Assembly (NCBI GenBank): GCA_963835575.1
Contig: CAWIGG010000004.1
Coordinates: 869,672 to 933,671 of the forward strand
Source: an uncultured Spirochaetota bacterium
GTDB taxonomy: Bacteria; Spirochaetota; Brevinematia; Brevinematales; JAOACQ01
Length of the DNA stretch: 64,000 nucleotides
Direction: 5' to 3'
Below are positions 1 to 64,000 of the stretch, one piece after another. Positions within the stretch are counted from its first letter, which is position 1. The number at the start of each line of letters is the position of its first letter. The position numbers and the translations under genes were made by a program. The notes beneath the pieces are model-generated. The model saw only the letters and a list, made by a program, of their open reading frames with translations. It was not told where the DNA came from and did not search any database.

Positions 1-2
1 TC

Positions 3-506
3 ACGACGCATTACAGGAAGCCGCTGAACTTTACATTCGACCTGCTGAAACAGGCGGAATCTTCCCTCAAGCGGATTGACGATTTTATTTTTGATCTGAA
101 AAATGTCGCGAAAACCGGAAGTAAAGACGCCGGGCTGTCCGGCGCCCTGAGTAAGGCGGCGGCCGGTTTCGAAGCTTCGCTTGATGACGACCTGAATATA
201 TCGGAGGCTATGGCCGCATTGTTTGAACTCATCTCCTATTATTATGATAATAAGGCATCGGCGGTCCGGGAAAATATTCCTGAAATTCTGAGCTTTCTGG
301 AAAAAGCCGACAGCGTGCTCGGTTTCATCAAAACGGAAAGTAAAGATACCCTGTCGCCTGAAGAGGAAAAGCTCCTGCAGGAACGCGCTGACGCCAAGCA
401 GAATAAGGATTACGCCCGCGCCGACGCCGTCCGCGCCCGCCTGCTGGAACTCGGCATTGAGGTCCGCGACACGAAAGACGGCGTTGTATGGAAGAGGATT
501 AATTAA
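3..506 (+). CDS. cysS: Cysteinyl-tRNA synthetase, 3' part (runs off the window start)
   Basis: The frame is open from base 3 and reads HYRKPLNF...LDDDLNISEAMAALF...KDYARADAVRARLLELGIEVRDTKDG, typical of the CysRS DALR/anticodon-binding C-terminus. Confidence 0.93.
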   Translation, partial: TTHYRKPLNFTFDLLKQAESSLKRIDDFIFDLKNVAKTGSKDAGLSGALSKAAAGFEASLDDDLNISEAMAALFELISYYYDNKASAVRENIPEILSFLEKADSVLGFIKTESKDTLSPEEEKLLQERADAKQNKDYARADAVRARLLELGIEVRDTKDGVVWKRIN

Positions 507-563
507 ATATATTTAATAAAATTATGACAGGAGAGATCGAATAAAATTTAGTTCAATTGAGCA

Positions 564-592
564 TTGACATTTTGGGTTAATGTCAGTATACT
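564..592 (+). promoter_or_regulatory. Sigma70-type promoter with overlapping inverted repeat (candidate operator)
   Basis: TTGACA (564-569), 17-bp spacer, TATACT (587-592). The inverted repeat TGACATT-N7-AATGTCA spans 565-585. Confidence 0.75.
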
Positions 593-600
593 TCATATAT

Positions 601-735
601 AAGGGAAGAGCAGGTTTTCAAACCGGGCCTCCTTGAGAGGCAGTAGAAATAAAGAGCTTTTCTACAGGACTTCCTTCAATTTAAAATGTTATGAATTGGA
701 GCGGTCACAGGTTGTGAAAGTTGTTGTTCCCTTTT
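601..735 (+). ncRNA. Candidate structured RNA or 5' leader of unknown family
   Basis: 601-624 pairs with 710-733 (about 22 bp including G.U, one mismatch, two bulges). This encloses three hairpins (627-641, 643-665, 668-706). It starts at the expected TSS of the 564-592 promoter and ends in a T-rich tract. Confidence 0.4.
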
Positions 736-802
736 CTCATTTTTCACCCCGCCCGGAATGTTTTTTTATTTTGAATCCATCTAAGTGAATTGAAAGGTTT
801 AT

Positions 803-1777
803 ATGAGAAGTTTATATGGAGTCATATTGTTATCGCTGGGTTTTTTGATAATGAATCAAATGTCTTTCGCGGACAGAATACGCGCTAAATTCGAGCCGCC
901 CGAAGGGAAAAAACTCTTTATAATCGGGCAGGACAACAATACGATAGAGAATTATATCGCATCCAACAGCCATGTTCCGGCGGGCTTTATGCTGTACACT
1001 TCAATCCAGAAACTTGAAGGGCTTGATAATGAATCGCCGGACTACGGTTCCGGTATTATGCATGCGGAAGAGCTCATCCGGAAATATCCCAATACAGTTC
1101 TCCAGATAGGTCTCTATATGGTAGGCGCGTTAAAGGAAACCTATGAAGGCCGGTATGACGGCAATATCCTGAGGCTGGCGGCATGGCTCAAAAAAATTAA
1201 AATCCCTGTTTTTTTACGCATCGGTTATGAATGCGACGGCCCCCATAACCGCTATAATCCCGACGATTATAAAAAGGCGTTCCGGCACATAGTCGATCTG
1301 CTCAGGCGGCAGAATGTTTATAATGCCGCTTATGTCTGGCATGTACATTCTCATAAGGCAAAACCGGGGCTGAACGCCTGGTATCCGGGCGATGATTATG
1401 TGGACTGGGTCGGCGTCAGTTATTTTGATCAGCCGCAGAGCGTCATTGCCGCATCGGTTCAATTCGCCAATGATCATAAAAAGCCGGTCATGGTGGCTGA
1501 AGGGACGCCGAAAGGAGTGGGCAGCGGCCGCGGCCGTTATTCCTGGGAAGCCTGGTACGGCGATTTCTTTAATTTTATTAATAAGCATGAGATCAAGGCG
1601 GTTTGCTATATCAATAACAACTGGGATGAACAGGAAATGTGGCGCGGCCAGGGATGGAAAGACGCGCGTGTCGAGGCGAATGAGTATGTAAAGAAACAAT
1701 GGCTTAAAGAAATCAATAAAGACAAATATTTGAAATCATCAAAAGAATTATATGATTCCTTAACTAATTCAAAGTGA
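803..1777 (+). CDS. Secreted glycoside hydrolase, GH26-like (beta-1,3-xylanase/mannanase type)
   Basis: Signal peptide; motifs LRIGYECDG (acid/base Glu), WYPGDDYVDWVGVS, KPVMVAE (nucleophile Glu). Confidence 0.8.
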   Translation: MRSLYGVILLSLGFLIMNQMSFADRIRAKFEPPEGKKLFIIGQDNNTIENYIASNSHVPAGFMLYTSIQKLEGLDNESPDYGSGIMHAEELIRKYPNTVLQIGLYMVGALKETYEGRYDGNILRLAAWLKKIKIPVFLRIGYECDGPHNRYNPDDYKKAFRHIVDLLRRQNVYNAAYVWHVHSHKAKPGLNAWYPGDDYVDWVGVSYFDQPQSVIAASVQFANDHKKPVMVAEGTPKGVGSGRGRYSWEAWYGDFFNFINKHEIKAVCYINNNWDEQEMWRGQGWKDARVEANEYVKKQWLKEINKDKYLKSSKELYDSLTNSK

Positions 1778-1813
1778 AAAAGATATCCGGTAAAAAAAGA
1801 TAAATTGGCCCGT

Positions 1814-3712
1814 TTAATAAAACTCGATCTGTTCTATCGAAATAGTTCCCGAGCCCTGGCTGCCGGGGATGGCCAGTTCAATATCATTCAGTCCCTGAAG
1901 ATCGATTGTTTTATTGCCGGATTGATTTCCCCAGACCGGCCGGATATTGAAAGACTCAAAATTATAGATATAATTAGTCAAGATGCTGATCCCGTAAGAT
2001 TCATCGGCGGAAAAGCTTTCGCCGTCGGCGCCGTTTACGCCCGGATATTTCTTTTTCCATACCTGGTCGACGCCGCTCTCATTAAGATAAATAATGAATT
2101 TCAATTTCTGGGGTACAGACATCCTGATATTAAAACCTTTATAGCCCGTGGCATCATAATAGCCGGTTTTCTCAAAATTCGGCGGGAAAATAGAGATCCC
2201 GCAGCCCCATCCTGTGCCAGTGTTAAAATTTAAAATCAGGGCCTTTTTCTTTTTCTGAATAGTGATCCTGGCATCATTATCGGAGTCGCCCCATGTTGTT
2301 ATCAGGTTATTCAGGGCAGTGTTTGTGCTGAGGTAAACAGAGTCGAAATCAGGGTTTTTTCTGCCTTTTCTTACTGATATTATATCAGCCAGGCGGATGC
2401 TTCCCGGTTGTATATTAATTTGACTGTCCCTGTGAAGGGCTTGTATTTTGGGGTTTGTTTCGCGCATGGCTTTGATAAGCGGCTGATAGAGTCTGCCGTA
2501 TATGTCCACCAGACCGTAATTGCTGTCTTCATCATCCGAAGCCCTGCCGTCCTGGGGGTCGTCAAAGAACTGGAACCAGTGATAGCCGACTATAAATGGA
2601 AGTTCCGCAAAGGATTTCGCGTATTTAATAAAATGGTTCCCCCTTTCCTGCTGATTGGAAACGGTAGTATCGGGACCGACTTTATTCAAGAGGCCTGAAG
2701 TATTGTCCATGGAGCGGAAAGTGAATTCGGAAATGATCAGAGGCTTGCCGGCATAATAAGATAGAGCGGCAAGAAAGCTCCGGTCAATGTCCGGCAGGTT
2801 TTTATAATAGTTGATTGATACTGCATCGCAATATTTTCCTGATATTTTTACAACTGTTTCAGGAACAGAATTGGCAAAACGGTCGGAAAAGATGAGATGG
2901 TTTTTATCCAGGGCCCGGATTTTTTCCGTTATGACGTTGTAGTAGCGTTCCGCCACTATTGCGAGAAATTCATTGCGGAGCTTATTGATATTTTTTGAAT
3001 TAAACTGGTACTGTTTTAAATCAGCGATATCCTCAAATTTCTTTAAATTCAAGCCCCAGTCATTATTAAAACCTTGAATATCCTTATATTTCTGTTTCAT
3101 GAAATCAATGACCCTTTTTTTACCGGCTGAATAACCCGGCAGTTCGAAATACATATCCAGCAGATAGGATTCATGGCCCATATAAAAAGAATAATCTCCG
3201 TACCAGTTCAGGTCATTCCCGACAAAATAACCGATCAAATTCGGGTCATTTATATAGGGCTTACTCTGATCCCGGACGATGAATTCCATTTCTTTTTCAA
3301 ACTGAGCGTCGAAAATATCGACAAGTTTGTTTTTATCGAATTTTTTATATTCAATAATGACCGTATAAGGGATTTTCTGTTTATAGATTTCCTCCGAAGA
3401 CCAGCTTCCCATGGTATTAAATCCGATGTTTGTCAGAAAAGTGATCGTTTCTTTTGCCCAGGCCTCTTCAGTTTTGGATTTTAAGCCGTTGTAGTGATTC
3501 GCTCCGAGTTTGACGTCTTTATCCTCCGGGGTCACATTGCATATGCCGATGGAGAAGAACGGTTTATTGTCAGGCGTCTGGAACCACCATTTACCGCCGA
3601 TTTTCTTCAATGTAATAAATTTCGAAAGGTTTGTCTGACTTTCTGAAAAATCCTGTTCAAAATTAAGAAAAAAAACCATTAAGATAAGAATATAACTAAA
3701 AATACGGATCAT
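1814..3712 (-). CDS. Secreted clan GH-A glycoside hydrolase (GH50/beta-agarase-like) with a C-terminal carbohydrate-binding-like domain
   Basis: Signal peptide; KIGGKWWFQTPD..PFFSIG, GFNTMGSWS, DPNLIGYFVGND, KPLIISEF, VGYHWFQFFD, EDSNYGLVD. The beta-rich C-terminal ~190 aa resembles CBM11/CIA30-type modules. Confidence 0.7.
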   Translation of the reverse strand: MIRIFSYILILMVFFLNFEQDFSESQTNLSKFITLKKIGGKWWFQTPDNKPFFSIGICNVTPEDKDVKLGANHYNGLKSKTEEAWAKETITFLTNIGFNTMGSWSSEEIYKQKIPYTVIIEYKKFDKNKLVDIFDAQFEKEMEFIVRDQSKPYINDPNLIGYFVGNDLNWYGDYSFYMGHESYLLDMYFELPGYSAGKKRVIDFMKQKYKDIQGFNNDWGLNLKKFEDIADLKQYQFNSKNINKLRNEFLAIVAERYYNVITEKIRALDKNHLIFSDRFANSVPETVVKISGKYCDAVSINYYKNLPDIDRSFLAALSYYAGKPLIISEFTFRSMDNTSGLLNKVGPDTTVSNQQERGNHFIKYAKSFAELPFIVGYHWFQFFDDPQDGRASDDEDSNYGLVDIYGRLYQPLIKAMRETNPKIQALHRDSQINIQPGSIRLADIISVRKGRKNPDFDSVYLSTNTALNNLITTWGDSDNDARITIQKKKKALILNFNTGTGWGCGISIFPPNFEKTGYYDATGYKGFNIRMSVPQKLKFIIYLNESGVDQVWKKKYPGVNGADGESFSADESYGISILTNYIYNFESFNIRPVWGNQSGNKTIDLQGLNDIELAIPGSQGSGTISIEQIEFY

Positions 3713-5284
3713 TTAAACCTCCTGCCGTTTTAAAGCGCGTTTTTTTAACTGGACCTTGATTAAAAAAATAATCAAATAGACAATCAGAAAGACCTGGGTC
3801 AATATCAGCAGAATAAACCATCCTAAAAAAGGATAGGATTCCCATAGCCTGAAAGTGATATTTTTAAGAAGAACCGCATTGAGAAGGTTATAAGTCTCTA
3901 TGGAGATTATCGCGGCCGATATGATTATAAAACTGATGAAATGCTTGGAAACAGTATGGACCTTTTTCTGGGAAGGCACCCATTCCAGTTTTCTATTGAT
4001 GATCATCACAAGAAGAGTATAGAAATAGGTAAAAGACTGAAGGGTGGAAGCCACAATAGATCCGATATTCACTCTTTTTAAGCGGTATAAAGGCTGTATG
4101 AGGAACATAAACAGGAAATACGGAATAAAATATACAAAGTAACGGGTATCGATCGTATGATGTTCTATAGTCATCATAACGCTGAATAAAAGAATGACCA
4201 GAATTGAGAATGCCTCTGCTATATAATAGAAAATATTTGAAAGATAAGACAACCGGATAGGAAAGCCGATGGGCGCTTTAAACATTTTTTTGGAGAATAA
4301 AAGCCTCATACAGCTGTAGCACCACCGCCGGTGCTGGTTGAAATAAGCCTGCGGGTCTTCAGGGCTGCGTCCCTGCGCCAATATCAGCGGGATGTACAGG
4401 ATATAATCCCCGCTGGCGGTAACATTAAAACCCGTTTCAAAATCCTCGCACCATGAGACCGGCGCTATTCCGCCGGCCTTTTTGAGGCTTGACCTTCTGT
4501 ATAAAACATTTGTCCCCACGCATATCGCCCCATGGAAATTATTGCGGGACGGCTGAATGATCTTGTAGAAATCCTCCTGCAGAGAGGCTGACCCTTTTGT
4601 CAGGATTGTGTCTTTGTAATCCGAGTCTTTTTCCAGAAAAAATTGGGGGGATTGTATGATCCCGGTTTTTTCATCGGAAAAATACGGCAGCAGGTCTTTT
4701 AAAAATTCCTTTTCGGGTTTGAAATCGGCGTCAAATATGGCAATGAATTCTCCTTCAGTATAGCCCATGGCATATCTGATATTTCCGGCTTTTTTTAAAA
4801 AACCTTTATCCGGCCTGCTGATATAACCTATGCCGAGCTCTTCAGAGAGATTTTTGATTCCTGTGTCTCTGGAATCATCAAGAATAAATATTTTTTTATT
4901 TTCATAGTCAACATTCTTCGCGGCCAGGCAAGTCTGTTTTATAATGGCAATTCCTTCTCCGCTGTAGGGAATGAAGATATCCACGGAGGGCCTGTTTTTA
5001 TTATCCAGCCAGAATCTTTCTGCCCATTCCTGATGAAATTGGGGCTGGAATTTTTTATAAAACAGGTTAAAAATATAATGAGTGGTATAATAAAACAAAA
5101 AGACCGCTATCAGCGGCGTGAAAATAATAAAAAAAGCCGTATTGCGGATGCAGAGCAGAATAAGACCGAAGATCATGATTAAACTTGTTAATAAACCAAT
5201 TATATTGATGATCTTAGTATAGAGCTCATTATAATCGGAATAATAGTATTTCATAGGCGGTGATGGACGCTTTGTGTTTTTCAT
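3713..5284 (-). CDS. Processive GT2 glycosyltransferase, cellulose-synthase-like, without PilZ domain
   Basis: Motifs LDDS, KAGN, FDADF, QSPQFF, EDF, QHRRW (D,D,D,QxxRW). N- and C-terminal TM helices; the protein ends right after the last TM. Confidence 0.85.
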   Translation of the reverse strand: MKNTKRPSPPMKYYYSDYNELYTKIINIIGLLTSLIMIFGLILLCIRNTAFFIIFTPLIAVFLFYYTTHYIFNLFYKKFQPQFHQEWAERFWLDNKNRPSVDIFIPYSGEGIAIIKQTCLAAKNVDYENKKIFILDDSRDTGIKNLSEELGIGYISRPDKGFLKKAGNIRYAMGYTEGEFIAIFDADFKPEKEFLKDLLPYFSDEKTGIIQSPQFFLEKDSDYKDTILTKGSASLQEDFYKIIQPSRNNFHGAICVGTNVLYRRSSLKKAGGIAPVSWCEDFETGFNVTASGDYILYIPLILAQGRSPEDPQAYFNQHRRWCYSCMRLLFSKKMFKAPIGFPIRLSYLSNIFYYIAEAFSILVILLFSVMMTIEHHTIDTRYFVYFIPYFLFMFLIQPLYRLKRVNIGSIVASTLQSFTYFYTLLVMIINRKLEWVPSQKKVHTVSKHFISFIIISAAIISIETYNLLNAVLLKNITFRLWESYPFLGWFILLILTQVFLIVYLIIFLIKVQLKKRALKRQEV

Positions 5285-5525
5285 AAAACCCCGTTCTTAA
5301 TTTTTAATAATTCTTATATAAAGCTAACAAATGTTTGTGAATAAGGCAAAAATACTTTATAAAAAGGATAAATACCTTGTGAATTACAGACAATTTCAAA
5401 GCTTCATTTTGCATAGCGGCATTTATTGATTATTTAATAATATCAACATACTATTTCTTAATAATTCCATTACTTTGTTGGATTAAAAGTTATAAAGAAC
5501 CCGGCATTATTATTGCCGCTTCGAG

Positions 5526-6254
5526 CTAATGCTTTCTTATAAAACCCTTTATTTCGACCAATGCCTTGTCTCTGACCTCATCCTTTTCCATCAGGATTTC
5601 GTGGTATGAACTTTCGAACAGCACTTTCTTGCAGCCTTTGATCCTTGAGGCCGCCTCATTCATTCCGCCCGGATTGACTATCTTATCGTCCTCTGCCTGC
5701 AGGAACAAAACGGGTATTTTGACTTTATCCGCTTTCTTCAAAGCGGTATTCCCGACGTCCAGACAAACCTTGATCCAGTTAAAATTGGCTCCACCCAGGG
5801 TTATTGACGGGTTTTCCGGCACATAATATTTTTCCCATAAAAACCAGCGCTGGAAATCCCTTGAATTCAAATTCTTATCAAACTCCGGTACAATTCTGTA
5901 GCCCTGCCCCGTCGCGAAAGACTGACCCTGTCCGAGGCAGACGTTCAAGCCGCTGAACAGCCCGGCGAGCCATTTCGGAAAAGAGCCGGTGTTCATATCG
6001 ACCAGCGGCGAAGAGAGGATAGCGCCGTTAAAATCGTCCGGGTATTCTTCTATAAACCGGAGGGCTTCCAATCCTCCCAGGGAATGGCCCAGGATAAAAA
6101 GCTTTTTCGGCATATCGGGCTTGATGATTTTTTCGACAAAAACCCTGACGTCGGTCAGATAATCGTCAAAATCTTTGACATAGAGTTTTTGAGTGTCCGG
6201 CAGCAGCCTTTCGGAAAAACCCATGCCTCTATGATCGAAAATGTATATTGAAAA
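5526..6254 (-). pseudogene. Alpha/beta hydrolase (lysophospholipase PldB-like), 5'-truncated
   Basis: GHSLGG nucleophile elbow, AEDDKIV, SYHEIL. The frame extends upstream only to FSIYIFDHRG before a stop, so the N-terminal oxyanion-hole region and start are missing. Confidence 0.7.
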
Positions 6255-7225
6255 TTATTGACATGAAAGGCGCAGCCGTATTGCCCGGCTTCTTTAATAC
6301 GCATGTCCATAACGCCTATAATGAAAATAATTTAAAAACCTGGGCCGGATCGGGGATCACCACCGTCAGGGATTTATCGACAGGCCTGAATTCCCTGGAC
6401 AGCGCTTTAATTATGCGCGACAGGACTTTAAAAGACCCATATCTGGCCAGGATCGTATCCGCCGGGACCGGGATAACCGTGCCGGAGGGCTATCCGGTCA
6501 GGCAGTTCCATATGGATTCTGTTCTGGCCGCAACGCCGGAGGAAGCCGGGACGAAAACAGAATGGCTTCTGAATAAAGGCGTTGACGTCATAAAGATATT
6601 TCTGGAAAGCGGTAAAATCTTTCTCTATGCCAATCTTAAATGGCCCGTCCTGACAAAGGAAGAAGTAATCAATATTATAGAAGCCGCTCATAAAAGGGGT
6701 ACAATTGTCACCGCCCATGTCAGCGATTCGTCCGATTTGAAGTTGGCCCTGGAATGCGGGGTCGATGATATCGCCCATATGGTCACGGATGAGCTCAAGG
6801 ATGATGAGCTTGTTAATATAATGGTTTTAAACAATATCTACTGGGTCCCTACGCTCGAGCTCTGGAAAGGGGTCCATCTGGACAGATATACTACAAATAA
6901 TCTCAGGCGGTTTATTCAAGCCGGGGGCAGAACCGCCCTGGGGACGGATTATGCCGGCTATTCCATGCCTTTTCAATTAGGGATGCCTATCCTGGAAATG
7001 GAGCTGATGCTTGATGCCGGTATGACGCCGATGCTGGTCATCATGGCCGGGACAAAAAACGCGGCCCATGTCTGCAGCAGGGAAGCGGTTCTTGGGACAT
7101 TGGAGACAAATAAGATCGCCGATATCATTGCCGTCGGCGGCAACCCTCTTCAAGACATTCACTGCCTGACGAATGCCCTGTTTGTCATGAAAAGCGGTGT
7201 TATAATAAAAAATACGCTTAAATAA
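6248..7225 (+). pseudogene. Metal-dependent amidohydrolase, probably 5'-truncated
   Basis: Starts abruptly at KIIDMKGAAVLPGFFNTHVH (HxH), with GITTVRDL, TAH, IAH, ALGTD, ADIIAVGGNPL. It lacks the usual N-terminal beta-sandwich segment and has no RBS or promoter space. Confidence 0.65.
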
Positions 7226-7240
7226 AAGGAGGATAGAAGA

Positions 7241-8125
7241 ATGACTTTTTTCAGGAAAGCATTGCTTTTAGCGTGCCTTATTTTCTTTTCAGGAGGATGG
7301 TTTTATGCCGGGGAACTTCCTGCCGGCTGGAAGATCGCGTTCCAGTCAAAATACTCCGATGACAAAAAAATGTATGTTGCCGGGTTTTTAAACGATAAGT
7401 TCGGAGTTATGGCCGGTTACGCCGGCGCCGTTTTCTATACATCGGACGGCGGGAAAACATGGTACGGCGGAAAGAACACTTCATGGTGCCGGTGGGGAAT
7501 GGACATACTGGATGAAAAAACCGCTTATACCTGCGGCAATAGCGGGCATAACCGGATCTCGAAGGACGGAGGCGTTACATGGACGCTTTTGTCGGATTAC
7601 GGCGGGATGGAACCGGACAATGGAAAGTTCATTTCTTTTGCCGACAGGGATAACGGCTGGGCTGCCGCACGGCTTAAGCTTGCTTCGACCCGGGATGGAG
7701 GGTTGACATGGAATGAAATCGCGCTGCCCCCGGACTCAAAAATGCTTTATGCCGTAACTCTGCGTAAAAAGGATGAAGGATATATTCTGGACAGGACGGG
7801 CCAGCTCTTTGAAACAAAAGACGGCGGTAAAAGCTGGAACAAAATGCATTTTGAATTAAACGGAAGAACGATTATTCCATTTCCTTTTAACAACGCTGTC
7901 GCTTCCGTCGGTTTTTGGGATGAAAAAAACGGAAAGGTTATTTTGTTTATGGTCAAACCCGAAAGGCAGTGGGTTTCGTATATAACTTCGGATGGTGGAA
8001 AATCCTGGAAGGAAGAAAGCCTTCCAATCAATACTTTTGGGGCCGTATACCTTTCTCATGACGGAAAAACCCTTTCCATCACGGATACAATAGATAAAAT
8101 GATAACAGTACTACACCCCCTGTAA
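7241..8125 (+). CDS. Secreted BNR/Asp-box repeat beta-propeller protein (Ycf48-like)
   Basis: Signal peptide and five (S/T)xDGGx(T/S)W Asp-box repeats; RBS AGGAGG. Confidence 0.8.
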   Translation: MTFFRKALLLACLIFFSGGWFYAGELPAGWKIAFQSKYSDDKKMYVAGFLNDKFGVMAGYAGAVFYTSDGGKTWYGGKNTSWCRWGMDILDEKTAYTCGNSGHNRISKDGGVTWTLLSDYGGMEPDNGKFISFADRDNGWAAARLKLASTRDGGLTWNEIALPPDSKMLYAVTLRKKDEGYILDRTGQLFETKDGGKSWNKMHFELNGRTIIPFPFNNAVASVGFWDEKNGKVILFMVKPERQWVSYITSDGGKSWKEESLPINTFGAVYLSHDGKTLSITDTIDKMITVLHPL

Positions 8126-8146
8126 GTACCAGACTATCAAGTAAAG

Positions 8147-8171
8147 CGGCCTTGTTTTAAAAACAAGGCCG
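8147..8171. terminator. Hairpin between convergent genes, likely intrinsic terminator
   Basis: CGGCCTTGTTTT-A-AAAACAAGGCCG inverted repeat followed by TTATTTT. Confidence 0.7.
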
Positions 8172-8233
8172 TTATTTTATAGAATATCAAACAGCTCAAT
8201 TCAGGAATAATAAACTTCTGAAAGAAAAGGTTT

Positions 8234-8329
8234 TTAAAATTTTATAAAGTGGCCGAGCCAGAACATAAAGGCAACGGCAAAAACATGCAGAATCCACCAG
8301 CCCAGCTTGAATAATAATATCTTACTCAT
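8234..8329 (-). CDS. 31-aa single-TM protein, not in the ORF track
   Basis: GGAGG RBS, then MSKILLFKLGWWILHVFAVAFMFWLGHFIKF*. It directly follows the 8341-8808 gene and resembles that protein's C-terminal helix. Confidence 0.7.
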   Translation of the reverse strand: MSKILLFKLGWWILHVFAVAFMFWLGHFIKF

Positions 8330-8340
8330 ATAATCCTCCC

Positions 8341-8808
8341 TTATTTCCACAGAATGTGGCCGAGGTAATACACTATGCTCAGGGCAGCCAGATGCACTCC
8401 CCAGTAGCCCATATTCGGGTAGCGGAAAAAGCGCCCCTTATGCCGCGGCGCATCAAGATTATTGGTGTTTGTCATCTCCAGATCAAACAAAAGCTTGCCG
8501 ATGAAAAACACGCCCCAGAGTATAAGAATGTCAGGCAATATAGGATGCTTAACCAATCCATAATGCACCATTGTTATGGTGCCGATGATAGCAAGCATTC
8601 CGTTGGTCAGATAGGCAAAGGGAATGAGCTTTTTGAAGCAGAACATCGTGGAAACAACCAGGACGCTGATGATCCCGGCGAAAAACGGAACAAAATTGGC
8701 CGGAAGCTTCTGAATGGGGTGAATCCCCAGATGAAGCAGAAAACCGCCCAATGAGATGCAAACCAGTGTAGTAATGAGAACAATCTTCAGGTATTTTTTC
8801 TGGACCAT
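8341..8808 (-). CDS. Multi-pass membrane protein with His residues in or next to TM helices, function unknown
   Basis: About five hydrophobic segments; LLHLGIHP, TMVHYG, WGVHL, YLGH; RBS GGGAGG. Confidence 0.8.
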   Translation of the reverse strand: MVQKKYLKIVLITTLVCISLGGFLLHLGIHPIQKLPANFVPFFAGIISVLVVSTMFCFKKLIPFAYLTNGMLAIIGTITMVHYGLVKHPILPDILILWGVFFIGKLLFDLEMTNTNNLDAPRHKGRFFRYPNMGYWGVHLAALSIVYYLGHILWK

Positions 8809-9137
8809 ATAGACCTCCCTTTTTAATGTTTATCAGGTGTTTTTAGGATTTGTATAGATTCAGCCTCATTCCCGCCAAATTATATAAAAAAATGAATTAT
8901 AAACCGGGATAAAGGAAAATAATAATCTTCCGGCTGTTAGTCAAACAGCTTTTGTTAAAAAGCATATTGAAAATTATATTGATAAGAATTTTGCAGACCG
9001 GTTTCAGGTCATTTGGAATTTATATTTGACATTTGCTGTGTTAATTCATACCTTTCTATATATATTATTAATTTGCATTATTATGAATCTTTTTTTATGA
9101 TTTTAGACTTAACAGTTTATATTACAGGAATTTTTGC

Positions 9138-10526
9138 ATGTGGAATTTTATGAAAGTCTTTTGCAGTTTATTATTATGCTTATTTATTGCCGGATATATC
9201 TATCCCGGTGATGTTTTAACCCTGACCCTCAGCAATGCCCTGGATCTGGCATTAAAGAACAATCTGGACGTTCTTCAAGCCGATAAAGATGTCCGTGTGG
9301 CGGAAGCTCTGGTGGGGCAGAGCTATGCCGATTTGCTCATTCCTACTGTTACCGCATCGGGCAATTTCAGTTATCTTGACCCGAAAACGGCCAGCAAGGG
9401 AGTTGTCACCGAGCCCTACGGGTCGCAGAATGCTGTCATCACAAATACTTTTCCGGACAACTATTCAGGAGCATTAGGCATTACAAAACCGCTTTTCCAG
9501 GGATTCAAATACTGGAACGCCGCTGTGACGCAGAGGCTGAACCTTGTCCTCGCGCAGAACAAGCTGCAGGACACTATAAAGAACGTTCAGATGACCATCA
9601 TGACGAATTTTTATGATCTTTTTCTTTACCGTGAAAATGTCCGGATCAACAATGAAATCGATCAAAACCTGAAAGGAAAAGTGGACTCCGCCGAGATCAG
9701 CAATAAAAGAGGCATGATATCGGAGCTGGATTATTTGAAGGCCATACTTCCATATAAAACAAATATCCCCAAGCTTACCAAGGCAAGGCATGATGAAATT
9801 TCCGCCAAAGTCGCGCTCTGTGATTCTCTTAATTTAACTAATTATGATGGAGTGGAATTTATCGGGAGTTTTCTGGATATTACCAATTATGCCGGGGAAG
9901 AGACCAATGAAGAGTATCTTTTTATTGAAACTGTTTCCAACGATATTACCCTCCAGACGATTGTCTATAATATCGACAGCGCGAAATTGACCAAACAGAC
10001 GCAGGAATGGTCCCGCCTGCCGTCGTTAACGGCCGGTTTCAATTATGATTATGATTATAAGAAAAATGATTTTTCTTCATTTGATAATACACGGTACTGG
10101 CAGCCTTCCTGGACATTTAATTTACAGCTTTCCATGCCAATCGATGATCTTCTGCCTTTTTCCTCATCGGCAAAAAATATTGAGTCTCAGGATGAAAACA
10201 TAAAAAAACTGGAATTTTCGCGGCAGAGCCAGGTGAATACCTTAAGAGAAACTGTAATAACATCACTCCATCAGATAGAGGAATTGAAGGAAACGGCTCA
10301 AAGCCAGGCCGATAACCTGGAAATCGCGCGGAGAACACTGGAGATGACAAAACTGCAGCTGGGAAGGGGTAACGTGACCGGGCTTGATCTTCAGGACGCG
10401 CAGATCAGCTATGACCAGGCCCTTCTGGCGTATTACCAGTCTTTGTACGATTATATTTCTGCGGTTTTGAAGCAAAGGCGGACGAGCGGATTAAGCTTGT
10501 TCGGAAAGAGTTTTCCGAAAACATAA
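9138..10526 (+). CDS. TolC-family outer-membrane efflux protein
   Basis: Signal peptide, LTLSNALDLALKNN start, duplicated OEP helical repeats; heads an operon with an MFP and an ABC transporter. Confidence 0.85.
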   Translation: MWNFMKVFCSLLLCLFIAGYIYPGDVLTLTLSNALDLALKNNLDVLQADKDVRVAEALVGQSYADLLIPTVTASGNFSYLDPKTASKGVVTEPYGSQNAVITNTFPDNYSGALGITKPLFQGFKYWNAAVTQRLNLVLAQNKLQDTIKNVQMTIMTNFYDLFLYRENVRINNEIDQNLKGKVDSAEISNKRGMISELDYLKAILPYKTNIPKLTKARHDEISAKVALCDSLNLTNYDGVEFIGSFLDITNYAGEETNEEYLFIETVSNDITLQTIVYNIDSAKLTKQTQEWSRLPSLTAGFNYDYDYKKNDFSSFDNTRYWQPSWTFNLQLSMPIDDLLPFSSSAKNIESQDENIKKLEFSRQSQVNTLRETVITSLHQIEELKETAQSQADNLEIARRTLEMTKLQLGRGNVTGLDLQDAQISYDQALLAYYQSLYDYISAVLKQRRTSGLSLFGKSFPKT

Positions 10527-10550
10527 ACTGTGAGAAGAGAGGAAGAGGAT

Positions 10551-11807
10551 ATGAAAAAAAGAACTTTGCTGATTATCGGCATTGCGGTTGTTATTATCGC
10601 CGCCGTTGTTATATTCCTGAATCTGCCCCATAAGCAATATTTTCAGTATGTGAATATTCAGAGAGGGGATATAGAACAGACAATAGCCAGCACCGGTAAC
10701 CTTCAGTTTGATAAAACGAATAATGTCAACGCGCAGATCGCCGGGACAATTGCCGGGGTTTATACGGATTTTAATAAAAAGGTTTATAAAGGCCAGCTTC
10801 TGACCAAGCTTGATGATTCCCTTCTTGCGGCGGCTGTGGATGAAGCAAAAGCCAATCTGGATAACGCAAAAGCGCTGCTTATAAAAGCCCAGCAGGATTA
10901 TGATGATGCCAAAGCCCTTTTTGATCAGAAATTTAAGGCCCAAACGGACCTGAATACGGCCGCGAATACCCTTGTAAGCGCAAAGGTCGCGGTTGAAACG
11001 ATGCAGGCGGAATTGGAAAAAGCGCAGATCAATTTGAAATATGCTTATATCCGGTCCCCCATGAACGGTTTTGTTGTCCAGAAAAACGCCGAAATCGGCC
11101 AGGTTGTCAGTACCGGAAGCATTCCTCTTTTCATCATCGCTTCCGACAGGTCTAAAATGCAGATCCTGGCGGCGGTCGCCGAAGGGGATATCAGCCAGGT
11201 AAAGCGGGGAGAAAAGTCCCGTTTTACAGTGCAGGCCTACAGCGATAAAACATTCAACGGCACTGTGAGCGATATTTATCTTCAGCCTGTCATCATACAG
11301 AATGTCGTCAATTTTACTGTTGTCATAGATTTTATTGATAAGGAAGGCCTCCTTATGCCTGGAATGACGGCCACAATCGACATCGTCACGGATTCGAGGA
11401 CCAATATTTTAAAAATCCCGAACAGCGTCCTGAAGTTCCGGCCTACACAGCAGATGTACAGGCAGTTCTTCGGCAATGCCACGAATAATAATATGAACCG
11501 GTTCAGAGGAACAAACCAGGGAATGGCAAACCGCCAGACCGGCCAGCAAAGTATGAGGACAAACCAGCAGAACGGGACGGTACTCTGGATTTCGGATGAA
11601 AAAACCGGCAGGGTTCAGCCTGTAAGGGTTAAATTAGGAATGTCTGACGGCCAGATGACGGAAATAGAATCGGACAGAATCAGCGAGGGGATGAGCGTCA
11701 TCAGCGGCCTGTCCAATCAGAACGGCCAGTCCGGCCGGAACATAAGTCAAAGTACATCGCCCTTCCAGGGTGCTTTTCCGGGCGGCGGCGGCATGGGCAT
11801 GCGCTAA
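10551..11807 (+). CDS. MacA-like periplasmic adaptor (membrane fusion protein)
   Basis: N-terminal TM, AQIAGTI...VYKGQLL lipoyl half, IRSPMNG, LMPGMTA. Confidence 0.88.
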   Translation: MKKRTLLIIGIAVVIIAAVVIFLNLPHKQYFQYVNIQRGDIEQTIASTGNLQFDKTNNVNAQIAGTIAGVYTDFNKKVYKGQLLTKLDDSLLAAAVDEAKANLDNAKALLIKAQQDYDDAKALFDQKFKAQTDLNTAANTLVSAKVAVETMQAELEKAQINLKYAYIRSPMNGFVVQKNAEIGQVVSTGSIPLFIIASDRSKMQILAAVAEGDISQVKRGEKSRFTVQAYSDKTFNGTVSDIYLQPVIIQNVVNFTVVIDFIDKEGLLMPGMTATIDIVTDSRTNILKIPNSVLKFRPTQQMYRQFFGNATNNNMNRFRGTNQGMANRQTGQQSMRTNQQNGTVLWISDEKTGRVQPVRVKLGMSDGQMTEIESDRISEGMSVISGLSNQNGQSGRNISQSTSPFQGAFPGGGGMGMR

Positions 11808-11819
11808 AAAGAGGATAAA

Positions 11820-12551
11820 ATGAAAGATAATGATGATATAATCAGAACAACCGGGTTGACAAAAATATACCAGGCGGGCGAAGTCCAGGTTGAAGCGCTG
11901 AAAGGCATAGATATGGTGATCCGCCGGGGGGAATTCACGGCGATCATGGGGGCTTCCGGTTCAGGTAAAAGCACATTGATGAATATTCTGGGCTGCCTGG
12001 ATGTCCCGACAGCGGGGGATTATTACCTTGAGGAAATCCGTGTGAACACCCTTTCCCATGACGAGCTGAGCGATATCCGCAACAGAAAAATCGGTTTTGT
12101 GTTCCAGGGGTTCAATCTTCTGGCCCGCACCAGCGCGCTGGCAAACGCGGAGCTTCCGCTTCTTTATAACAGGAATAATGAGGGGCATGACCCGGAAAAA
12201 AGGGCCATTCAGGCGCTGGAACAGGTCGGTTTGAGGGACAGGATGCACCATTTTCCCAATCAGCTTTCCGGAGGCCAGCAGCAGCGCGTGGCCATAGCGA
12301 GGGCGCTGGTCAATAACCCGGCCCTGATCCTGGCGGATGAGCCGACGGGAAACCTTGACACTAAAACAAGCGTGGAGATCATCGCCGTTTTTCAGGAATT
12401 GAATAAACAGGGCATCACGGTGGTCATTGTCACTCATGAGAACGATATCGCGGAATACACGAAAAGGATCATCGAATTCCGGGACGGAATTATCATGAGG
12501 GACCATAAAAACCCGAAGCCGAGAAACGCTTCGGTGGAAACCGGCAGATAA
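11820..12551 (+). CDS. MacB/LolD-type ABC ATP-binding subunit
   Basis: [39 protein letters not shown]. Confidence 0.95.
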
Positions 12552-12567
12552 GGGCGGCGGAGGAATT

Positions 12568-13785
12568 ATGCGGCTGCAGGACCTTTTAACAATCGCATTT
12601 CAATCCATCTTTAAAAATAAAATGCGGAGCTTTCTAACCATGCTCGGCATCATCATCGGCGTCGGCGCCGTGATTGTTATGGTCTCCATCGGTCAGGGAG
12701 CTCAAAAGCAGATCAAGGACCAGATCCAGGGCCTTGGGGTCAATCTGCTGACTGTTTTTCCTGTCGCGTTCAGGCAGGGCGGCGTCAGTTACGGCGGAGG
12801 ATCACTTTCGCGCCTGACGGTCGACGATGTGAATAAACTCAAAAAAGAAAGCACGCTCCTTGCCGGTGTTTCCCCGGTCATCCGCACGAGCGCCCAGGTG
12901 ATCGGCGGCTCAGGGAACTGGAGCACTTCTATTATGGGTGTTTCCCCTGACTATCTGATCATCCGGGACTGGAGCTTATCGAGCGGCAGCCCGTTCACGG
13001 ATAATGATGTCCGGGCGCAGACAAGGGTATGCCTGATCGGTTATACTGTTGCCACAAATCTTTTCGGCAGCAGCGACCCTGTTAACCAGAGGCTCAGGAT
13101 CCGAAGCGAACCTTTTAAAATTATCGGTGTGCTTTCCGTTAAAGGCCTGGCAGGCAGCGGGGTCGACCAGGATGATGTTATCCTTGGCCCGTACACGACA
13201 GTCCAGAACAGGCTCAGCCAGAACCGGTATATCCAGCAGATCCTCTGCAGCAGCGTTTCCGCGGAGCAGATGGATAATGCCCAGGATGAGATCCGCTCCT
13301 TATTGCGGGAAACCCATAAAATCCCGGAAGGGGCCGATGAAGACTTTACCGTCCGGAACCAGGCTGATGTGATCAATACGGCCAATCAGACCACGGGGAT
13401 ACTCACGGCGTTTCTGGCCGCGATCGCCGGGATTTCGCTCCTTGTCGGCGGCATCGGGATTATGAATATTATGCTTGTTTCCGTTACTGAAAGGACAAGG
13501 GAAATCGGCATACGGATGGCCGTCGGCGCGAGAAGCCTGGACATACTGATGCAGTTTCTTGTGGAAGCCGTTGTACTTTCTCTTACGGGAGGGATCATCG
13601 GTATTATACTGGGCTTTTTAGTCACTGTTTTTATACAGGTTGTCTTTAACTGGTCCATGGTATTCTCTTTTCAGACGATTCTATTGTCGTTTGTTTTTTC
13701 CTTTATCGTGGGCGCGTTTTTCGGTTTTTATCCCGCAAGAAAGGCATCATCTTTGAACCCGATCGACGCTCTCAGGTACGAATAA
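12568..13785 (+). CDS. MacB/FtsX-type ABC permease
   Basis: RSFLTMLGIIIGVGAV, GGIGIMNIMLVSVTERTREIGIRMAVGA, YPARKASSLNPIDALRYE. Confidence 0.95.
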   Translation: MRLQDLLTIAFQSIFKNKMRSFLTMLGIIIGVGAVIVMVSIGQGAQKQIKDQIQGLGVNLLTVFPVAFRQGGVSYGGGSLSRLTVDDVNKLKKESTLLAGVSPVIRTSAQVIGGSGNWSTSIMGVSPDYLIIRDWSLSSGSPFTDNDVRAQTRVCLIGYTVATNLFGSSDPVNQRLRIRSEPFKIIGVLSVKGLAGSGVDQDDVILGPYTTVQNRLSQNRYIQQILCSSVSAEQMDNAQDEIRSLLRETHKIPEGADEDFTVRNQADVINTANQTTGILTAFLAAIAGISLLVGGIGIMNIMLVSVTERTREIGIRMAVGARSLDILMQFLVEAVVLSLTGGIIGIILGFLVTVFIQVVFNWSMVFSFQTILLSFVFSFIVGAFFGFYPARKASSLNPIDALRYE

Positions 13786-13797
13786 ACACATTTAAAC

Positions 13798-14381
13798 GAC
13801 CCCAATTCGGCAGGATCAGCAGGATTTGTCAGGATTCTTGGAATAAAATTTCACAGGAAGACGGGAAGGCACGAAGGGAAATTAACGTCACTTTATTTTT
13901 AATTGGAAATGTTCATCATAATTTCTTTGTGGTAATATCCGATGGTGCACACGGATGATGCAGGTAATGTGGATTTGCACGGATCTTGGGATTGGGTACG
14001 ACTGAGGTAACCACAGATTTCACAGATTACATAGACAGGGAGCGAGGAATCGGAGGAAATTGTTTTGGAGTTGCGCACTGTGAACAAGGTATAGCCTCCT
14101 CCTAAAATCCCTATTCACAAATGTCCTATATCATATCCGGCTTCGAATAAAACTTTACAGGCATCGTTAAGTAATACTAAATCCTATAAATCCGCCTTCA
14201 TCCATGCAATCTGTGTGAAATGGGGTCGCTCATTAAGCTTTAATAAAACAAAAAGGACATCTCAATCAAAATCTCTCATCTACCGGGCGTAGCCCCCGAT
14301 TTCAGTCCTTTCCGTGAAATTCTGTGGTAGACTTCGCGTTTTCCTGTATAATTCTAAAAAAAATCCTGATTTATTGGGGTC
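13798..14381. repeat. Gene-less stack of nested inverted repeat modules built from 9/10-bp phased units
   Basis: Forward modules: A GACCCCAATTCGGCAGGAT.. (13798), B ACAGGAAGACGGGAAG (13853), C GTAATATCCGAT..CACACGGAT.. (13932), D AACCACAGATTTCACAGAT (14009). Reverse partners: 14171-14227, 14311-14328 (D'), 14332-14347 (B'), 14361-14381 (A'). Confidence 0.75.
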
Positions 14382-14494
14382 AATACTTAAAAGAATTTTA
14401 AAGGACAGAACTTTTCTTAATTTATTTTTGAATTTAAATTCAATCATTTGTATAATTTATACAATTGATTTATATTTTTATCAGGAATAGTATA

Positions 14495-15829
14495 ATGAAT
14501 AAGGATAAATCTACTCCGCTGTTTGAAAACATGAAGCATACGTTCAGGGCTTTCCGGAACAGGAATTACCGGCTTTTTTTCGGCGGCCAGGGTATTTCCC
14601 TCGTCGGGACCTGGCTCCAGCAGATCGCGATGGGCTGGCTCGTTTACAGTATGACAAACTCAAAATTTCTACTCGGGTTTGTCAGTTTTTCGGGCCAGAT
14701 ACCGCTTCTGTTCCTGACGCCGCTGGCCGGGGTCCTGAGCGACAGGCTGAACCGCCGGACAATTCTGATTATAACACAGACGCTTTCCATGGTCCAGGCT
14801 TTGATATTGAGCGTTCTCGTGTTGACAGGGAATATACAGGTATGGCATATCATAGTCCTGTCGATATTTCTGGGCACGGTAAACGGGTTTGATATGCCGA
14901 TACGTCAGGCGTTTGTCGTGGAAATGGTCGAAAAAAGAGAGGACCTCAGCAATGCCATTGCCCTGAATTCGGCCATGTTTAACGGAGCGCGTTTTATCGG
15001 TCCTTCCATCGGAGGTTTGCTCATCGCTGTTGTCGGCGAAGGGATGTGCTTTTTGCTGAACGGCATTAGTTATATAGCCGTTATTATCGCCCTGTTCCAG
15101 ATAAGGACAAAGTTCAAAAAAAGAGAAGTAAAAAAAGAAAAAATCTTAACTGAATTAAAGGAAGGTTTTAAGTACACATTCGGTTTTCCGCCTCTGCGCG
15201 ACATCATTCTTTTTATCGCGCTGGTCAGCCTGACGGCTATGCCCTATGCCGTCATCATGCCGGTCTTCGCGAAGGATATTCTCCATGGCGGGCCGCAGTC
15301 GCTCGGGTTTCTGATGACGGCTGTCGGCGCGGGCGCCCTTACGGGAGCGCTTTATCTCGCCTCGCGTAAAAACGTTCTGGGTCTTGGCAAAATCATTGCC
15401 GGGGCCGCGCTTTTTTTTGGAACAGGGCTGATTCTTTTTTCTATTTCCCGTCTGCATTGGCTTTCTCTGGTTATTCTCTATTTTACCGGGATCGGTATGA
15501 TGATACAGACAGCCAGCTGCAATACTTTACTGCAGACAATCACGGATGATGATAAACGGGGAAGGGTGATGAGCTTTTATTCCATGTCGTTCATGGGCAT
15601 GGCGCCCTTCGGCAGTCTTTTAGTAGGCTTTTTATCTGACAGGATCAGCGCGCCGGCAACCGTTGCAATCGGGGGTATTTGCTGTATTCTGGCCGGTGTA
15701 TTATTTTCCAGAAGGCTTCCAGATCTTCGAAAACTGATTCACCCGATTTATATCAGGAAAGGGATCATAAAGGAGATTGAGATCGGGCTTGAATCGGCCG
15801 CTCAGTTGACAAGGCCTCCGGACGCTTGA
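14495..15829 (+). CDS. MFS transporter (MFS_3/EntS-like)
   Basis: 12 TM pattern, RNYRLFFGGQGISLVGTW, AGVLSDRLNRR motif A, RGRVMS. Confidence 0.9.
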   Translation: MNKDKSTPLFENMKHTFRAFRNRNYRLFFGGQGISLVGTWLQQIAMGWLVYSMTNSKFLLGFVSFSGQIPLLFLTPLAGVLSDRLNRRTILIITQTLSMVQALILSVLVLTGNIQVWHIIVLSIFLGTVNGFDMPIRQAFVVEMVEKREDLSNAIALNSAMFNGARFIGPSIGGLLIAVVGEGMCFLLNGISYIAVIIALFQIRTKFKKREVKKEKILTELKEGFKYTFGFPPLRDIILFIALVSLTAMPYAVIMPVFAKDILHGGPQSLGFLMTAVGAGALTGALYLASRKNVLGLGKIIAGAALFFGTGLILFSISRLHWLSLVILYFTGIGMMIQTASCNTLLQTITDDDKRGRVMSFYSMSFMGMAPFGSLLVGFLSDRISAPATVAIGGICCILAGVLFSRRLPDLRKLIHPIYIRKGIIKEIEIGLESAAQLTRPPDA

Positions 15830-15835
15830 TTCTCT

Positions 15836-16000
15836 TTATGCCCGGCCGGCCACGCTTTTCATGTACTTCTTCGGTTTTTTAACAAACAAATCCCGGCAAT
15901 CCTTAGAACAGAAATAATAAGTCTTGTCGACAATTTCGATTTCGGCAAACGCATCCCATTTTTCCAGTTCCATTCCGCAAACGGGATCTTTTTCTTTCAT
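15836..16000 (-). CDS. YHS/TRASH-domain small metal-binding protein (54 aa, not in the ORF track)
   Basis: GGAGG RBS; MKEKDPVCGMEL...YYFCSKDCRDLFVKKPKKY; its own TTGACG-N17-TATAAT promoter on the minus strand at 16029-16057. Confidence 0.85.
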   Translation of the reverse strand: MKEKDPVCGMELEKWDAFAEIEIVDKTYYFCSKDCRDLFVKKPKKYMKSVAGRA

Positions 16001-16117
16001 AAAAACCTCCATCGATTAGATTATTTAAATTATAATTCCAGAAACTGTTTGCGTCAAGGCGGTACAACATTTGTTTCTATGCGTTAGAGGCCGGGTAAAA
16101 TAACAATGCTATTGATT

Positions 16118-16161
16118 TAAGGGCAGTTCCAAAAACTTTAAGGTTTTTGGAACTGCCCTTA
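16118..16161. repeat. 19-bp-arm perfect inverted repeat in a divergent promoter region
   Basis: TAAGGGCAGTTCCAAAAAC-tttaag-GTTTTTGGAACTGCCCTTA. Confidence 0.85.
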
Positions 16162-16170
16162 TAATAATTA

Positions 16171-16199
16171 TTGCTAAAAAACGAATAATTTATTATAAT
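16171..16199 (+). promoter_or_regulatory. Sigma70-type promoter for the hydrogenase operon
   Basis: TTGCTA-N17-TATAAT about 90 bp upstream of the first gene. Confidence 0.6.
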
Positions 16200-16290
16200 A
16201 TCCAGTTAGAGTTCATTGTCCCATAGAAGATTAGATCAATATTCACATCACTTAAAAATCACTGCATTTCTCTAATCCGAGGAGGAAAAC

Positions 16291-16779
16291 ATGTTTGAAA
16301 AGAAAGAAGCGGCTGTTCACCTGACCGAAAAACTCATCGCCTTTATTGATAAATGGAAACATGTGGAAGGCAGTTTGATCATGATCCTGCACAGCGTTCA
16401 GGAAGAATACGGCTATATACCGCGTGAAGTCGCCCTTCAGCTGTCCAGGATGCTGAACGTCCCCCTGGCGAAAATATACGGGGTTATCACGTTCTATCAT
16501 TTCTTCAAGCTTAAAAAGCCCGGCAAATATAATATAGCCGTCTGCATGGGGACGGCCTGCTACTTAAAAGGCGGAGAGGACATCCTGAACGAGCTGGAAA
16601 CGCACCTCGGGATCGGCGTGGGCGGCATTACGGAGGACAGTCTCTTCTCACTGGAAGCTGTACGGTGCGTCGGCTGCTGCGGCCTTTCCCCTGTGCTGAC
16701 GATCAATAACGAAGTATTCGGGCGGCTGACAAAAAAGGGAATACCGGAAATCCTCTCAAAATTCAAGAGTAAGGTATAA
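16291..16779 (+). CDS. NuoE-like [2Fe-2S] subunit of a multimeric [FeFe]-hydrogenase (HydC/HndA type)
   Basis: QEEYGYIP, VITFYHFF, CMGTAC, CVGCCG. Confidence 0.9.
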   Translation: MFEKKEAAVHLTEKLIAFIDKWKHVEGSLIMILHSVQEEYGYIPREVALQLSRMLNVPLAKIYGVITFYHFFKLKKPGKYNIAVCMGTACYLKGGEDILNELETHLGIGVGGITEDSLFSLEAVRCVGCCGLSPVLTINNEVFGRLTKKGIPEILSKFKSKV

Positions 16780-16793
16780 AAAAGGGGGTTATT

Positions 16794-17183
16794 ATGTCAA
16801 AGCTGAATTTAAAGTCCCTGCAAACATTAAGGGAAAATGAAAAGAAAAAAATAAAGGATAAATTGTCGGAAGGTAAATTAACGACCATTTTGGTCGGCAT
16901 GGGCACATGCGGCATAGCCGCCGGCGCGAAAGAAAGCATGAAGACCTTCATCGAGCAGGTGGAGAAAATGGGGCTGAAAGATGTGGAGGTCAAACCGACC
17001 GGGTGTATGGGGAGCTGTTTCGCGGAGCCGACCGTGGAGGTCATTTCTCCCGGTATGCCGGCCGTTCTTTACGGCAGAGTCACGCCGGGAACGGCAAAAA
17101 AAATCCTGGAGCGGCATGTTGTCCAGAAGCTGTTATTGAACGATAATATTTTTGACAAACCGGCGATGGATATTTTGAAGTAA
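16794..17183 (+). CDS. Thioredoxin-like [2Fe-2S] ferredoxin subunit (HydD/HndB type)
   Basis: VGMGTCGIAAGA, TGCMGSCFAEPTVEV. Confidence 0.88.
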   Translation: MSKLNLKSLQTLRENEKKKIKDKLSEGKLTTILVGMGTCGIAAGAKESMKTFIEQVEKMGLKDVEVKPTGCMGSCFAEPTVEVISPGMPAVLYGRVTPGTAKKILERHVVQKLLLNDNIFDKPAMDILK

Positions 17184-17201
17184 AAGGGGGCAGTCAATCA
17201 T

Positions 17202-18988
17202 ATGACATATAAAAAGTATGTTCTTGTCTGCGGCTGCGCGAACTGCGACAAAAATAACTCGCATGAAATTTATGAAAATATCAATAAAGAACTGATCGCG
17301 GAAGGATTAAAGGAAGAAGTCCAGGTGGTCAAGGCCGGCTGTTTCGGCTTCTGCGGACAGGGGCCTGTCGTGAAAATACTTCCCGAAGAAACGATGTATG
17401 TGCATGTCGGGCCGGGCGACGCCGCGGCGATTGTCAAAGAACATCTGAAAAATGGAAAGGTTGTAGCGCGCCTTCTTTATGATAAGAGTTTGAGCAGGAA
17501 GAACGTCAAAATTAAAGACATGGATTTTTATCAAAAGCAGTTCCGCATCGTTTTGCGCAACTGCGGTGTGATCAACCCGGAAAGCATAAATGAATATATA
17601 GCCCGCGACGGGTATAAAGCCCTGGAAAGGGCGTTGTTTGAAATGAAGCCCGGTGATATTATCGAGGAATTGAAAACCGCCGGGCTCCGCGGCAGGGGCG
17701 GAGCGGGCTATCCGACATGGAAAAAATGGGTCCTTACAAAAGATGAGAACTCGGACATCAAGTATGTCGTCTGCAACGCGGATGAGGGAGACCCGGGCGC
17801 CTATATGAACCGGAGCACCATCGAAGGCGACCCGCACAGTATTCTCGAGGCGATGACTGTCTGCGGCTATACTGTCGGCTCCCATAACGGCTATATCTAC
17901 ATCCGCGCCGAGTATCCGCTTGCCATTCAAAGGCTGGAAATAGCGATAAAACAGGCGCATGAGCTGGGGCTCCTCGGCAAAAACATCCTCGGAAGCGGTT
18001 TTGATTTCGACATCGAGATCCGCCTCGGAGCGGGAGCGTATGTCTGCGGAGAGGAAACGGCGCTGATCGCTTCCATAGAAGGGAACAGGGGTATGCCGAG
18101 GCCCAGGCCTCCATTCCCTTCAGCAAAAGGGCTCTGGAACAAACCGACCGTGATCAATAACGCCGAAACCTGGGCTAATATTCCCGTCATCCTGACAAAG
18201 GGCGGGAAGTGGTTCTCGTCTATCGGCACAGAAACATCGAAAGGAACAAAGGTTTTCGCTCTGACGGGAAAGGTCAATAATTCCGGCCTGGTCGAGGTCC
18301 CGATGGGGACAACTTTGAGGGAAGTGATTTTCGACATCGGCGGCGGAATAAAAGACGGCAGAGAGTTCAAAGCGGCCCAGAGCGGCGGGCCTTCGGGCGG
18401 CGTCATTCCGGCGGAATATCTGGACACGCCCATCGACTATGAGAATCTGCAGAAACTGGGCGCCATCATGGGCTCGGCGGGCTGATCGTCATGGACGAGG
18501 ACGACTGCATGGTCGACATAGCGAAGTTTTACATGCAGTTCGCCGTGGACGAGAGCTGCGGGAAATGCTCGCCTTGCCGGATCGGGGGAAAACAGCTTCT
18601 GGAAACCCTTGAGTTGATCAGTAAAGGAAAGGGGCAGATGGAGCACCTGGCCAACCTCAAAAGGATTTGTTTCGCGATGCAGAAGGCCTCTCTCTGCGGA
18701 CTGGGGCAGAATACGCCGAACCCGGTGCTTTCCACGCTCAAGTATTTCGAGGGCGAATATATCGACCATATTCAGAATAAGAAATGCCATTCCGGATCAT
18801 GCAAGAGCCTTATCAGCTTTGTTATCGATCCTGAAAAATGCATCGGCTGCGGCCTCTGCGCCATGAAATGCCCGGTGAACTGCATCGGCGGTGAAAAACG
18901 GAAGCCCTATACGATCGATCAGATCGAGTGCATCAAATGCGGCGAATGCTTTGAAGTCTGCAAATTCGGCGCCGTGATCAGGCAGTAA
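17202..18988 (+). CDS. NuoF-like FMN/NAD(P)H-binding subunit (HydB/HndC type), split by a 1-nt frameshift near 18476
   Basis: GLRGRGGAG, NADEGDPG, CGEETAL, GGPSGG, then ESCGKCSPCR, SLCGLG and a 2[4Fe-4S] domain in the next frame. Adding one G to ggctcggcgggctg restores GSGGLIVMDE. Confidence 0.9.
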
Positions 18989-18995
18989 CAGCAAG

Positions 18996-19103
18996 TTGCA
19001 ATCAATATTAGAGCAACTTTGTTGTGCGGGACTCGGCTCTGACTTACGAAAGTGTTTCTCTGCCGGGGAAAGAGCACAACAAATAGCTGCTTTTTGATTG
19101 CAA
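18996..19103. repeat. Long imperfect intercistronic stem-loop
   Basis: TTGCAATCAA..AGCAAC TTTGTTGTGC pairs with GCACAACAAA..GCTGCT..TTGATTGCAA; inner CGGC/GCCG stem. Confidence 0.7.
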
Positions 19104-19118
19104 GATAAAGGGGGAAAT

Positions 19119-20879
19119 ATGGAAAAGATAAAGAAGATCAATGTAAAAATAAACGGCATACCGGTCAAAGTTGACGGTAATTCGACCATTCTCAACGCGG
19201 CCAGGCTGGTCCAGGTGAACATCCCAAAACTCTGCAATCATCCCGACCTTCCGCCGAGCGCGGCTTGCGGGCTCTGCATTGTGAAGATCAAAGGCTCGTC
19301 CAAAATGGTCCGCGCATGCGCGACCGCTGTCGAAGAGGGAATGGACATCACGACGCACGACCCGGAATTATTCGGGGTCAGAAGGACGGTGCTCGAGCTG
19401 ATCCTTTCCAACCATCCGAATGACTGCCTCCAGTGCGCCCGTAACGGCAACTGCGAGCTCCAGCAATTGGCGGGCGATTTCGGGATCAGGGAAGTGGACT
19501 TCTCTCAGATGCTGGTGAACCATCCCGTCGACAATTCGACCGGTTCGATCGTCCTGAACCCGGAAAAATGCGTCAAATGCGGTAGATGTGTCGAAGTCTG
19601 CCAGATCATGCAGCACGTCTGGGCGATCGAGTTCATCGGCAGGGGATATAACATGAGGATCGCGCCCGCCGCGGACACGCTTCTGAAAGACAGCCCATGC
19701 ATCAAGTGCGGACAGTGTACGGCGCACTGCCCCGTCGGCGCGCTGTATGAAAAAAGTGATAATGTCCGGGTCTGGCAGGACCTGGAGAACCAGGACCTGC
19801 ATAAAGTCGTTCAGATCGCGCCGGCAACGCGCGTGGCTCTGGGCGAGGCGTTCGGGCTGGAACCCGGCGCCGTGACGACAAAAAAAATGTACACGATTTT
19901 GAGAAGGCTCGGGTTTGACGCCGTTTTCGACACAAACTTCGGTGCAGACCTGACTATAATGGAAGAAGCCTCCGAGTTTGTCCAGCGGTTTGGAAAGAAA
20001 AAGGGCGATCTGCCGCTTATCACGAGCTGCTGTCCCGGTTGGGTGGACTACCTTGAAAAATTCTATCCCGAGATGATCCCGCATTTTTCGACGGCAAAAT
20101 CCCCTCATCAGATGGTGGGCGTCCTGTCCAAAACCTATTACGCGCAGAAGATGGGAATAGACCCGGCCAAAATATATATGGTGTCGATCATGCCCTGTAC
20201 GGCGAAGAAGTATGAGATCAGCCGGACGGACGAGATGTTCGCGAGCGGCTACCAGGACATCGATGTCGTGCTGACGACGCGCGAGCTTTCCAGGATGATC
20301 AAGGCCTCAGGCATCGACTTCCTCAATCTGCCCGATTCCGAGGCGGATTCGATCCTGGGCGACTATTCCGGGGCGGCGACGATCTTCGGCGCCACGGGCG
20401 GCGTTATGGAAGCGGCGCTGAGGACGGCCTACCACCTCATCACGAAAAAAGAGCTGGGCAATGTGGACTTTGTGGAAACACGGGGGCTCAATGGAATAAA
20501 AACAGCGAAGGTCGATATAGAAGGAAAGGAAGTGAAGATCGCCGTGGCGCATGGACTTGCCAATGTCGAATTTATTATGGAAGAGGTCAAGGCCGCGCAA
20601 AAGGAAGGCAAAGAACTTCCCTATCATATCATCGAAGTGATGGCATGCCGCGGCGGGTGCGTCGGCGGGGGCGGACAGCCCTACGGCGCGACGGACGAGA
20701 TCCGCAGGAAGAGGGCCATGGGCCTCTATGAGGACGACCGCGAAAGCATCCGGCGCTGTTCGTACCAGAACCCGTATATCAAGGAACTGTACGACGAATT
20801 CCTGGGGACGCCGTTGTCGGAAAAGGCGCATGAGCTTCTGCACACGCAGTACCATGAAAGGCCGCTGTATAATAAGTAA
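19119..20879 (+). CDS. hydA: [FeFe]-hydrogenase catalytic subunit, group A (M3 architecture; HydA/HndD type)
   Basis: H-cluster motifs ITSCCPGW, IMPCTAKKYE, EVMACRGGCVGGGGQP; N-terminal [2Fe-2S], His-ligated HxxxCxxC and two [4Fe-4S] motifs. Confidence 0.95.
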   Translation: MEKIKKINVKINGIPVKVDGNSTILNAARLVQVNIPKLCNHPDLPPSAACGLCIVKIKGSSKMVRACATAVEEGMDITTHDPELFGVRRTVLELILSNHPNDCLQCARNGNCELQQLAGDFGIREVDFSQMLVNHPVDNSTGSIVLNPEKCVKCGRCVEVCQIMQHVWAIEFIGRGYNMRIAPAADTLLKDSPCIKCGQCTAHCPVGALYEKSDNVRVWQDLENQDLHKVVQIAPATRVALGEAFGLEPGAVTTKKMYTILRRLGFDAVFDTNFGADLTIMEEASEFVQRFGKKKGDLPLITSCCPGWVDYLEKFYPEMIPHFSTAKSPHQMVGVLSKTYYAQKMGIDPAKIYMVSIMPCTAKKYEISRTDEMFASGYQDIDVVLTTRELSRMIKASGIDFLNLPDSEADSILGDYSGAATIFGATGGVMEAALRTAYHLITKKELGNVDFVETRGLNGIKTAKVDIEGKEVKIAVAHGLANVEFIMEEVKAAQKEGKELPYHIIEVMACRGGCVGGGGQPYGATDEIRRKRAMGLYEDDRESIRRCSYQNPYIKELYDEFLGTPLSEKAHELLHTQYHERPLYNK

Positions 20880-20893
20880 CACTGCAGAATGAA

Positions 20894-20995
20894 GCCGTCC
20901 CTTCGCAAGCTCAGGGCAGGCTATTGCGAGCGGAAATTTATCGTCATCGCAATAGTTTTACGCGCGAAGCAATGGTTCGACAGGCTCACCACGGC
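20894..20995. repeat. Cluster of REP-like short palindromes
   Basis: CCCTTCGCAAGCTCAGGGCAGGC, CTATTGCGA..TCGCAATAG and GGTTCGACAGGCTCACC, closed by GCCGT/ACGGC. A related copy lies at 32921-32946. Confidence 0.55.
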
Positions 20996-21048
20996 GTCTG
21001 TCAGCTCATTAAGGTTTTTTATCAGCAAACAAAAAAGAGAGGTATATA

Positions 21049-21813
21049 ATGTTCGAATCCGTAAAATCAAGGATCAGCCATGGTTTTCCATACATTCCGA
21101 ATATCCGGAAAGCGGGTGTGGACGAAAAATTCCGCGGTCTTCCATCATTAAAGAAAAATGTCTGTAAAGACTGCTCATCGTGCGTCGAGGTTTGCCCGAC
21201 CGGGGCCATCTCGCTTAAATCGTTCAGGATAGACATCGGCAAGTGCATCTTCTGCGGCGACTGTGAGAGGGAGTGTTCAAAAGGCGCTGTAAATTTTACA
21301 CCATTTCATAAAACGGCAGCCTCATCGCGGGAAGCCCTTATCGTTTCGGAAGGGGATTCTTCCGCCGATTTCGAGAAGAAGGCAATACAGATAGACGAAA
21401 AGATACGAAGTATCTTCGGAAGGTCGCTGAAGCTCCGGCAGGTCTCGGCCGGCGGATGCAGCGCCTGCGAGATGGAGCTCGGCGCCTGCTCGAACGTCAA
21501 TTTCGACATGGGGCGCTTCGGCATCGAGTTTACCGCCTCCCCCCGCCATGCGGACGGGATCGTCATAACCGGGCCTGTAACATTTAATATGGCTGAAGCC
21601 CTGGAAGACGCCCTGAGCGCAGTGCCGGAACCGAAGCTCATCATCGCCGTGGGAAGCTGCGCGATCAGCGGCGGGATTTTTCAGGACTCGCCGGCGATGA
21701 AGAGGGATTTTTTCGAGAAGCATAAAGTGGATTTGTATGTGCCGGGATGTCCCATCCATCCTTTGACGTTTATCAACGGACTGCTGGATTTTACAAGGGG
21801 CAAAAGGGATTAG
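21049..21813 (+). CDS. Fused 2[4Fe-4S] ferredoxin and NuoB-like small subunit (EhrS, HyfH/HyfI-like)
   Basis: CKDCSSCVEVCP and CIFCGDCEREC, then GGCSACEME, SPRHAD, AVGSCA, YVPGCP. Confidence 0.88.
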   Translation: MFESVKSRISHGFPYIPNIRKAGVDEKFRGLPSLKKNVCKDCSSCVEVCPTGAISLKSFRIDIGKCIFCGDCERECSKGAVNFTPFHKTAASSREALIVSEGDSSADFEKKAIQIDEKIRSIFGRSLKLRQVSAGGCSACEMELGACSNVNFDMGRFGIEFTASPRHADGIVITGPVTFNMAEALEDALSAVPEPKLIIAVGSCAISGGIFQDSPAMKRDFFEKHKVDLYVPGCPIHPLTFINGLLDFTRGKRD

Positions 21814-21949
21814 CCACGAGGCACGGAGGATGGGCTACGCCTGACAGATAAAAGCTCTATACTATGAATTCCTTTCTGTTTTATTAAAAATCATGATTCA
21901 ATCCCAATTTCACACAGATTGCACGGATGAGGCGGATTGACGCGGATTA
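21813..21949 (+). repeat. Forward-oriented phased repeat modules at the left boundary of the kinase insert
   Basis: GCCACGAGGCACGGAGG, TGGGCTACGCCTGACAGATAA, and CACACAGAT TGCACGGAT GAGGCGGAT TGACGCGGAT (near-identical to the reverse complement of 14191-14225). Confidence 0.75.
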
Positions 21950-22018
21950 TCTGTAGTAACTTATGTTTTGGCTTTTTCTAAAAAAACACTTTTTCAACAA
22001 TCTCGTAAAGCGGCGAAA

Positions 22019-23545
22019 TTACGCTAAAAGTAGACGTAACCACTTCTCTATTTCAGCATTTTCAAGTTTTTTCGTTTCTACTTCTCGTACATGCATAGCA
22101 ACTCTAGAGAGATTATATTCATTATAGAATTCGTTACTATCCAAAGCGTAATTTTCTTTATGCGGTCCACGAACTAAAGCAGAATCTTTAAATATAGCAA
22201 AATACCATTCTCCATAAATATCATCTTGCTTTTCTTTCCTTAAAATCAAATTCACGGAATATTCGTTCTTTGTACCACTTAAATTCATCACCCCAACCAA
22301 AATTATCAGTTCTTTATCGAAAATTATACCTTCAGGTTCTTGCATAACCATTCCATATTTTTGTTTCTGAAATTCTATAGATCTTCTTCTTCGTTCATCT
22401 TTATAATTAGCAATCCCATTCACATCAAAAAATGATATATCTAATGCTCGTTCCATAAAAGATACTCTTAGACTTTCTAAATTATTTCTTTTCCCATTTT
22501 TTATGATGAATTTTGCATTTTCTAAGTTTTTGTTCACAGACTCAACTAGAGAACATACAGAATTAATCAATTCATTGATAGAATAATTTAAATATCGCAA
22601 CTTCTCCTCATGTTCATCTTGTCTCTTTGAGCTTTTTGCCAATTCCTCTTCTTTTTTTCTAATAAGCTGATGAGCCATACTAGCAATCGACGTAGCTATA
22701 TTCGCGTCTTTTGTATTACTTTTAAGAAAATCGTTAAGACTCTTAAGTATTTCTTCATCATTTTTATATCGCTGGTCCTTTTTTTTATTTGACATCTTTA
22801 TGATTATTTCTTTTAATTTTATAGGAACATCGCTTCTATTTGTACTTAAATCCGGTAACGGTTCAAATAGATGACACTGTCTATAATCTTGTGGTGTTGC
22901 ACAAATATAGGGTTTCTTAAGTGTTAAGATTTCAAAGAACATTATCCCCATTGAATAAATGTCCATTGAAATCGTATTTGCTTCTCCAAGCCATGCTTCA
23001 GGAGACATATAAGCATAAGTCCCTGCACCTTTAAAAGAGAATGTTTTTGTTGATTCATCTACATATTTTGACATTCCAAAATCGCAAACCTTAGCTGTGC
23101 CATCCACATCAATTAATATATTATTCGGCTTCAAGTCTCTATGTATCACTTTTTTATGAGCATATTCCAATCCTTTCAATATATCTGTAAAAATACTATA
23201 GCATTTATCCAAAGGCAACATAACCTTCTGCGTTTTTAGAAATGCATCTAGGCTGCCATTAGGCATATATTTCATTACCAAATAAAAATAATCACCCGCA
23301 TCACTTTCTCCAGAATAGTAAGTACTTATTATATTAGCATGTGCTAGTGTGGCGGATATATCTATTTCTCTTTTTAAGGTTTGTCTATATTGCTCATCAA
23401 AGATAGGGGCAATTTTTATTGCCACTTTCGTTTTATTTATTAAATCATCAGATAGATAGACGTCGCCAAATCCACCTGCATTAATTTTTGTACCAAGCTC
23501 ATACTGTTCACTGCTTTCAGGACCTCGTAATTTATTCATGACCAC
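22019..23545 (-). CDS. Hanks-type Ser/Thr protein kinase with an unknown C-terminal region, AT-rich
   Basis: GGFGDVY, VAIK, HRDLKPNN, DFG, GTYAYMSPE, DIYSMG; no TM segment; visibly lower GC than its flanks. Confidence 0.92.
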   Translation of the reverse strand: MVMNKLRGPESSEQYELGTKINAGGFGDVYLSDDLINKTKVAIKIAPIFDEQYRQTLKREIDISATLAHANIISTYYSGESDAGDYFYLVMKYMPNGSLDAFLKTQKVMLPLDKCYSIFTDILKGLEYAHKKVIHRDLKPNNILIDVDGTAKVCDFGMSKYVDESTKTFSFKGAGTYAYMSPEAWLGEANTISMDIYSMGIMFFEILTLKKPYICATPQDYRQCHLFEPLPDLSTNRSDVPIKLKEIIIKMSNKKKDQRYKNDEEILKSLNDFLKSNTKDANIATSIASMAHQLIRKKEEELAKSSKRQDEHEEKLRYLNYSINELINSVCSLVESVNKNLENAKFIIKNGKRNNLESLRVSFMERALDISFFDVNGIANYKDERRRRSIEFQKQKYGMVMQEPEGIIFDKELIILVGVMNLSGTKNEYSVNLILRKEKQDDIYGEWYFAIFKDSALVRGPHKENYALDSNEFYNEYNLSRVAMHVREVETKKLENAEIEKWLRLLLA

Positions 23546-23624
23546 TTTTACTCCCTCATATGAAATTTGTATTACGTCTTACTTCATATAAGCAAATTTA
23601 ATATATGTGAATTTTCTCCCCTTC

Positions 23625-23653
23625 ATCTTAATAAAGCCCAATTCACCTGTCAA
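23625..23653 (-). promoter_or_regulatory. Shared accessory-gene promoter, copy 1
   Basis: Minus strand TTGACA-ggtgaattgggctttat-TAAGAT-gaa. Confidence 0.7.
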
Positions 23654-23679
23654 GACCGATATCGGGACGCAATAATCTG

Positions 23680-23834
23680 ATCCGTGAAAATCCGCATCAT
23701 CCGCCTAATCCGCGTGCCGAATCGGATCAGTACAATAAGGCGGCAATTATTATAGAATTACAATAGCTTAACAAAGGCATTGAAATGAAATAATTCTCTG
23801 TGCCCCTGTGTCTCGATAGCGAATTCTCTGTGGC
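23680..23834 (-). repeat. Reverse-oriented phased repeat modules at the right boundary of the kinase insert
   Basis: Reverse complement reads ATCCGATTCGG CACGCGGAT TAGGCGGAT GATGCGGAT TTTCACGGAT. Outer module CTCTGTGCCCCTGTGTCTCG..CTCTGTGGC. Confidence 0.75.
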
Positions 23835-23850
23835 GGTTTATCCTGTAATT

Positions 23851-24507
23851 CTATTTATCCTTCCATAGTGTCTCGCCCTTTATGAGCCATGAAACGCCGA
23901 AAGCCCATAGAGTGAATGATTCCAGAATCAAATCGGGTTTGATAATTGAAATTATTGAAGTCTTTAAAAAGAATTCATATATTCCAATCAAGATTATAGA
24001 AATGACTATTATGATACCGCAGGCTCTATATATTCTATTTCTCACTATTTTTTGACCGGTCATTATTTTGGCGTTGCTTTTTGTAAACAGGAAGAAGGAT
24101 ATAAAAGCCAGTATCCCGAAGAATAAGCCGGCGCATATAAAATGAATTACCCCGGAAATATGATCGCTGATCTGAAATGTCCCGACTATTACGGCCTGAT
24201 CACTTCCTGTAAATGTCGGAAACAGAGTCACTCCAAGAGCGCAGGCCCCGCAGATTGTCGCTATAATATCGTCAAAATTACCGTAACCTTTGTAAGAGAT
24301 TAAAAACAGGGCCAATCCGCATGTAATGCCGATAAAAACATCCCTCAAATTCGTATAATAATAACTGCTGATCGATTCCTGGATCGCTTTTCCCGCGATC
24401 AAACCGCCGATGAATAAAATAAACGGCAGGATAATCCCTAAAATACCGAGAATCCGGCGCATTGTTAAATACGATATTGTCAGACAATTGCTCTTTGGAA
24501 CAGGCAT
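23851..24507 (-). CDS. Membrane protein (DUF998-like)
   Basis: About six TM segments; ISYLTMRRILG, SISSYYYT, IHFICAGLFF, FGVSWLIKG. Confidence 0.7.
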   Translation of the reverse strand: MPVPKSNCLTISYLTMRRILGILGIILPFILFIGGLIAGKAIQESISSYYYTNLRDVFIGITCGLALFLISYKGYGNFDDIIATICGACALGVTLFPTFTGSDQAVIVGTFQISDHISGVIHFICAGLFFGILAFISFFLFTKSNAKIMTGQKIVRNRIYRACGIIIVISIILIGIYEFFLKTSIISIIKPDLILESFTLWAFGVSWLIKGETLWKDK

Positions 24508-24644
24508 TGTTTCCTCCTTAAAGTTTTAGGTATTACTTCTGATATAATGCAAATTACAGAAATTTAGAGATTGCCGGGCGATTTTGCCAAAAGTGTACTC
24601 GCCGCAGCCGGCAACTTGATTTTAGACGTTGTAAAGAAAAAGTG

Positions 24645-25109
24645 TTATTCAACAACATTAAATCCCAATTTTGCATATAATTTCATCGCCGGTTCATTCC
24701 CTTCGAGTATTTTTAATGTAACTTCCATACTTCCTTTTGAAAGTATTTCATTAACTGCATATTTTGTTAATTTTGAGCCATAACCTTTTCGCTGAAATTT
24801 CCTATCAATACTGAGAGATTGAATATAATTATTAAGAAATAGTATAGACCCTATTAAATAATTGCCTATATCAAAGAGGAAATAAAATGTATCCTTATTT
24901 TTATTAAAAAATGATTTTATCTCACTTAATTCTGATTCGGATGATTCGTTTATCCTGTGAGGAGTTATATTGTTTTTTCCCCGTAATTCGTAAAATAAGT
25001 CTGATTCCAAATCAAGTTCCATTTTAAAATAATCATCACAATATTTTACCGGATTAATTTCCGGATCTTCATATATGGGTCCTTTATAAACTAATTTTAA
25101 TTCATTCAT
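24645..25109 (-). CDS. GNAT-family N-acetyltransferase
   Basis: FQRKGYGSKL acetyl-CoA motif; NEPAMKLYAKLGF. Confidence 0.85.
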   Translation of the reverse strand: MNELKLVYKGPIYEDPEINPVKYCDDYFKMELDLESDLFYELRGKNNITPHRINESSESELSEIKSFFNKNKDTFYFLFDIGNYLIGSILFLNNYIQSLSIDRKFQRKGYGSKLTKYAVNEILSKGSMEVTLKILEGNEPAMKLYAKLGFNVVE

Positions 25110-25123
25110 TTGTCAGCCGCTTT

Positions 25124-25462
25124 TCAGAGGGCGTCTTCCCCGGTCTGGCCCGTCCTGATGCGGATGGCTTCCTCAATAGTGCTGATAAATATCTTCCCGT
25201 CGCCATGCTGGCCGGAATGGCAGATCGTCCGTATTTTTTCCACGATCTTTTCAACAAGCGCCTCGCCGGTGACTATTTCCAGCTTGGTTTTCGGGACCAG
25301 CGAAACATCGCCCTCGGCGAACTCGATGATGCTCTGGTGCCCGCGCTGGTGGCCGAAGCCTCCTGCCTCGATAACGGTAATTCCCTGGACCCCCAGGTCT
25401 GAAAGGGCCTTCTGGATTTCAGCCAGTTTGGAACGGCGGATAATCACCTCTATTTTCTTCAT
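25124..25462 (-). CDS. P-II family signal protein (GlnB/GlnK-like) with an atypical T-loop
   Basis: MKKIEVII, GFGHQRG, PKTKLEIV, GDGKIFI, IRIRTG; 112 aa from the ATG at 25462, which follows a GGAGG. Confidence 0.88.
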   Translation of the reverse strand: MKKIEVIIRRSKLAEIQKALSDLGVQGITVIEAGGFGHQRGHQSIIEFAEGDVSLVPKTKLEIVTGEALVEKIVEKIRTICHSGQHGDGKIFISTIEEAIRIRTGQTGEDAL

Positions 25463-25695
25463 GAAGGGGCCTCCTGAACTGTCAATTATAAAAAATATAA
25501 CCATATCTTACTGATGATATAAAAAAATTACAATAAAATAAAAAATGCCGTATTTCCCGCGAAGATTTTCAATACAAAATTTCAACGGGATATTATTTCA
25601 CAGTCATATTATTTCAATTTATATTTCTGATCCGGAAAACTTTCAGATAAAACTGAAAATATTTCATTCAGGCCCCCATCCTTAATACGTAATGT

Positions 25696-25724
25696 TTGAT
25701 TTTTCCGCCGTTCCGTGCTAAAAT
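25696..25724 (+). promoter_or_regulatory. Sigma70-type promoter (extended -10) for the ehr operon
   Basis: TTGATT-N17-TAAAAT with TG just upstream of the -10. Confidence 0.55.
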
Positions 25725-25765
25725 TTTGAATTAGTTTTTTAGAGGGGCAGGTCATAGAGTAGAGT

Positions 25766-26440
25766 ATGGATCTGAAATTAAAAGATGTCTGCGGCCTTCT
25801 GGGCGTCGAAGAAAAAAAGCTTGTCGGCTGGATTAAAGAGAATAAAATACCGGCTTATGAAATCCAGCATCAATATTTTTTCAACAAAGCCGAAATTCAC
25901 GAGTGGATCCTTAAAAACAACTGGCCGGTCTCAAAAAGCGCGCTGGACCTGGCTTTGACGAACGAGCCGGTCTCGCTCGTTTCCCTTCTGGACAAAGGCG
26001 GGATTTTTTATCAAATCCCGGGCAGGGATGCCAGGTCGGTTATAAAGAATTCCGTAAAAAACATTCCTCTCCCGCCCGGACAGACCCAGGATACGGTTAT
26101 TTCGACGCTGCTGGAAAGGGAGGAGATGATGCCGACGGCGGTCGGTAAGGGGATTGCCATTCCCCATCCGCGGAACCCGATCGTTTCCGATATTGAAAAC
26201 GAGAGCGTGTCCCTCTGCTTTTTAAAAAATAAAATAGATTTCGGGGCGCTGGACGGACTGCCTATAACGGCGCTCTTTATTGTCCTCAGCGCGAATGCCA
26301 GAAGGCACCTGGAGATTTTATCTAAAATATCCTATCTCTGCCAGAATAATGATTTCAGCGGACTGATGGAAAAACAGGCGTCCAGGGATGCGCTTCTGGC
26401 TTATATTGAAGGAAAAGAAAAGGATTGGATAAAAAGGTAA
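25766..26440 (+). CDS. Excisionase-type HTH fused to a PTS EIIA (Ntr/Fru-type) domain
   Basis: N-terminal LKDVCGLLGV..WIKENKIPA..YFFNKAEI; LLEREE.PTAVGKGIAIPHPR (phospho-His), DFGALDG, HLEILS. Confidence 0.85.
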   Translation: MDLKLKDVCGLLGVEEKKLVGWIKENKIPAYEIQHQYFFNKAEIHEWILKNNWPVSKSALDLALTNEPVSLVSLLDKGGIFYQIPGRDARSVIKNSVKNIPLPPGQTQDTVISTLLEREEMMPTAVGKGIAIPHPRNPIVSDIENESVSLCFLKNKIDFGALDGLPITALFIVLSANARRHLEILSKISYLCQNNDFSGLMEKQASRDALLAYIEGKEKDWIKR

Positions 26441-28432
26441 ATGGGCATGCTGTTTTTTTATATATCCCTTATCATCTTATTGATCGGCGGGCTATTCTGT
26501 CTCATCGTTCCGGAAAAGGTAAAGAGCGTCGTTAATTTTATTTTTTACGCTGTCAGCTTTCCTTTAATTCTTGTTCCTTCCATTGAAGTCCTGACAAAGA
26601 ATACAGTTTTGAGCGCCTCATTTTCATTGAATTCCCTTTTCGGCCCCGTGAATATCGTCATCGATCCGCTTTCGGCTTTTTTTGTTGTCATCATCTCGCT
26701 TGTCGGATTGCTGGCCTGCCTTTATTCCATAGGTTATATGAAGCCTTATATCAAAGAGCGGAAAAGATTGTCCTCGCATTACTTTTTTCAGAATGTCCTT
26801 ATCATTTCCATGCTCCTTGTCGTGACCCTGCAGAACGCTTTTGCGTTTCTCATCGCGTGGGAATTGATGTCGCTCTCATCATTTTTCCTGGTGATCTTTG
26901 AGAGCGAGAAAGAGGAAGTGATCAAAGCGGGAATGAATTATCTCATCAGTATGCATATCGGCCTGATTTTCATCATTTCAGGCTTTATATTTCTGTCAAT
27001 CCAGTCGGGAAGTTTCGGTTTTGATTCATTTAAAAAAGTTTTTGAATCTAATAAAACAACCGCGGATATTCTATTCATCCTGTTCTTCGCCGGATTCGGG
27101 ATAAAGGCTGGTTTTTTCCCTCTGCATACATGGCTGCCCAGGGCGCATCCGGCCGCGCCAAGCCCCATCTCGGCCATCATGTCCGGGGTGATGATTAAAA
27201 CAGGGATTTACGGAATCCTTCGGGTCTTGAGCTGGACCGGCACGCCGTCGTTTTTTATTTCCTATTTTGTTCTGATAATCGCCCTTCTTTCCGGGATTAT
27301 AGGGGTCATATACGCGATAGCCCAGCACGACCTGAAAAAACTGCTGGCCTATCACAGCGTGGAAAATATCGGCATCATCGGCCTGGGCATCGGTGTAGGG
27401 ATGCTGGGGCTGTCTTATCAGAATAGTCTTGTGTCCGTACTGGGTTTTTCCGGCGCGGTGCTCCATGTGCTGAACCATGCCCTGTTCAAAGGGCTTCTCT
27501 TTTTCGGGGCCGGCGCGGTTTATAAAGAAACCGGAACAAGAAATATTGAGAAATTGGGCGGTCTGGTCAAAGCCATGCCGTTTACGGCGGCTTTCTTCCT
27601 CATAGGCTCCATCGCTATTTCCGGTCTTCCGCCTTTGAACGGATTCATCAGCGAGTTCCTGATCTATTTCGGCCTGTTCAAGGGGTTCAATCCTGCGAAT
27701 TTGATCTATACGGTCATACTCATTTTGACTATTGCCGGATTATCGCTTATCGGCGTTATGGCCATGCTCTGTTTTACTAAAGCCTTCAGCGTGGTCTTCC
27801 TGGGGAGCCCCCGTTCGGAACCGGCGCGGAAAGCGCTTGAAGCGCCTGTCAGCATGATCATTCCGATGTTTATTATGGGGCTGTTGATCGCCTTTATCGG
27901 CTTATTTCCGCAGGCCGTGTTTTCTTTTATCAGGCCTGTTGTTATGATTTTATCCCCGGCGGCGGATATTGCACTGGATACGGCGGTATTGAATGTCCTC
28001 GGTTCGATCTCGAAAGCGCTGTTCATTTTTATCGGAATGTTCGCTGTTGTTTTTTTGCTGCGTTTCCTTCTATTAAGGAAGAGAAAGGTCAGTATTCAAA
28101 AAACCTGGGACTGCGGCTATCAGGCGGGTACACCGCGGATACAGTATACGGCTTCTTCTTTTGCGGAGCCTTTCCTGCTGCTGGCAAAAAAGCTGATTGA
28201 TTACAAAACTATCATCAAGCCGCCCGCGGGTTTATTCCCGAAAGAAGCATCACTGGAAAGAGATTCCGCTGACATGATCGAAACAAAGGCGATTATGCCG
28301 ACTGTCAGCCTGCTTAATAAATTTTTAAATCTTTTCTCCTGGATACAGAGCGGCAGGACGCAGAATTATTTAATATACGGGATAGTCTTTCTGCTTCTGG
28401 CACTCCTGTTTGTCATAGGGGTCCGGCTATGA
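26441..28432 (+). CDS. Antiporter-like membrane subunit (HyfB/NuoL-like) of the Ehr complex
   Basis: AWELMS, KAGFFPLHTWLPRAHPAAPS, DLKKLLAYHSVENIG, LPPLNGFISEF, TWDCGY. Confidence 0.9.
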   Translation: MGMLFFYISLIILLIGGLFCLIVPEKVKSVVNFIFYAVSFPLILVPSIEVLTKNTVLSASFSLNSLFGPVNIVIDPLSAFFVVIISLVGLLACLYSIGYMKPYIKERKRLSSHYFFQNVLIISMLLVVTLQNAFAFLIAWELMSLSSFFLVIFESEKEEVIKAGMNYLISMHIGLIFIISGFIFLSIQSGSFGFDSFKKVFESNKTTADILFILFFAGFGIKAGFFPLHTWLPRAHPAAPSPISAIMSGVMIKTGIYGILRVLSWTGTPSFFISYFVLIIALLSGIIGVIYAIAQHDLKKLLAYHSVENIGIIGLGIGVGMLGLSYQNSLVSVLGFSGAVLHVLNHALFKGLLFFGAGAVYKETGTRNIEKLGGLVKAMPFTAAFFLIGSIAISGLPPLNGFISEFLIYFGLFKGFNPANLIYTVILILTIAGLSLIGVMAMLCFTKAFSVVFLGSPRSEPARKALEAPVSMIIPMFIMGLLIAFIGLFPQAVFSFIRPVVMILSPAADIALDTAVLNVLGSISKALFIFIGMFAVVFLLRFLLLRKRKVSIQKTWDCGYQAGTPRIQYTASSFAEPFLLLAKKLIDYKTIIKPPAGLFPKEASLERDSADMIETKAIMPTVSLLNKFLNLFSWIQSGRTQNYLIYGIVFLLLALLFVIGVRL

Positions 28433-29352
28433 TGGAAAGACTCATAAATATCCTGTTCCTGCTGTTTATGCCTTTTTTGTTCCTCGGGATCATCAATAAG
28501 GTCAAGGCCGTCTGGGCCGGAAGGAAAGGGGCGCCTATCCTCCAGCCTCTCTATGAGTTTATCAGGCTCATCAGGAAAGGGGAAGTCGTCAGCCGGACAA
28601 CTTCCTTCGTTTTTCAAATCGCGCTGTCGATTTCTTTTACGGCCGTTCTTTTTTCAGGCCTACTGGCGCCGCTGGCCCAGAGGTTGTGCTTTTTCCCGAT
28701 GGAGGCGTCGTTTATCATTTTCGCCTTCCTATTGGGACTGGGCAGGTTCTTCTCGATCCTGGGCGCGATGGACACGGGTTCCAGCTTTGAGGGGATGGGC
28801 GCGAGCCGCGAGGCCGCCTTCAGCAGCCTGATCGAGCCGGCGTTTTTTATCATAATCGGGACGCTCGCTTTTTTGAACGGCGGGCTTTCCTTCCCGGACA
28901 TCCTGAATTTAACGGAGAAGCATGATCCTTTCTTCATGCTCATTACTGTATTAACGGTCATCGCTTTTTTTATCATGCTCCTGACGGAAGGCTGCAGGGT
29001 GCCGGTTGACGACCCGAATACCCACCTGGAGCTTACGATGATCCATGAGGTGATGGCGCTGGATAATTCGGGCGTCGACCTGGCCTTATTGTCTTACGGC
29101 GCGGGCATGAAAATGGTCGTCATCACGTCCCTCATAGCCGCCCTAGTCATTCCGAAGGATTTGGGTTTTACCGCGTCGGCTTTTGCCTGGCTCGGGATAG
29201 AATCGGTCGCCGCCGTTTTTATCGGGACGATTGAATCGCAGACGGCGAGGCTCAGGATGCTGCATGTACCGCAATTTATCTTTGTCATGACAAGTCTCGC
29301 GCTGATCATTCTCTCGGCCGCCGCGCTGTGGATGAAGGGAGGGCTGAAATGA
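28429..29352 (+). CDS. NuoH/HyfC-like membrane subunit
   Basis: GRKGAPILQP, DTGSSFEGMGASRE, RVPVDDPNTHLELTMIHE. Confidence 0.9.
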   Translation: MMERLINILFLLFMPFLFLGIINKVKAVWAGRKGAPILQPLYEFIRLIRKGEVVSRTTSFVFQIALSISFTAVLFSGLLAPLAQRLCFFPMEASFIIFAFLLGLGRFFSILGAMDTGSSFEGMGASREAAFSSLIEPAFFIIIGTLAFLNGGLSFPDILNLTEKHDPFFMLITVLTVIAFFIMLLTEGCRVPVDDPNTHLELTMIHEVMALDNSGVDLALLSYGAGMKMVVITSLIAALVIPKDLGFTASAFAWLGIESVAAVFIGTIESQTARLRMLHVPQFIFVMTSLALIILSAAALWMKGGLK

Positions 29353-29987
29353 TCAGTTTTATTATCATACTCTTCGGCGTGACTATGCTTTTTGTGTCGG
29401 CGACGGGAAGGATAGAAGGGTATATTAAAATACTGTCCGTACAGGGAATACTGTTGATGCTTCTTGTTCTTTTCGGCTTTGATGATTTCAGTATCCTTAA
29501 TTTTGTATTTTTAACAGCTGAAACACTGCTTATAAAAACCATTATAATTCCGGTCTTTCTCATACGGATCGTCAGGAAGAATGGCATCCAGAGAGAGGTG
29601 GAAACAAACCTGCCGAATTTTTTCTCGCTCCTGATCGCCAGCGCCCTTTTTATGCTCGGCTTTTTTATTTCCTATTGGGCCCTTAAATTCGGGACTGCAG
29701 TCAATTCCCTTTATTTCGGCATATCATTTTCCACCATATTCACAGGCCTTTTCATTATTATATCAAGAAAAAATATTGTTACGCATGTCCTGGGATATAT
29801 GATGATGGAGAACGGGATATTTCTTCTGTCCCTTTCCGTGGCCAAGGAAATGCCGGTCATCATCGACCTGGGAGTGCTCCTGGATGTGTTCATCGGGATA
29901 TATCTATTGGGGCTTTTTGTGAATAAAATCCAATCCGCGTTTGACGAATCGCAAATTGACGCGCTCAATCAATTGAAAGACGAGTAG
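29349..29987 (+). CDS. HyfE-like membrane subunit
   Basis: Multi-TM; GYMMMENGIFL, EMPVIIDLGVLLD; ATGA overlap with the previous stop. Confidence 0.85.
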   Translation: MISFIIILFGVTMLFVSATGRIEGYIKILSVQGILLMLLVLFGFDDFSILNFVFLTAETLLIKTIIIPVFLIRIVRKNGIQREVETNLPNFFSLLIASALFMLGFFISYWALKFGTAVNSLYFGISFSTIFTGLFIIISRKNIVTHVLGYMMMENGIFLLSLSVAKEMPVIIDLGVLLDVFIGIYLLGLFVNKIQSAFDESQIDALNQLKDE

Positions 29988-29994
29988 GAAAAAT

Positions 29995-31398
29995 ATGATT
30001 ATTATTTTGTTCCTGTTTCCGGTCATCGCCGCTGTTCTGCTTTTTTTCCTGAAATCAAAAAAAGTGAATAACATTACGCTTATCTGTTATTCCATTCTAT
30101 ATCTTGCCGTGTCCGTTTTCCAGCTTTTTTCCCCCGGCGAATTCACCCGCTATTTTAAAACCGACACGCTGGGTTCGCTTTTCATGATCACACTCGCGGT
30201 TATTTTTGTCGGTGTTGCTTTTTATAACGCGGCTTTTTCCCATGATGAGGCATCGAACACATCGCATACCTATTATACGATCTTTTTCCTTTTCTTTGTT
30301 TTATCCATGACCGGTGTTCTATTGAGTGCGCATCTGGCTTTGTTATGGGTTTTTATTGAAGCGACGACCCTCTCCAGCGCTTACCTGATTTATTACCATA
30401 AGCATGGATCTTCCCTGGAAGCGGCCTGGAAATATGTCTTTATCTGTTCCATCGGCATAGCCATGGCTTTTATCGGGATCATTCTTCTGACAATCGGTAC
30501 GGGAATTGTCAATTCCCTCTTTTTTGACGATCTGTACCGGAACGCCCCGCTCATCAACGCGTTCTGGCTTAAGATCGCTTTTGTTTTCATCCTGGTTGGC
30601 TTCGGGACGAAAGCCGGCCTCGCGCCGGTGCACGCGTGGCTGCCGGACGCGCATTCGGAAGCGCCCTCGCCCGTATCGGCGATGCTTTCGGGAACGCTCC
30701 TCAATACGGCCGTCCTCGGGATAATCCGCGTTTATAAAATAATGGAACTTTCAGGGACCGCGTCTTACGCGCGGGTATTGATGCTTGCCATGGGTTTTCT
30801 TTCGGTGTTTGTCTGCGCGGTTTATATATCGCGGACAAAGAATTATAAAAGGATGCTGGCTTATTCTTCCATCGAGAACATGGGTATCGTCATGATCGGC
30901 ATCGGGCTCGGAGGCATCGGGGTTTTTGCCGCGCTTCTCCATATTGTCGTCCATTCGCTGACAAAGGCAGGTTTCTTTCTTACCTCGGGCAATATTGTGT
31001 CTTTTTATAACAGTAAATTGATACAGGATGTTAAATTTCTTTACCGGAAGGACAAATTCAGCGCGTGGCTCTGGATATTTTCTTTTATCGGGATTTCCGG
31101 ACTGCCTCCTTTTCCCCTTTTTATCAGCGAGTTTCTTATTGTAAAGGCTTTTTTTGATAAAGGATGGATTATTCCGGCCGTTATTTTTCTCCTTCTGCTG
31201 ACTATCATTTTATACGGAATGGGAAATAACGTGCTGAAAATGTGCTTCGGCAGGGACAGCGGGGAAAAAGAGGCAAAGCGGCTCAATCCCTTCCAGTATA
31301 TCCCGCAGGCCGCGTTTTTTGTTATTTTACTCATTATCGGCCTGTTACTGCCTGAACCGGTCCGGAAGATGCTTCAGAACGCAGCCGCGCTGTTTTAG
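29995..31398 (+). CDS. HyfF-like antiporter-type membrane subunit
   Basis: WVFIEATTL, LEAAWKY, GTKAGLAPVHAWLPDAHSEAP, KRMLAYSSIENMG. Confidence 0.9.
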   Translation: MIIILFLFPVIAAVLLFFLKSKKVNNITLICYSILYLAVSVFQLFSPGEFTRYFKTDTLGSLFMITLAVIFVGVAFYNAAFSHDEASNTSHTYYTIFFLFFVLSMTGVLLSAHLALLWVFIEATTLSSAYLIYYHKHGSSLEAAWKYVFICSIGIAMAFIGIILLTIGTGIVNSLFFDDLYRNAPLINAFWLKIAFVFILVGFGTKAGLAPVHAWLPDAHSEAPSPVSAMLSGTLLNTAVLGIIRVYKIMELSGTASYARVLMLAMGFLSVFVCAVYISRTKNYKRMLAYSSIENMGIVMIGIGLGGIGVFAALLHIVVHSLTKAGFFLTSGNIVSFYNSKLIQDVKFLYRKDKFSAWLWIFSFIGISGLPPFPLFISEFLIVKAFFDKGWIIPAVIFLLLLTIILYGMGNNVLKMCFGRDSGEKEAKRLNPFQYIPQAAFFVILLIIGLLLPEPVRKMLQNAAALF

Positions 31399-31413
31399 GA
31401 AGGAGTCGATAAA

Positions 31414-32898
31414 ATGAAATGGGCACTGACCAATAATAACCGTGTTCTAAAACTGAGAGATATTCCTCTGCTGAAAATCGATGATTTACGGAATGAGATC
31501 ATAAAAAATAAGGATAAAAGGCTGGTTTCTTTTTTCGGACATAAAAATAAAAAGGAAATTAAAATCTATGTCATTCTCGCGGATGACGATAATTCCAGTC
31601 TTTATGTTTCATCTTCCGTGATTAAGGAAGGCGGATCATATCAGTCTTTAACCCCGGAGCTTCCGGCCTTCCATCTGTTCGAGCGGGAGCTTTATGAGGA
31701 ATACGGGGTCATTCCTGAAGAGCATCCATGGCTCAAGCCTGTTCGATATAGCTTTAACCGGCATGACAAGAATAAAACGATGAGGAATTATCCTTTCTTT
31801 CAAATGGAAGGGGAGGAAATCCATGAGGTTGCGGTCGGCCCCATCCACGCCGGGGTGATCGAACCCGGGCATTTCCGTTTTCAATGCCTTGGGGAAAAAG
31901 TTTACCACCTGGAGATCCAGCTGGGCTATCAGCACCGCGGCATTGAGGACATGCTCATAAAAATAAACCCGCGCTTTGCCGGGCACCTGGCCGAAAGCAT
32001 AGCCGGCGATTCCGTGATAGCGCATACTTCGGCATACTCCGCACTGATCGAGTCGCTTCGCGGCTGTGAAATAACCCGGAGGGCGCAGGCTGTGCGCGGC
32101 ATAGCGCTTGAGCTTGAAAGGATGGCAGTCCATATCGGCGATCTCGGCGCGCTGGCCGGCGATATAGCCTATCTTCCCGGCAGTTCGCAGTTCGGGGCCA
32201 TCCGCACCCTTGTGATCAATACAATGCTCGTCCTCTGCGGGAGCCGTTTCGGAAGGGGGCTTGTGAGGCCCGGCGGGGTCATGTTTGACATAGATGATAC
32301 TTTAAAAAAACAGATGGGGATTACATTACGGAAAGTATTAAATGAGGTCGGCTTTGCGGCCGAGGCTTTCTTTTCCTCGTCCAGCGTTCTGGCAAGACTG
32401 GAGCTGACGGGGGTTGTCCCAACGGAAACCGCGAAGCAGATCGGGATGGTCGGCCCCGCGGCAAGGGCTTCGGGAGTTCCCGTCGATGTCCGGAGCGATC
32501 ATTCCTACAGGATCTATAAAAACTTTCCGGTCCACAAGCTGACGCTTCCCGGCGGCGATGTATTCTCGAGGGCTTACATCCGTTATATCGAGATCAGGCA
32601 GTCGGCCCAGTTCATCCTGGAAGTCCTGGAAAACCTTCCGGAGGATTCGGTTGAGCTGGTCTCATTAAAAAAGCCGCAGCCGGATTCATTCTCTGTTTCT
32701 TTGATAGAAGGCTGGCGCGGGGAAACGGCCCATATAGCCGTAACGGACAAAACCGGCAAATTAACCCGTTATAAAATAAAGGACCCTTCTTTCAATAACT
32801 GGTATGGACTGGCATTGGCGGTGAGGGACAACGGCATCTCGGATTTTCCGCTGTGCAATAAAAGCTTTAACCTTTCCTACTGCGGGCATGATCTGTAA
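31414..32898 (+). CDS. NuoC/NuoD-like large subunit lacking [NiFe]-binding cysteines (EhrL)
   Basis: VGPIHAGVIEPGHFRF, LGYQHRG, EGWRGE, DPSFNNW. The L1 site reads ESIAGDS (no RxCxxC) and the C-terminus reads NLSYCGHDL (no DPCxxC). Confidence 0.88.
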   Translation: MKWALTNNNRVLKLRDIPLLKIDDLRNEIIKNKDKRLVSFFGHKNKKEIKIYVILADDDNSSLYVSSSVIKEGGSYQSLTPELPAFHLFERELYEEYGVIPEEHPWLKPVRYSFNRHDKNKTMRNYPFFQMEGEEIHEVAVGPIHAGVIEPGHFRFQCLGEKVYHLEIQLGYQHRGIEDMLIKINPRFAGHLAESIAGDSVIAHTSAYSALIESLRGCEITRRAQAVRGIALELERMAVHIGDLGALAGDIAYLPGSSQFGAIRTLVINTMLVLCGSRFGRGLVRPGGVMFDIDDTLKKQMGITLRKVLNEVGFAAEAFFSSSSVLARLELTGVVPTETAKQIGMVGPAARASGVPVDVRSDHSYRIYKNFPVHKLTLPGGDVFSRAYIRYIEIRQSAQFILEVLENLPEDSVELVSLKKPQPDSFSVSLIEGWRGETAHIAVTDKTGKLTRYKIKDPSFNNWYGLALAVRDNGISDFPLCNKSFNLSYCGHDL

Positions 32899-32910
32899 AG
32901 GAAATAATTA

Positions 32911-33180
32911 ACAGGAAGGCATCCCTTGGCTGTGCTCGGGACAGGCTCCGGCGGGAAGGGAAGAATATAAACGTATCTTCTATTATAATATTTAAACTAA
33001 TGTAAAAGAAGCCTGATTGTAATATCCGATTTTTCACACGGATGACGCGGATTTTAAAGGATTTAGTTTTACGCTGAGCAGCTTTTTTATTGATGATATC
33101 TGATAGAGTCTTATATTAACCACGAAGTTCGCGAAGAACACGAAGAGGGTTGGAAAGGTGGGCTGCGCCCGGTGGATAAG
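32911..33180 (+). repeat. Forward-oriented modules B, C, D-like and F at the left boundary of the defence block
   Basis: ACAGGAAGGC[REP insert]GCGGGAAG; GTAATATCCGAT..CACACGGAT GACGCGGAT TTTAAAGGAT; AACCACGAAG TTCGCGAAG AACACGAAG; TGGGCTGCGCCCGGTGGATAA. B, C and D are in the same order as at 13853-14036. Confidence 0.72.
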
Positions 33181-33224
33181 GCTTTGAGAACGACTGAATA
33201 TCATAGAATGACACTGATGTTCAC

Positions 33225-34934
33225 TTATATCTTAAAATATTTTTTCTCTGCTTTTTTAGCTATTTTTAAAATAGAATCCAACTTTTCACTTACTTCCTTG
33301 TCAATTTCCTCGGGTTTTGCCATACTAACCAATTTGTAATAACGGCTTTTATCCATTAAAATCACAGAATTAATCTTTTTATAAAAATCCCTGAATACTT
33401 TATCGAGAAAATCATCACTCATTTTTGTCGTATTCCACCATTCGTTCATTTTATCTTTTTTTGCCACACCAGGAATATAATCATCGATTATATTTTTAAT
33501 TATTGACGGATAAGTCTGAGTAAATAATTCTTTTCCATATTCTTCAACAATAAAACGCTCAATAACAACCGGCAATGGCAAATAATTTTCTATTTCGTTT
33601 TTATCCCACATTAACATTTTGAAATATTCATTACTCTGAAGTTTAGCCGGAATTTTATCAAATATGGCGATGCCTGATAAATCAGGCATTGCTTCTTTTA
33701 ACCCGTAAAAATGATTTTCGGCTGATGACGGCCGGTTTGAATCAACAGTTCTGACGAATGCTTCTTCAAGGTACTTTAAAACGGGATGTCCTAATAATTT
33801 GGCAAAGGCTTGAAGTATCAAATGATCGGTCGTCCCTTCGAGATAAAGGACCCATTTCTTTTGTTCTGCAAGAACGTACTGATCAAAACCAATACTATTC
33901 AGTGATTTTACGAGCTGCTGAGTCTTATTCACACGGTGGGGATCACCGATAAACCCTATTATTGTATCCTTTTCCGCAGCCTCGTTAAGCACTGCTTCCG
34001 AGTGTGTGGCAATTATTAATTGTGATTTCTGATTCTTAATGGTTTCTGAAAGTGTGTTATAAATCTCTTTTTGCCTGATAACTTCAAGATGGGCATCCGG
34101 TTCATCAAGTAAAAGAATTGTGTTTTCATTGCTGTAAATATAAGAAAATAACAGCAGGATTTGCTGAAAACCCCTTCCGGAGTTGGAAAGAGCCATATTT
34201 TTCTTGGAATCTTCGCGATAAGTCAACAACAGCTTTCCCGTACCGGCATCATAAACCGGATCATCTAAATCAACAAGGAAAAACCTTTTTATGAGACTTT
34301 TTAATTCCTTCCATTTTCCATTACTGCGCTGATAGACATTCCAGCATAGGTTTCTCAGGACTTCCGCGGTCCTTCCCTCGCCGATCCTGCCCTGAATCGA
34401 TCCGGGTTCAAGTTTGTCTTCCTCGCTCGCAAGTCCCGACATTGGAGGAAGAAAACCAACGCGTTCGTTTATAACTTCTTCCGGAAAAGGCAGAGGTTTC
34501 CCATTTTCATCACCCAGTATCCGGCAATAAATAGATTCGGGATTTGCATAATCAAATTCAAAACCCAGAGACCATTTAGTGTTTGAAGTAAAGCCTTCGG
34601 CTGTAATTTTTATCCTGATATTCTCCGTACCTCTTTTACCTTCTTTTTTTATAAAACTTTTTCTGACATTGAGATCGCTCCATAATTGAAGCGCGGAGGG
34701 TAAAGGCATAGAAAGGAGTTCTTTACGGTTTATTGTTATACCTGTTCTCTGCTTCGCTTTGGTTGTACGGGAATGTTCATACCACCTTCTCATCCCGATA
34801 CTCCAGAGAGAAATAGCCTGCAATGCTGTGGTTTTACCGGAATTATTCGGTCCTATAAAAGCGACAACAGGAGTCAGGTCAATTTCAACTTTTTCCAGTT
34901 TTTTAAAATTTTCAATAAAAAGTCTGGTTAACAT
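33225..34934 (-). CDS. ABC/AAA_15-type ATPase with a C-terminal TOPRIM-like region (OLD/GajA-like, putative defence protein)
   Basis: IENFK, GPNNSGKT, SGRGFQQ signature, LLLDEPDAHL, IATHS, then LYLEGTTD...IFD...EIENYL. Confidence 0.75.
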   Translation of the reverse strand: MLTRLFIENFKKLEKVEIDLTPVVAFIGPNNSGKTTALQAISLWSIGMRRWYEHSRTTKAKQRTGITINRKELLSMPLPSALQLWSDLNVRKSFIKKEGKRGTENIRIKITAEGFTSNTKWSLGFEFDYANPESIYCRILGDENGKPLPFPEEVINERVGFLPPMSGLASEEDKLEPGSIQGRIGEGRTAEVLRNLCWNVYQRSNGKWKELKSLIKRFFLVDLDDPVYDAGTGKLLLTYREDSKKNMALSNSGRGFQQILLLFSYIYSNENTILLLDEPDAHLEVIRQKEIYNTLSETIKNQKSQLIIATHSEAVLNEAAEKDTIIGFIGDPHRVNKTQQLVKSLNSIGFDQYVLAEQKKWVLYLEGTTDHLILQAFAKLLGHPVLKYLEEAFVRTVDSNRPSSAENHFYGLKEAMPDLSGIAIFDKIPAKLQSNEYFKMLMWDKNEIENYLPLPVVIERFIVEEYGKELFTQTYPSIIKNIIDDYIPGVAKKDKMNEWWNTTKMSDDFLDKVFRDFYKKINSVILMDKSRYYKLVSMAKPEEIDKEVSEKLDSILKIAKKAEKKYFKI

Positions 34935-35010
34935 AAATTGCCCCTTGGATTTTTTGATTAAGATTTATTTTAACATAAATCTTATTATTTGTCTTTTCAA
35001 ATTCTAATGT

Positions 35011-38000
35011 TTATTCCATTATCTCATCTATTTTCCCCATCACCCGTTCAGTCTCCACAAGAGCGGCAATTATCCGCTGGTAGTGTAAGATTTCGTCAAA
35101 TGTTAAAGTGCGCCCTTTCCTGTCCTTCAGCCACTTCTGCGCGGGCTGGTAGCCGCCGATGTAGAACTCCCAGCTGATTCGGGAACTCCTCCGAAGAATT
35201 GCTTTTTATTGATCCATACTTTGCCATAATTTTTAACCTTAGATTTTACCTGTTCTTTCTCAAAAATCACTTTTTCCACTTCATTATTCCCCGTTTCGGG
35301 ATAAGCGGTAATTAAATTTTCAAGCAGCGGAGATTCCATCAGATGTAATTTCCTCAATACGGCCCCTTTTTCCGCAAGTTTAAAAAATATTTTAGCGCTT
35401 TCAGGATACGGTATTCGCGGAAAGTCTATTTTTAAGAATTCCTTATATTTTTCCCGGTAGGAAGGCGAATGGAGTACGGCATAAATATAGTCGAGAATGT
35501 CCAGCGGGGTAAAGTATTTCTTCGCTCCTTTAGTTTTTTGAATAGAATCATTGTCATCTTCTTCCTTGAATTCCAGCCCAATTTTCCCGGCGATAGCATT
35601 CACGATTTCCATGTTTAGGTTAGGACGGCGATGTTCCGAAAAGCGACGATTCGAATCGTCGCTTTTCGCTTCGAAATCAAATTCCCCATCGTCGTCGTAG
35701 AGGTAGAGAGGAAATATTTTACAATTATCAAATGGCGAAACGCCATCCTTATCAACAATTTTATTTGAAATGAAATAATTAGTAACATTACCTCTTCTTG
35801 AATTTCTAATTGCTAATAGACATATATTTTCTTTTAACATATTATTCATTAATGGGCTTCGTGGATAGGCCATAAAACCCTTACTTTTTCCAGTAAAATA
35901 AGTATACCTATCATCAAAAGGATGGTATAGTACATTATTTTCGACCCCATTATTATTCTTTATATCATCCATAGCCCATTTAATAGACCAATCTCTTCCA
36001 TCTTCACCCAAATTATACTTATATCTTATCTCCTCTGTTGACAATTGTTTTAAATCAATAATAATTTTTAATAATTCTTCCTTAGAAAAAGAATAAACTA
36101 GATTATCCCTTTTAGTTTGTATTCCAGTATTATTTGAAATAAATATTGATTCAATATTAAGTCCTTTATTATATTCTTCATCCAATCTAAAATCTTTTGG
36201 TACAAAAAAACAATACGGTTCAACAGGGTCAAGCTTCAACCATTTCAAAGATAAAATATTACTATTCCAGAGTTTATCATACTTAACCTCCCGTTCACCA
36301 AATACATCAAAATGAAAAACAGAAGATAATTCTTTTTTCTTTCCACCATTCTTTACAAAAATATTGATTGATACCCCTTGCTGGATATCGAAAACATTTT
36401 CATCCTTGCTTCCATCCGGTGAAGTTTCTTTTTTCTTTGAATTTCCATGGAGATCATAAATATAAATTTTATCGAAAGTTTCCATCAGGTGCTTGCGCAT
36501 CTGCCGGTGTGTAATGCCGTCGATATAGGAATTGTTTGTGATCATTGCCACAATACCCTGGCCGTTTTTCTCGATAAAATGCTCGGCATAGCGGATAAAT
36601 TTTATATAATCGTCGTCAAGATTCAGTTTCTTCTCATTCAATCCTTCCTTATAGCACTTTATCTGGGAACGTATCCAATCGCCGGTATTGCTGGAACTGA
36701 CGCTGTACGGAGGATTGCCGACCACGACCATGACGGGCATATCCTCCTTGACCTTATTCGCTTCCTTCGCCTCAAAGGAAAGCCACTGCGCGAAAGTGGT
36801 GTTGATTGTGGCTCCCGGCTTTTCCAGGCTGTTGGTCAGGTAAATTCCCAGGCGGGGGGATCGGTCGGTAAAAGTGTAGCCGGTTTCCTGGAAAATGAAT
36901 TCCATCTTGAGGTGGCACATCGCGTAGCTTGCCATCAGGATTTCGAAGCCATGCAGGCGGGGAAGAAGATGCTCGTCCACATAGCCGTTCCAGACGCCTT
37001 TCTGGGATTCGAAGCTTTTATAAATCCGCCTGATAATTTCAGCGAGGAAAGTCCCTGTGCCGGCAGCCGGGTCTAAAATCTGCACCCGGTGGGATTCAAT
37101 CTTAAATAATCCCCCCGCGATGTTTTCATGTTCCACCTCGACTTTTGAAGTATCAGCCAAGCCCATCTTAAGGCCGAATTCGGATTTCAGAATATCGTCC
37201 ACGGCGCGTACAATAAAACTCACAACAGGTTCGGGGGTATAATAAACCCCGCGCGATTTCCGCTGGGCGGGATCGTACTCGGCAAGGAATGTCTCATAAA
37301 AATGGATTACCGGGTCATGACGGGCGGTCGCGTCTCCAAAGTCTGCCATAATCTTATTCAAGTCACACGCGAGGAATAGATCGGCCAGCGCGTCTACAAT
37401 CCAGTCGATGCTGTTGTCCAGTTCGGGTCCGGCCACATAAGAGAAAAAATTCCTGAGAAATAGATTGGATTTCGGAACGAGGAATAAGGCTTCCTGACGG
37501 GAAAAAGTTTCCATTGTTTTATCATGAATCCTCGCGGCGAATAGGCCGTATGCTACCGTCTGAGAGTAAATATCGGCAAATTGATGTTCGGTCATATCAT
37601 GAATCAGTACTCTCTTAAATGACTGGTACTGGCTGTAAAGGGTATTGGACGAATCACCGGAGTGATCCGGTTTTTGAAGCGTTAACGCATTATAAATAAT
37701 ATCACGCATCAATCGCGCCTTGTCTGCCATCATCCGGGCGAGCTTTTCCGCGGATGTAATAGTCTGGCCCCTGTAATCACAGAAATCTCGGATCATATCC
37801 TCAAAAACAGGCCAGTCTTTTTCACAGGGTTTAAGTTTGCCGCCTTCGATTTCAGCGATTCGAGCCGTCATTTCTTTTTGCCCTGCGCGGAAAAGCCGGA
37901 ATTCCAGGTAATCTGTCAGGATAAGATTGTCAAGGCTTTCAAGGTATTTTTTAAGCTGATCGTCTTTCTCACTTTTATCAAGCGAAATACCAATATCTTT

Positions 38001-38207
38001 TGTTTCAACATAACCGACTGGTATTTCTTTCCGGGTGATAATCAAATCTGGCGCGCCGCATTCCTGGCGTCTGGGTTCATTTGTTACTTTTATTTCAGGT
38101 ATAATGCTTTCAATCAGCCCTTCAAGATCGGAACAATAACTGTGCTCGGTAGCAATTCCATCATTAAAAAGCCTTTTTATATTTGAAAAATAATCAGCTA
38201 TCGTCAT
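35011..38207 (-). CDS. Single-chain restriction-modification enzyme (type IIG/ISP-like without helicase; N6-adenine MTase), 1-nt frameshift near 35171
   Basis: N-terminal PDLII..VETKD nuclease motif, GVYYTPEPVV, DPAAGTGTF, GNPPY, IYAVLHSPSYR. The conserved tail WEFYIGGYQPAQKWLKDRKGR continues in another frame to a stop at 35011. Confidence 0.85.
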
Positions 38208-38407
38208 AATATACCTCAAATAATTATAATTACAAATTAATATATTATAACAAATTAAAGATTTAAATCAAAACTTTCATTTGTATTTTTATTTCTTTAT
38301 AACCATTGCACTCCGTTTTCTTCTCTGAAAGTCCGGGAAAGCCTTTTGATTTTTCCTGATGCTCACTTTGCTGAAGCCAACGGAGCGGCCAGCCAGTTCT
38401 CCGTTCT

Positions 38408-38571
38408 TCCGTTCCCGAGGCCATTTTCCTCCTGGCCATAATCTGAACATAAATCAACTCAATTTAAAGTCGTGTTATCTGTTAACATTATAATAGAAGA
38501 GAGGCAAATGTTTTTGACATAGCCTGCCCCCGATCCAATCGAGAGGATGTCAAAACCGATGCATAAAGCCA
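38408..38571. repeat. Spacer module X, copy 1
   Basis: TCCGTTCCCGAGGCCATTTTCCTC(C/T)TGGCCATAATCTGAACAT (42 of 43 identical), ATTATAATAGAAGAGAGG and GCATAAAGCCA all recur in the same order at 39818-39957. Confidence 0.8.
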
Positions 38572-38628
38572 TCGGCACATAAAGGAATTTTGTTTATTAT
38601 TTTTTTCTCATCATCGTTCCCCGGCGGG

Positions 38629-38948
38629 GGCAGAGAGTGAACTTTTCTGGATGCGTCACTTCATTAATTATGGAATTGTAATACAGAGCATCGCGCAGAG
38701 GGCTTAGTTTTGCCCGTGACCGGCCGGCTTGAACGCGCGGAATGTCCGAGCATACCCATTGTCCATAAATTCGAAATCAAGACAGACTAATAAAGAATAT
38801 TTGATAAATTACTTTCAATGGGTGTGCGAGTTCCGAGCGTGCGGCCGGGAGCGGATGCAAAACTAGCACTCGAAGCGAATGCGTTCTTTAGTCTGAAATT
38901 ATGAGAAAATGATTAAATATCAGCGTCCAGAAAAGTTCACTATCTACC
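38629..38948. mobile_element. MITE-like ~320-bp foldback element
   Basis: Terminal IR AGAGAGTGAACTTTTCTGGATGC / GCGTCCAGAAAAGTTCACTATCT. Internal nested pairs: TAGTTTTGC/GCAAAACTA, CCGGCCG/CGGCCGG, ACGCGCGGAA/TTCCGAGCGT, GCATACCCATTG/CAATGGGTGTGC. Confidence 0.6.
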
Positions 38949-39010
38949 TTTGCCTATCGCTGGGGGACAATCTGCAGTGTGGCACAGCGCCAGCAGTGCC
39001 TCCTTTTCCC

Positions 39011-39118
39011 TTCTTTTCGAAAAGAAAGAAATATCGTAATTCCCCCGGCAGCCTGTCGGAATAATAATCCCCAATAGCTTAATAAAAAGAAAAGACGTTG
39101 ACCCTTCAGCCAGAAGGC
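39011..39118. repeat. Spacer module Y, copy 1
   Basis: TTCTTTTCGAAAAGAAAGAAATATCGTAATTCCCCCGGCAG...AAAAAGAAAAGACGTTGA recurs at 40138-40243, with a degenerate copy at 44542-44619. Confidence 0.8.
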
Positions 39119-39208
39119 GATGCCCTTTTGACCTTGCAAAAGAAAGTGAACAAAATCCCCCGGCAATCGTTGCCGGTCTGCGCAGCCGCATTGCACCTTT
39201 TTATTATC

Positions 39209-39424
39209 TTAAATATTATCTTTAAACTCGGATAGAGTGATATTGGCCTGTCTGAGAATACTGCGGAAAGTACCTTCAGGAATTTCTTTCTTATCCATCG
39301 GTAATATGACAATGTTCCCTTTTCCATTCTTATATTTTGCGTGGGAACCTTTTTGAGAAATAAAAGAAAATCCCAATCTTTCCAGGACTGATGAGATTAC
39401 TCTTGATGAGTAAAGCTTAGACAT
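39209..39424 (-). CDS. hicA: HicA-family toxin
   Basis: 71 aa; LERLGF..QKGSH..Y, EIPEGTFRSILRQA. Confidence 0.88.
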   Translation of the reverse strand: MSKLYSSRVISSVLERLGFSFISQKGSHAKYKNGKGNIVILPMDKKEIPEGTFRSILRQANITLSEFKDNI

Positions 39425-39623
39425 GGACCTTTTCCCTTCCGATGAAAACCTGGTCTACTTCAGGGAATTCCTTATCCTCATTTTCAAAATAAAGTTCAAC
39501 AGCCTCTTTAAGATTAGTAACAGCCTCGTCTGAATTATTTCCAAAAGAGGAAACATCCACATTCAAACACTGTGAAACATAATATTGGCCTTCATGCCAG
39601 ACAACATATTCGATTTCTTTCAT
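39417..39623 (-). CDS. hicB: Short HicB-family antitoxin without a DNA-binding domain
   Basis: YVSQCLNVDVSSFGNNSDEAVTNLKEAVELYFE; overlaps the hicA start. Confidence 0.85.
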   Translation of the reverse strand: MKEIEYVVWHEGQYYVSQCLNVDVSSFGNNSDEAVTNLKEAVELYFENEDKEFPEVDQVFIGREKVHV

Positions 39624-39817
39624 AATAGAGCCTCTCTTTAAAAAAAGAATAAAGGTAATTAAGCGTAAAATCAAGTTTTAAAGTATTCGTTTATTTTTGT
39701 ATAACAGACAGGAATGTCTGTTATACCGGATTAACCGGCGCCAATTCCCATCTTTAAAAAGAATGTTTTATCATAAATAAAATGAATAAGAATTAAAAAA
39801 AGCTGTTCGGCAAATTG

Positions 39818-39957
39818 TCCGTTCCCGAGGCCATTTTCCTCTTGGCCATAATCTGAACATCAAATATCTCGATATAAAGTTGTGGCATCCGCTATTATAA
39901 TAGAAGAGAGGAAGCACATGCTTGCGGCAGGGACGCCGCAACCGCCGCATAAAGCCA
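39818..39957. repeat. Spacer module X, copy 2
   Basis: Direct repeat of 38408-38571. Confidence 0.8.
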
Positions 39958-40127
39958 CGCCCAGCACCACTTTGATTGCCTGTCCTCAAAGTGGTGCTGG
40001 GCAAGGATAGCGATTTAAGGCGGCTATTATAGCAATGAACTGCTTATTAAAAAGCCGGATAACACACCTCCATACGGTCCGATAGCTTCGTATGAAAATG
40101 GCCTCGACCTGTTTTCTTTCTTTAGCG

Positions 40128-40243
40128 CGATATTTCTTTCTTTTCGAAAAGAAAGAAATATCGTAATTCCCCCGGCAGTCTGTCGGACTAATAATCTCCA
40201 ATAGTTTAGTAAAAAGAAAAGACGTTGATCCTTAACCAGAGGC
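40128..40243. repeat. Spacer module Y, copy 2, beginning with a 36-bp perfect palindrome
   Basis: CGATATTTCTTTCTTTTC|GAAAAGAAAGAAATATCG (40128-40163), then a direct repeat of module Y. Confidence 0.85.
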
Positions 40244-40283
40244 TATACATCTATTGGCCTAGTAAAAGTTAGTAAAAATGGCA

Positions 40284-41402
40284 TTACGCTAGTAAAAGCT
40301 TGATAGGCAGCGCCCCGTTCAACAACGCGATTTCTTTGTTTGCTTTAAGCGAAAGCAAATGGACCGGCGCATCCGCCGGAACGAGCAGCGCGATGCGCCA
40401 CGCCGAGAACCGCTCATGGATGACCCTGCCTATGTCTTTGAACAATGCGCTGATTCCGCTGCCCCCGATGCGTTCGCCGTAGGGCAGATTGGCGATCAGG
40501 AGACCGCCCGGCGCGGGAGGCGTCCACTCCTGGAAAGGCTTTACTGAAAATGCGATATACTTTTCAACACGGGCGCGCAGCGCGGAGGCGCGAGCCACGT
40601 CGACATACTTGGCGTTGATGTCCGAAGCATAGATCGGCGCCGGCAGTTCGGACTTTTTAGCCGCGCGCAATTGATCGGAAACGCGGCGCCACAAAGGGCG
40701 GTCGAAACCGGCCAGGTGCTCCAGGGCAAAATCGTCTTTGCCCCGGTGAATGAGCGGCGCTTTATTCAGAGCGATATATGCCGCTTCGATGATAATGGTG
40801 CCGGAGCCGCACATCGGATCAAGGAGCGGTTCATTGCCGGTGTAGCCTGCCAGAAGCAGGATCGAAGCGGCCAGTGTCTCTTTCAAAACGGCCGGATGCC
40901 CGCCTGTACGCCAGCCGCGTTTATGAAGGGCGCGGCCCGCCGTGTCGATGCCGAGCGTGCAGGAACCGTTCCGGACGAATACAACGATGGTAATGGGCTC
41001 GTCGGCGTCGGGATCGAACCGGGGAGCGGACTTTTCAAACGCGCTATTTTGTATCGATTGAACGATGGATGTAATAACCGCTTCCTCGCCCAACGCAATA
41101 GCTTGTTGATCGGTGAGGGCCGGCGCGACCGTGAAAGGCTTATGCGAGCGCAGCCATTCCGGCCAGACGATCTTCTGCAGTTCCATCCTCAGATGTGTTA
41201 TGTCAGGAGTGGCGAATTCCGCGACCACGCGCTGAATTCTGCTTGCTGTACGCAGTAACAAATGGGCGCGGTACGCGGTCTCCAGATCAGTGTCGAACGC
41301 TACGCCGCGGTGCAGTATATTCAGGTCTTTTATTCCAAGCCCGGCAAGTTCGGAAGCGAGCACATCGACAGTCTCGTGCGGGCATGTGGCAATCCATCTC
41401 AT
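40284..41402 (-). CDS. THUMP-domain class I SAM RNA methyltransferase (RlmL-like), copy 1
   Basis: LRTASRI, DTAGRALHKRGWR, LKETLAA, LLDPMCGSGTIIIEAA, NLPYGERI. Confidence 0.88.
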   Translation of the reverse strand: MRWIATCPHETVDVLASELAGLGIKDLNILHRGVAFDTDLETAYRAHLLLRTASRIQRVVAEFATPDITHLRMELQKIVWPEWLRSHKPFTVAPALTDQQAIALGEEAVITSIVQSIQNSAFEKSAPRFDPDADEPITIVVFVRNGSCTLGIDTAGRALHKRGWRTGGHPAVLKETLAASILLLAGYTGNEPLLDPMCGSGTIIIEAAYIALNKAPLIHRGKDDFALEHLAGFDRPLWRRVSDQLRAAKKSELPAPIYASDINAKYVDVARASALRARVEKYIAFSVKPFQEWTPPAPGGLLIANLPYGERIGGSGISALFKDIGRVIHERFSAWRIALLVPADAPVHLLSLKANKEIALLNGALPIKLLLA

Positions 41403-41535
41403 AAAGTTTGAGACCTCAACCGATTAGATTTTGACAGGTCCGGCGATAGAGCGAAATTATGTTTAACGTCCTCGATAAGCGAAGCTGCCGAAGTTTTTAC
41501 TAAAGCCGAGGTAAGTGAACAACTTTGTGACTCTA

Positions 41536-41811
41536 TTACACTATCTCAATTTTTACTTTTTTTCCTAATGCCTTTGCGATACGTTCCAGGGATGATAATT
41601 TTAAATCTTCGGCATGGTTTTCCATTCTTGATATGGCGCTTTTTGTCGTGTGAATCCTGCCAGCTAAATCTTCCTGGGTTAATCCGTTTTTGATCCTCAT
41701 TTCTTTCAACATCAATCCGATTTTAAAATCATTGTAATTTTCATCATAGTTTTCAGCGAAAGAAGGATCGGATTTTTTCCTTTTATCGACGTATTTTTTT
41801 AAATCACTCAT
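41536..41811 (-). CDS. XRE-family HTH antitoxin (HigA-like)
   Basis: RIKNGLTQEDLAGRIHTTKSAISRMEN; overlaps the toxin stop. Confidence 0.85.
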   Translation of the reverse strand: MSDLKKYVDKRKKSDPSFAENYDENYNDFKIGLMLKEMRIKNGLTQEDLAGRIHTTKSAISRMENHAEDLKLSSLERIAKALGKKVKIEIV

Positions 41812-42158
41812 ATATTCCTCCGTAAATAATCGGCTTTGTATTTTTCAGCCAGTTTGATTTCATTTTCAGGTGTTTTTTGGGTCTTTTTGGTAAAACCATT
41901 AGTTAATATAAACAGTGCGTTTTTATGAAAGAATCCTAATAATCTGTAAGTATCACTTCCCTGTTGAATCCTGACTTCGTAGATATTGTCAGTATTCACT
42001 AATTTTTTAAAATAGTTTTGCGGAATTTGATCAAAGTCTTCAATAATCTGCAATACCCATGTAATTTTCCGGGCTGTTTTTCCCGGTAAAGAATCAAGAT
42101 ATTCTTCAACCGGACATTTTCCATCCTCGGTTTTATAAAAGTTAATGACTCTTTTCAT
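41808..42158 (-). CDS. RelE/ParE (HigB, Gp49-like) toxin
   Basis: FYKTEDGKCPVEEYL, IYEVRI, YRLLGF, LTNGFTKKTQKTPENEI. Confidence 0.85.
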   Translation of the reverse strand: MKRVINFYKTEDGKCPVEEYLDSLPGKTARKITWVLQIIEDFDQIPQNYFKKLVNTDNIYEVRIQQGSDTYRLLGFFHKNALFILTNGFTKKTQKTPENEIKLAEKYKADYLRRNI

Positions 42159-42162
42159 ATTA

Positions 42163-42192
42163 TATGTTAGCATACATGTGAACATTAGTCAA
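42163..42192 (-). promoter_or_regulatory. Toxin-antitoxin promoter with overlapping palindromic operator
   Basis: Minus strand TTGACT-N17-TAACAT, 5 nt before the ATG; imperfect palindrome ATGTT-ca-CATGTATG-ct-AACAT. Confidence 0.6.
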
Positions 42193-42283
42193 TAGCATTT
42201 ATAGCAATCTTGTATCAGGTTATCGTTTAACTAGCGACATTAATGAGTTATTGTTTTATGGGTTTTAAGATTGACCAAAAGAT

Positions 42284-42440
42284 AATCCTGTAAATCCTGT
42301 GTTATCCTATAAATCCTGCCGAATTGGGGTCAGTATAATTAAGATATTCTAATTTTCAATTTCCGGCAGGATATGAAGAAATCATCTGATCTGTGCGAAT
42401 CCGCATAATCTGTGTCATCCGCGTGCAGAATCGGATATTA
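42284..42440 (-). repeat. Reverse-oriented modules A' and C'
   Basis: The reverse complement of 42313-42331 is GACCCCAATTCGGCAGGAT, identical to 13798-13816. The reverse complement of 42388-42440 is TAATATCCGATTCTG CACGCGGAT GACACAGAT TATGCGGAT TCGCACAGAT. Confidence 0.8.
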
Positions 42441-42467
42441 TATAAAAGAGGTGTTAATAATAATCTA

Positions 42468-43586
42468 TTATGAAACCAGCAGCTTTACCGGTAATGCCCC
42501 GTTCAACAACGCGATTTCTTTGTTTGCTTTAAGCGAAAGCAAATGGACCGGCGCATCCGCCGGAACGAGCAGCGCGATGCGCCACGCCGAGAACCGCTCA
42601 TGGATGACCCTGCCTATGTCTTTGAACAATGCGCTGATTCCGCCGCCCCCGATGCGTTCGCCGTAGGGCAGATTGGCGATCAAGAGACCGCCCGGCGCGG
42701 GAGGCGACCACTCCTGGAAAGGCTTTACTGAAAATGAAATATACTTTTCAACACGGGCGCGCAGTGCGGAGGCGCGAGCCACGTCGACATATTTGGCGTT
42801 GATGTCCGAGGCATAGATCGGCGCCGGCAGGGCGGACCTTTTAGCCGCGCGTAATTGATCGGAAACGCGGCGCCACAAAGGGCGGTCGAAACCGGCCAGG
42901 TGTTCCAGGGCAAAATCGTCTTTGCCGCGGTGAATGAGCGGCGCTTTATTGAGCGCGATATACGCCGCTTCGATGATAATGGTGCCGGAGCCGCACATCG
43001 GATCAAGGAGCGGTTCATTGCCGGTGTAGCCTGCCAGAAGCAGGATCGAAGCGGCCAGTGTCTCTTTCAAAACGGCCGGATGCCCGCCTGTACGCCAGCC
43101 GCGTTTATGAAGGGCGCGGCCCGCCGTGTCGATGCCGAGCGTGCAGGAACCGTTCCGGACGAATACAACGATGGTAATGGGCTCGTCGGCGTCGGGATCG
43201 AACCGGGGAGCAGACTTTTCAAACGCGCTACTCAATATCGATTGAACGACGGATGTAATGACCGCTTCCTCGCCCAACGCAAGAGCCAGTTGATCGGTGA
43301 GGGCCGGCGCGACGGTGAAAGGCTTGTGCGGCCTCAGCCACTCCGGCCAGACGATCTTCTGCAGTTCCATCCTCAGATGTGTTATGTCAGGAGTGGCGAA
43401 TTCCGCGACTACACGCTGAATTCTGCTTGCTGTACGCAGTAACAAATGGGCGCGGTACGCGGTTTCCAGATCAGTGTCGAACGCTACGCCGCGGTGCAGT
43501 ATATTCAGGTCTTTTATTCCAAGCCCGGCAAGTTCGGAAGCGAGCACATCGACAGTTTCGTGCGGGCATGTGGCAATCCATTTCAT
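42468..43586 (-). CDS. THUMP-domain class I SAM RNA methyltransferase (RlmL-like), copy 2
   Basis: Same motifs as copy 1; about 15 of 372 residues differ by manual comparison. Confidence 0.88.
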   Translation of the reverse strand: MKWIATCPHETVDVLASELAGLGIKDLNILHRGVAFDTDLETAYRAHLLLRTASRIQRVVAEFATPDITHLRMELQKIVWPEWLRPHKPFTVAPALTDQLALALGEEAVITSVVQSILSSAFEKSAPRFDPDADEPITIVVFVRNGSCTLGIDTAGRALHKRGWRTGGHPAVLKETLAASILLLAGYTGNEPLLDPMCGSGTIIIEAAYIALNKAPLIHRGKDDFALEHLAGFDRPLWRRVSDQLRAAKRSALPAPIYASDINAKYVDVARASALRARVEKYISFSVKPFQEWSPPAPGGLLIANLPYGERIGGGGISALFKDIGRVIHERFSAWRIALLVPADAPVHLLSLKANKEIALLNGALPVKLLVS

Positions 43587-43682
43587 AAAGTCCGGTACCT
43601 CAACCAATAAAATTTTGAGGTCCGGCCTAACGAAGCAGGTCGGACCCGAAGAAAAGAGCCGCCGTTAGCGGCAGTACTGTCT

Positions 43683-44318
43683 CTATTTTAAAGAATTATA
43701 TATGTCATCCAGTTCTTTAAAATTATACTTGTCAATGAATAATGATTTGTATTCGTTATAGTATTTATTCGCTTCTGCTATATTTCCAATTTTCTTTAAT
43801 AAAAAAGAATATGCAAGTTTATGTTGAATGTAATTATGAAAACCAAATCGAATGAATTTTCTATTGATTTTTTCTAAAAATAAAATATCTAAATCTTTTA
43901 AATGATGTATTCTTGAATAAAATGATTCACTTTCATTTATTATAATAGAAATAATATCTTTTGTTCTTTTAATTAAATCTTTTTCACTTTTATATTCAAA
44001 TAATGAAATTGTGCACTCTTTCGGTTCTTTATAATCTAATTGATCAATGTAAAAATCGTTTATATCTGCAGACTTTATTGTTTTATGCCATTTAAGCTTA
44101 CCGTTGAAACTGGGGCAAAAATTTAATGAAACTCCCCAAAGAAAAGCTTTTGACATACTTTTTAGAGAGTATGCCGTAATACCTTTCATAAATTCATTAT
44201 TATCTTCTTTAATCCACTTATAATCTTTGGTATGAATATATCCAAGTTTTAATAAATCTTGTGTTATGGTGTTATTTATAATTTCATTAAAAACATCTGT
44301 TTTATCATGATAACCCAT
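43683..44318 (-). CDS. Hypothetical AT-rich protein (possibly DUF4304-like)
   Basis: 211-aa ORF with a GGGGAG RBS and its own promoter; the family call rests only on LLKLGY..WIKE-type similarity. Confidence 0.6.
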   Translation of the reverse strand: MGYHDKTDVFNEIINNTITQDLLKLGYIHTKDYKWIKEDNNEFMKGITAYSLKSMSKAFLWGVSLNFCPSFNGKLKWHKTIKSADINDFYIDQLDYKEPKECTISLFEYKSEKDLIKRTKDIISIIINESESFYSRIHHLKDLDILFLEKINRKFIRFGFHNYIQHKLAYSFLLKKIGNIAEANKYYNEYKSLFIDKYNFKELDDIYNSLK

Positions 44319-44396
44319 AAATTTCTCCCCGGAATTGCAAGCCGGCTTATTATAAACGAATTTTATTTTATAATATTTTTGGAATTCATTCCATTC

Positions 44397-44425
44397 ATCT
44401 TAATAAAGCAATATTTTACTGTCAA
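44397..44425 (-). promoter_or_regulatory. Shared accessory-gene promoter, copy 2
   Basis: Minus strand TTGACA-gtaaaatattgctttat-TAAGAT-gaatggaat. Confidence 0.7.
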
Positions 44426-44615
44426 CACAAGGATTTCTTCTTTCTTTTAATTAAAAAGAATAAAATAATTATTTGTATTCGTTTAAAGTCTTCAAAATGA
44501 CCGTATGCCTATTCAGAGTCCAAATTTATTTTATGTGTTGTGTGCCGTTTTTCCCTATCTTTTCTAAAAAGAAAGAAAGGGCTCTTCCCCGGATAATCTG
44601 CCGGGCAAAAAATCC

Positions 44616-45080
44616 TCAAAAATTATATGCCAGATGGAATTCCAAACCATCTTTTTGCGGTATTAAAAAAAGTCTCATGTTTTGTTTTTTTTGATTATTA
44701 TTATACTCTAAAACCGCCGCTCCGCCCCATATCATGCTTGCTATGCTGAAACCTAATGAACCGAAAACGCCGATATAGCCGAATGGCGATATTTTCGGGT
44801 CAGGGGATGTGGAAGATAAATCCCTGATAATTTCAATCCAGGTGCAGACAGTGCAGATAGAGCCTCCGGTATTTAATATCCAGAAACCGGCATAATCTTC
44901 GGCGTATATATTTCCCCATCCGAATGTTCCCGGAATCAGAATACCTAGAGTGCTGACATAACCCAGAACAACTCCTTCTATCACGCTTTTTTGTCTGACT
45001 GGCGCCTGATCATTGGTCCCGCAAAAAACTAAAGAACTGTAAAAAACTAAAACAGTAAGTATTACAATGCTTCTTTTCAT
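44616..45080 (-). CDS. Hypothetical exported or membrane protein
   Basis: Signal-like N-terminus, Gly-rich hydrophobic segments, C-terminal LEFHLAYNF. Confidence 0.65.
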   Translation of the reverse strand: MKRSIVILTVLVFYSSLVFCGTNDQAPVRQKSVIEGVVLGYVSTLGILIPGTFGWGNIYAEDYAGFWILNTGGSICTVCTWIEIIRDLSSTSPDPKISPFGYIGVFGSLGFSIASMIWGGAAVLEYNNNQKKQNMRLFLIPQKDGLEFHLAYNF

Positions 45081-45172
45081 ATAATCCCCTGTGCAATCAT
45101 TTATAATATTCTCTAATATTCGTCTTTTTTAAAATAATTGAATGATTATTTTTAATAAAATTTATTCCATTC

Positions 45173-45201
45173 ATCTTAATAAAATCATATTTTACTGTCA
45201 A
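45173..45201 (-). promoter_or_regulatory. Shared accessory-gene promoter, copy 3
   Basis: Minus strand TTGACA-gtaaaatatgattttat-TAAGAT-gaatggaat. Confidence 0.7.
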
Positions 45202-45295
45202 GACAGGTTTTTTTTACATTTTGGACGGGCACAAGAAAGTGGACATAATCCCCGGCAATTGTTGCCTCCGGACAAAAGAAAGTGAACAAGTATCC

Positions 45296-47116
45296 TTATT
45301 TATCCCTTGTTTTATTCATAACCGCTCTTTTCTCCTGATTCAGTTCTATCTTTCTCATCCGGAATGTCTTTGGGGTCACTTCCACCAGTTCGTCTTCCGC
45401 TATGAATTCGATGGCCTGGTCGAGAGATAAAATCCTGGGCACTTTCAATACGATTGTCATATCGGATGTGGAGCTGCGCATGTTGGTCAGTTTTTTTTCC
45501 TTGGTGATATTGATGTCGAGGTCGCGGTCCTTGTTGCTCTCGCCGACGATCATCCCCTCGTAAACCTCTGTTCCGACATTAAGGAACAGTTCGCCGCGGT
45601 CCTCCATGGCAAGGTGCGCGTAGGAATGCGAAAACCCGGACCTGTCGGCGACAAGGACCCCGCTCGTCCTGTGCCTGAAATTTCCCGCCCATTCCTTATA
45701 ACCTTCGAAAAGCGTGTTCATGACGCCGAGGCCGCGGGTGTCCGTCAGGAACTGGCTCCTGAACCCGATGATCCCCCTTGTCGAACAGACAAATTCCAGA
45801 TTGACCCTTCCCGCCCCGGTGTGTTTTATGGTTTCCATCCGGCCTTTTTTTTGTGCCATTTTCTCGGTAATGACGCCGACATATTCCTCGGGAATATCGA
45901 AGAATATTCTTTCATATGGTTCATGGATTTTCCCATCGATTTTCTTTGTGATGATGGTCGGCTTGGATACCATCAGCTCATAGCCTTCCCTCCTCATCGT
46001 CTCGATAAGTATCCCGAGCTGGAGCTCTCCCCTGCCGGAAACCTTGAAGGCGTCCGCCCTGTCGGTATCCTCGACCCGGATGGAGACATTCTTGAGCGAC
46101 TCTTTCTGAAGCCTTGCCTTGATATGCCTTGTTGTCAGGTATTCCCCGTCCCTTCCGGCGAAAGGGCTCGAATTGACATAAAAAACCATGGACACCGTCG
46201 GCTCGTCCACCCGGATGCCCGGGAGAGGTTTCGGGTTTTCAATTGAGGTGATGGTGTCGCCGATATTGATATTTTCAACGCCGGAAACGGCTATGATATC
46301 GCCCGCCTCGACCTCATTCACCTGCTTTTTAGAGAGGCCATGGAAAGTAAAAAGATTTGAGAATTTTATATTGTTCGTGATAACATTATCGCTTACCAGG
46401 GCGTACGGCTTTGAGAGTTCGAGCTTTCCATTGAACATCCTTCCAAGCGCCACCTGCCCGATATAAGAATCGTAATCGAGGTTTGTGACCAGGAATTGCG
46501 GTTCGAGGCTGTCGTCGCCTTCGGGGGCCGGGATATAATTAATAATTTCTTCGAATAGGAATTTAAGGTCTGTCGAACCGTCCCACGGTTTTTTATAAGC
46601 GACGCCTTCCCTGGCCACCGTATAAAGGATCGGGAAGTTAATCTGCCGGTCATCGGCGCCCAGTTCGATAAAGAGGTCGTAAACCTCGTTGATGACCTCG
46701 TCGATCCTGGCGTCCTTCCTGTCGATCTTGTTAATGACAAGTATGACTACTATTTTCTTCGCTAGGGCTTTTCTCAGCACAAATCGGGTCTGCGGAAGCG
46801 GGCCCTCGCTCGCGTCGACAAGGAGAAGCGCCCCGTCGACCATATTGAGGCCTCTTTCCACCTCGCCCCCGAAGTCGGCATGGCCGGGCGTATCGATGAT
46901 GTTGATCTTGATATTCTTATAATAAACGGCCGTATTTTTCGCGGCGATGGTGATGCCTCTTTCCCTTTCCAGGTCCATGGTGTCCATAACGCGTTCCACG
47001 ACTTCCTGGCCTTCCCTGAAAACGCCGCTCTGCCGGAGCATGGCGTCCACCAGGGTGGTTTTGCCATGGTCCACGTGGGCGATGATGGCGATATTGCGGA
47101 ATTTTTCTTTTCTCAC
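45296..47116 (-). CDS. typA: Translational GTPase TypA/BipA
   Basis: [65 protein letters not shown]. Confidence 0.97.
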
Positions 47117-47397
47117 AGGATTGACTCCTTGTTATTTTTACACAGGCAATTTGGAAATGATTTAATAAAAGCCTTTTCTAATAAGAAATTCTGTTGATTT
47201 AAGGTAAAAAGCAGACAGGAAAATTGAACAGAAAGGATTATTTAAAAAACCATACCCCAATAGTTTAGCTTAAAACCCCGGATTATGCAAAAAAGCGGAT
47301 GAGGCTATTTTTCTACCACTTCTCGTTCTTATAAATCAGCAACGTCGCGTTAAGAATGAAATTGCCTAGCTGCTTTTGTTATGTTTTTGACAACTTA

Positions 47398-50300
47398 TTA
47401 CCATGCAATTGCATTCTTGCCAACTTTTTTGGCTCTGTACATGTTTTTGTCAGCTCTTTCAATAAGCTCGATCCTATTCTCATTTTCAATAAACTCGGCA
47501 ATCCCGATACTGACAGTTACATTAAGCTTCTTTTTAATTGTACTTTTCAAGTGTTCAACCGAATTTTCTTCTATGGAGTTTTTGATTTTTTCCGCCACGA
47601 TTTTTGCATCTTCCACTTTGGTTTCAGTCAGTACCGCAACGAACTCTTCTCCGCCGTATCTGGCGACCAGGTCGCTATTCCTCAGTGAATTATTTATCAT
47701 TTGGGCAACGCTTTTAAGGACTTTGTCTCCTGTCTGATGGCCGTATTTATCGTTAAATTGTTTAAAATTGTCGATATCTATCATCAACAAACAGAGATTT
47801 CTTTTATATCTCTTGGCATTGGACAGGCACTTCATTAAATAATTATCAAAAAAGGTTCTGTTGTAGATGCCGGTAAGCCCGTCAGTAACAGCGCGTTTAT
47901 AAAGCTCGGCATTCTCGATGGAGATGGCCGCCTGCGACGAAAGAATTTGAAGCAATTCCAGCCGTTCGGGTGTAAAAGCGTTGGTTGTGAGATTGTTTTC
48001 TAGGTAAATAATGCCGGTCACTTCCCCTTTGTGGATTATCGGGGTGCAAAGTATTGATTTGGGTTTATGTTCGATGATGTATTTGTCCTGAGTAAAGGCC
48101 CCTTCGCTAGTTGCATCATTCAATATCACAGGCTGTTTTGTTTTGCTGACATAATTCACTATTGCAACCGATAAGTTTACAGAATTATCCACAGGAATTG
48201 ACTTTAATACTATAATCTCTTTTTCATTGCTGTTCTCAGCTTCGATGTAGAGTTTGTTGTCTTCTTCTTTCTTTAATATCATGAATCCCTTCTGGGCACC
48301 GGCATTTTCAATCGAGAGCTTCATAATGATTTCAAGAAGACTTCCCAGGTTGATTTCACTAGATATGGCAAGAGAAGTTTTGATGATGGTGGAAATATCC
48401 AGAGCCTGCATTCCCTTTACCCTCGATAATGAGGTAAGGCCGGTTGAATCCGGGGCTGGTTTGGCATCATAAGTTATCACATTGCCGAGAAGCTCTGGAT
48501 ATTTCGTTTCCAGTTGTCTTATTTTGGATAAAGCACCCCATTTTGCATAGCAGCTGTGTGCCTTAATCATATATTGCTTCGTGCTCTCAATGTTTTTCAT
48601 TTTTTTCATTAAAAGAGCCGCCCGTTCACTGGCAATACCTTCATTTTGAGTATACCCGTTTTCGTTTGCGGATTTGATGGCCTCATCGTAAAAGTTTTTT
48701 GCCTTTTTAAACTGGTGATTGATTAAGGCCATTTCGGCTTCTACCAATAAATACTTATGGAGAAAGTTCTCAGGGCAATTTTTTGCCCAAAGTTTCATCC
48801 GCTTTTGGTTCAGTCTGATGATGCGCTTATATTTCCTGCGGCCCAACCATTTTGCCTCCGGGTACAGGGCCGCCATGGCCAGCGAAGAATAAAAATTCGC
48901 CTCGGTAATGTGAAGATACCCCCTGGCGACCTCCCGTCTGACCACCAGGTCATATAATTCCGCCGAGATTGAGACGCAATTATCGTACTCCCCGAAGAGG
49001 TAATAGACCCTTATTTTGATAAGCAGTAAAAAAAAGATACCAAGGAAAAGTCCGGATTTCCGGTAATTCCGCATAACATCCTCTTCATCGAAGTCCGCAG
49101 TGTTCAGATGACCTGGTGTGTCGGTAAGGCCTTTAAGGCAAAGGAGCATCTGGGCATTTATCCGGTAATTCAGTGCAACAAAGGGATCTTTACTTCCCAG
49201 TTGAAAACTTTTGTACTTTTCGTTTTCTTCCATAATATCATCTATGCCATCCCCCAATATGATGCGGGTGGCGCAGAGAACATTTACCGCATGATGGGCA
49301 AAAATAACATTTCCCACTTCCAGGCAATTTTTATATCCCTCCCGAATGAGATCAAGATCGTATTTTGCATGCTTTGTCCAGTGCTGAACAAAAGCCGCAA
49401 ATGACCAGATGGTAAGACCAATGCTTTTCTTGCTGTCCAGCTTTTCATTGACCTTCATGCCTGTGACGGCGAATCTGTATCCCTGCTGATAAAAGCCGAG
49501 TCCCGCTCCAAGAATGGAGCCGAAAGTGCTTAAAGTAAGTCCCGAATACTCATAATTCCCATGATTCAGGATTTTAGATACTCCCTCAATTATGACATAC
49601 GACCAGATATTGGTGTCATAATAGTAGGCAACGGTGCCTGTATTGATCGCCAATAAGTGCCATATGACATTTTTCGGATCTGTTGCCGGAGGCAGATCAA
49701 TGATATCTTCAATTTTTATTTTTGATTTTTTGAATTGGAAATACAGCCTTATTAGTTTTGAAACTATCATACCCTTGGTGACATGCTCAGGTATTTCGCT
49801 TCCGATCATCCGCATGGCCTCGATACCCAGTGCGAGTGATTCTTTATACTTAGCCATACTGCCGTAGAGTAGGATCATTAAAATATAGCCTCTGGTTTTT
49901 TCATTATCGGTTTTCGCATTCTTCATGATCTCCTTGAATATTTTTTCTGCTTCGGTAAAATTAAGAGTCAGGTATTCGCATTCCATTCTTTCCATTGAAA
50001 GTTCGTAGGCAAGGTCATAATGTTTTATCCAGCAGTCATGGGGAAGAAGGGCATCGGCAGTCCTGGCATAGACGGCAGCGGACGCGTATGCAGTCGAATT
50101 TTTAGCTTTTTTGCATGCCAGGAAATTCAGGCGCGCAAGTCTTATCTTTTCTTTAGCTCTTGATATAAGCGATATCCCCCTGTTGAGATGCCCGACAATA
50201 TAGAATATTTTATCGAATAGCTTTTTCCCTTCGGTTTTTTTGAGCGTCATATTGCCGATTTTATAATGCATTACCGTTTTTTCATGATCCGGAATGAGTG

Positions 50301-52323
50301 AGTAAGCCGCTTCCCGGATTCGGTCGTGATGAAATTTGTATGTGTCCCCATCAAGGCTGACCAGACCTTTTTCGATCGTCTCCGTGAGATCGGCAAGAGT
50401 TTCTTCAATGGGCTTCTCGGAAACAATGGACAATGTTTCAAGATCAAATCTGTTTCCTATGCATGAACATATCTTGATCAAATTCAGGGATTTTTCCCGT
50501 AGAGTGGAAATTATATCCGCCATGAATACGACAATATTGTCCGGGATCTGCATCTGTTCGATCAGGTTAAGATCCCATTTCCACCCGGTTTTAGGGTCGA
50601 ACTTGAAAATATCTTTATTGTAGAGGTTCTTGAAAAATTGAATGACAAAAAAGGGATTTCCCGCGGTCTTTTTGTAGACAATCTCTGTCAGGGCCATCGA
50701 TTCACCGGCTTCGCACCGGAGCGTGTTCATCAGCATAATATTGACTTGGTTTATATCGAGAGGAGCGAGCTCTATGCTGTTTATAGCTTTGCCTCTTTTC
50801 CGGATTTCGTCCAGCGTGAGCGTCAGCGGATGATACAGACTTACCTCGTTGTTCCTGCATGCCCCGATTAATAACAAATACTTTGTACCGTTGCCGGCCA
50901 TTATGTTTTTTAAAAAATTCAGGCTTGCAAGGTCTGCCCACTGGAGATCGTCTAAAAAGAGGACCAGGGGATGTTCTTTCGCGGAAAAAATCCCGATAAG
51001 GTTTTGAAAAACCAGGTTAAATCTGTTCTGAGTCTCCTCCGGACCGAGTATCGGCACTTCCTTCTGTTTTCCGATAACCAGCTCCATTTCAGGAAAGATT
51101 TCAGTAATAATCTTACCGTTAGAACCGATGGCGGAAAGAATCTTATCCTTCCACAGGTTGATTTTCTCATTGCTTTCGGTGAGTATCTGCCTGACAAGGC
51201 TTTGAAAAGCCTGGATAATGGAGCTGTAAGGGACATCCTTTCTGAACTGGTCAAATTTCCCGAAAATGAAATAACCCCTCTTTAAAACAATAGGTTTATA
51301 TAATTCATTCACGAAAGCAGTTTTGCCGATTCCAGGCATTCCTGACACAATTACGATCTCACTTGTGCCTCTGCTAATCCGCTCGAATGATTGCAGCAGA
51401 GCATCAAGTTCCTTTTCCCGGCCTATGATAATCGGGGGAATATTAATTTCAACTGGAATATCCTTTGTAGCAATGGCAAATTCCTCTATTTTATCTTTTT
51501 GTCCAATCTGATTCAGGCAACTAATCATATCTGCCATTAAGCCCTGACAGTTTTGATATCTTTCCTCAGGGTTCTTTGCCAGCAGTTTCATGATAATACT
51601 GGAAATGACCCTGGGGATGGATGGATTAAGCTTGTCCGGCTGGATTGGCTGGCGTGCAATATGCGAATGAATCAACTCCATAGGATCCTTTGCTTCAAAT
51701 GGGCGTGTGCCGGTGAGCATTTCATAAAAAGTTATACCCAGAGAATAAATATCTGTACGGTAATCAACACTCCGGTTCATTCTGCCTGTCTGCTCAGGGG
51801 ACACATAGGGAAGTATTTCTTCGATGACTATCGGGTCATAGAGCTCATCATTTGCATGCGTCAGAACTGTTGATATGCCGAAATTTGTTATTTTGACCTT
51901 TTTCTGCTTCAGGTTGATTAAAATATTATCTGGTCTGATATCCATATGTATGACATGATTTCTATGAAGCATGCTGAGGCTTTCTGAAAGCTGTAATCCG
52001 ATTTGTAAAAACAATTCTAAATCAATCTTCTCCTTCTTTAAAATTTCTTTCAGAGGAATGCCGTTAAAGTTTTCCTCCACGATGGCATAATTGTTTTTAT
52101 GTTCAATCAGATCAAGGGATTTTACAACACCTTCAGCATCGATTCTTTTGATAAGATTATATTCCTGTTTGAATCTTACGATTTCTGATAATGAGGGATT
52201 CTTAGCTTTTAATACTTTTACGATGACGGTCCGAGGCTCGTTTTCTTTTTGTCCACTGTAAACTATGAAGTTCCTCATTTCATGTAATTTTTCCTTCAGG
52301 ATGTAATTTGCAAACCGTTCCAT
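47398..52323 (-). CDS. Ser/Thr (pseudo)kinase-AAA ATPase-helical-GAF-GGDEF diguanylate cyclase
   Basis: HMDIRPDN/KITNFG, SPEQTGR, GMPGIGKT, FLDDLQWAD, GNPFF, GAF (IYLENN), DIDNFK..NDKYGH, RNSD I-site, RYGGEEF. Confidence 0.9.
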   Translation of the reverse strand: MERFANYILKEKLHEMRNFIVYSGQKENEPRTVIVKVLKAKNPSLSEIVRFKQEYNLIKRIDAEGVVKSLDLIEHKNNYAIVEENFNGIPLKEILKKEKIDLELFLQIGLQLSESLSMLHRNHVIHMDIRPDNILINLKQKKVKITNFGISTVLTHANDELYDPIVIEEILPYVSPEQTGRMNRSVDYRTDIYSLGITFYEMLTGTRPFEAKDPMELIHSHIARQPIQPDKLNPSIPRVISSIIMKLLAKNPEERYQNCQGLMADMISCLNQIGQKDKIEEFAIATKDIPVEINIPPIIIGREKELDALLQSFERISRGTSEIVIVSGMPGIGKTAFVNELYKPIVLKRGYFIFGKFDQFRKDVPYSSIIQAFQSLVRQILTESNEKINLWKDKILSAIGSNGKIITEIFPEMELVIGKQKEVPILGPEETQNRFNLVFQNLIGIFSAKEHPLVLFLDDLQWADLASLNFLKNIMAGNGTKYLLLIGACRNNEVSLYHPLTLTLDEIRKRGKAINSIELAPLDINQVNIMLMNTLRCEAGESMALTEIVYKKTAGNPFFVIQFFKNLYNKDIFKFDPKTGWKWDLNLIEQMQIPDNIVVFMADIISTLREKSLNLIKICSCIGNRFDLETLSIVSEKPIEETLADLTETIEKGLVSLDGDTYKFHHDRIREAAYSLIPDHEKTVMHYKIGNMTLKKTEGKKLFDKIFYIVGHLNRGISLISRAKEKIRLARLNFLACKKAKNSTAYASAAVYARTADALLPHDCWIKHYDLAYELSMERMECEYLTLNFTEAEKIFKEIMKNAKTDNEKTRGYILMILLYGSMAKYKESLALGIEAMRMIGSEIPEHVTKGMIVSKLIRLYFQFKKSKIKIEDIIDLPPATDPKNVIWHLLAINTGTVAYYYDTNIWSYVIIEGVSKILNHGNYEYSGLTLSTFGSILGAGLGFYQQGYRFAVTGMKVNEKLDSKKSIGLTIWSFAAFVQHWTKHAKYDLDLIREGYKNCLEVGNVIFAHHAVNVLCATRIILGDGIDDIMEENEKYKSFQLGSKDPFVALNYRINAQMLLCLKGLTDTPGHLNTADFDEEDVMRNYRKSGLFLGIFFLLLIKIRVYYLFGEYDNCVSISAELYDLVVRREVARGYLHITEANFYSSLAMAALYPEAKWLGRRKYKRIIRLNQKRMKLWAKNCPENFLHKYLLVEAEMALINHQFKKAKNFYDEAIKSANENGYTQNEGIASERAALLMKKMKNIESTKQYMIKAHSCYAKWGALSKIRQLETKYPELLGNVITYDAKPAPDSTGLTSLSRVKGMQALDISTIIKTSLAISSEINLGSLLEIIMKLSIENAGAQKGFMILKKEEDNKLYIEAENSNEKEIIVLKSIPVDNSVNLSVAIVNYVSKTKQPVILNDATSEGAFTQDKYIIEHKPKSILCTPIIHKGEVTGIIYLENNLTTNAFTPERLELLQILSSQAAISIENAELYKRAVTDGLTGIYNRTFFDNYLMKCLSNAKRYKRNLCLLMIDIDNFKQFNDKYGHQTGDKVLKSVAQMINNSLRNSDLVARYGGEEFVAVLTETKVEDAKIVAEKIKNSIEENSVEHLKSTIKKKLNVTVSIGIAEFIENENRIELIERADKNMYRAKKVGKNAIAW

Positions 52324-52371
52324 TATTTGAAACCTCTGCTGGAGATGAATTATCCTTTTACTATATCACCA

Positions 52372-55300
52372 CTACATCTTTTTTAATATAACAAGGGACA
52401 CATCATCGTTCTTTTTATATCCCTGAAGATCTTCCAGAATTTTATCTTTGATGTCATTTGGTCTCAGTCTTCCGGAATTCTTCAGGATTTCAGCCAATTT
52501 CTCCTCTGAGAACATCACTCCTTCCTTGTTCCTTGCTTCGGTGATGCCGTCGGTGAACAGGAGAAGGATGTCCCCCGGATTCAGGTTGAGTTCACAGTCG
52601 ATATTCTGCTGATTCATGTCCCAGGGTGAGAGCCATATCCCTTCGGACGGCGTTGTTTCCACAGTGCCGCTTGATGAGCGGTAAACGATAATGTCCTGAT
52701 GCAGACCTGAATACACGGCCTTTCCGTCTTTTCCGATGGAGAAGGCTGTTATTGTCATATATTTGTCTTCATTCATTTTATTCATATTGTATTTTATAGC
52801 CTCGTTCACCGTGGATAATAAATCAGACGGCTTTAAATCGGGATATTTTCTGACAAGCGCCTGTATTGTGGTCTGGACCATCATCATAACAAGACCTGCC
52901 GGAACCCCATGACCGGAAACATCCCCGATAATGACCCAGCTTTTGCTTCCGCTGTTAATGACGTCATAATAATCCCCGCCGACATCGCTGGTGGGTTTCA
53001 TGTACACGGTGATATCGAACCCTTCAATCGAGGGGCTGTCCGGGAGCAAAGCGGATTGAATAGTGGCGGCGATTTTCATCTCTGTTTCCAGCTTTGCCGC
53101 GTTTTCCCTGAGTGCGACAAGCCGGGAGTTTTCTATCGAAATGGCGGCCTGGGTGGAAAGGATCTGCAGCAGTTCCAGGCGTTCGGGAGTAAACGCATGC
53201 GTGGTCAGATTATTCTCCAGATAAAGAATGCCCGCCGTGATTCCCTTGTACCTGATGGGCGTACAGAGGATCGATTTAGGATGGTTTTTATTTATGTAGG
53301 GATCGTTTATGAACTGTTCATCACCGGACGCATCGCTCAACACTATGTTCTCTCCGGTTTTATTGACGTAATTGACAATCGATACCGAAAACGAGCTATT
53401 GCCTTCAACGGGTACCGATTGTAAAACCTCGGCCGCTTCTTCGATCCTGCCGGCCGCTTCAATATAGAGCTTATTATCCGACTTATTTTCCAATATCAGA
53501 AAACCGCGCTGCGCGCCGGCATTTTCAATGGAAAGCTTCATGATATTCATCAGAAGCTTTCCCAGGTCAATTTCACCGGATAATGACTGCGATGTTTTTA
53601 TGACCGTTGTCAAGTCGAGGGAACGGGACCCTGATGAAGAAGATCCTGAGTTTGATCCGGTATCGGCTACAGAGGCTAGACTGGAAGTATTCCTCATGAT
53701 ATTGCTGATGAGCTCCGGATATTTCTCCTCAATATCCTTTAACTTGGCTTCGGCTCCCCATCTCTTATAGCAATAGTGCGCTTCTTTCATATAATTTCCT
53801 GCCCTTTCTAAATTAAGCGTTCTTAACATAAGAAGCGCGGCCCGTTCATAAGCGATCGCCTCATTCTGCTTATAGCCGTTCTCATGGGCCGATTTGATGG
53901 CCTGATCGTAAAGGCTTAAGGACAGTTTAAGGTTCCCTTTCAATTGCGCCAGTTCCGCCTCGATGATAAGATATTTGTGAAGGAAATTTTCATGGCAGTT
54001 ATCAGCCCAGATCTTCATTTTTTTCTGATTGTTTTTGATGATTTTTTCATATTTCTTTTTCTCTCCGTCCCCGGCATCCGGGTATAAAGATGTCAGTACC
54101 AATGAAGAATAAAAATTGGCTTCGGCGATGTGAAGATTGCCGATGGCAATTTTCTTTTCAGCCAGCTGATCCAATTCAAAGACAAACGGCAGACATTCCG
54201 AGTGCTTCCCAAAAAGATAACGGGCGCTGATCAGAGCCAGGGATAAATAATAGACGCCGAGCAGGTTCTTTTCCTCCCTGTAATATTGTATCTGCTTTTC
54301 CTCGTCAAATTCTCCGGAGTTCAATCTGCCCCTCTCATCCGTAAGGCCTTTCAGGCACAGGCATTGCTGTGTTTTTTCAATATAGGCATGCGCGACGAAC
54401 GGGTCTTTGCTGCCCATGAGAAAATCCTTATATTTCCCGTATTCTTCCAGAATTTCATCGATGTTGTCTCCCAGCATAAGGCGGGTCATGATGAGAAGGT
54501 TGATGGCATGCCCGCTGTAAAGCAGATCGCCTTCTTCCAGGCCATGCTTGTAAGCTTCCCTGTAGTAATCAAGGTCGTATTTCGCATGTCCCTTCCAGTG
54601 CTGGATCATCATGGCAAATGCCAATTCTATCCGGCATCTGTTTCTTACGCTCGCGATCTTTTCCTTCAGCTTTAAGGCCGTTTCGCCGAACCGGTAGCCC
54701 TGGTCATAAAGACCGATCCCGGATCCGATAATGGAGCCCAGGGCGCTCAAAGTAAAGGGGGATGACTCATAATTCCCGTATTTGAGTACATTGATCGCGC
54801 CTCCGATGACGGAATAACTGTATAAATTGGCATCGATAAAATAGAGCACCAGATTTATGCTGTTCCGTAAAAAGTGATACGCCAGAATTTCCGGATCTGT
54901 TGTCAATGGAATATTGATAATATCTTCTATCTTTCTCCTGCCGAGCGTAAAATAAAGCCTGAGCAATTGCATCAGTATCATCCCGTTGCTTGCTTTCTTC
55001 GGCAGCTTGATGCCGATCATTTTCAGGCCTTCATAGCCCACTTTGAGCGCCTCCATGTAATTTCCCTGGCTGGTATAGAGTATGACCATGGTATTATAGG
55101 CGTTTGCCTTGTCGACATTGGAATTTGCATTATCAATGATTGTTTGAAATATTCTTTCCGCTTCATTGAAAACATGTGTCAGATATTCGCATTCCATTCT
55201 TTCCATATGCAGGGAATAGGCCAGCTGATAATGGTTCTCCCAGCCGTCATCCGGAAGAAGTTCAATGCCCGTTTTCAAATAAGCGGCGGCGGAAGCATAA

Positions 55301-57534
55301 GCCGTTGAATTTTTTGCCTTTTTGCCGGCCATTAGATTTAATTCCGCGAATTTCAGCTTTTCATCGGGGTCTGATACAAGCCGGATCCCTTTATTGATCT
55401 GATCGACGATATAAAAAATCTTTTCGTATAGATATTTTTCTTCGGTTTTTTGGAGAACGCTTTTACCGATCAGGTAGTGCAATTGCGTCTTTTCATCGTC
55501 TTCCATGAGAGAATAAGCGGCTTCCTGTATCCGGTCATGATGAAATTTATAGGCGTTTCCATGCAGACTGACCAGATCTTCATTAATGGCGGATGTGAGA
55601 TCGGCCAGGGTTGCTTCGATCGATTTTCCGGAAACAATGGACAGCGACTCAAGATCAAACCGGTTCCCGATGCATGCGCATATTTTCAATATATCCTGGG
55701 TGTTTTTGGGGAGACTGGAGATTTTCCCCGCCATAAATTCTACAACATTACCGGTGACCTGCATTTCTTCAATCTTATTTATGTCCCATTCCCAGCCGGT
55801 CTGGGGGTTTAATTCCAGGATCCGGTTGTCATAAATCGTTTTTAAAAATTGAATCACGAAAAACGGGTTTCCGCCGGTTTTCTTGTGGATCAGCCCTGTC
55901 AGGGGCATTGATTTTTCCGCTTCACAGCGGAGGATTTTTGTTATCATGATATTTATGAATTTCTCTTCCAGCGGGTTGAGAAGTATTTTATTGACTTTTT
56001 TTCCGCTTTTTTGAATTTCATCGATGTTAATCGAAAGCGAATGATACTCGCTGACTTCATTATCCCGGTATGCTCCGATCAGAAACAGAAATTTTGTGTC
56101 CCGGTTCGTTATGATGGTTTTCAGCAGCTTTAAACTCGCCAGATCGGCCCATTGAATGTCATCCAAAAAAATGGCCAGGGGATGGTCTTCGGCAGTAAAA
56201 ACATTGATAAAATTTTGAAACACCAGGTTGAATCTGTTTTGAGATTCTTCCGGTCCGAGTACAGGCACTTCAGGCTGTTTGCCGATAATAAGCTCCAGCT
56301 CCGGTATAACGGATGTGATGACTCTTCCGTTCGGGCCGAGGGAAGAGAGCAGCTTTTCTTTCCATTCGGTAATTCTCTCTTCGCTTTCGGCAATTATCTG
56401 CCTGATAAGGCTCTGGAATGCTTGAATGATGGAACTGTACGGAACGCCTTTTCTGAGTTGTTCGTATTTGCCGAAGATAAAATATCCCTTTCTTGCCACG
56501 ATGGGTTTATGTATTTCATTAATCAGGGCGGATTTTCCGATGCCCGGATGTCCCAAAACAAGAATCATCTCCCCGGATCCTTTGCCGGCCGTTTCGAAGG
56601 CTTCCATCAAAATCTCGAGTTCTTTTTCCCGGCCGACAATGATTTGAGGGATGTTTAATTTTAATGAAATATCCTTTGTTCCGAGGGGGAATTCGTCAAT
56701 CTGGCCTTTCTGATGTATCTGATTTAAGCAGGCGCTTATGTCCTCTTTTAAACCAAGGCTGTTTTGATATCTTTCCTCCGGCGTCTTTGACAGCAGCTTC
56801 ATTATAATATCTGAAATGACGGCCGGTACGGCAGGATTCAATTCCTTGGGCGGCCGCGGCTGACGCGCGATATGCGAATGAATGATTTCCATAGGGTCTT
56901 TTGATTTGAATGGGACCTCGCCGGTCAGCATTTCATAAAAGGCTATTCCGAGCGAATACAGGTCAGTCCTGTAATCGACGCTTCGGTTCATCCTGCCGGT
57001 TTGCTCCGGAGACATATAATAAAGCGTTCCCTGTATGACATCGGGGTTGTATATTTCATCATTGGAATGCGTTAAAACTGTTGAAATCCCGAAATCGGTG
57101 ATTTTGACCTTGCCTTCCTTCAGATTGATCAGAATATTATCCGGCTTAATATCCAGGTGAATAATATTGTTTTTATGAAGTATTCCGAGGCTGTCGGATA
57201 GTTTTAATGCAATCTGCAGGAAGGCGATGATATTGATTTTTTTTGTTTTGATGAGTTCTTTTAAGGAAATTCCGTCGAAATCCTCTTCAATGATGGCATA
57301 GGCGTCATGATACTTAACCAGATCGTATGTTTTGATAATTCCGTCCACATTGAGATTTTTTACCAGGCTGTATTCCTGCTTGAACCTGGCGACTTCCGAA
57401 GGCGTGGGGTATTTGGTTTTCAGAACCTTAATAATGACGGTATTGGCTTCATTCTCTTTTTTACCGCGGTAAATAATGGAGTTTCTTGTTTCATGAATTT
57501 TTTCCTGGAGGGTGTATTCCGAAAATTTTTCCAT
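52372..57534 (-). CDS. Ser/Thr kinase-AAA ATPase-helical-GAF-SpoIIE/PP2C phosphatase
   Basis: HLDIKPDN/KITDFG, GHPGIGKS, FLDDIQWAD, GAF, VGGDYYD, IGDVSGHG, FTDGITE, DDVSL. Confidence 0.9.
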   Translation of the reverse strand: MEKFSEYTLQEKIHETRNSIIYRGKKENEANTVIIKVLKTKYPTPSEVARFKQEYSLVKNLNVDGIIKTYDLVKYHDAYAIIEEDFDGISLKELIKTKKINIIAFLQIALKLSDSLGILHKNNIIHLDIKPDNILINLKEGKVKITDFGISTVLTHSNDEIYNPDVIQGTLYYMSPEQTGRMNRSVDYRTDLYSLGIAFYEMLTGEVPFKSKDPMEIIHSHIARQPRPPKELNPAVPAVISDIIMKLLSKTPEERYQNSLGLKEDISACLNQIHQKGQIDEFPLGTKDISLKLNIPQIIVGREKELEILMEAFETAGKGSGEMILVLGHPGIGKSALINEIHKPIVARKGYFIFGKYEQLRKGVPYSSIIQAFQSLIRQIIAESEERITEWKEKLLSSLGPNGRVITSVIPELELIIGKQPEVPVLGPEESQNRFNLVFQNFINVFTAEDHPLAIFLDDIQWADLASLKLLKTIITNRDTKFLFLIGAYRDNEVSEYHSLSINIDEIQKSGKKVNKILLNPLEEKFINIMITKILRCEAEKSMPLTGLIHKKTGGNPFFVIQFLKTIYDNRILELNPQTGWEWDINKIEEMQVTGNVVEFMAGKISSLPKNTQDILKICACIGNRFDLESLSIVSGKSIEATLADLTSAINEDLVSLHGNAYKFHHDRIQEAAYSLMEDDEKTQLHYLIGKSVLQKTEEKYLYEKIFYIVDQINKGIRLVSDPDEKLKFAELNLMAGKKAKNSTAYASAAAYLKTGIELLPDDGWENHYQLAYSLHMERMECEYLTHVFNEAERIFQTIIDNANSNVDKANAYNTMVILYTSQGNYMEALKVGYEGLKMIGIKLPKKASNGMILMQLLRLYFTLGRRKIEDIINIPLTTDPEILAYHFLRNSINLVLYFIDANLYSYSVIGGAINVLKYGNYESSPFTLSALGSIIGSGIGLYDQGYRFGETALKLKEKIASVRNRCRIELAFAMMIQHWKGHAKYDLDYYREAYKHGLEEGDLLYSGHAINLLIMTRLMLGDNIDEILEEYGKYKDFLMGSKDPFVAHAYIEKTQQCLCLKGLTDERGRLNSGEFDEEKQIQYYREEKNLLGVYYLSLALISARYLFGKHSECLPFVFELDQLAEKKIAIGNLHIAEANFYSSLVLTSLYPDAGDGEKKKYEKIIKNNQKKMKIWADNCHENFLHKYLIIEAELAQLKGNLKLSLSLYDQAIKSAHENGYKQNEAIAYERAALLMLRTLNLERAGNYMKEAHYCYKRWGAEAKLKDIEEKYPELISNIMRNTSSLASVADTGSNSGSSSSGSRSLDLTTVIKTSQSLSGEIDLGKLLMNIMKLSIENAGAQRGFLILENKSDNKLYIEAAGRIEEAAEVLQSVPVEGNSSFSVSIVNYVNKTGENIVLSDASGDEQFINDPYINKNHPKSILCTPIRYKGITAGILYLENNLTTHAFTPERLELLQILSTQAAISIENSRLVALRENAAKLETEMKIAATIQSALLPDSPSIEGFDITVYMKPTSDVGGDYYDVINSGSKSWVIIGDVSGHGVPAGLVMMMVQTTIQALVRKYPDLKPSDLLSTVNEAIKYNMNKMNEDKYMTITAFSIGKDGKAVYSGLHQDIIVYRSSSGTVETTPSEGIWLSPWDMNQQNIDCELNLNPGDILLLFTDGITEARNKEGVMFSEEKLAEILKNSGRLRPNDIKDKILEDLQGYKKNDDVSLVILKKM

Positions 57535-57791
57535 AATTTTCCCCTTGTTTGATATCAAGATTAATCATGTGATGGAGCCTTAGAAACAAATTAAATGATT
57601 TTTGAATTATGCGCAGTTAATTTTTAAAGTCTGTATTTCTTGATAAGAGATTTTATATTCCAATTAAAAATATAGCAATAGCTAAATTTTAAATAATCAT
57701 GACAATCAGGGAATTCAAAAAACGCTGAAATTCTCGGGGACGATCGATTTTTCTGGCAAAAATATTCGGGTTGGTTTTTCTTCGGTAAGTT

Positions 57792-58361
57792 TTACCAATT
57801 CTCGTTCTTATAAATCAGCGACATAAACTCGCTGCGCGTCGTGTGCGACGTCCGGAAGCCGCCCAGAACGGAAGAGGTGATCATGTTCGAATTCTGCTTT
57901 TCCACGCCGCGCATCATCATGCAGAGGTGGCGCGCTTCGATGACAACGCCGACGCCTTCCGTGTCGATCGAGTCGTAAACCGCGCGGGCGATCTGGTCCG
58001 TCAGGCGCTCCTGGATCTGAAGGCGGCGGGAATACATGTCGACGATCCTGGCGAGTTTGCTGGCGCCGAGTACCTTCCCCTTGGCGATATAGCCGATATG
58101 GCAGCGGCCGAAAAAGGGCAGCATATGGTGCTCGCACATGCTGTATAGTTCGATGTCTTTTATTATGATCATATTGTTGGTTTCCTGCTGGAAGATGGCC
58201 TTATTGATAACTTTTTTTAAATCGGTTTTATATCCGGAAGTCAGAAACTTAATTGATTCGGCAAAACGGTGAGGCGTTTTCAAAAGTCCCTGCCTGTCCG
58301 GGTCCTCGCCCATCTCAATGATCAACTCGCGCGCGAGGCTTTCGACTTTTTTAATGTCCAT
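57792..58361 (-). CDS. folE: GTP cyclohydrolase I
   Basis: [42 protein letters not shown]. Confidence 0.96.
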
Positions 58362-58872
58362 TGCTTAAAATCCTCCTCAGTTTCTTTGTATATCCCAATA
58401 AAGGTTTCATATCGTTCTCTTTTAAATTTTCAGCGATCTGGCCGATGGTTAATCTCCATTCTGGAAACGACATTTCATTATCCAGTTCAAAGAGCGGTAT
58501 CGCCAGAAAGGGCCTTTTCAGGATATGGGGATCGGGGATGTCCAGGTCCTTGTCATGGACGGAAAGCCGGCCAAAGACAAGAATATCCAGGTCTATGGGT
58601 CGTGATGCGGATTTATCCCCGGTCCTTTTCCGGCCCAGTTTTTCCTCGATCATCCTCAGGATCAGAAGTTTAAGGTCGGTGGGGGAGTAATGCGTTTCAA
58701 TCTTCACAACTCCGTTATAATATAAGAGCTGATCCGGCCTGTCAACCGGTTCAGTCTTATAAAAGGTCGAAATCCCGGTGATATTGACATCTTTAGAAAG
58801 CAGATCCAGGGCTTCGATGATGTTTTTTTCCGGTTCAATATTGGAGCCCATGCCGATATAAGCGGTTTCCAT
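58351..58872 (-). CDS. folK: 6-hydroxymethyl-7,8-dihydropterin pyrophosphokinase
   Basis: [39 protein letters not shown]. Confidence 0.92.
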
Positions 58873-58873
58873 T

Positions 58874-59230
58874 TTATTTTTCCTTTTCCCTGTAAATTTC
58901 AACGCCGACGCTTCTGGCGAAGCGGAGCGCGGAAGGCTTTTCCACAAGGACCTGTACTGCCTTCACGCCGCTGAATTCCAGGCAGATTTCCGAGATTTTT
59001 TCCGCCAGGGCTTCAATGAGAAAAAACTGTGAAGATTCTACAGTGCTGAAAACCTGTTTTTTAATGGCGCGGTAATCCACCGTGTCCTCAAAACGGTCTG
59101 TCCCGCAGGCTTTTTTCAGATCGGCGGACAGAGTGATATTAATAATGACATCCTGTTTTTCCCGCCTTTCCTCCTCGTTAATCCCGATGATGCAGCGGGC
59201 CAGCAGGTCTTTAATATGAATTTTATCCAT
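58874..59230 (-). CDS. Dihydroneopterin aldolase/epimerase family (FolB or FolX)
   Basis: IIGINEEER..Q, TVDY, FFLIEALAE, EKPSALRFARSVGVEI. Confidence 0.85.
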   Translation of the reverse strand: MDKIHIKDLLARCIIGINEEERREKQDVIINITLSADLKKACGTDRFEDTVDYRAIKKQVFSTVESSQFFLIEALAEKISEICLEFSGVKAVQVLVEKPSALRFARSVGVEIYREKEK

Positions 59231-59284
59231 AATGACTCCTCCGATCCTGTTTTATCTATCCGGGGATTTCTAGCTTACAGGTTG

Positions 59285-59383
59285 GAACCACAGATTACAC
59301 CGATTTTACAGATATTTCTCTAATAAGTCTGGATTTCTATTTCCAAAACTTATAATCTGTGTTTTCTGTGAAATCTGTGGTTC
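59285..59383. repeat. Minimal empty inverted pair of module D
   Basis: GAACCACAGAT TACACCGAT TTTACAGAT, about 40 bp, then ATCTGTGTT TTCTGTGAA ATCTGTGGTTC. Confidence 0.8.
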
Positions 59384-59434
59384 AGTTTCCTTGTTCCATA
59401 CCTGTTAAACTATTTATTCTATCAAAATGTTTTT

Positions 59435-60172
59435 TTAACCTGCCGTTAAGTGCCATCCCCCGTCGACAAAGATGATTTCCCCGGTGATAAATTCGCTCTT
59501 TATTAAAAATAAAACAGTTTCCGTTATGTCCCGGACGCTGCCATGGCGCTTTAATGGGACAGCTTCGCTTAAACCATTAAGGTATTTTTCGTCTTTACCG
59601 GCCGGCGGAAGGATCAGACCAGGGGCTATGCCGTTGACGCGGATACCGGGGGCGAATTCAAGCGCCGTCAATTTTGTGAATGATTCCAGCATTTTTTTGC
59701 CGAATAGATAAGACACATGCTTTTTATTGAAGCCCTTGATGCGGCTGTCCAGCAGGTTGATTATCACGCCATTTTTTACCTTGAGAGCGAATTCGCGGCT
59801 GAGGTAAAAAGGCGCCCAGGCGTTAATCCGGATATTTTTGATCAGGCCTTCCCATTTTAAATCCATGACAGTATCTGTAGGAAACAGGGAAGCGCTGTTG
59901 ATGAGGATGTCTAATGAGCCGATCTTTTCAATTGAGGCGGATATCAAATTTTTATAATCTTTTTCATTTTCAAAATCAGCTTTTATCAAAGAGCATTTCA
60001 CTCCTTTTTTTTCAAGTTCCAGCCGCAGGCTTTCCGCCTCGCCGGCCGAATCTTTATAGTGAATGACGATATCCGCTCCTTCAGAAGCCAGCGCGAGCGC
60101 AATTTCCCGCCCAATCCTTCTGGCCCCGCCTGTAATCAGCGCAGTTTTACCCCCTAAAAAGCCTTTCCCCAT
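59435..60172 (-). CDS. Pteridine reductase-like SDR (FolM/PTR1 type)
   Basis: TGGARRIG, IHY, INSAS, YLFGK (YxxxK), RVNGIAPGLIL, VDGG. Confidence 0.85.
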   Translation of the reverse strand: MGKGFLGGKTALITGGARRIGREIALALASEGADIVIHYKDSAGEAESLRLELEKKGVKCSLIKADFENEKDYKNLISASIEKIGSLDILINSASLFPTDTVMDLKWEGLIKNIRINAWAPFYLSREFALKVKNGVIINLLDSRIKGFNKKHVSYLFGKKMLESFTKLTALEFAPGIRVNGIAPGLILPPAGKDEKYLNGLSEAVPLKRHGSVRDITETVLFLIKSEFITGEIIFVDGGWHLTAG

Positions 60173-60174
60173 AT

Positions 60175-60492
60175 TTACCTCAATAAATCGATCTTTGCCG
60201 CCAGAATGAAGTCATTCATGGACAAGCCGCCGATCTTATGCGTCGATAAATTCAGCCTCACTTTATTGTAAGAAATAGCGATGTCGGGATGATGGTCTTC
60301 GGCATGCGCTAAATCGGCAACTTTATTGACAAACTGCATGGCCTCTTCAAAATCTTTATATATAAATTCCCGAGTTAGAAGGGACGTTTTGAAAATCCAA
60401 TCCGGTATTTCTTTCAACATCTGCTGTATAGTTTTAAGATCAAGCGGCAGGATGTTTTTATCGATACGCGTGCATTTGAGACTGCTGAGCAT
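60175..60492 (-). CDS. phhB: Pterin-4a-carbinolamine dehydratase
   Basis: EDHHPDI, LSTHKIGGLSMNDFILAAKID. Confidence 0.92.
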   Translation of the reverse strand: MLSSLKCTRIDKNILPLDLKTIQQMLKEIPDWIFKTSLLTREFIYKDFEEAMQFVNKVADLAHAEDHHPDIAISYNKVRLNLSTHKIGGLSMNDFILAAKIDLLR

Positions 60493-60500
60493 AAAGCCTC

Positions 60501-61709
60501 CTAATAGGCGATCGCGTTTTTCAATTCTTCCGGCTTAATTTTTGTCTGCTTTCGTATTAAATCCCTCGCGGCCGGTATTTTATCCCAGACATTGCAGAGC
60601 AAAACGCCTCTGACAATATCGTCTTTCAAATAATAAATAATGCCGGTGTCGTATTCTTTTTTCCAGACATCGATAGTATTAAGCTGCGGGTTGATATCGC
60701 CGGCCGCCTCGTAGCCGAACTCAAAAAGATCCGAGAAAAAGTATGGTATAATATCGAATTTTGTGTAAGCGCCGGCCATGTTGTTGCCCGCTGTTTTACC
60801 CTGAGCCATGGAATTATCCCAATGCTCGATCCTTAAACGCTCGCCCAGGGCTATTGAAATAAAATTTGTATTATCGCCGGCCGAATAAATGTCCGGGTTG
60901 GAAGTCTGCAGGTATTCGTTTACCATGATCCCGTTGCCGGTGTTTAATCCGGATTTCTGGGCCAGATCCATCGCCGGCATGATGCCGATGCCCGCGATGA
61001 TGATGTCTGATATTATTTCTTTTCCATTTTTTGTTTTTGTTAAGATACTGCGGCCTTTCTTTTCGAAAGAAACCGGAATGTCCTGATTGAGAATTGTTAT
61101 TCCGCGCTTAATATAATGTTTCTGCATCGTTGTGCCCAGGCCCTCGGGGAATATCCTCTGCACCATATAATCTTCCGGAAAGATCATGGTTACATCCACT
61201 TTATTGATATTAAGGGACGCGGCCAGCTCGGAACCGATAAAGCCCCCGCCGATGATAACGGCTTTTCTGCCTTCCTCTGCCATGGCGCGGATGTTTTTAT
61301 AATCGTTCATGGTCCTGAAATAACAGATTTCATCAAGGCGGCTGTCCGGGATATCCATTTTACGCGGTATCCCGCCTGTGGCAAGGAGAAGTTTTGTATA
61401 GGAAATATTTTCCCCATTATCAATAACAAGTTCTTTTTCCTTTATATCTAGATTGATTACGGTTGTTCCCAGGGCCAGATCGACATGATTGCCTTTATAG
61501 AAAGAATCATCATGAAGAAATATCTCTGATAGTTTCTTTTTACCCAGCCAGAGCTTCTTGGATAAAGGAGGCCTGTCATACGGCATGTTCTTTTCAGAAC
61601 CGATGAGTAAAATTGTGCCGTTTTTATCCACTTCTCTAATGCCGTCAATGGCCGATACTCCCGCCAACCCGCTTCCCACAATCACATATTGATATTTATT
61701 TCCAGTCAT
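60501..61709 (-). CDS. FAD/NAD(P)H oxidoreductase (ferredoxin reductase or monodehydroascorbate reductase-like)
   Basis: IVGSGLAG, PYDRPPLSK, LLLATG, IIGGGFIGSE, TSNPDIYSAGD, RIEHW, PYFFSD. Confidence 0.88.
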   Translation of the reverse strand: MTGNKYQYVIVGSGLAGVSAIDGIREVDKNGTILLIGSEKNMPYDRPPLSKKLWLGKKKLSEIFLHDDSFYKGNHVDLALGTTVINLDIKEKELVIDNGENISYTKLLLATGGIPRKMDIPDSRLDEICYFRTMNDYKNIRAMAEEGRKAVIIGGGFIGSELAASLNINKVDVTMIFPEDYMVQRIFPEGLGTTMQKHYIKRGITILNQDIPVSFEKKGRSILTKTKNGKEIISDIIIAGIGIMPAMDLAQKSGLNTGNGIMVNEYLQTSNPDIYSAGDNTNFISIALGERLRIEHWDNSMAQGKTAGNNMAGAYTKFDIIPYFFSDLFEFGYEAAGDINPQLNTIDVWKKEYDTGIIYYLKDDIVRGVLLCNVWDKIPAARDLIRKQTKIKPEELKNAIAY

Positions 61710-61962
61710 ATCAGCCTCCTATTTCATTTATATATCTTTTTAATAATTTAAACATTATTTCTCAATTCGAAAAGACATATTTTTAAATTTATTTCCCAAT
61801 AGACCATTATTAATTATGAATGGTAAACAATATGAATGAAAAATTGACTTTATGTTGGTTGCTTTTTATCATTTTTACCTAAAAATTTGATGATTTGTTC
61901 TTTATTATCATTAAAAAGCAGCTGCACAAGGTTGGGTTTTTAGAACCGCTTTAAAAATATTA

Positions 61963-63482
61963 GTAACTATCCAGCCACTAAAAAATAGTCACATGAAATA
62001 TTTGCATTGAGCATGAAACCATGCTATTCTATAGCATGAATGAAGATAGAAGAGAAAAAGACTGTGCGGCCTGCTTAAAACGATTTGAAGGCATCATTGC
62101 TGATTTACAAAACCAGATAAAGGAGCAGGGTTTAATCATTCAAAGACAAGCGGAAAAGATTAAGAAATTGGAAGAACAGCTTAATAAGGACAGCCATAAC
62201 AGCAATAAACCGCCGTCTTCCGATAATCCATTCCAAAATACAGTAAAGAATTTACGGAAAAAGAGCGGTAAAAAACAAGGCGGCCAGTTTGGACATAAGG
62301 GAAATACTCTGAAGAAAGTAGAAAGCCCTGATAAGATCATAGAACATCAGGTTGAAAAATGTTCCTGTTGTGGAATTGATTTAAGTTCCGAATCAGTTAA
62401 GCGGACGGAAAGAAGGCAGGTGTTCGATATACCTCCGATAAAAGTGGAAGTTACCGAACATCGCTCGGAAGTAAAAGATTGTCCGCATTGCGGTGCGAGA
62501 GTAACGGCGGAGTTTCCGGAAGGCATAACCAATAAGGCACAGTATGGAAAAAACATTAAAGCGCATCTGGTCTATATGAAAACATATGGGTTGATACCCT
62601 ATGAAAGGCTTTCGGAATACGCCGAATGTTTATTGGGAGTGCCGCTCAGCAAGGCAACGATTGAAGGATTTATCCGGGAGACCTACAATAAATTAGAAGA
62701 GTATGAACAGAAAGTCATAGAACTGATACTAAAAGAAGTGGTTCTTCACTGTGATGAAACCGGTATTCGGATAAAAGGGTTATTAAAATGGCTCCATGTT
62801 GCCTCGAATGAACGTTTTACCTATTATTTTTCTCATGACAAACGCGGCACAGAGGCGATGCGTGCGATGGACATTCTCACAAGATTTACCGGTATTATTA
62901 TCCACGATGGATGGAAAAGTTATCTGGAATTCTTATGCCGTCATGGATTGTGTAATGTACACCATTTGAGAGAGCTAATCTGGATACATGAGGAAATGGG
63001 TCAGGAATGGGCTAAGGAGATGGGTAATCTTCTTATAAGGATTAAGAATGATAAAGAGGCAAGTTTTCCAATACCGGCGGAAAGGATTATAGAATATGAT
63101 ACGGAATATGACCGGATCATCGCGAAAGGATTTGCTGTAAATCCAACGCCTGAAAAGCCGGAAGGACTTGTTAAACGCGGCAGAAAAAAGCGGGGCAAGG
63201 TTTTATGCCTATTAGACCGATTAAGAAAATATAAAGAATCTGTCCTTTTATTTATGCGGGAAAAAGATGTTCCATTCAGCAACAATTTGGCGGAACGGGA
63301 TATCAGAATGATAAAAGTCCAGCAGAAAATATCAGGTACATTCAGAAGCTGGAATGGAGCGGCTGCCTTTTGCAGAATCAGGGGTTATATATCTACAGTA
63401 AAAAAGATGGGCGTCAGTGTTTATCAAGCCCTTATTGACGCGTTGAACGGCTCCGCTATTAAATATGCGGCTGGATAGTTAC
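61963..63482 (+). mobile_element. IS66-family insertion sequence (single-ORF type), complete
   Basis: 14-bp perfect terminal IR GTAACTATCCAGCC / GGCTGGATAGTTAC, flanked by the 8-bp target duplication AAATATTA (61955-61962 and 63483-63490). Confidence 0.95.
62036..63478 (+). CDS. IS66-family transposase
   Basis: Coiled coil, NSNKPPSSD, GGQFGHKG, CxxC zinc motifs, HCDETG, IHDG, NNLAERDIR..KV.QKISG. Confidence 0.93.
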   Translation: MNEDRREKDCAACLKRFEGIIADLQNQIKEQGLIIQRQAEKIKKLEEQLNKDSHNSNKPPSSDNPFQNTVKNLRKKSGKKQGGQFGHKGNTLKKVESPDKIIEHQVEKCSCCGIDLSSESVKRTERRQVFDIPPIKVEVTEHRSEVKDCPHCGARVTAEFPEGITNKAQYGKNIKAHLVYMKTYGLIPYERLSEYAECLLGVPLSKATIEGFIRETYNKLEEYEQKVIELILKEVVLHCDETGIRIKGLLKWLHVASNERFTYYFSHDKRGTEAMRAMDILTRFTGIIIHDGWKSYLEFLCRHGLCNVHHLRELIWIHEEMGQEWAKEMGNLLIRIKNDKEASFPIPAERIIEYDTEYDRIIAKGFAVNPTPEKPEGLVKRGRKKRGKVLCLLDRLRKYKESVLLFMREKDVPFSNNLAERDIRMIKVQQKISGTFRSWNGAAAFCRIRGYISTVKKMGVSVYQALIDALNGSAIKYAAG

Positions 63483-63778
63483 AAATATTATTTAATAAAA
63501 TTTCATTTTTTTTTAAACTTTATGGTATTATATATAGTGGGAAATTGGTTCCGGGGCCGGGTTTAATTCGCCATAAATGAGCAATGTTAAGGTTCTTAAT
63601 ATCAGAAATATATATTTGATGGGAAATTCGTATCAGCAGCAATTTGTTGTTATTTATCAAGACTTTACGCTCATCAGCTTGTTTAATTAAAAATATCAGG
63701 GGAAAGTAAAAAAGTGATTTTGAGGCTGTATAATGCATTAATTATGCAGTTGATTATAAAATATTTATGGTGGTATTT

Positions 63779-64000
63779 ATGATAGGTAAAAGATCTATTC
63801 ATTCATTTTCTTTATTATGCCTGATTATATCGGCAGTCAGCTTTTCTTCCTGTGATATTATGGCGAGAACGTTCGGGGACACCGATTTGAGCGGAAATTT
63901 AAAGAACCAGCCAAATGCCGATGTCTATGCGGCCGGTTATTTTGTTAATCCTAACTATCCTAGGGCCTGTTATTGGAAGAACGGTGTTGTAACACAGTTG
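63779..64000 (+). CDS. Lipoprotein, 5' part (runs off the window end)
   Basis: Open frame MIGKRSIHSFSLLCLIISAVSFSS|CDIM...DVYAAGY...ACYWKNG: a lipobox and a beta-propeller-type repeat. Confidence 0.7.
   Translation, partial: MIGKRSIHSFSLLCLIISAVSFSSCDIMARTFGDTDLSGNLKNQPNADVYAAGYFVNPNYPRACYWKNGVVTQL

Follow-up and report, generated by a model that had tools for sequence, protein, structure and literature searches.

Phased 9/10-nt repeat arrays in an uncultured Spirochaetota genome: an intergenic repeat family with the GxxExxY nuclease as candidate partner

The 64-kb window analyzed here (64,000 nucleotides from an uncultured Spirochaetota bacterium) carries, at four loci, short phased repeat arrays which face each other and enclose either no gene or accessory genes, and the question it raises is what such arrays are. 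The preliminary description proposed a gene-capture system. All of the arrays which it named are present, and at each of the four loci the left-hand arrays are forward and the right-hand arrays reverse, as it described.

Each module consists of a short head followed by three to four direct units of 9-10 nt. A unit opens with a variable filler of 2-3 nt, continues with C(A/G)C and ends in 4 nt which are specific to the subfamily (GGAT, AGAT, GAAG, AGAG, TAAG, GAAT and others); many of these unit types coexist in the genome and nest inside one another. The 4.39-Mb genome contains some 230 oriented arrays of three to four units at 9/10-nt spacing, far above the 6-11 found in shuffled sequences. 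The genome has 191 GAT-type chains (at least three cores, 9/10 spacing) where shuffles have 6, and 41 GAAG-type chains where they have none; an unbiased genome scan for exact 5-mer triples at the same spacing gave 223 against 11. The arrays are mostly intergenic, 168 of the 223 triples lying outside gene calls, which are themselves rough. The heads are likewise overrepresented: GACCCCAATT occurs 33 times (~3.7 expected per strand), TAATATCCGAT 55 times (~2.0) and AACCACAGAT 62 times (~5.1). The family is real, oriented and genome-wide, and its arrays are not slippage microsatellites, in agreement with the preliminary description.

The first locus is a nested composite (13798-14381). Its forward modules are an A-type module at 13798-13842, with head GACCCCAATT and three CAGGAT units spaced 9-10; a three-unit GGAAG/CGAAG-type array, read directly from the sequence, at 13852-13878; a C-type module at 13932-13990, with head TAATATCCGAT and CGGAT-type units spaced 13-9-9-10, one of them (array at 13948) degenerate; and a D-type head, AACCACAGATT, followed by CACAGAT units at 14009-14035. 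Arrays of this same GGAAG/CGAAG unit type flank two GxxExxY genes of the genome, at C2:137458 and C5:453298. On the reverse strand lies a long A-type unit (14092-14316), made up of a GGGCTACGCC module, a spacer of ~60 nt, a head and array at 14171-14228, the tail AGGATTTAGT and ~100 nt more; its best paralogue, at C4:995844-996069, is 84.5% identical over 226 nt. The composite is closed by reverse modules at 14300-14381, partly read directly: a TACCACAGAA array (14300-14329), CGAAG/GGAA units (14330-14347) and a GACCCCAAT head with one CAGGAT unit (14360-14381).

The second locus opens at 21813-21950 (+) with CACGAGG/CACGGAGG units, a GGGCTACGCC module (21832-21841), a spacer, and the A-like head AATCCCAATT with four units spaced 9-9-10 (21903-21950). 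It closes with a C-like module at 23680-23735 (-), with head TGATCCGATT and four units spaced 13-9-9-10, and with a CACAGAG-type array at 23793-23839 (-), read directly, which has the head AACCGCCACAGAG and is interrupted by a short insert. Between them is the expected kinase, a Ser/Thr protein kinase (22019-23545, reverse strand; Pkinase 2.4e-47) whose start lies ~135 nt downstream of the C-like module and which resembles the defence kinases mad6 (1.1e-68) and PD-T4-6 (7.7e-60). At the third locus, a GGAAG-type array interrupted by a ~27-nt insert (32911-32966, +) precedes the forward stretch 33018-33172, which holds a C-type module with tail AGGATTTAGTTTT (33018-33075), a AACCACGAAG array (33118-33145) and a GGGCTGCGCCCGG module (33160-33172); on the right are an A-type module at 42285-42334 (-), with head GACCCCAATT and four units spaced 9-10-9, and a C-type module at 42388-42440 (-), with head TAATATCCGAT and four units spaced 13-9-9-10. 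The defence genes reported here are an AriA/OLD-like ATPase (33225-34934) and a Type IIG/ISP restriction-modification enzyme (35127-38219), followed by an RlmL-like methyltransferase (40284-41402) and an HTH plus Gp49 pair (41536-42185), all on the reverse strand. The fourth locus is a gene-less D-type element (59248-59425) between adh_short and folB, with arrays at 59285-59313 (+) and 59355-59383 (-). As had been stated, no transposase lies inside the window's array pairs, an IS66 transposase (62021-63478) being outside them, and the window has no GxxExxY gene. The array detector returned 10 arrays in the window, and further degenerate ones are visible by eye; one of the 10, at 50553-50575 inside a gene, is probably due to chance.

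The spacing of 9-9-9-10 once ascribed to four of these arrays did not hold. It is 13-9-9-10, counted from the CCGAT of the head, in three arrays with TAATATCCGAT-type heads (13930-13992 and, on the reverse strand, 23672-23735 and 42380-42445), 9-9-10 in the array at 21900-21952, and 13-9-10 in that at 33016. The arrays share their phasing because they are homologous copies of a single module family, and not through convergence. The copies are diverged, the best paralogue of the 14092-14316 unit being 84.5% identical, whereas the ~35 copies of an IS256-family element in this genome reach 99.4-99.9%; nothing points to very recent movement, which we count against the reading preferred below. Arrays of several types are interrupted, in either orientation, by a sequence of ~26 nt with the core TTCGGCAAGCTCACCAC (34 occurrences with at most two mismatches, versus 9 for a reversed control).

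The preliminary description suggested that similar nonamer repeats flank GxxExxY genes in other genomes, and this proved correct. All nine GxxExxY genes (TIGR04256/PF13366, PD-(D/E)XK) of this genome are flanked by inverted nonamer arrays, and a flanking heptamer repeated at least three times accompanies 47 of 50 homologues from many phyla versus 2 of 44 control windows. Of the PD-(D/E)XK residues, D, E and K do not vary among the eight copies of this genome; in the 50-sequence set D and E are invariant and K nearly so, and an AF2 model (pLDDT 93) has a nuclease fold. The GxxExxY tree departs from taxonomy, the nuclease gene having spread horizontally with the arrays alongside. Protein subclades match unit types in this genome, and on the tree of the 50 homologues the unit labels cluster (17 changes, where shuffling gave 23.8 on average and in none of 200 rounds so few). 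Since the unit type often switches between close proteins, for example from GAAG to AGAG, a strict match of protein to site is not supported.

Two D-type cassettes, one at C5:384643 and the other, a pseudogene, at C6:107905, share both of their ends with the AACCAC pair of the window (59285-59383). This pair is a gene-less copy of a GxxExxY cassette. The two ends of this family are distinguishable. Its outer flank is conserved for ~40 nt beyond each array, so that the heads are not the ends of the element. The folB-adh_short spacer measures 204 nt here versus 12-28 nt in three congeners (G002, G003 and G004); the element is an insertion relative to these. For the GGAT-type modules with GACCCCAATT or TAATATCCGAT heads no cognate GxxExxY gene adjoins in this genome, and only 1 of 80 metagenome loci with CACGGAT arrays has one within 700 nt. 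Among 40 kin genomes, which are not independent of each other, a GxxExxY gene is present in 6 of the 8 with at least 10 GGAT arrays and in 5 of the 32 with fewer; two genomes with 12 and 19 GGAT arrays (G008 and G025, the latter 73% complete) have no GxxExxY match.

GGAT arrays number 157 here versus 4, 5, 0 and 1 in four congeners, a strong expansion in this genome. The arrays face each other at short range: those less than 1 kb apart form 24 inward and 3 outward pairs, and in metagenomes a partner within 250 nt lies on the inward side of 42 of 80 arrays but on the outer side of only 1 of 79. The inward excess stems mainly from short gene-less pairs.

Taken as a whole, the reading which we prefer has in our estimation a probability of about 0.5. 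The modules would represent one REP/RAYT-like or MITE-like intergenic repeat family, in the form of solo ends, of inverted pairs without a gene and of nested composites. An inverted pair of this architecture surrounds the small GxxExxY PD-(D/E)XK nuclease genes, and the window copies would be gene-less derivatives; the nuclease would be the likely partner, and the whole not a gene-capture machine. The units may serve as binding sites for a protein, conceivably the GxxExxY nuclease acting in trans as RAYT does on REP or a transposase on subterminal repeats, and the elements may be copied or maintained via these sites. Accessory genes near arrays would then reflect joint accumulation in variable intergenic DNA with no dedicated capture step. 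The family is little-studied, and no description of it turned up in full-text searches.

Were the inward-facing arrays instead ends moved as a unit by a trans-acting factor, any enclosed DNA would be cargo. The window segments 13788-16280 and 21790-25765, which adjoin arrays, are indeed missing at the syntenic sites of the congeners, and differences between empty and filled sites do exist; 45 ORFs scanned from 17 other pairs include six for transposases, five for restriction-modification, toxin-antitoxin or related functions, a second kinase and a second Type ISP enzyme; and at cluster level up to 6 kb there are 27 inward, 10 outward, and 11 and 16 tandem arrangements. However, the MFS gene (14465-15829) lies beside the composite at 13798-14381, not within it, and 20880-57791 is rearranged over its whole length relative to the congeners (only ~70-77% identical to this genome), so the absence of bracketed genes there is not specific to the brackets. 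Five pairs merely contain copies of a highly active IS256-family element (~35 copies, 99.4-99.9% identical). The inward excess, clear below 1 kb, is weak at 1-6 kb (17 inward, 10 outward, 9 and 14 tandem), and heads within 15 kb are arranged 26 inward, 16 outward, and 18 and 16 tandem. Heads of the GACCCCAATT (A) and TAATATCCGAT (C) types, of which 77 and 75 were used, pair at random (13 A-C, 9 A-A, 4 C-C); metagenome copies adjoin housekeeping genes (panB, transaldolase, TsaD-like, ABC-transporter); and the arrays, like REP elements, tend to lie 3' of genes that run in the same direction. Gene capture is not supported and appears to us decidedly improbable; what survives of the original interpretation is the oriented, protein-site-like family, its link to GxxExxY genes and the occurrence of empty and filled sites. 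A role in RNA is a tentative alternative which we consider unlikely: inverted arrays would pair in the transcript and the stem would be the selected feature. It might be processed, RNase III being one candidate since it acts in this way on 23S rRNA intervening sequences, or it might stabilize or terminate the upstream mRNA as REP hairpins do; the elements might still be mobile. The D-type element stands in a co-directional gene row from adh_short to folB, and as RNA its transcribed strand folds into a long hairpin (-48.4 kcal/mol, z -5.5; none of 200 shuffles folded as well). Relative to array direction, 53 arrays are tandem sense to genes, 42 convergent, 21 tandem antisense and 17 divergent, and this sense-orientation bias downstream of genes could indicate such a role. 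The genome's one four-helix-bundle gene (TIGR02436/PF05635, a family which takes its name from 23S rRNA intervening sequences) likewise has short tandem repeats on its flanks, but it is not inside an rRNA gene. Against selection for pairing, arms of the same element (identity 0.82, 0.84, 0.79) are no more alike or complementary than those of different elements (0.79, 0.81, 0.83). What is conserved is the unit sequence and its phasing, which favours putative protein-binding sites; this fits the earlier suggestion of protein-binding arrays, although the heads are not the ends of the element. Moreover, the 600-nt composite 13790-14390 is not significantly structured (z -1.29), 14 long A/C units gave no consensus structure beyond one 4-bp hairpin, and a search of Rfam yielded no match even at E <=1. 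The best promoter-like site of the D-type cassette (TTGAAA, 18 nt, TATAAT; 11/12 matches) comes after the upstream array and before the start codon, so that the gene's own mRNA would be without the 5' arm.

Binding without mobility is a further alternative, namely that the arrays belong to the host, as regulatory or architectural sites bound by a chromosomal protein (a transcription factor, a nucleoid protein or an RNA binder of the CsrA kind which recognizes GGA motifs). In their 9/10-nt phasing and conserved cores the arrays do resemble protein sites, their location is biased relative to genes, and GGAT units, read directly, contain GGA. Such sites would hardly number 157 here and 0-5 in four congeners, exist as numerous types nested in one another, travel with a horizontally spread nuclease gene or insert into a 12-28-nt spacer, and we find this account very unlikely. 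Least of all do we believe that an IS or MITE family already described, and present in this genome, has these arrays as its ends. IS elements are plentiful here (IS256-family, DDE_Tnp_1 (IS5-like), IS481-like and IS66), some of them between arrays; yet the IS256-family copies share only their own ~1.4 kb, their flanks differing, no ORF family recurs beside GGAT arrays, and the literature searches yielded no match. At the canonical REP/RAYT-like locus (Y1_Tnp ORF C2:500549-501097) the flanking repeats are GTAG-headed palindromes instead of nonamer arrays.

Several known systems resemble the preferred family in part. In 23S rRNA intervening sequences, too, a small gene is flanked by repeats able to pair, but neither the TIGR02436 gene here nor the window elements are in rRNA, and arm pairing here bears no sign of selection. 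The short dispersed repeats of cyanobacteria, the subject of Elhai et al. in 2008, are reportedly very small, mobile and lodged within other repeats; the ~26-nt TTCGGCAAGCTCACCAC insert, though not the arrays, is similarly placed, while differing in sequence and host. MITEs and transposons with subterminal repeats, such as Tn7, Mu and the eukaryotic CACTA and hAT ends, offer another parallel: elements of 70-500 nt with inverted ends and no gene, descended from a form that has one; two ends which can be told apart, as the AACCAC family shows; several short direct repeats close to either end, as where a transposase binds at multiple sites; and insertion into a short spacer, here that of folB-adh_short. 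Unlike these, the array family is without a canonical transposase and its copies are diverged. Unlike REP/REPIN sequences and their RAYT (REP-associated tyrosine transposase), the repeat consists of three to four direct non-palindromic units of 9-10 nt rather than a GTAG-headed palindrome, the enclosed gene specifies a PD-(D/E)XK nuclease rather than an HUH Y1 enzyme, and the genome carries, apart from the arrays, a Y1_Tnp locus accompanied by GTAG palindromes of its own. In other respects the likeness to REP/RAYT is close: in both there are hundreds of short intergenic repeats per genome, mainly downstream of genes, often forming inverted doublets able to make a hairpin, expanded in a lineage-specific manner, and in a few copies inverted around a small nuclease or transposase-like gene.

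All of the arrays listed in the preliminary description were found in place, and they belong to a population spread over the whole genome of this organism (G000; 4.39 Mb in 7 contigs, with the window at C4:869672-933671). In it the head GACCCCAATT (type A) occurs 33 times versus approximately 3.7 expected per strand, TAATATCCGAT (type C) 55 times versus approximately 2.0, and AACCACAGAT 62 times versus approximately 5.1; behind almost all head copies lie 3-4 units of 9-10 nt. A detector of chained cores at 9/10 spacing returned 191 GAT-type arrays from G000 against 6 in shuffled sequence and 41 GAAG-type arrays against 0, while an unbiased scan for any 5-mer gave 223 triples at this spacing versus 11, with 168 of the 223 falling outside of our rough gene calls. 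The general unit is composed of two to three variable bases, C(A/G)C, and four bases which define the subfamily. Four arrays had been credited with a common 9-9-9-10 spacing; this is corrected to 13-9-9-10, counted from the CCGAT of the head, in three arrays with a TAATATCCGAT-type head, and array 21900-21952 displays 9-9-10. The arrays concerned belong to a single module family, of which they are homologous copies.

It had also been suggested that similar nonamer repeats flank genes of the GxxExxY family (small PD-(D/E)XK nucleases, TIGR04256/PF13366) in other genomes, and this link proved both correct and general. G000 possesses nine TIGR04256 matches, one with a stop codon, and 9/9 have a forward array upstream and a reverse array downstream. 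None of the nine lies in the window, where the array copies surround either no gene or genes of other kinds. The flanking units are of the CACGAAG type at C2:137458, C5:453298 and C2:747052, the CGCTAAG/CGCGAAT type at C6:78869, C6:112750 and C4:157456, the AACCACAGATT type at C5:384643 and C6:107905, and the CACAGAA type at C2:377382, and the protein subclades agree with these unit types. All of these G000 proteins belong to PF13366, and eight copies agree without exception in the D, E and K of their nuclease motif.

A pattern scan covering one genome per species confirmed at least 583 relatives, the best 80 of which come from Planctomycetota, Verrucomicrobiota, Bacteroidota, Ignavibacteriota, Chlorobiota, Pseudomonadota, Acidobacteriota, Chloroflexota, Nitrospirota and others. 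Their flanks have arrays like those of G000 and often read CACCACGAAG-GA-CACGAAG-AG-CACGAAG, with an inverted copy 3' of the stop codon. In a sample of 50 stop-free GxxExxY genes (6 from G000 and 44 among the best 80 of the at least 583 relatives) the heptamer C(A/G)(C/T)NNN(G/T/A) was present at least three times within 160 nt of 47 genes, versus 2 of 44 control windows lying 700-860 nt away. In this set the D and E of the nuclease motif are invariant and the K almost so. On the protein tree the unit labels are grouped (17 changes versus a shuffled mean of 23.8, with 0/200 shuffles as low) but nonetheless change repeatedly between close proteins, and the tree departs from taxonomy. An AlphaFold model of a GxxExxY protein (pLDDT 93.3) gave only weak matches to PD-(D/E)XK folds, namely Cas4 SSO0001, lambda exonuclease and Hjc, and sequence comparison with the PDB revealed no significant match. 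The entry for PF13366 in a 2012 survey [PMC3424549] gives its function as "Unknown." In the full text of the publications searched we found neither a description of the nonamer arrays, the repeats of which curators' database text may mention, nor a function for the GxxExxY proteins.

Gene-less and gene-bearing copies are connected in the AACCAC (D) family, which forms 28 inward pairs of less than 900 nt in G000. Its elements have two distinguishable ends, one of which holds a promoter-like TTGAAA-18-TATAAT that is located 5' of the GxxExxY start in the full cassette. Since conservation runs on for about 40 nt outside of the arrays at both ends, the heads are internal landmarks and not termini. 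The window copy (approximately 59248-59425, with arrays at 59285-59313 and 59355-59383) matches the gene-bearing cassettes C5:384643 and C6:107905 in both ends and in the outer flanks. Ends shared with a gene-bearing cassette were found for this family only; no gene-bearing copy of the GACCCCAATT or TAATATCCGAT modules was discovered in G000.

The GGAT-type modules with GACCCCAATT or TAATATCCGAT heads often form part of longer units of approximately 170-230 nt, in which a head and its array are followed by the tail AGGATTTAGTTTT, some 70 nt, a GGGCTACGCC(C/T)G module, another 60 nt or so and finally a further A head. Such a unit occupies 14092-14316 on the reverse strand of the window and is 84.5% identical over 226 nt to C4:995844-996069. 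A two-ended element with one GACCCCAATT-type and one TAATATCCGAT-type end was considered and rejected, the pair counts matching chance. Different array types are nested in one another at 13798-14381, C2:667000-667520 and C2:77480-77980, and several array types are interrupted, in either orientation, by a sequence of approximately 26 nt with the core TTCGGCAAGCTCACCAC (34 copies in G000 with at most 2 mismatches versus 9 for the reversed control). In the window this insert occurs at 20976-20992 and inside array 32911-32966, and a related GC-rich variant exists. A 29-nt perfect-type palindrome containing GGGCAGTTCCAAAAAC is located at 16111-16168, and the same motif lies beside array modules at C5:38298, C6:299384 and C4:483655. 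In some 20 array pairs of all types there is no ORF of 50 or more amino acids. Apart from the GxxExxY genes, a single family of IS fragments accounts for all ORFs that recur downstream of arrays.

Outside of G000 the arrays are unevenly distributed. G000 contains 157 occurrences of GGAT-N5/6-GGAT-N5/6-GGAT, versus 0 of the reversed control; four genomes of the same genus (congeners G001-G004), two of them assembled in 2 and 4 contigs, contain 4, 5, 0 and 1, and some genomes of the same order 15-37. Inward GGAT pairs are also present in two other relatives, G013 and G022, the latter with a AACCCAATT-type head. Among 40 relatives, which are kin and therefore not independent, a GxxExxY match scoring above the cut-off is present in 6/8 genomes with at least 10 GGAT arrays, compared with 5/32 of those with fewer.

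The congeners, which are approximately 70-77% identical to G000 in DNA, differ from it at several array sites. The distance from the folB start to the adh_short stop is 12-28 nt in G002, G003 and G004 and 204 nt in G000, the extra DNA being a D-type element. In G001, G003 and G004 the 2Fe-2S gene (window 16291) follows about 120 nt after the macB-like gene (ending at 13785), the composite at 13798-14381 and the MFS gene being absent there; G002 has two other genes at this site. The stretch 21790-25765 is absent from G001 and G004, where its neighbours on both sides are the same. Precise empty sites for 13798-14381 and 21813-23839 were sought and dropped, as the congeners are too diverged and have other DNA there. 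The hydrogenase gene (ending at 20879) directly adjoins the folE block (starting at 57792; folE-HPPK-folB in these genomes) in G002, G003 and G004, indicating that 20880-57791 was rearranged as a whole in G000. Among public sequencing runs, none of RNA is listed as containing the window, and the one DNA source (X1, share 0.11) contained short contigs identical to the window, with no joint at any module, a result without bearing on expression or polymorphism.

This rearranged stretch, about 37 kb of the window, is a mosaic of translocated core genes (a Mrp/complex-I-like operon and BipA) and accessory genes. Members of a 57-nt direct-repeat family (63-84% identical) at 23611-23667, 44383-44439 and 45159-45215 lie upstream of three minus-strand genes and may represent a shared promoter or leader. 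Two adjacent giant paralogues (47398-52323 and 52372-57558, minus strand; 1641 and 1728 amino acids) have kinase, AAA_16, TPR and GAF domains and differ in their last domain, which is GGDEF in one and a SpoIIE phosphatase in the other.

The preliminary description proposed that paired arrays capture genes. Inverted pairs of headed arrays with at least three units occur in the window at 59285-59313/59355-59383, 21903-21950/23680-23735 and 33018-33075/42388-42440, and window arrays bracket a kinase resembling the PD-T4-6/mad6 defence kinases, an AriA/OLD-like ATPase with a Type IIG/ISP restriction-modification enzyme, and an HTH/Gp49 pair. The last, with two array modules, lies between RlmL-like methyltransferase genes at 40284-41402 and 42468-43607 (minus strand), which are 2184 nt apart in position and share 300 nt at 96% identity in their 3' ends (40297-40596, 42481-42780). 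From 17 other pairs 45 of the 64 listed ORFs were scanned, leaving out five IS256-family copies, two window ORFs and 12 ORFs of less than 70 amino acids; 21 of the 45 had a Pfam match at E<=1e-5 and the other 24 had none. The matches include six transposases, a PIN protein, a DNA methylase with DpnD/PcfM, a second kinase, and a second Type ISP enzyme with a SocA-like antitoxin. The arrays thus do occupy variable DNA, and for annotation they may be taken as markers of variable intergenic regions which hold defence genes and IS elements. Capture itself is not supported. Pairing between A and C heads is random (13 A-C, 9 A-A and 4 C-C pairs), and the inward excess fades with distance: neighbouring arrays less than 1 kb apart in G000 comprise 24 inward, 3 outward and 11 + 10 tandem cases, whereas once the arrays had been merged (200 clusters, of which 85 contain forward arrays only, 102 reverse arrays only, 12 are inward pairs and 1 is mixed), neighbours among the single-direction clusters gave 27 inward, 10 outward and 11 + 16 tandem cases at up to 6 kb and 17, 10 and 9 + 14 at 1-6 kb. 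Gene-less elements are thus strongly paired, whereas over gene-sized distances pairing is weak. Array orientation is independent of the regional gene-strand majority, and a replication-strand bias was accordingly rejected. Five pairs simply hold a very active IS; the recurring 416-amino acid ORF inside pairs, once considered as a partner of the arrays, is an IS256/Mutator-family transposase unrelated to them. Its element is about 1.4 kb long (e.g. C2:1248547-1249943), and the 99.4-99.9% identity of its approximately 35 copies points to very recent expansion. An IS66-family transposase gene is present in the window at 62021-63478 (plus strand), with a 27-nt inverted repeat (61950-61976/63469-63495, 89% complementary). 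Also against capture, 80 metagenome loci with the CACGGAT-array pattern have among their neighbours panB, transaldolase, TsaD-like and ABC-transporter genes. One of the 80 loci adjoins a GxxExxY gene; an inward partner lies within 250 nt of 42/80 arrays (median gap 27 nt), versus 1/79 on the outer side.

Alternatively the arrays might act in RNA, as a transcript stem involved in processing or in stabilizing or terminating the mRNA. This idea is kept alive by the fold of the D-type element (z -5.5) and by position: relative to their own direction 53 arrays are tandem sense, 42 convergent, 21 tandem antisense and 17 divergent, and when set against the intergenic spacers of G000 (1272 tandem, 351 convergent and 502 divergent; all by rough gene calls) these counts indicate a preference for the 3' side of co-directional genes. 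REP elements likewise prefer this side. We nevertheless regard a role in RNA as unlikely. A 600-nt composite folds with a z of only -1.29, and 14 long A/C units yielded no consensus structure beyond one 4-bp hairpin. A head-tail pairing proposed by eye (GACCCCAAT with TTGGGGT 5' of the GGGCTACGCC module) was dropped, the A/C alignment fold lending it no support. Identity between the arms of one element is 0.82, 0.84 and 0.79 in three data sets, versus 0.79, 0.81 and 0.83 between elements for arms of the same unit type. Since arms within an element are no more alike than those of different elements, selection keeps the units and their register and not complementarity. This pattern favours sequence-specific recognition, and it supports the earlier suggestion that the arrays are bound by protein.

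We consider the arrays to be a REP/MITE-like repeat family whose phased units serve for recognition, probably by the GxxExxY nuclease, and would place the probability of this reading at roughly one half. More tentatively, bacteria might possess a widespread, undescribed class of repeat elements on which GxxExxY proteins act in trans as nucleases, a PD-(D/E)XK counterpart of RAYT/REP. Each protein subfamily would then recognize nucleic acid, double- or single-stranded, by its phased 9-nt units, and these proteins would multiply gene-less array pairs through genomes, with defence genes between two arrays occasionally being carried along. PF13366/TIGR04256 is a very common bacterial family without assigned function, and the flanking arrays, the gene-less copies (which can reach hundreds per genome) and the conservation of the units turn that function into a directly testable question. 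If the nuclease is the partner, an explanation would also be at hand for intergenic repeats of a class by which gene calling is confused in many metagenome-assembled genomes.

Among known systems, the 23S rRNA intervening sequence sits inside a 23S rRNA helix, unlike the elements described here. The sole four-helix-bundle gene of G000 (C6:2193-2513; the one TIGR02436 match, TIGR02436/PF05635, Avd-like) lies outside of rRNA genes and has tandem 14-nt repeats of the GCTAACAGCCAGAA type on both sides; no rRNA was found around it or in the window, and Rfam gave no match at this locus. At the gathering thresholds of Rfam 15 the window holds nothing but a NiCo (nickel/cobalt) riboswitch at 596-674 (plus strand, 38.8 bits), upstream of ORF 803-1777, and 20 long A/C units had no match at E<=1. 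Integron cassettes form an ordered array with attC sites beside an intI integrase; for comparison 49 window ORFs were scanned, and none has an integrase-like domain. With MITEs the elements share inverted terminal repeats, small size and lack of coding capacity, as seen in the 28 AACCAC pairs of less than 900 nt and the approximately 20 ORF-less pairs. At the 70-77% identity of the congeners no target duplication could be read, and the only gene-bearing relatives hold a PD-(D/E)XK nuclease and no known transposase. The closest analogue is REP/REPIN-RAYT, but its defining features differ. REP sequences are short, imperfectly palindromic and headed by GTAG, whereas the nonamer arrays are composed of direct, non-palindromic units, and RAYT is an HUH Y1 transposase (PF01797), whereas the nonamer cassettes enclose PF13366 genes. 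The two PF01797 matches of G000 are not flanked by nonamer arrays in the RAYT manner. A Y1_Tnp (IS200-like/RAYT-like) ORF at C2:500549-501097 (650-1198 of locus L278, minus strand) is flanked by GTAG-headed palindromes, GTAGAGACG...CGTCTCTAC, with further palindrome copies nearby and nonamer arrays directly adjoining. Should the nuclease be the partner of the arrays, the REP/RAYT lifestyle would have a second solution, arrived at independently.

Follow-up and report, generated by a model that had tools for sequence, protein, structure and literature searches.

A compositionally foreign, soluble Ser/Thr kinase gene between intergenic repeat modules in an uncultured Spirochaetota bacterium

The kinase gene and its chromosomal surroundings

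The window examined in the present work, a 64,000-nt stretch of contig CAWIGG010000004.1, contains an ehrS-like gene, whose stop codon occupies 21811-21813, followed on the opposite strand by the genes for a Hanks-type protein kinase, a DUF998-like membrane protein, a GNAT acetyltransferase and a P-II protein (Table 1). The ehrS-like protein has its nearest homologue, among 5.8 billion proteins, at 73% identity. The kinase coding sequence exhibits a GC content of 0.32 and a GC3 of 0.24, compared to GC3 values of 0.47-0.72 for the 30 native-looking genes of the window, and its product contains no hydrophobic segment, the highest 19-residue hydropathy mean being 1.37. The first-pass annotation of this DNA, which had described an AT-rich, soluble, Hanks-type kinase, is thus borne out by the GC3, the Pkinase match and the hydropathy profile, and all of the sequence strings that it quoted are present where it placed them.

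The interval bounded by the inner repeat arrays holds a single ORF of at least 60 aa, the kinase, in line with the earlier claim that only this gene and a promoter lie between them. The predicted promoter, consisting of TTGACA (23653-23648), a 17-nt spacer and TAAGAT (23630-23625), is the same one that had been proposed, and with 10 of 12 matches it is the top-scoring sigma-70-like site on the kinase strand from 21700 to 25800. By alignment and a regex scan, two other AT-rich minus-strand genes share this promoter block, and a 14-mer from it is found in three exact copies, at 23622, 44394 and 45170. The palindrome CCGATATCGG looks like an operator, a putative assignment read from its sequence, and a search for an intrinsic terminator in the 3' spacer (21956..22018) yielded none. 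Taken as a whole, the kinase gene is intact, horizontally acquired and served by its own predicted promoter, and it codes for a soluble Hanks-type Ser/Thr kinase.

The low-GC patch exceeds the kinase gene: it spans ~21956-25109, takes in the DUF998-like ORF and the GNAT gene as well, and fills 3.3 kb between the ehrS-like and P-II genes. The GNAT gene begins 14 nt past the P-II stop and adjoins no module. The shift in GC coincides with the module edges, the values being 0.43 in the left module, 0.32 in both the 3' spacer and the kinase, and 0.48 in the right module. It had been suggested that an insert begins at the ehrS stop and interrupts the hydrogenase/Ehr region; the first part agrees with the end of the ehrS-like ORF at 21813, but the second needs revision, as the low-GC patch continues beyond the kinase and two further genes, one coding for HTH-EIIA and the native-looking one for P-II, likewise sit between the ehrS-like gene and ehrA. 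The window additionally codes for two large signalling kinases. Its defence-like genes are located 10 kb from the kinase, and the immediate neighbours (DUF998-like and GNAT) are not defence genes.

Table 1. Coordinates (window numbering) of the kinase gene, its encoded domains, the flanking genes and the repeat modules.
Feature	Position	Strand	Details
ehrS-like gene (4Fe-4S ferredoxin fused to NuoB-type 20-kDa subunit), native left flank	21049..21813	plus	Oxidored_q6 7.7e-28 and Fer4 families; GC3 0.64
Left composite module	21813..21955	plus	CACGAGG/CACGGAG heptamers 21815-21828; GGGCTACGCC..GATAA box 21825-21860; AT spacer; anchor CCCAATTTCACAC; four phased 9-10-nt units 21911-21950
3' spacer past kinase stop	21956..22018	minus	GC 0.32
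Kinase CDS	22019..23545	minus	508 aa from GTG 23545; database form (P0002) 506 aa from ATG 23539
C-terminal alpha/beta domain of unknown family	22025..22507	minus	P0002 345-505; model pLDDT 96.8
Single long helix linking kinase and C-terminal domains	22529..22702	minus	~58 residues, P0002 280-337; AlphaFold2 models
Hanks-type protein kinase domain, complete catalytic set	22766..23506	minus	Pfam Pkinase 2.4e-47, residues 14-260
Predicted leader (5' untranslated region)	23546..23624	minus	GAGGGAG before start codons; read from sequence, transcription start inferred
Promoter block TTGACAG..CTTTATTAAGATGAA	23610..23655	minus	-35 at 23648-23653, -10 at 23625-23630
10-nt palindrome CCGATATCGG	23656..23665		between R array and -35 hexamer; read from sequence
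Right module (R type)	23670..23736	minus	anchor ATCCGAT, then CACGCGGAT, GGCGGAT, TGCGGAT and CACGGAT units (arrays 23680-23716)
CACAGAG-type heptamers (right outer element of the first-pass annotation)	23796..23834	minus	read from sequence
DUF998-like multi-pass membrane ORF	23851..24507	minus	218 aa; homologues at most 56% identical, some with PF06197; GC3 0.44
GNAT acetyltransferase gene, strongly AT-rich	24645..25109	minus	Acetyltransf_1 3.4e-12; GC3 0.20
P-II (GlnB-type) gene, native right edge of low-GC patch	25124..25462	minus	Pfam P-II 6e-27; GC3 0.70
Empty convergent pair, geometry as at the kinase	13930..14239		R(+) 13930-13994, L(-) 14178-14239; ~183 nt between; no ORF
R module, CACGAAG heptamers and GGGCTGCGCC box	33016..33185	plus	after ehrL stop; facing AT-rich AAA_15 ATPase and type IIG restriction genes
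R module, then CCCCAATTC/CAGGAT module	42292..42443	minus	after stop of rlmL-like copy 2; facing AT-rich higBA pair

The kinase family and its possible role in defence

The catalytic domain scores 162 bits with Pfam PF00069, for which the cut-off is 31.7, and displays the motifs GGFGDV at 22, VAIK at 39, HRDLKPNN at 133, DFG at 153 and SPE at 179. Fifty members of the family show no variation at G22, G23, K42, E58, H133-R134-D135, K137, N140, D153-F154-G155, P180-E181 and R257. The full-length AlphaFold2 model (pLDDT 90) shows a bilobal kinase fold, for which the top Foldseek match is Stk1/PknB of S. aureus (E 2e-21, TM 0.85-0.89 on target). The C-terminal domain retains N336, G416, N430 and W445 across the family alignment, yet its model retrieves nothing from PDB and BFVD at E<=0.001, and its sequence matches no Pfam or PADLOC family. 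The earlier description of this portion as an uncharacterised sensor is therefore apt as far as its uncharacterised nature is concerned.

Among 1.84 billion proteins, the C-terminal domain has 51 representatives, comprising 30 proteins of 501-524 aa in which the match lies at the C-terminus, 18 shorter ones that are likely fragments, and three long proteins that match through short repeated stretches. The full-length members form 27 clusters, nearly all of them single-member, which are 35-46% identical and differ little in length (504-520 aa). The family is thus rare and of fixed architecture, in which a kinase domain is joined through a helix of ~58 residues to a conserved alpha/beta domain. 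The invariant catalytic residues, the narrow range of lengths and the confident model together suggest that the gene, which is intact, is under selection.

A distant member of the family (28% identity over 96% of the query) is coded by the mobilizable Providencia rettgeri plasmid NZ_CP139430.1, and its C-terminus aligns with the family profile at an hhalign probability of 97.5% (E 6.8e-12). The gene stands by itself: all 32 neighbours listed lie on the other strand, its GC content is 0.35-0.41 in a plasmid background of 0.52-0.58, and no arrays flank it. The family genes are thus compositionally foreign in two unrelated hosts, and the lone, AT-rich, module-free insert in Providencia suggests that the kinase gene may move alone. 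Neither this locus nor that of the kinase in the window contains a partner phosphatase, an FHA protein or a conserved neighbour.

Several known kinases were considered as identities for the protein. Assignment to PD-T4-6 is rejected, the PADLOC matches being confined to the kinase domain while the C-terminal 231 aa match 0 PADLOC families and two controls score equally. Stk2 (PDLC02375) matches at 1.2e-20, in the kinase domain only and more weakly than the general kinase models do, and a signalling kinase used as control equals it at 1.5e-21. The MADS kinase MAD6 (NCBIfam NF047741) falls short at 163.8 bits, its cut-off being 460; the adjacent genes include no mad gene, the only MAD1-like match being the HTH of the EIIA protein (34.7 bits against a cut-off of 80). 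An Stk1/PknB PASTA kinase (NF033483) is likewise rejected at 221.6 bits against 450, as neither a PASTA family nor a hydrophobic segment is present.

The first-pass annotation had proposed an anti-phage kinase. The PD-T4-6/MAD6 models of PADLOC match the protein at 1e-60 to 1e-68, in the kinase domain only, and the PD-T4-6 matches end at about residue 315 (profile positions ~280-330 in models of 292-547). Two unrelated signalling kinases of the window served as controls, and their N-terminal 300 aa match PD-T4-6 at 7e-64 and 6e-54; since they match equally well, the defence matches are non-specific and the PADLOC support for that proposal amounts to generic kinase homology.

A role in phage defence is plausible, and that the protein acts as a single-gene conflict or defence kinase is a tentative reading which we place somewhat short of probable. 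By a mechanism taken from the description of Stk2 in PMC6532042, the C-terminal domain would keep the kinase inactive until a cue derived from the invader is sensed, whereupon the enzyme would autophosphorylate its activation loop and then phosphorylate many cellular or phage proteins, thereby arresting the infected cell. The protein may instead be an ordinary signalling kinase, horizontally acquired, that regulates host physiology through a ligand- or partner-binding C-terminal domain and takes no part in immunity or abortive infection. This is a real possibility, though one to which we give slightly less credence. In its favour, the housekeeping enzymes Stk1/PknB/StkP are those nearest to the catalytic domain (PknB_PASTA_kin being the best NCBIfam match, below its cut-off), the window itself codes for two large signalling kinases, there is neither a specific match in the defence libraries nor an adjacent defence gene, and searches of phages and plasmids with the C-terminal domain alone yield nothing at E<=1e-3. 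Set against it are the great rarity of a family composed almost entirely of single-member clusters, its foreign composition in both hosts, the solitary position on the opposite strand of a mobilizable plasmid, and the lack of a phosphatase, FHA partner or conserved neighbour at either locus.

Intergenic repeat modules

That the kinase gene is nested between two real repeat modules, the units of which point inward toward it, is supported. The inner pair (21911-21947 and 23680-23716), previously noted as arrays of 9-9-9-10 spacing, is a genuine inverted repeat and the longest of the region (37 nt, 76% complementary), and both of its arms are YRGAT-core arrays with a spacing of 8-11 nt. Arrays of at least three YRGAT units number four in the window, as against a mean of 0.1 and a maximum of 2 in 100 shuffles. 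The left module is a mosaic of ~145 nt, homologous to the minus strand at 14345-14180 (33 nt at 94%, E 2.8e-6, and 19 nt at 95%); nhmmer recovers its L portion at 21897-21955 (E 1e-15) and its box at 21825-21860, with both models built partly from this very copy. The right module lies 115 nt past the DUF998-like stop in the orientation of that gene, matches the R pattern at 23699-23727 and aligns with three other R copies (nhmmer E 1.8e-19).

The outer inverted pair (21813 and 23796-23834), within which the inner one was said to be nested, is indistinguishable from chance: the best reverse-complement match of the 16-mer to 23728-23860 is 10/16, a value equalled by 555 of 5000 random 133-nt windows. 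Its left string is the start of the mosaic module that recurs at 14.2 kb and not an inverted-repeat arm. Pairs of CACRRAG within 32 nt occur only twice in the window, once at 23796..23834, vs 0.18 in shuffles.

The census by nhmmer comprises 12 copies of four types in the window (four R, two L, three CCCCAAT/CAGGAT and three box) distributed over five intergenic regions, and at E<1e-3 no copy falls inside a gene. The arrangement varies among 13786-14464, 32899-33224 and 42186-42467. With their intergenic location, variable combination of motif families and presence at multiple loci, the modules constitute a mosaic repeat of the BIME/NIME kind. They represent a lineage-specific intergenic repeat, in which an ATCCG-N9/10-CGGAT or CCCAAT anchor is followed by three to four CGGAT/CAGAT units phased at one helical turn. 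In a genome set of 596 Gb, from which the source genome is absent, the R pattern appears in only two places (L001 and L002), both in Brevinematales-type MAGs and both exactly where GC-rich DNA switches to AT-rich DNA; the R core is thus kept across three genomes, and the four R copies of the window share a mean column identity of ~71%.

Two patterns recur in the placement of the modules. The anchor side is richer in GC than the array side in 7/8 modules and equal to it in the remaining one, and 6/8 lie past the 3' end of a gene whose orientation they share. In four cases (the kinase, AAA_15, the L001 ORF and the L002 ORF) the arrays lie in antisense orientation, 47-165 nt beyond the stop codon of a minus-strand gene that is AT-rich.

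The modules could be ordinary lineage-specific repeats (REP/BIME/NIME-like or 3'-end regulatory elements) without causal tie to the insertion, the kinase having simply inserted into the long intergenic stretch separating two convergent genes, where the modules were already present. Their position past native 3' ends agrees with this, as do the module-rich gap at 13786-14464, which contains no foreign gene, and the non-significant association within the window, where a low-GC3 gene adjoins four of the five module-bearing gaps and 10 of the 21 module-free ones (Fisher p=0.21). Furthermore, three of the eight AT-rich gene blocks (the kinase; AAA_15 with type IIG; higBA) adjoin a module, and the other five (GNAT, the hicA region, the 211-aa ORF, the 154-aa ORF and IS66) do not. 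We nevertheless regard this explanation as rather unlikely, given that the array side faces the AT-richer DNA in 7/8 modules and the reverse is never seen, that both pattern-only matches in other genomes fall precisely on composition switches, and that the kinase segment occupies exactly the interval which measures ~180 nt in the empty pair.

The filled "cassette" originally envisaged fares less well, in view of the 3/8 blocks that adjoin modules, the p value of 0.21, the ~71% likeness of the copies and the Pfam scan of 54 window ORFs, which revealed no recombinase or integrase family; a general cassette system is not shown, because only 3/8 AT-rich blocks touch a module. One variant would make the L and R modules the ends of a non-autonomous mobile element, either a MITE-like transposon that bears cargo or a small integrative element, with the phased repeats as transposase or integrase arm sites and the kinase as passenger; the cargo-free form would be the pair at 13.9-14.2 kb, 310 nt in length. 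Multiple phased short repeats within element ends are reminiscent of the transposase or arm sites of Tn7, Mu and lambda, the arrays here converge on both the kinase segment and the empty pair, the core motif in three different genomes is explicable by horizontal spread, and the L001 and L002 arrays sit at boundaries of AT-rich DNA. This variant is nonetheless improbable. The arms of the inverted repeat are 37 nt of phased units at 76% complementarity, the R copies are 71% identical, and the empty pair as single-stranded DNA forms no special hairpin (z = +1.17). The sole transposase of the window is the IS66 at 62 kb, 40 kb from the kinase; the second boundary of the AAA_15/type IIG block, the higBA block and L002 lacks a module; the Providencia member has no such ends; and no target-site duplication is definable.

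An integron-like array, with the modules in the role of attC-like sites and with single AT-rich genes captured by a dedicated recombinase coded elsewhere in the genome, is highly improbable, even though single-gene AT-rich units are present in the window and the four antisense arrays lie downstream of such genes. The window has neither an integrase nor an attI-like arrangement, the kinase bears its own predicted promoter, unlike typical integron cassettes, the module pair has no attC-like hairpin, most AT-rich genes are free of modules, and the modules are mosaic and heterogeneous. On the sequence of the window, the identification as an integron gene cassette is accordingly rejected.

Proposed origin and comparison with known systems

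A compositionally foreign accessory gene among lineage-specific intergenic repeats is an ordinary pattern, and to this level the interpretation is established. Beyond it, the explanation we favour, by a modest measure, is that a foreign kinase segment, coding for a candidate conflict or defence protein, lies between intergenic repeats that were already in place. The repeats would be protein-binding arrays or recombination-prone landing sites present before the insertion, and the kinase segment with its promoter would have landed or recombined between the convergent pair, the repeats not being carried along with it. The pair is taken to pre-date the insertion because a paralogous empty pair exists at 13.9-14.2 kb, this being a single pair and not the orthologous site.

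A more far-reaching proposal, which we consider improbable at present, is that the polar module (an ATCCG-N9/10-CGGAT anchor with phased CGGAT repeats) marks and perhaps creates the junctions of foreign AT-rich genes in Brevinematales-type bacteria, being the array recognised by an undescribed system of integration, capture or boundary formation (silencing/insulation) for promoter-bearing single genes; the kinase would then be both its cargo and the founder of a new single-gene sensor-kinase immune family. Were the kinase to act in defence, single-gene kinase immunity would gain a rare family, one with a confidently modelled sensor domain unmatched in PDB and BFVD and with members on replicons as distant as a Brevinematales-type chromosome and a plasmid of Providencia. 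Where native and foreign DNA meet, the polar phased repeat may also offer a testable lead on how acquired genes are placed or insulated in a poorly studied spirochaete lineage.

Among known repeats, the BIMEs of E. coli are intergenic arrays of several short repeat families in varying combinations. The NIMEs of Neisseria are described in PMC1797815 as intergenic mosaics of short repeat families tied to variable genes, with small foreign blocks (minimal mobile elements) between conserved flanks. The modules reported here similarly combine several short motif families in intergenic arrays, but they differ in sequence, in the phased 9-10-nt direct units that follow an anchor, and in their polarity toward AT-rich DNA. 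As with integron attC cassettes and MITEs, a gene is bounded by imperfect inverted repeats and a short cargo-free version exists elsewhere, yet here the window lacks an integrase, the gene has its own promoter, hairpins are absent, the copies are ~71% alike and no target duplication can be defined.

On the side of the protein, the closest solved catalytic domains are those of the PASTA kinases Stk1/PknB/StkP (profile E 1.4e-71 to 4eqm; Foldseek E 2e-21, 34% identity), from which the present kinase differs in lacking a transmembrane segment and PASTA repeats. PD-T4-6 and MAD6 share its Hanks kinase domain (1e-60 to 1e-68), but its C-terminal half matches none of their models and no MADS operon is adjacent. 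The KKP module of Pf prophages, presented in PMC11341870 as a kinase-kinase-phosphatase system in which Ser/Thr kinases on a mobile element mediate defence, comprises three genes including a phosphatase, in contrast to the one gene here with no phosphatase nearby. Stk2 of Staphylococcus is described in PMC6532042 as a single-gene abortive-infection Ser/Thr kinase that is activated by a phage product, phosphorylates broadly and causes cell death. The C-terminal domains of the two proteins are unrelated as far as compared; both proteins are nevertheless soluble, stand-alone eukaryote-like kinases with a non-kinase C-terminal half and a sporadic distribution.

A soluble kinase with a private C-terminal domain

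The 508-residue product that the first-pass annotation described as a soluble, AT-rich Ser/Thr kinase carries a Hanks-type catalytic domain at residues 14-260 (Pfam Pkinase, 2.4e-47), in which the Gly loop, the VAIK Lys, the alphaC Glu, HRDLKPNN, DFG and SPE are present, the key residues being invariant in a 50-member alignment. The nearest solved structures are the catalytic domains of Stk1, PknB and StkP. The protein contains no hydrophobic segment, and the GC3 of its gene falls below the range of 0.47-0.72 exhibited by 30 native-looking genes of the window (overall GC 43.9%), such that both its solubility and its foreign composition are real.

The C-terminal part is equally distinctive. In the full-length AlphaFold2 model (pLDDT 90.0, pTM 0.74) a single helix of ~58 residues joins the kinase to an alpha/beta domain; when the C-terminal 231 residues were modelled separately, pLDDT reached 96.8. 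Foldseek gave no match at E<=0.001 in either PDB or BFVD (best E 0.12 and 0.07, TM <=0.25), and the predicted fold would be novel relative to these two collections only. For this domain, a profile search of PDB retrieved nothing but kinase domains, the ESM Atlas offered no usable neighbour, and neither a PADLOC family nor a Pfam family consistent over all 57 aligned members was found; by tblastn, the C-terminal half had no match among phages or plasmids. The earlier description of this part as uncharacterised is thus borne out by the PDB, BFVD, Pfam and PADLOC searches.

When 1.84 billion representatives were searched exhaustively by phmmer with the C-terminal domain, 51 proteins were recovered, 30 of them 501-524 aa long with a C-terminal match, together with 18 shorter pieces and 3 long proteins with short repeated stretches. 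A word-indexed search placed the kinase among 27 full-length clusters at 35-46% identity, none closer. Nearly all of the clusters looked up were single-member, and the only organisms named among them were Methylovulum miyakonense and a planctomycete MAG (a more distant protein, 29% identity). Since no close relative of the host has been sequenced, the lack of a close homologue has little bearing on vertical conservation.

Among plasmids, whole-protein tblastn found one record with 96% coverage, a 206-kb mobilizable plasmid of Providencia rettgeri (28% identity, E 4e-47), whose homologue matches the family profile over its C-terminal 219 residues (hhalign probability 97.5%, E 6.8e-12). The same search against phages returned 27 records, with kinase-domain matches only and none with 80% coverage. 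The Providencia gene (GC 0.35-0.41 versus a background of 0.52-0.58) has its strand to itself; most of the 32 neighbours are small hypothetical genes, the others including dinG, parB and a cytosine methyltransferase, and 6 kb away there is a GNAT/DUF1778 pair. No arrays or notable repeats were found in its flanks. A lone AT-rich gene of this kind argues that in two unrelated hosts the family acts as a unit of one gene that is self-contained and spreads horizontally, and the absence of flanking arrays argues that the modules of the Brevinematales do not move with it.

The low-GC patch and its repeat modules

The kinase belongs to a low-GC patch of three ORFs, all on the minus strand, bounded by the stop of the ehrS-like gene and by the P-II gene (see table). 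NuoE-like, NuoF-like and group A6 [FeFe]-hydrogenase genes lie on the upstream side, and an HTH-EIIA gene with five complex-I-like membrane and NuoCD-type genes on the downstream side. The best non-self match of the ehrS-like product is 73% identical, others being 57-66% identical and from several phyla. The proposal that the kinase interrupts the hydrogenase/Ehr region stands as to its position inside an Ehr-type region, but the kinase is not the sole separator of the ehrS-like gene from ehrA, as two regulators of native appearance, the GNAT gene and the membrane ORF are found in that interval too. A plus-strand ORF of 134 aa, the longest at its site and without family, was rejected as an artefact, the true gene there being P-II.

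Features of the window and of related loci
Feature	Coordinates	Strand	Details
NiCo (nickel/cobalt) riboswitch	596-674		gathering score, 38.8 bits
Empty pair, R module	13930-13994	+
Empty pair, L module	14178-14239	-
Other-strand copy of left composite module	14345-14180
R copies	13930; 23736; 33016; 42443
ehrS-like gene	21049-21813	+	ferredoxin-NuoB fusion
Left composite module at kinase	21813-21955		inner-pair array 21911-21947
Kinase	22019-23545	-	GC 0.32, GC3 0.24
Promoter block	23610-23655; 44383-44439; 45159-45215		ahead of minus-strand genes
R module at kinase	23670-23736		inner-pair array 23680-23716
DUF998-like membrane ORF	23851-24507	-	GC3 0.44
GNAT gene	24645-25109	-	GC3 0.20
P-II gene	25124-25462	-	Pfam 6e-27
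Rejected ORF	25110-25514	+	134 aa
Defence-like block	33225-38219
Direct repeats, hicA region	38408-38513; 39818-39923		78%
Direct repeats, hicA region	39006-39106; 40133-40233		92%
rlmL-like duplication	40284-43607		96% amino-acid identity
Giant signalling proteins	47398-57558		1641 and 1728 aa
CACAGAT-type array	59231-59434		units at 59354-59379
IS66-family transposase gene	62021-63478		Pfam 5e-47, GC3 0.40
Region of L002 membrane ORF	2115-2908 (L002)		258 aa
Providencia homologue (L003)	8953-10449 (NZ_CP139430.1)

The AT-rich GNAT gene starts 14 nt past the stop of the GC-rich, native P-II gene on the same strand (window 24645-25123), and at L002, a locus in a Brevinematales-type MAG, the AT-rich membrane ORF starts 16 nt past a carB-like stop, also on the same strand. 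This spacing suggests that the AT-rich genes were inserted directly behind native ones, at the 3' side, with possible co-transcription.

Two types of module flank the kinase. The left module is a composite of ~145 nt, composed in order of heptamers, a GGGCTACGCC..GATAA box, an AT spacer, the CCCAATTTCACAC anchor and phased units; the right array belongs to the R type, in which TAATATCCGATT is followed after 3-5 nt by CACRCGGATKA and then by more GGAT units. The inner pair of arrays reported earlier is genuine: at 37 nt and 76% complementarity, no inverted repeat in the region is longer, each arm carries four YRGAT cores in a run at a spacing of 8-11 nt, and the window contains 4 YRGAT arrays of at least three units versus a mean of 0.1 in shuffles. 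The outer pair said to enclose it does not amount to a meaningful inverted repeat, for its best complementarity (10/16) was equalled by 555 of 5000 random windows, and its left string is the opening part of the composite module.

A degenerate R pattern matched exactly the four R copies in the window and nothing in 100 shuffles; these copies are ~71% alike, unlike recently transposed elements. In a profile census, four R, two L, three of the related CCCCAAT/CAGGAT type and three boxes were counted, all confined to five intergenic regions, with no further copy in the window at E<1e-3; as the same copies had supplied the profiles, the census speaks to absence elsewhere, not to independent discovery. 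Enrichment is limited to the phased clusters, the bare heptamer GCGGATT occurring 19 times in the window versus 16.4 expected. A search of the modules against Rfam gave nothing at gathering and only chance-level miRNA/lncRNA rows at E<=1, no tRNA genes were found, and blastn of the modules against plasmid and phage collections gave no match. The arrays may bear a resemblance to DnaA boxes, to iteron-type centromeres and to pac sites, readings that were set aside. A weaker CACAGAT-type 9-mer array, missed by the module profiles, is located between folB and the gene of a short-chain dehydrogenase and comprises three units with CACAGATTACACCGATTTTACAGAT upstream.

Cassette boundaries or mosaic repeats

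The picture of the kinase locus as a filled pair, set against an empty one, proved accurate in its geometry. In the empty pair the R and L modules face each other ~183 nt apart with no ORF between them, and at the kinase locus the modules converge likewise but are separated by 1.7 kb, consisting of promoter block, leader, kinase and a 63-nt 3' spacer at a GC of 0.31-0.32 versus 0.43-0.48 in the modules. As single-stranded DNA, the empty pair exhibits no hairpin tendency (z = +1.17).

The modules are also polar. In all eight that were compared (six from the window, two from other genomes), GC over 600 nt on the anchor side equals or exceeds that over 600 nt on the array side, the differences being +0.09, 0, +0.23, +0.05, +0.18, +0.25, +0.22 and +0.23; six of the eight lie 25-145 nt past the 3' end of a gene and share its orientation. 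A scan of 185,579 species genomes, the source genome not among them, revealed the R pattern at two loci (an estimated ~0.1-0.4 chance matches expected), in the MAG 'Spirochaetes bacterium GWF1_49_6' and in a Brevinematales MAG, and the core motif is common to at least three genomes. Taken with one named homologue, the two loci suggest that the window is of Brevinematales-type origin. At both loci the array is located exactly at a drop in GC, from 0.53-0.58 to 0.28-0.39 at L001, where three AT-rich minus-strand ORFs follow, and from 0.46-0.52 to 0.18-0.28 at L002, where the cargo is the single membrane ORF. No PADLOC family or convincing Pfam family was found for these cargo ORFs.

Within the window the association is looser. 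A low-GC3 gene adjoins 4 of 5 module-bearing gaps versus 10 of 21 module-free gaps of at least 50 nt (Fisher p=0.21). Three of the eight AT-rich blocks (the kinase, GNAT, the AAA_15 ATPase with the type IIG enzyme, the hicA region, higBA, a 211-aa ORF, a 154-aa ORF and IS66) touch a module, two of the three on one side only. No integrase or recombinase family was detected among 54 window ORFs; the only transposase gene, of the IS66 family, lies 38 kb from the kinase. The modules combine a conserved core and helical phasing with degenerate flanks and a consistent polarity, which would make them protein-binding arrays or old mosaic repeats sooner than an active transposon, and the cassette interpretation is an unproven but reasonable lead, with evidence both ways.

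Several of these blocks have features of their own. The defence-like block directly follows ehrL, with an R module bounding the ehrL side, and codes for an AAA_15/OLD-like ATPase, which hits the AriA, GajA and Old models of PADLOC at 1e-13 to 5e-25, and for a restriction-modification enzyme of the type IIG/ISP kind (PADLOC 9e-296). Direct repeats surround the HicA-toxin gene and small ORFs, and the rlmL-like methyltransferase gene is tandemly duplicated at a spacing of 2184 nt, with an AT-rich higB/higA pair and an R module plus CCCCAAT/CAGGAT between the copies. Duplicate flanks around an AT-rich toxin-antitoxin unit are thus common to the hicA (38408-40233) and rlmL/higBA regions, and the rlmL-like duplication looks to have been created by, or together with, the toxin-antitoxin insertion.

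The kinase does possess the promoter of its own that had been assigned to it, TTGACA-17-TAAGAT. This forms part of a ~45-60-nt block, TTGACAG...CTTTATTAAGATGAA..GG.A, which occurs ahead of three unrelated AT-rich minus-strand genes and contains a 14-mer in three exact copies; the other two genes, the 211-aa ORF (GC3 0.17) and the membrane-like 154-aa ORF, have no Pfam family. The predicted promoter is therefore a repeated element among the accessory genes of this genome. No intrinsic terminator was found after the kinase.

Defence, signalling and relation to known systems

The suggestion of an anti-phage kinase gained nothing specific from the defence libraries. The PADLOC matches of the kinase (mad6 at 1.2e-68, many PD-T4-6 models at ~1e-60) are all limited to residues ~5-315, with no match in the C-terminal half, and the first 300 residues of the two giant signalling kinases of the window, taken as controls, match PD-T4-6 at 7e-64 and 6e-54; in NCBIfam, the scores for MAD6 and for PASTA kinases fall well short of the cut-offs. 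An ordinary signalling role is possible, if somewhat doubtful. The giant proteins themselves are adjacent, contain kinase, AAA_16, TPR and GAF domains, and terminate in GGDEF or SpoIIE phosphatase domains.

A role in conflict is favoured, indirectly, by the rarity of the family, its foreign composition in two hosts, its stand-alone, opposite-strand position on a mobilizable plasmid, and its fixed architecture, which includes a C-terminal domain private to it, together with the precedent of Stk2 (PMC6532042); the KKP kinases (PMC11341870) offer a further defence precedent. On these grounds a defence role for the kinase may be considered plausible, though short of probable, and what likelihood is left falls to other selfish or unknown kinase roles. 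A literature search joining Hanks-type, anti-phage and kinase gave no match, and titles and abstract openings on Brevinematales and PD-T4-6 describe neither the repeats nor the kinase family, which may nevertheless be in print.

Compared with known systems, the kinase unit does not qualify as an integron cassette by the features found in the window, and the closest known counterparts of the modules are mosaic intergenic repeats of the NIME/BIME kind (PMC1797815). The kinase falls outside PD-T4-6, MAD6, Stk2 and the PASTA kinases by membership tests, and its closest known counterparts are the single-gene Hanks-kinase defence candidates Stk2 and PD-T4-6.

Follow-up and report, generated by a model that had tools for sequence, protein, structure and literature searches.

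The three promoter sites found in the 64,000-nucleotide stretch of DNA analysed here (the window) are probably orphan members of a promoter–attI family of 11 copies, one of which lies at the Pc/attI region of a chromosomal integron in the same genome. Each copy is about 110 bp long, and three of the 11 are in the window. The module would consist of a sigma-70-type promoter and a leader of about 55 nt with an attI-type core at its end; the window copies appear to have retained the promoter half alone and so may act simply as promoters.

On the minus strand of the window, the motif TTGACAG-N11-TTTATTAAGATGAA occurs at 23622–23653, 44394–44425 and 45170–45201 without a mismatch, with 21/21 specified bases present at each site. 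In dinucleotide-preserving shuffles the mean number of matches was 0.00, and 0/100 contained three or more. The same promoter does precede three genes, as the initial annotation had claimed, and the spans given there (23625–23653, 44397–44425 and 45173–45201) run exactly from the start of the −35 to the end of the −10 (Table 1). In a promoter scan, all three copies (TTGACA, 17, TAAGAT; 10/12 matches) were joint top in each scanned region, and their spacers fall within the 16–18 bp expected between the −35 and −10 hexamers of a sigma-70-type promoter. They lie 72–86 nt 5' of the named genes, in the same orientation (n = 3), and the genes upstream of them encode a 218-aa membrane protein (copy 1), the 154-aa protein (copy 2) and BipA (copy 3). 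Copies 2 and 3, described earlier as nearly identical over about 40 bp, are indeed similar, although to a slightly lower extent (84–86% identity over 57 nt; 29/32 identical over the motif).

Table 1. Features of the window that bear on the module copies
Feature	Position	Strand	Details
Segment of ~3.95 kb	21814..25765		P-II, GNAT, 218-aa gene, module copy 1, kinase
Inverted CGGAT word-array copy	21844..21947	+	C4:891515-891618; 72 bp beyond kinase stop
Cargo of copy 1, 508-aa Ser/Thr protein kinase	22019..23545	-	GC 0.318; Pkinase 2.4e-47
Module copy 1	23564..23673	-	−20 to +90 from first T of TTGACA; cmsearch 59.2 bits, E 9.6e-16
Copy 1, −35 TTGACA	23648..23653	-
Copy 1, −10 TAAGAT	23625..23630	-
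Copy 1, predicted transcript start	~23618	-
Copy 1, attI-type core		-	..TATGAAG|TAAGAC, degenerate
Word-array repeat	23674..23826	-	CTGATCCG..CGGAT x3-4..CGGATCAG; dispersed; fused upstream of copy 1
Terminator-like GC hairpin and T-run	43659..43674	-	Directly 3' of 211-aa gene
Cargo of copy 2, 211-aa protein	43683..44318	-	GC 0.231; no family assigned
Module copy 2	44336..44445	-	67.7 bits
Copy 2, −35	44420..44425	-
Copy 2, −10	44397..44402	-
Copy 2, predicted start	~44390	-
Copy 2, attI-type core		-	ATAAG|CCGGCT, lost
Cargo of copy 3, 154-aa protein with hydrophobic segments	44616..45080	-	GC 0.398; no family assigned
Module copy 3	45112..45221	-	48.7 bits; begins 95 bp past BipA stop codon
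Copy 3, −35	45196..45201	-
Copy 3, −10	45173..45178	-
Copy 3, predicted start	~45166	-

An nhmmer profile built from 10 copies recovered 11 sites in the source genome at E ≤ 1.8e-7, with the next match at E 1.1; the integron copy (C2:46694) was left out of the profile yet was among these sites. Thus, the three window sites are not the only copies. Copy 1, 21 kb away from the others, is a significant member by cmsearch (59.2 bits, E 9.6e-16). In the copies, an A-rich tract is followed by TTGACA, by TAAGAT or TAAAAT after a spacer of 17 bp, and by the leader, with further conserved blocks before the −10 (GCTTTAT), after it (GAA) and in the leader (AAATTTC). Mean pairwise identity is 0.88 in the −35 block, 0.87 in the −10, 0.79 in GCTTTAT, 0.63 in the spacer, 0.56 in the leader and 0.41 upstream; with conservation peaking at both hexamers, the promoter part of the module appears to be under constraint. 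A perfect TTGACA is present in 10/11 members, and the sole copy with both hexamers damaged (TTGGCA/TAAGTT) precedes a gene that has its own conserved promoter. Transcription from the module promoters is predicted from the consensus, as are their activity and start sites. Among 264 TTGACA-N17-TAnnnT sites, the eight family members that fit this exact anchor share 47–62 of 73 non-hexamer consensus positions (47 in copy 1), whereas the other 256 share 10–37. The family is thus a discrete outlier group and not the tail of the promoter consensus, which, together with the 63% and 56% identity of spacer and leader, bears out the earlier view that similarity past the hexamers reflects common descent. 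Its recognizable form seems to be limited to this genome; a profile search of four congeners found no family of module copies, with one weak match in G004.

The conservation of about 55 nt past the −10 could also mean that the module promoter drives a small RNA or a structured RNA that regulates in cis, and a TTTCGT..ACGAAA hairpin can form in some copies, one of which has a 25-nt insertion in the loop. We consider this highly improbable, as the arm pairing is broken in several copies (alignment read by eye), RNAalifold found 0 consensus pairs in the 11 leaders and Rfam 15 gave no gathering-score match at any module site in the window or at 6–8 other module loci. The sole Rfam match in the window is a NiCo riboswitch at 596–674.

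The genes behind the modules have little in common. An all-versus-all blastp of 15 downstream proteins returned one pair only, two XRE proteins that align at 27% over 63 aa within the HTH. When six cargo proteins were searched in 40 relatives, 4/6 were not found, bar one weak partial match, and one was patchily distributed, in agreement with the proposal that the module precedes unrelated accessory genes. A housekeeping gene is downstream of 0/11 copies. Most cargo genes appear to be specific to this genome. The kinase behind copy 1 matches mad6 (1.1e-68) and PD-T4-6 (7.7e-60) in PADLOC through its kinase domain only; its C-terminal half (209 aa, no family) was found in 0/40 relatives, bar the weak partial match. 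Neither the 211-aa protein, for which an Atlas lead to DUF4304 (score 0.96) was not confirmed by Pfam, nor the 154-aa protein, with an Atlas lead to a Borrelia P13-like protein (0.95) and an N terminus that reads as lipoprotein-like, was found in any of the 40. Copy 2, the 211-aa gene and the hairpin behind it look like a self-contained unit. The 3.95-kb segment with copy 1 and the kinase is absent between conserved flanking genes in two congeners, in which 60815–61189 of C10 adjoins 61214–61881 (G001) and 207039–207579 of C3 adjoins 207682–208406 (G004).

Homologues elsewhere proved to lack the module in the case of an XRE-cupin gene: orthologues in 4/4 congeners keep the native promoter and have no module, and in the source genome the module is placed directly upstream of the native promoter. 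These data indicate that the module can be added to a gene. Upstream synteny is broken at this locus, the one such filled-versus-empty comparison, and no target duplication can be read there. XRE-family regulators are downstream of two module copies, and one regulon with a shared operator and promoter, conserved through selection for binding of the same transcription factor (XRE-type, for instance), would account for this and for the conserved blocks outside the hexamers; passages of PMC10016077 describe Borrelia erp loci as co-regulated through a conserved promoter/operator. A regulon is nevertheless improbable in our view. The likeness extends without a break for about 100 bp, through parts of spacer and leader that have no obvious symmetry, in a family that is discrete and no consensus tail; the site is empty in 4/4 congeners; and two copies stranded by IS256 and IS21 insertions have no gene left behind them to regulate (n = 2). 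A regulon would itself be compatible with common descent.

In an integron, a single docking site (attI) goes with a single promoter (Pc), and good expression is limited to the first cassettes. The source genome appears to hold a real integron with canonical attC arrays. There are 39 near-full attC matches (138–220 bp), 37 of which parse as RYYYAAC, L''/L' and GTTRRRY, with L''/L' matching at 8–9 of 9 in 30/37, and co-oriented arrays lie on C2 (both ends), C3, C5, C6 and C7, with 0 in the window. In consecutive attC pairs compared by eye, R' is the reverse complement of the next R'' in 7/7, including attI-2|TTGTAC followed by GTACAAC and module|TTGGGC followed by GCCCAAC. Copy C2:46694 sits exactly between an integrase-like gene, which is co-oriented with the cassettes, and the first cassette: it starts inside the last integrase codons and ends exactly at the first-cassette junction. 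Sequence comparison verified its 3' end, ...TATATAGAG|TTGGGC, as an attI-type junction. GAG|TTGGGC pairs with R'' GCCCAAC of the first attC, and the same 585-bp cassette, at 99.3% identity, occurs at C2:2028328-2028912, where it starts at the same G|TT. The module can thus no longer be set apart from the single Pc of integrons, as the initial annotation had done, since one copy occupies the Pc/attI of the genome's own integron.

Passages of Wu, Doak and Ye (2013, PMC3607928) describe Treponema-type chromosomal integrons as having intI oriented like the cassettes, and Treponema as then the only spirochaete clade known with integrons. Similar to a Treponema-type Pc/attI, one family member here has a tyrosine recombinase gene on one side and the first cassette on the other, is co-oriented with both and has its strong promoter facing the cassettes, and its G|TT junction is complementary to the first attC R'' in canonical R''/L''/L'/R' arrays. 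The integrase-like protein matches PF00589 at 4e-37, and its closest solved relative is VchIntIA (2a3v, E 3.6e-43). Passages of Cury et al. (2016, PMC4889954) define integrons by a PF00589 recombinase with an IntI-specific region near patch III. Unlike in a typical integron, most of that segment is missing in both recombinases (27 residues in the first, compared with 69 in VchIntIA; 15 in the second for ~56 TIGR02249 model positions), and both score under the curated integron-integrase cut-off, the first with 213.7 bits against TIGR02249, in two stretches (cut-off 265). The integrase is absent from 4/4 congeners, which also have no module family.

With the home copy at the integron's gene-capture site, a promoter plus docking site seems to have been scattered over the chromosome. 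Better-preserved copies have an attI-type core, TATAT(R)GAG|TTRRRY, as the end of the leader; it is kept in C6:171666 (TTAGGC), C4:629888 (TTGGGC), C4:596767 (TTAGCT) and C4:599123 (TTGAAT). Behind C6:171666 are a hydrolase gene and then an attC split by an insertion sequence; behind C4:592554 are a methyltransferase gene and then a partial attC (E 1.7e-4). By contrast with the one attI of an integron, there are 11 homologous modules here, 10/11 without an adjoining integrase and most without attC cargo. A profile search found no attC at E < 1 in the window, and a structural scan found none in the 8 kb downstream of each window copy. None of these three copies adjoins an integrase, has an intact G|TTRRRY core or carries attC cargo, and in copy 3 leader conservation stops at about +45, with no attI-type core. 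The window copies are best read as orphan promoter relics, linked to the integron only by homology to the other copies, as their core and attC are missing. For the window copies, this also disposes of the idea of one portable promoter per cassette, because the window cargo is without attC and the cores are degenerate, and because, across the family, several copies head operons or are isolated by insertion sequences. What remains of the portable promoter is common descent, unrelated cargo and a module that can be added to a gene.

The attI regions behind the second integrase and behind the integrase orthologues of G005–G008 end in a similar ..TATA..GAG|TTRNNC box with ATACG-type repeats before it, and in G007 and G011 a TTGACA promoter comes right after the integrase stop. 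The module profile gave no significant score against the attI regions of relatives (all < 9 bits), and the likeness appears to be one of architecture and short motifs only. In G006, which belongs to another genus, a separate module of the form TTGACA-N18-TATAAT is dispersed in three copies. The module ends are the attI sequence of G006, ATACGCAATGCGTATATATCGAG|TT, exactly in C16 and with two differences in C5, and the C9 copy keeps only the last ~15 bases of it. An attC lies within ~1.5 kb downstream of 2/3 of these copies; comparison of the orphans' junction hexamers with R'' of the closest attC gave no match. G006 thus looks like an independent replicate of a dispersed promoter-plus-attI family.

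Putative mobile promoters were reportedly described by Matus-Garcia, Nijveen and van Passel in 2012. They are upstream regions, at least 80% identical for 50 nt or more, before non-homologous genes in one genome; the published families are mostly pairs, and the mechanism was left open (PMC3575422). The family here has such identities (86.9% over 61 nt between C4:599123 and copy 3, 82.7% over 98 nt between C2:1055517 and C4:629888; copy 1 reaches only 74–77% with other copies) before non-paralogous genes, but has 11 members. It is possible, though we think unlikely, that it is such a promoter without any special tie to the integron, spread with the CGGAT array, with the copy beside the integrase being one more insertion, whose leader happened to contain a GTT at which cassettes recombined afterwards. 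The array is fused to 6/11 modules through a shared linker, which suggests that array and module were duplicated as a unit, and alone it has 73 further matches at E < 1e-3. Secondary sites, with less strict requirements, are also open to integron integrases, according to bioRxiv 10.1101/2022.09.11.507474, and the lack of significant profile similarity to relatives' attI regions also fits. However, the ..TATATRGAG|TTRRRY end and the TTTCGTAT / ACGAAAT motifs are features of the family consensus and not of the integron copy alone, and are similar to the attI ends seen in relatives and in the second integron. No array stands upstream of the integron copy, and in G006, too, a dispersed promoter occurs together with the attI sequence of that genome. 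Inverted CTGATCCG / CGGATCAG ends enclose the array only, with the promoter outside. In the window, the two arrays are in opposite orientation, and the module–kinase unit is therefore bracketed by inverted arrays.

We therefore return to the reading of the window sites as orphans of a promoter–attI family. The family may descend from an attI region, with copies then scattered over the chromosome, or else attI may have captured a promoter that was already dispersed. The window copies would serve foreign genes of low GC as strong and probably constitutive promoters, each gene thereby having a transcription start to itself. A bolder version, which we offer tentatively and think rather unlikely, is a 'distributed integron', in which short integrases without the canonical IntI insert would act in trans on promoter-plus-attI landing pads around the chromosome; each captured gene would have a strong promoter to itself and need not wait its turn after one Pc. 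In the window, the units of the kinase, the 211-aa and the 154-aa protein would then be old, decayed pads that lost their cores and attC while selection kept the promoter, and G006 would have the same design built on the attI of that genome.

Correia elements, ERIC and REPIN are short dispersed repeats that give their neighbours outward-facing promoters. They are named as small promoter-carrying repeats in PMC3575422; the module likewise supplies a promoter, and six copies are fused to a word-array repeat. No terminal inverted repeats bounding the module were found, nor a target duplication at the XRE-cupin locus, where upstream synteny is broken. CALINs are described in PMC4889954 and by Loot et al. 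(bioRxiv 10.1101/2022.09.11.507474) as attC clusters without attI or Pc, whose cassettes need a nearby promoter for expression. As with CALINs, integron-derived parts here lie far from the integrase; unlike in CALINs, it is the promoter–attI end that is multiplied, mostly without attC. Among spirochaetes, Borrelia erp loci have an 'upstream homology box', one conserved promoter/operator before many loci with differing proteins, and derive from a single promoter and leader sequence; they occupy allelic positions on cp32 prophages and have a conserved lipoprotein leader peptide in common (in passages of PMC10016077). The present family similarly places a conserved promoter region before differing proteins in a spirochaete, whereas its copies are chromosomal, its coding sequences share nothing and it has an integron link.

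If true, an eleven-fold multiplied promoter–attI end, with a parallel in another genus, would show a different wiring of acquired genes. The traceable link of the family to a recombination site and to a dispersed repeat suggests a mechanism for promoter mobility here, and would supply a concrete one for the so far unexplained putative mobile promoters. Recombinases without most of the segment regarded as defining integron integrases, beside canonical attC arrays, bear on the evolution of such integrases out of Xer-like enzymes. With cores intact in some and decayed in others, the orphan copies amount to an allelic series made by nature, which makes the idea directly testable. Even if the orphan copies were mere relics, they would still be a clean case of promoter reuse before strain-specific genes, including a defence-like kinase.

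Three perfect matches to the pattern TTGACAG-N11-TTTATTAAGATGAA lie on the minus strand of the window, where 100 shuffles gave an expectation of zero. Each is the joint top-scoring site of its region in a promoter scan (TTGACA, 17 bp, TAAGAT) and stands 72-86 nt 5' of its own gene in the same orientation, which bears out the claim of the initial annotation that the same promoter precedes three unrelated genes. A scan of the whole genome (G000; 4.39 Mb, seven contigs, C1-C7, 42% GC, mean 0.418) with the motif enlarged the family from three to 11 copies. Allowing mismatches, we found five exact copies, one with one mismatch and two with two, with spacer and flanks common to all, and a profile from ten copies returned 11 sites at E <= 1.8e-7, the next match having an E value of 1.1. 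Eight of the 11 are on C4, the contig of the window (C4:869672-933671), including three inside 7 kb (C4:592554, 596767 and 599123); within the window, 776 bp separate copies 2 and 3. Compared in pairs, the copies are 70-87% identical over 47-275 bp, with a common stretch from about -15 to about +80-90. One possible explanation for the three sites is chance or a generic promoter consensus, and TTGACA-N17-TAnnnT indeed occurs 264 times in the genome. The eight family members that fit it agree with the consensus at 47-62 of 73 non-hexamer positions, whereas the 256 other sites do so at 10-37. The module family is thus discrete and not the tail of a promoter consensus, and these counts, together with the shuffles, rule out that explanation.

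Conservation within the module is uneven. Mean pairwise identity among the 11 copies is 0.88 in the -35 block, 0.87 in the -10 element and 0.79 in the GCTTTAT before it. It drops to 0.63 for the spacer and 0.56 for the leader, and to 0.41 upstream. Fixed hexamers in a drifted backbone are the pattern that purifying selection on promoter function would give. The sole copy with both hexamers damaged, C4:629888 (TTGGCA and TAAGTT), precedes a gene that has another promoter. The leader carries the motifs TTTCGTAT and ACGAAAT. A structured leader RNA was rejected, as RNAalifold found 0 consensus pairs in the module leaders and no Rfam family matched at the module sites. A small leader peptide starting from the ATG in TAAGATG was also dropped: this ATG lies inside the -10 element, there is no ribosome-binding site and the stop positions vary.

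The 15 proteins encoded downstream are mutually unrelated, except for an HTH common to two XRE proteins, and the GC content of the cargo ranges from 0.23 to 0.52, against the genome mean of 0.418. Besides the genes in the table, one cargo is a SAM-methyltransferase operon and another encodes an alpha/beta hydrolase. Two cargos encode XRE regulators: a double-HTH XRE protein preceded by a 58-aa ORF, and an XRE-cupin regulator with methyltransferases after it. In a further cargo, three small ORFs lead to the gene of a PDC-S11-like protein. Two other module copies run directly into oppositely oriented insertion sequences (IS256 and IS21), which cut them off. The 560-aa cargo gene may be truncated, because an IS256-family transposase lies directly 3' of it; its last 22-38 residues are encoded by a short repeat present at 33 other places in the genome. 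Among 40 genomes of relatives, the 211-aa, 154-aa and 560-aa proteins each had no match, and the C-terminal half of the kinase had one weak match only (E 1.2e-4). The kinase lies in a 3.95-kb segment missing from two congeners, G001 and G004, where the conserved flanking genes adjoin. The hydrolase has an orthologue, at 88% identity, only in G006, a genome of a different genus, all other matches being at 35% identity or less. DUF4304 and Borrelia-P13 identities, which were Atlas leads, had no Pfam support even at E <= 5. Synteny downstream of BipA was not kept (acetate kinase in the congener G002, a methyltransferase in G004).

Unlike those cargos, the XRE-cupin gene is kept at 75-77% identity in all four congeners. 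There it is served by a native TTGACA-N17-TATACT promoter, with no module ahead of it. In G000 the native promoter is retained and the module sits immediately upstream of it. A gene already equipped with a promoter can thus acquire a module, so the module is not just a component of every gene that comes in.

Coordinates of modules, cassette arrays and neighbouring features in the window and on the contigs (C) of genome G000
Feature	Location	Strand	Remarks
Module copy 1	window 23622-23653	-	508-aa Ser/Thr kinase; kinase domain matches PADLOC PD-T4-6 and mad6, 1e-60 to 1e-68
Module copy 2	window 44394-44425	-	211-aa protein, no family
Module copy 3	window 45170-45201	-	154-aa protein, no family
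560-aa cargo ORF	C4:599202-600884		no family; C-terminal part weakly matches PIN_3 (E 0.033)
Degenerate twelfth module	C4:356983-357746		without -35
CGGAT array	window 23674-23826	-
CGGAT array	window 21844-21947	+
CGGAT array	window 13891-14000	+
CGGAT array	window 32932-33088	+
CGGAT array	window 42375-42464	-
Integrase-like gene	C2:46684-47745		co-oriented
Integrase-like gene	C6:427147-428208		co-oriented; repeated on C7 and C1
Cassette array	C2:1277-46031	-
Cassette array	C2:2028910-2045367	+
Cassette array	C3:545-4347
Cassette array	C5:296-1585
Cassette array	C6:411894-425622	-
Cassette array	C7
Second copy of 585-bp unit	C2:2028328-2028912		99.3% identity
Third attI-like junction	C2:2028200-2028360		434-aa gene on opposite strand
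IS1182-like/attC contact	C6:168841-170640
IS1182-like/attC contact	C2:2043959
IS1182-like/attC contact	C5:177
IS1182-like/attC contact	C3:387
IS1182-like/attC contact	C6:412096
NiCo riboswitch	window 596-674	+	38.8 bits; gathering score 37
Defence-like pair	window 33225-38219		AAA_15/AAA_21 ATPase (AriA/GajA-like in PADLOC) adjoining 1030-aa Type ISP/IIG restriction-modification enzyme (PADLOC 9.4e-296)
Dispersed repeat, ~230 bp	window 40000-40230 and 39006-39106		>20 genome copies, 76-93% identity; contains 36-bp palindrome
Tandem duplication	window 40284-43607		period 2184 bp, 58% GC; RlmL-like methyltransferase gene
Two giant signalling proteins	window 47398-57558		1641 and 1728 aa

For one member of the family, C2:46694, the upstream gene encodes a 353-aa tyrosine recombinase in the same orientation, and the module overlaps its stop codon. 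Among solved relatives, this protein is best matched by the Vibrio integron integrase 2a3v (E 3.6e-43), with XerA behind it; on TIGR02249 'integron integrase' the recombinase scores 213.7 bits, under the cut-off of 265. A 585-bp unit, which recurs elsewhere on C2, has its start in the module's final bases (..TATATAGAG/TTGGGC, the slash marking the junction) and ends in a 176-bp palindromic site. A profile of such attC sites gave 66 matches at E < 1 in G000, 39 of them near full length, and 37 could be divided into R'' (RYYYAAC), L''/L' and R' (GTTRRRY) and measure 138-220 bp; L'' and L' agree at 8-9 of 9 positions in 30 of these 37. Co-oriented arrays of these sites lie on C7 and at the ends of C2, C3, C5 and C6. 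In all seven consecutive pairs compared by eye, the R' of an attC and the R'' of the following one are reverse complements, the signature of integron cassettes. The module junction obeys the same rule (TTGGGC pairs with GCCCAAC), as does the attI of a second integron on C6, beside a 47%-identical integrase (..ATATAAAGAG/TTGTAC pairs with GTACAAC). The location of C2:46694 between the integrase gene and the first cassette, and its detection by a profile from which it was absent, identify this family member as the predicted Pc/attI region of an integron in which integrase and cassettes share one direction. This arrangement is described for Treponema (PMC3607928). Both integrase-like proteins are without most of the IntI-specific segment, and both fall under the TIGR02249 cut-off.

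Two further features were seen at the arrays. A third attI-like junction (..ATACGCA..TTTATATAGAG/TTGGGC) opens a cassette array on C2 with no integrase upstream. At five places, the same end of an IS1182-like element (..CTTTTTCGACAG) adjoins an attC, always before ACTCAAC; this recurrence suggests that insertion is targeted to attC sites.

The integron link was followed into the ten orphan copies, those with no adjoining integrase. The core TATAT(R)GAG/TTRRRY is intact in C6:171666, C4:629888 and C4:596767, and shortened in C4:599123. After the hydrolase gene of C6:171666 comes an attC that an IS1182-like element has split, and after the methyltransferase gene of C4:592554 a partial attC (E 1.7e-4). 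With a background of three matches on both strands of the 1.07-Mb contig C4, a strict structural scan for attC found two sites in the 8 kb downstream of the integron copy and none in the 8 kb downstream of the ten orphan copies. The cores of the three window copies are degenerate and no attC was found within the window; only the promoter half survives there.

Six module copies, including window copy 1, are joined via a common linker to a repeat of CGGAT words of the form CTGATCCG..CGGAT x3-4..CGGATCAG. The repeat alone gave 73 further matches at E < 1e-3 on both strands of the genome. The module-kinase unit is bracketed, because an inverted CGGAT array lies 72 bp past the kinase stop codon. 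The array (ATCCG..CGGAT x3-4) was also noted at ~70 other genome sites beyond the five in the window, and it has several alternative 3' extensions, of which the promoter module is one. In the degenerate twelfth module copy, a 176-aa gene without an assigned family uses the terminal GGAG as its ribosome-binding site, and inverted CGGAT arrays flank the entire module-gene unit. A native promoter of small GxxExxY nuclease genes was rejected as a source: the single PF05635 match in the genome (C6:2181) is far from any module.

Elsewhere in the window, the two RlmL-like proteins of the tandem duplication are 96% identical, with a Gp49/HigB-like and HTH_3 pair between them. Both giant signalling proteins contain kinase, AAA_16, TPR and GAF domains, and one ends in GGDEF, the other in a SpoIIE phosphatase domain.

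A donor pool outside this genome was also considered. The exact pattern had no match in viral contigs, nor in 185,579 species represented by one genome each. A single metagenome contig matched, by chance as we read it, because the preceding gene is unrelated, the spacer and flanks are dissimilar and the site scores 7.3 bits; this origin was therefore rejected. The module profile gave 11 copies in G000 and five weak matches in four of the 40 relatives (17.8-20.9 bits), which by an unaided reading of translations precede ordinary genes and were treated as generic promoters. Orthologues of the integrase (41-53% identity) occur in seven of 40 relatives and none of the four congeners. The DNA downstream of them ends in a similar ..TATA..GAG/TTRNNC box after ATACG-type repeats, and in two of the relatives, G007 and G011, it opens with a TTGACA promoter right after the stop codon. 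The likeness is architectural only, because all of these regions score < 9 bits on the module profile.

In G006, three dispersed sites share a promoter module of their own, TTGACA-N18-TATAAT. Two end in the G006 attI sequence ..ATACGCAATGCGTATATATCGAG/TT, exactly on its contig C16 and with two differences on C5; the third (C9) retains just the last ~15 bases of the attI end. Two of the three have attC sites within ~1.5 kb downstream, and their junction hexamers do not match those attCs. A fourth site, with a different promoter and the same end, precedes the hydrolase orthologue. G006 also has a broken integrase (one TGA, one TAA) beside an attC array. These sites make G006 an independent parallel, with its own dispersed family of promoter-plus-attI-like modules.

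An outward promoter at the end of an insertion sequence does not fit the copies, whose upstream neighbours are ordinary genes and whose insertion sequences lie downstream or in the opposite orientation. A phage moron was rejected, as the annotated neighbours of the module copies include no phage genes. Most likely, the family arose by multiplication of an integron's promoter-plus-attI end, in part together with the word-array repeat. The 'portable promoter' of the initial annotation was partly right, as the module precedes unrelated genes and was added to the promoter-bearing XRE-cupin gene. Its contrast with the single Pc of integrons was wrong, because the family includes an integron's own predicted Pc/attI. 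The modules fit the published class of 'putative mobile promoters', for which the mechanism is unknown (PMC3575422), and differ from CALIN, which are attC clusters without attI (PMC4889954). Among the titles and abstract openings listed for orphan or multiple attI sites, none resembled dispersed promoter-attI modules, which is slender ground for a novelty claim. The window copies would be orphan relics, now predicted to act as stand-alone promoters of foreign genes, and the pairing of canonical attC arrays with 'short' integrases may be informative on how integrons evolved.
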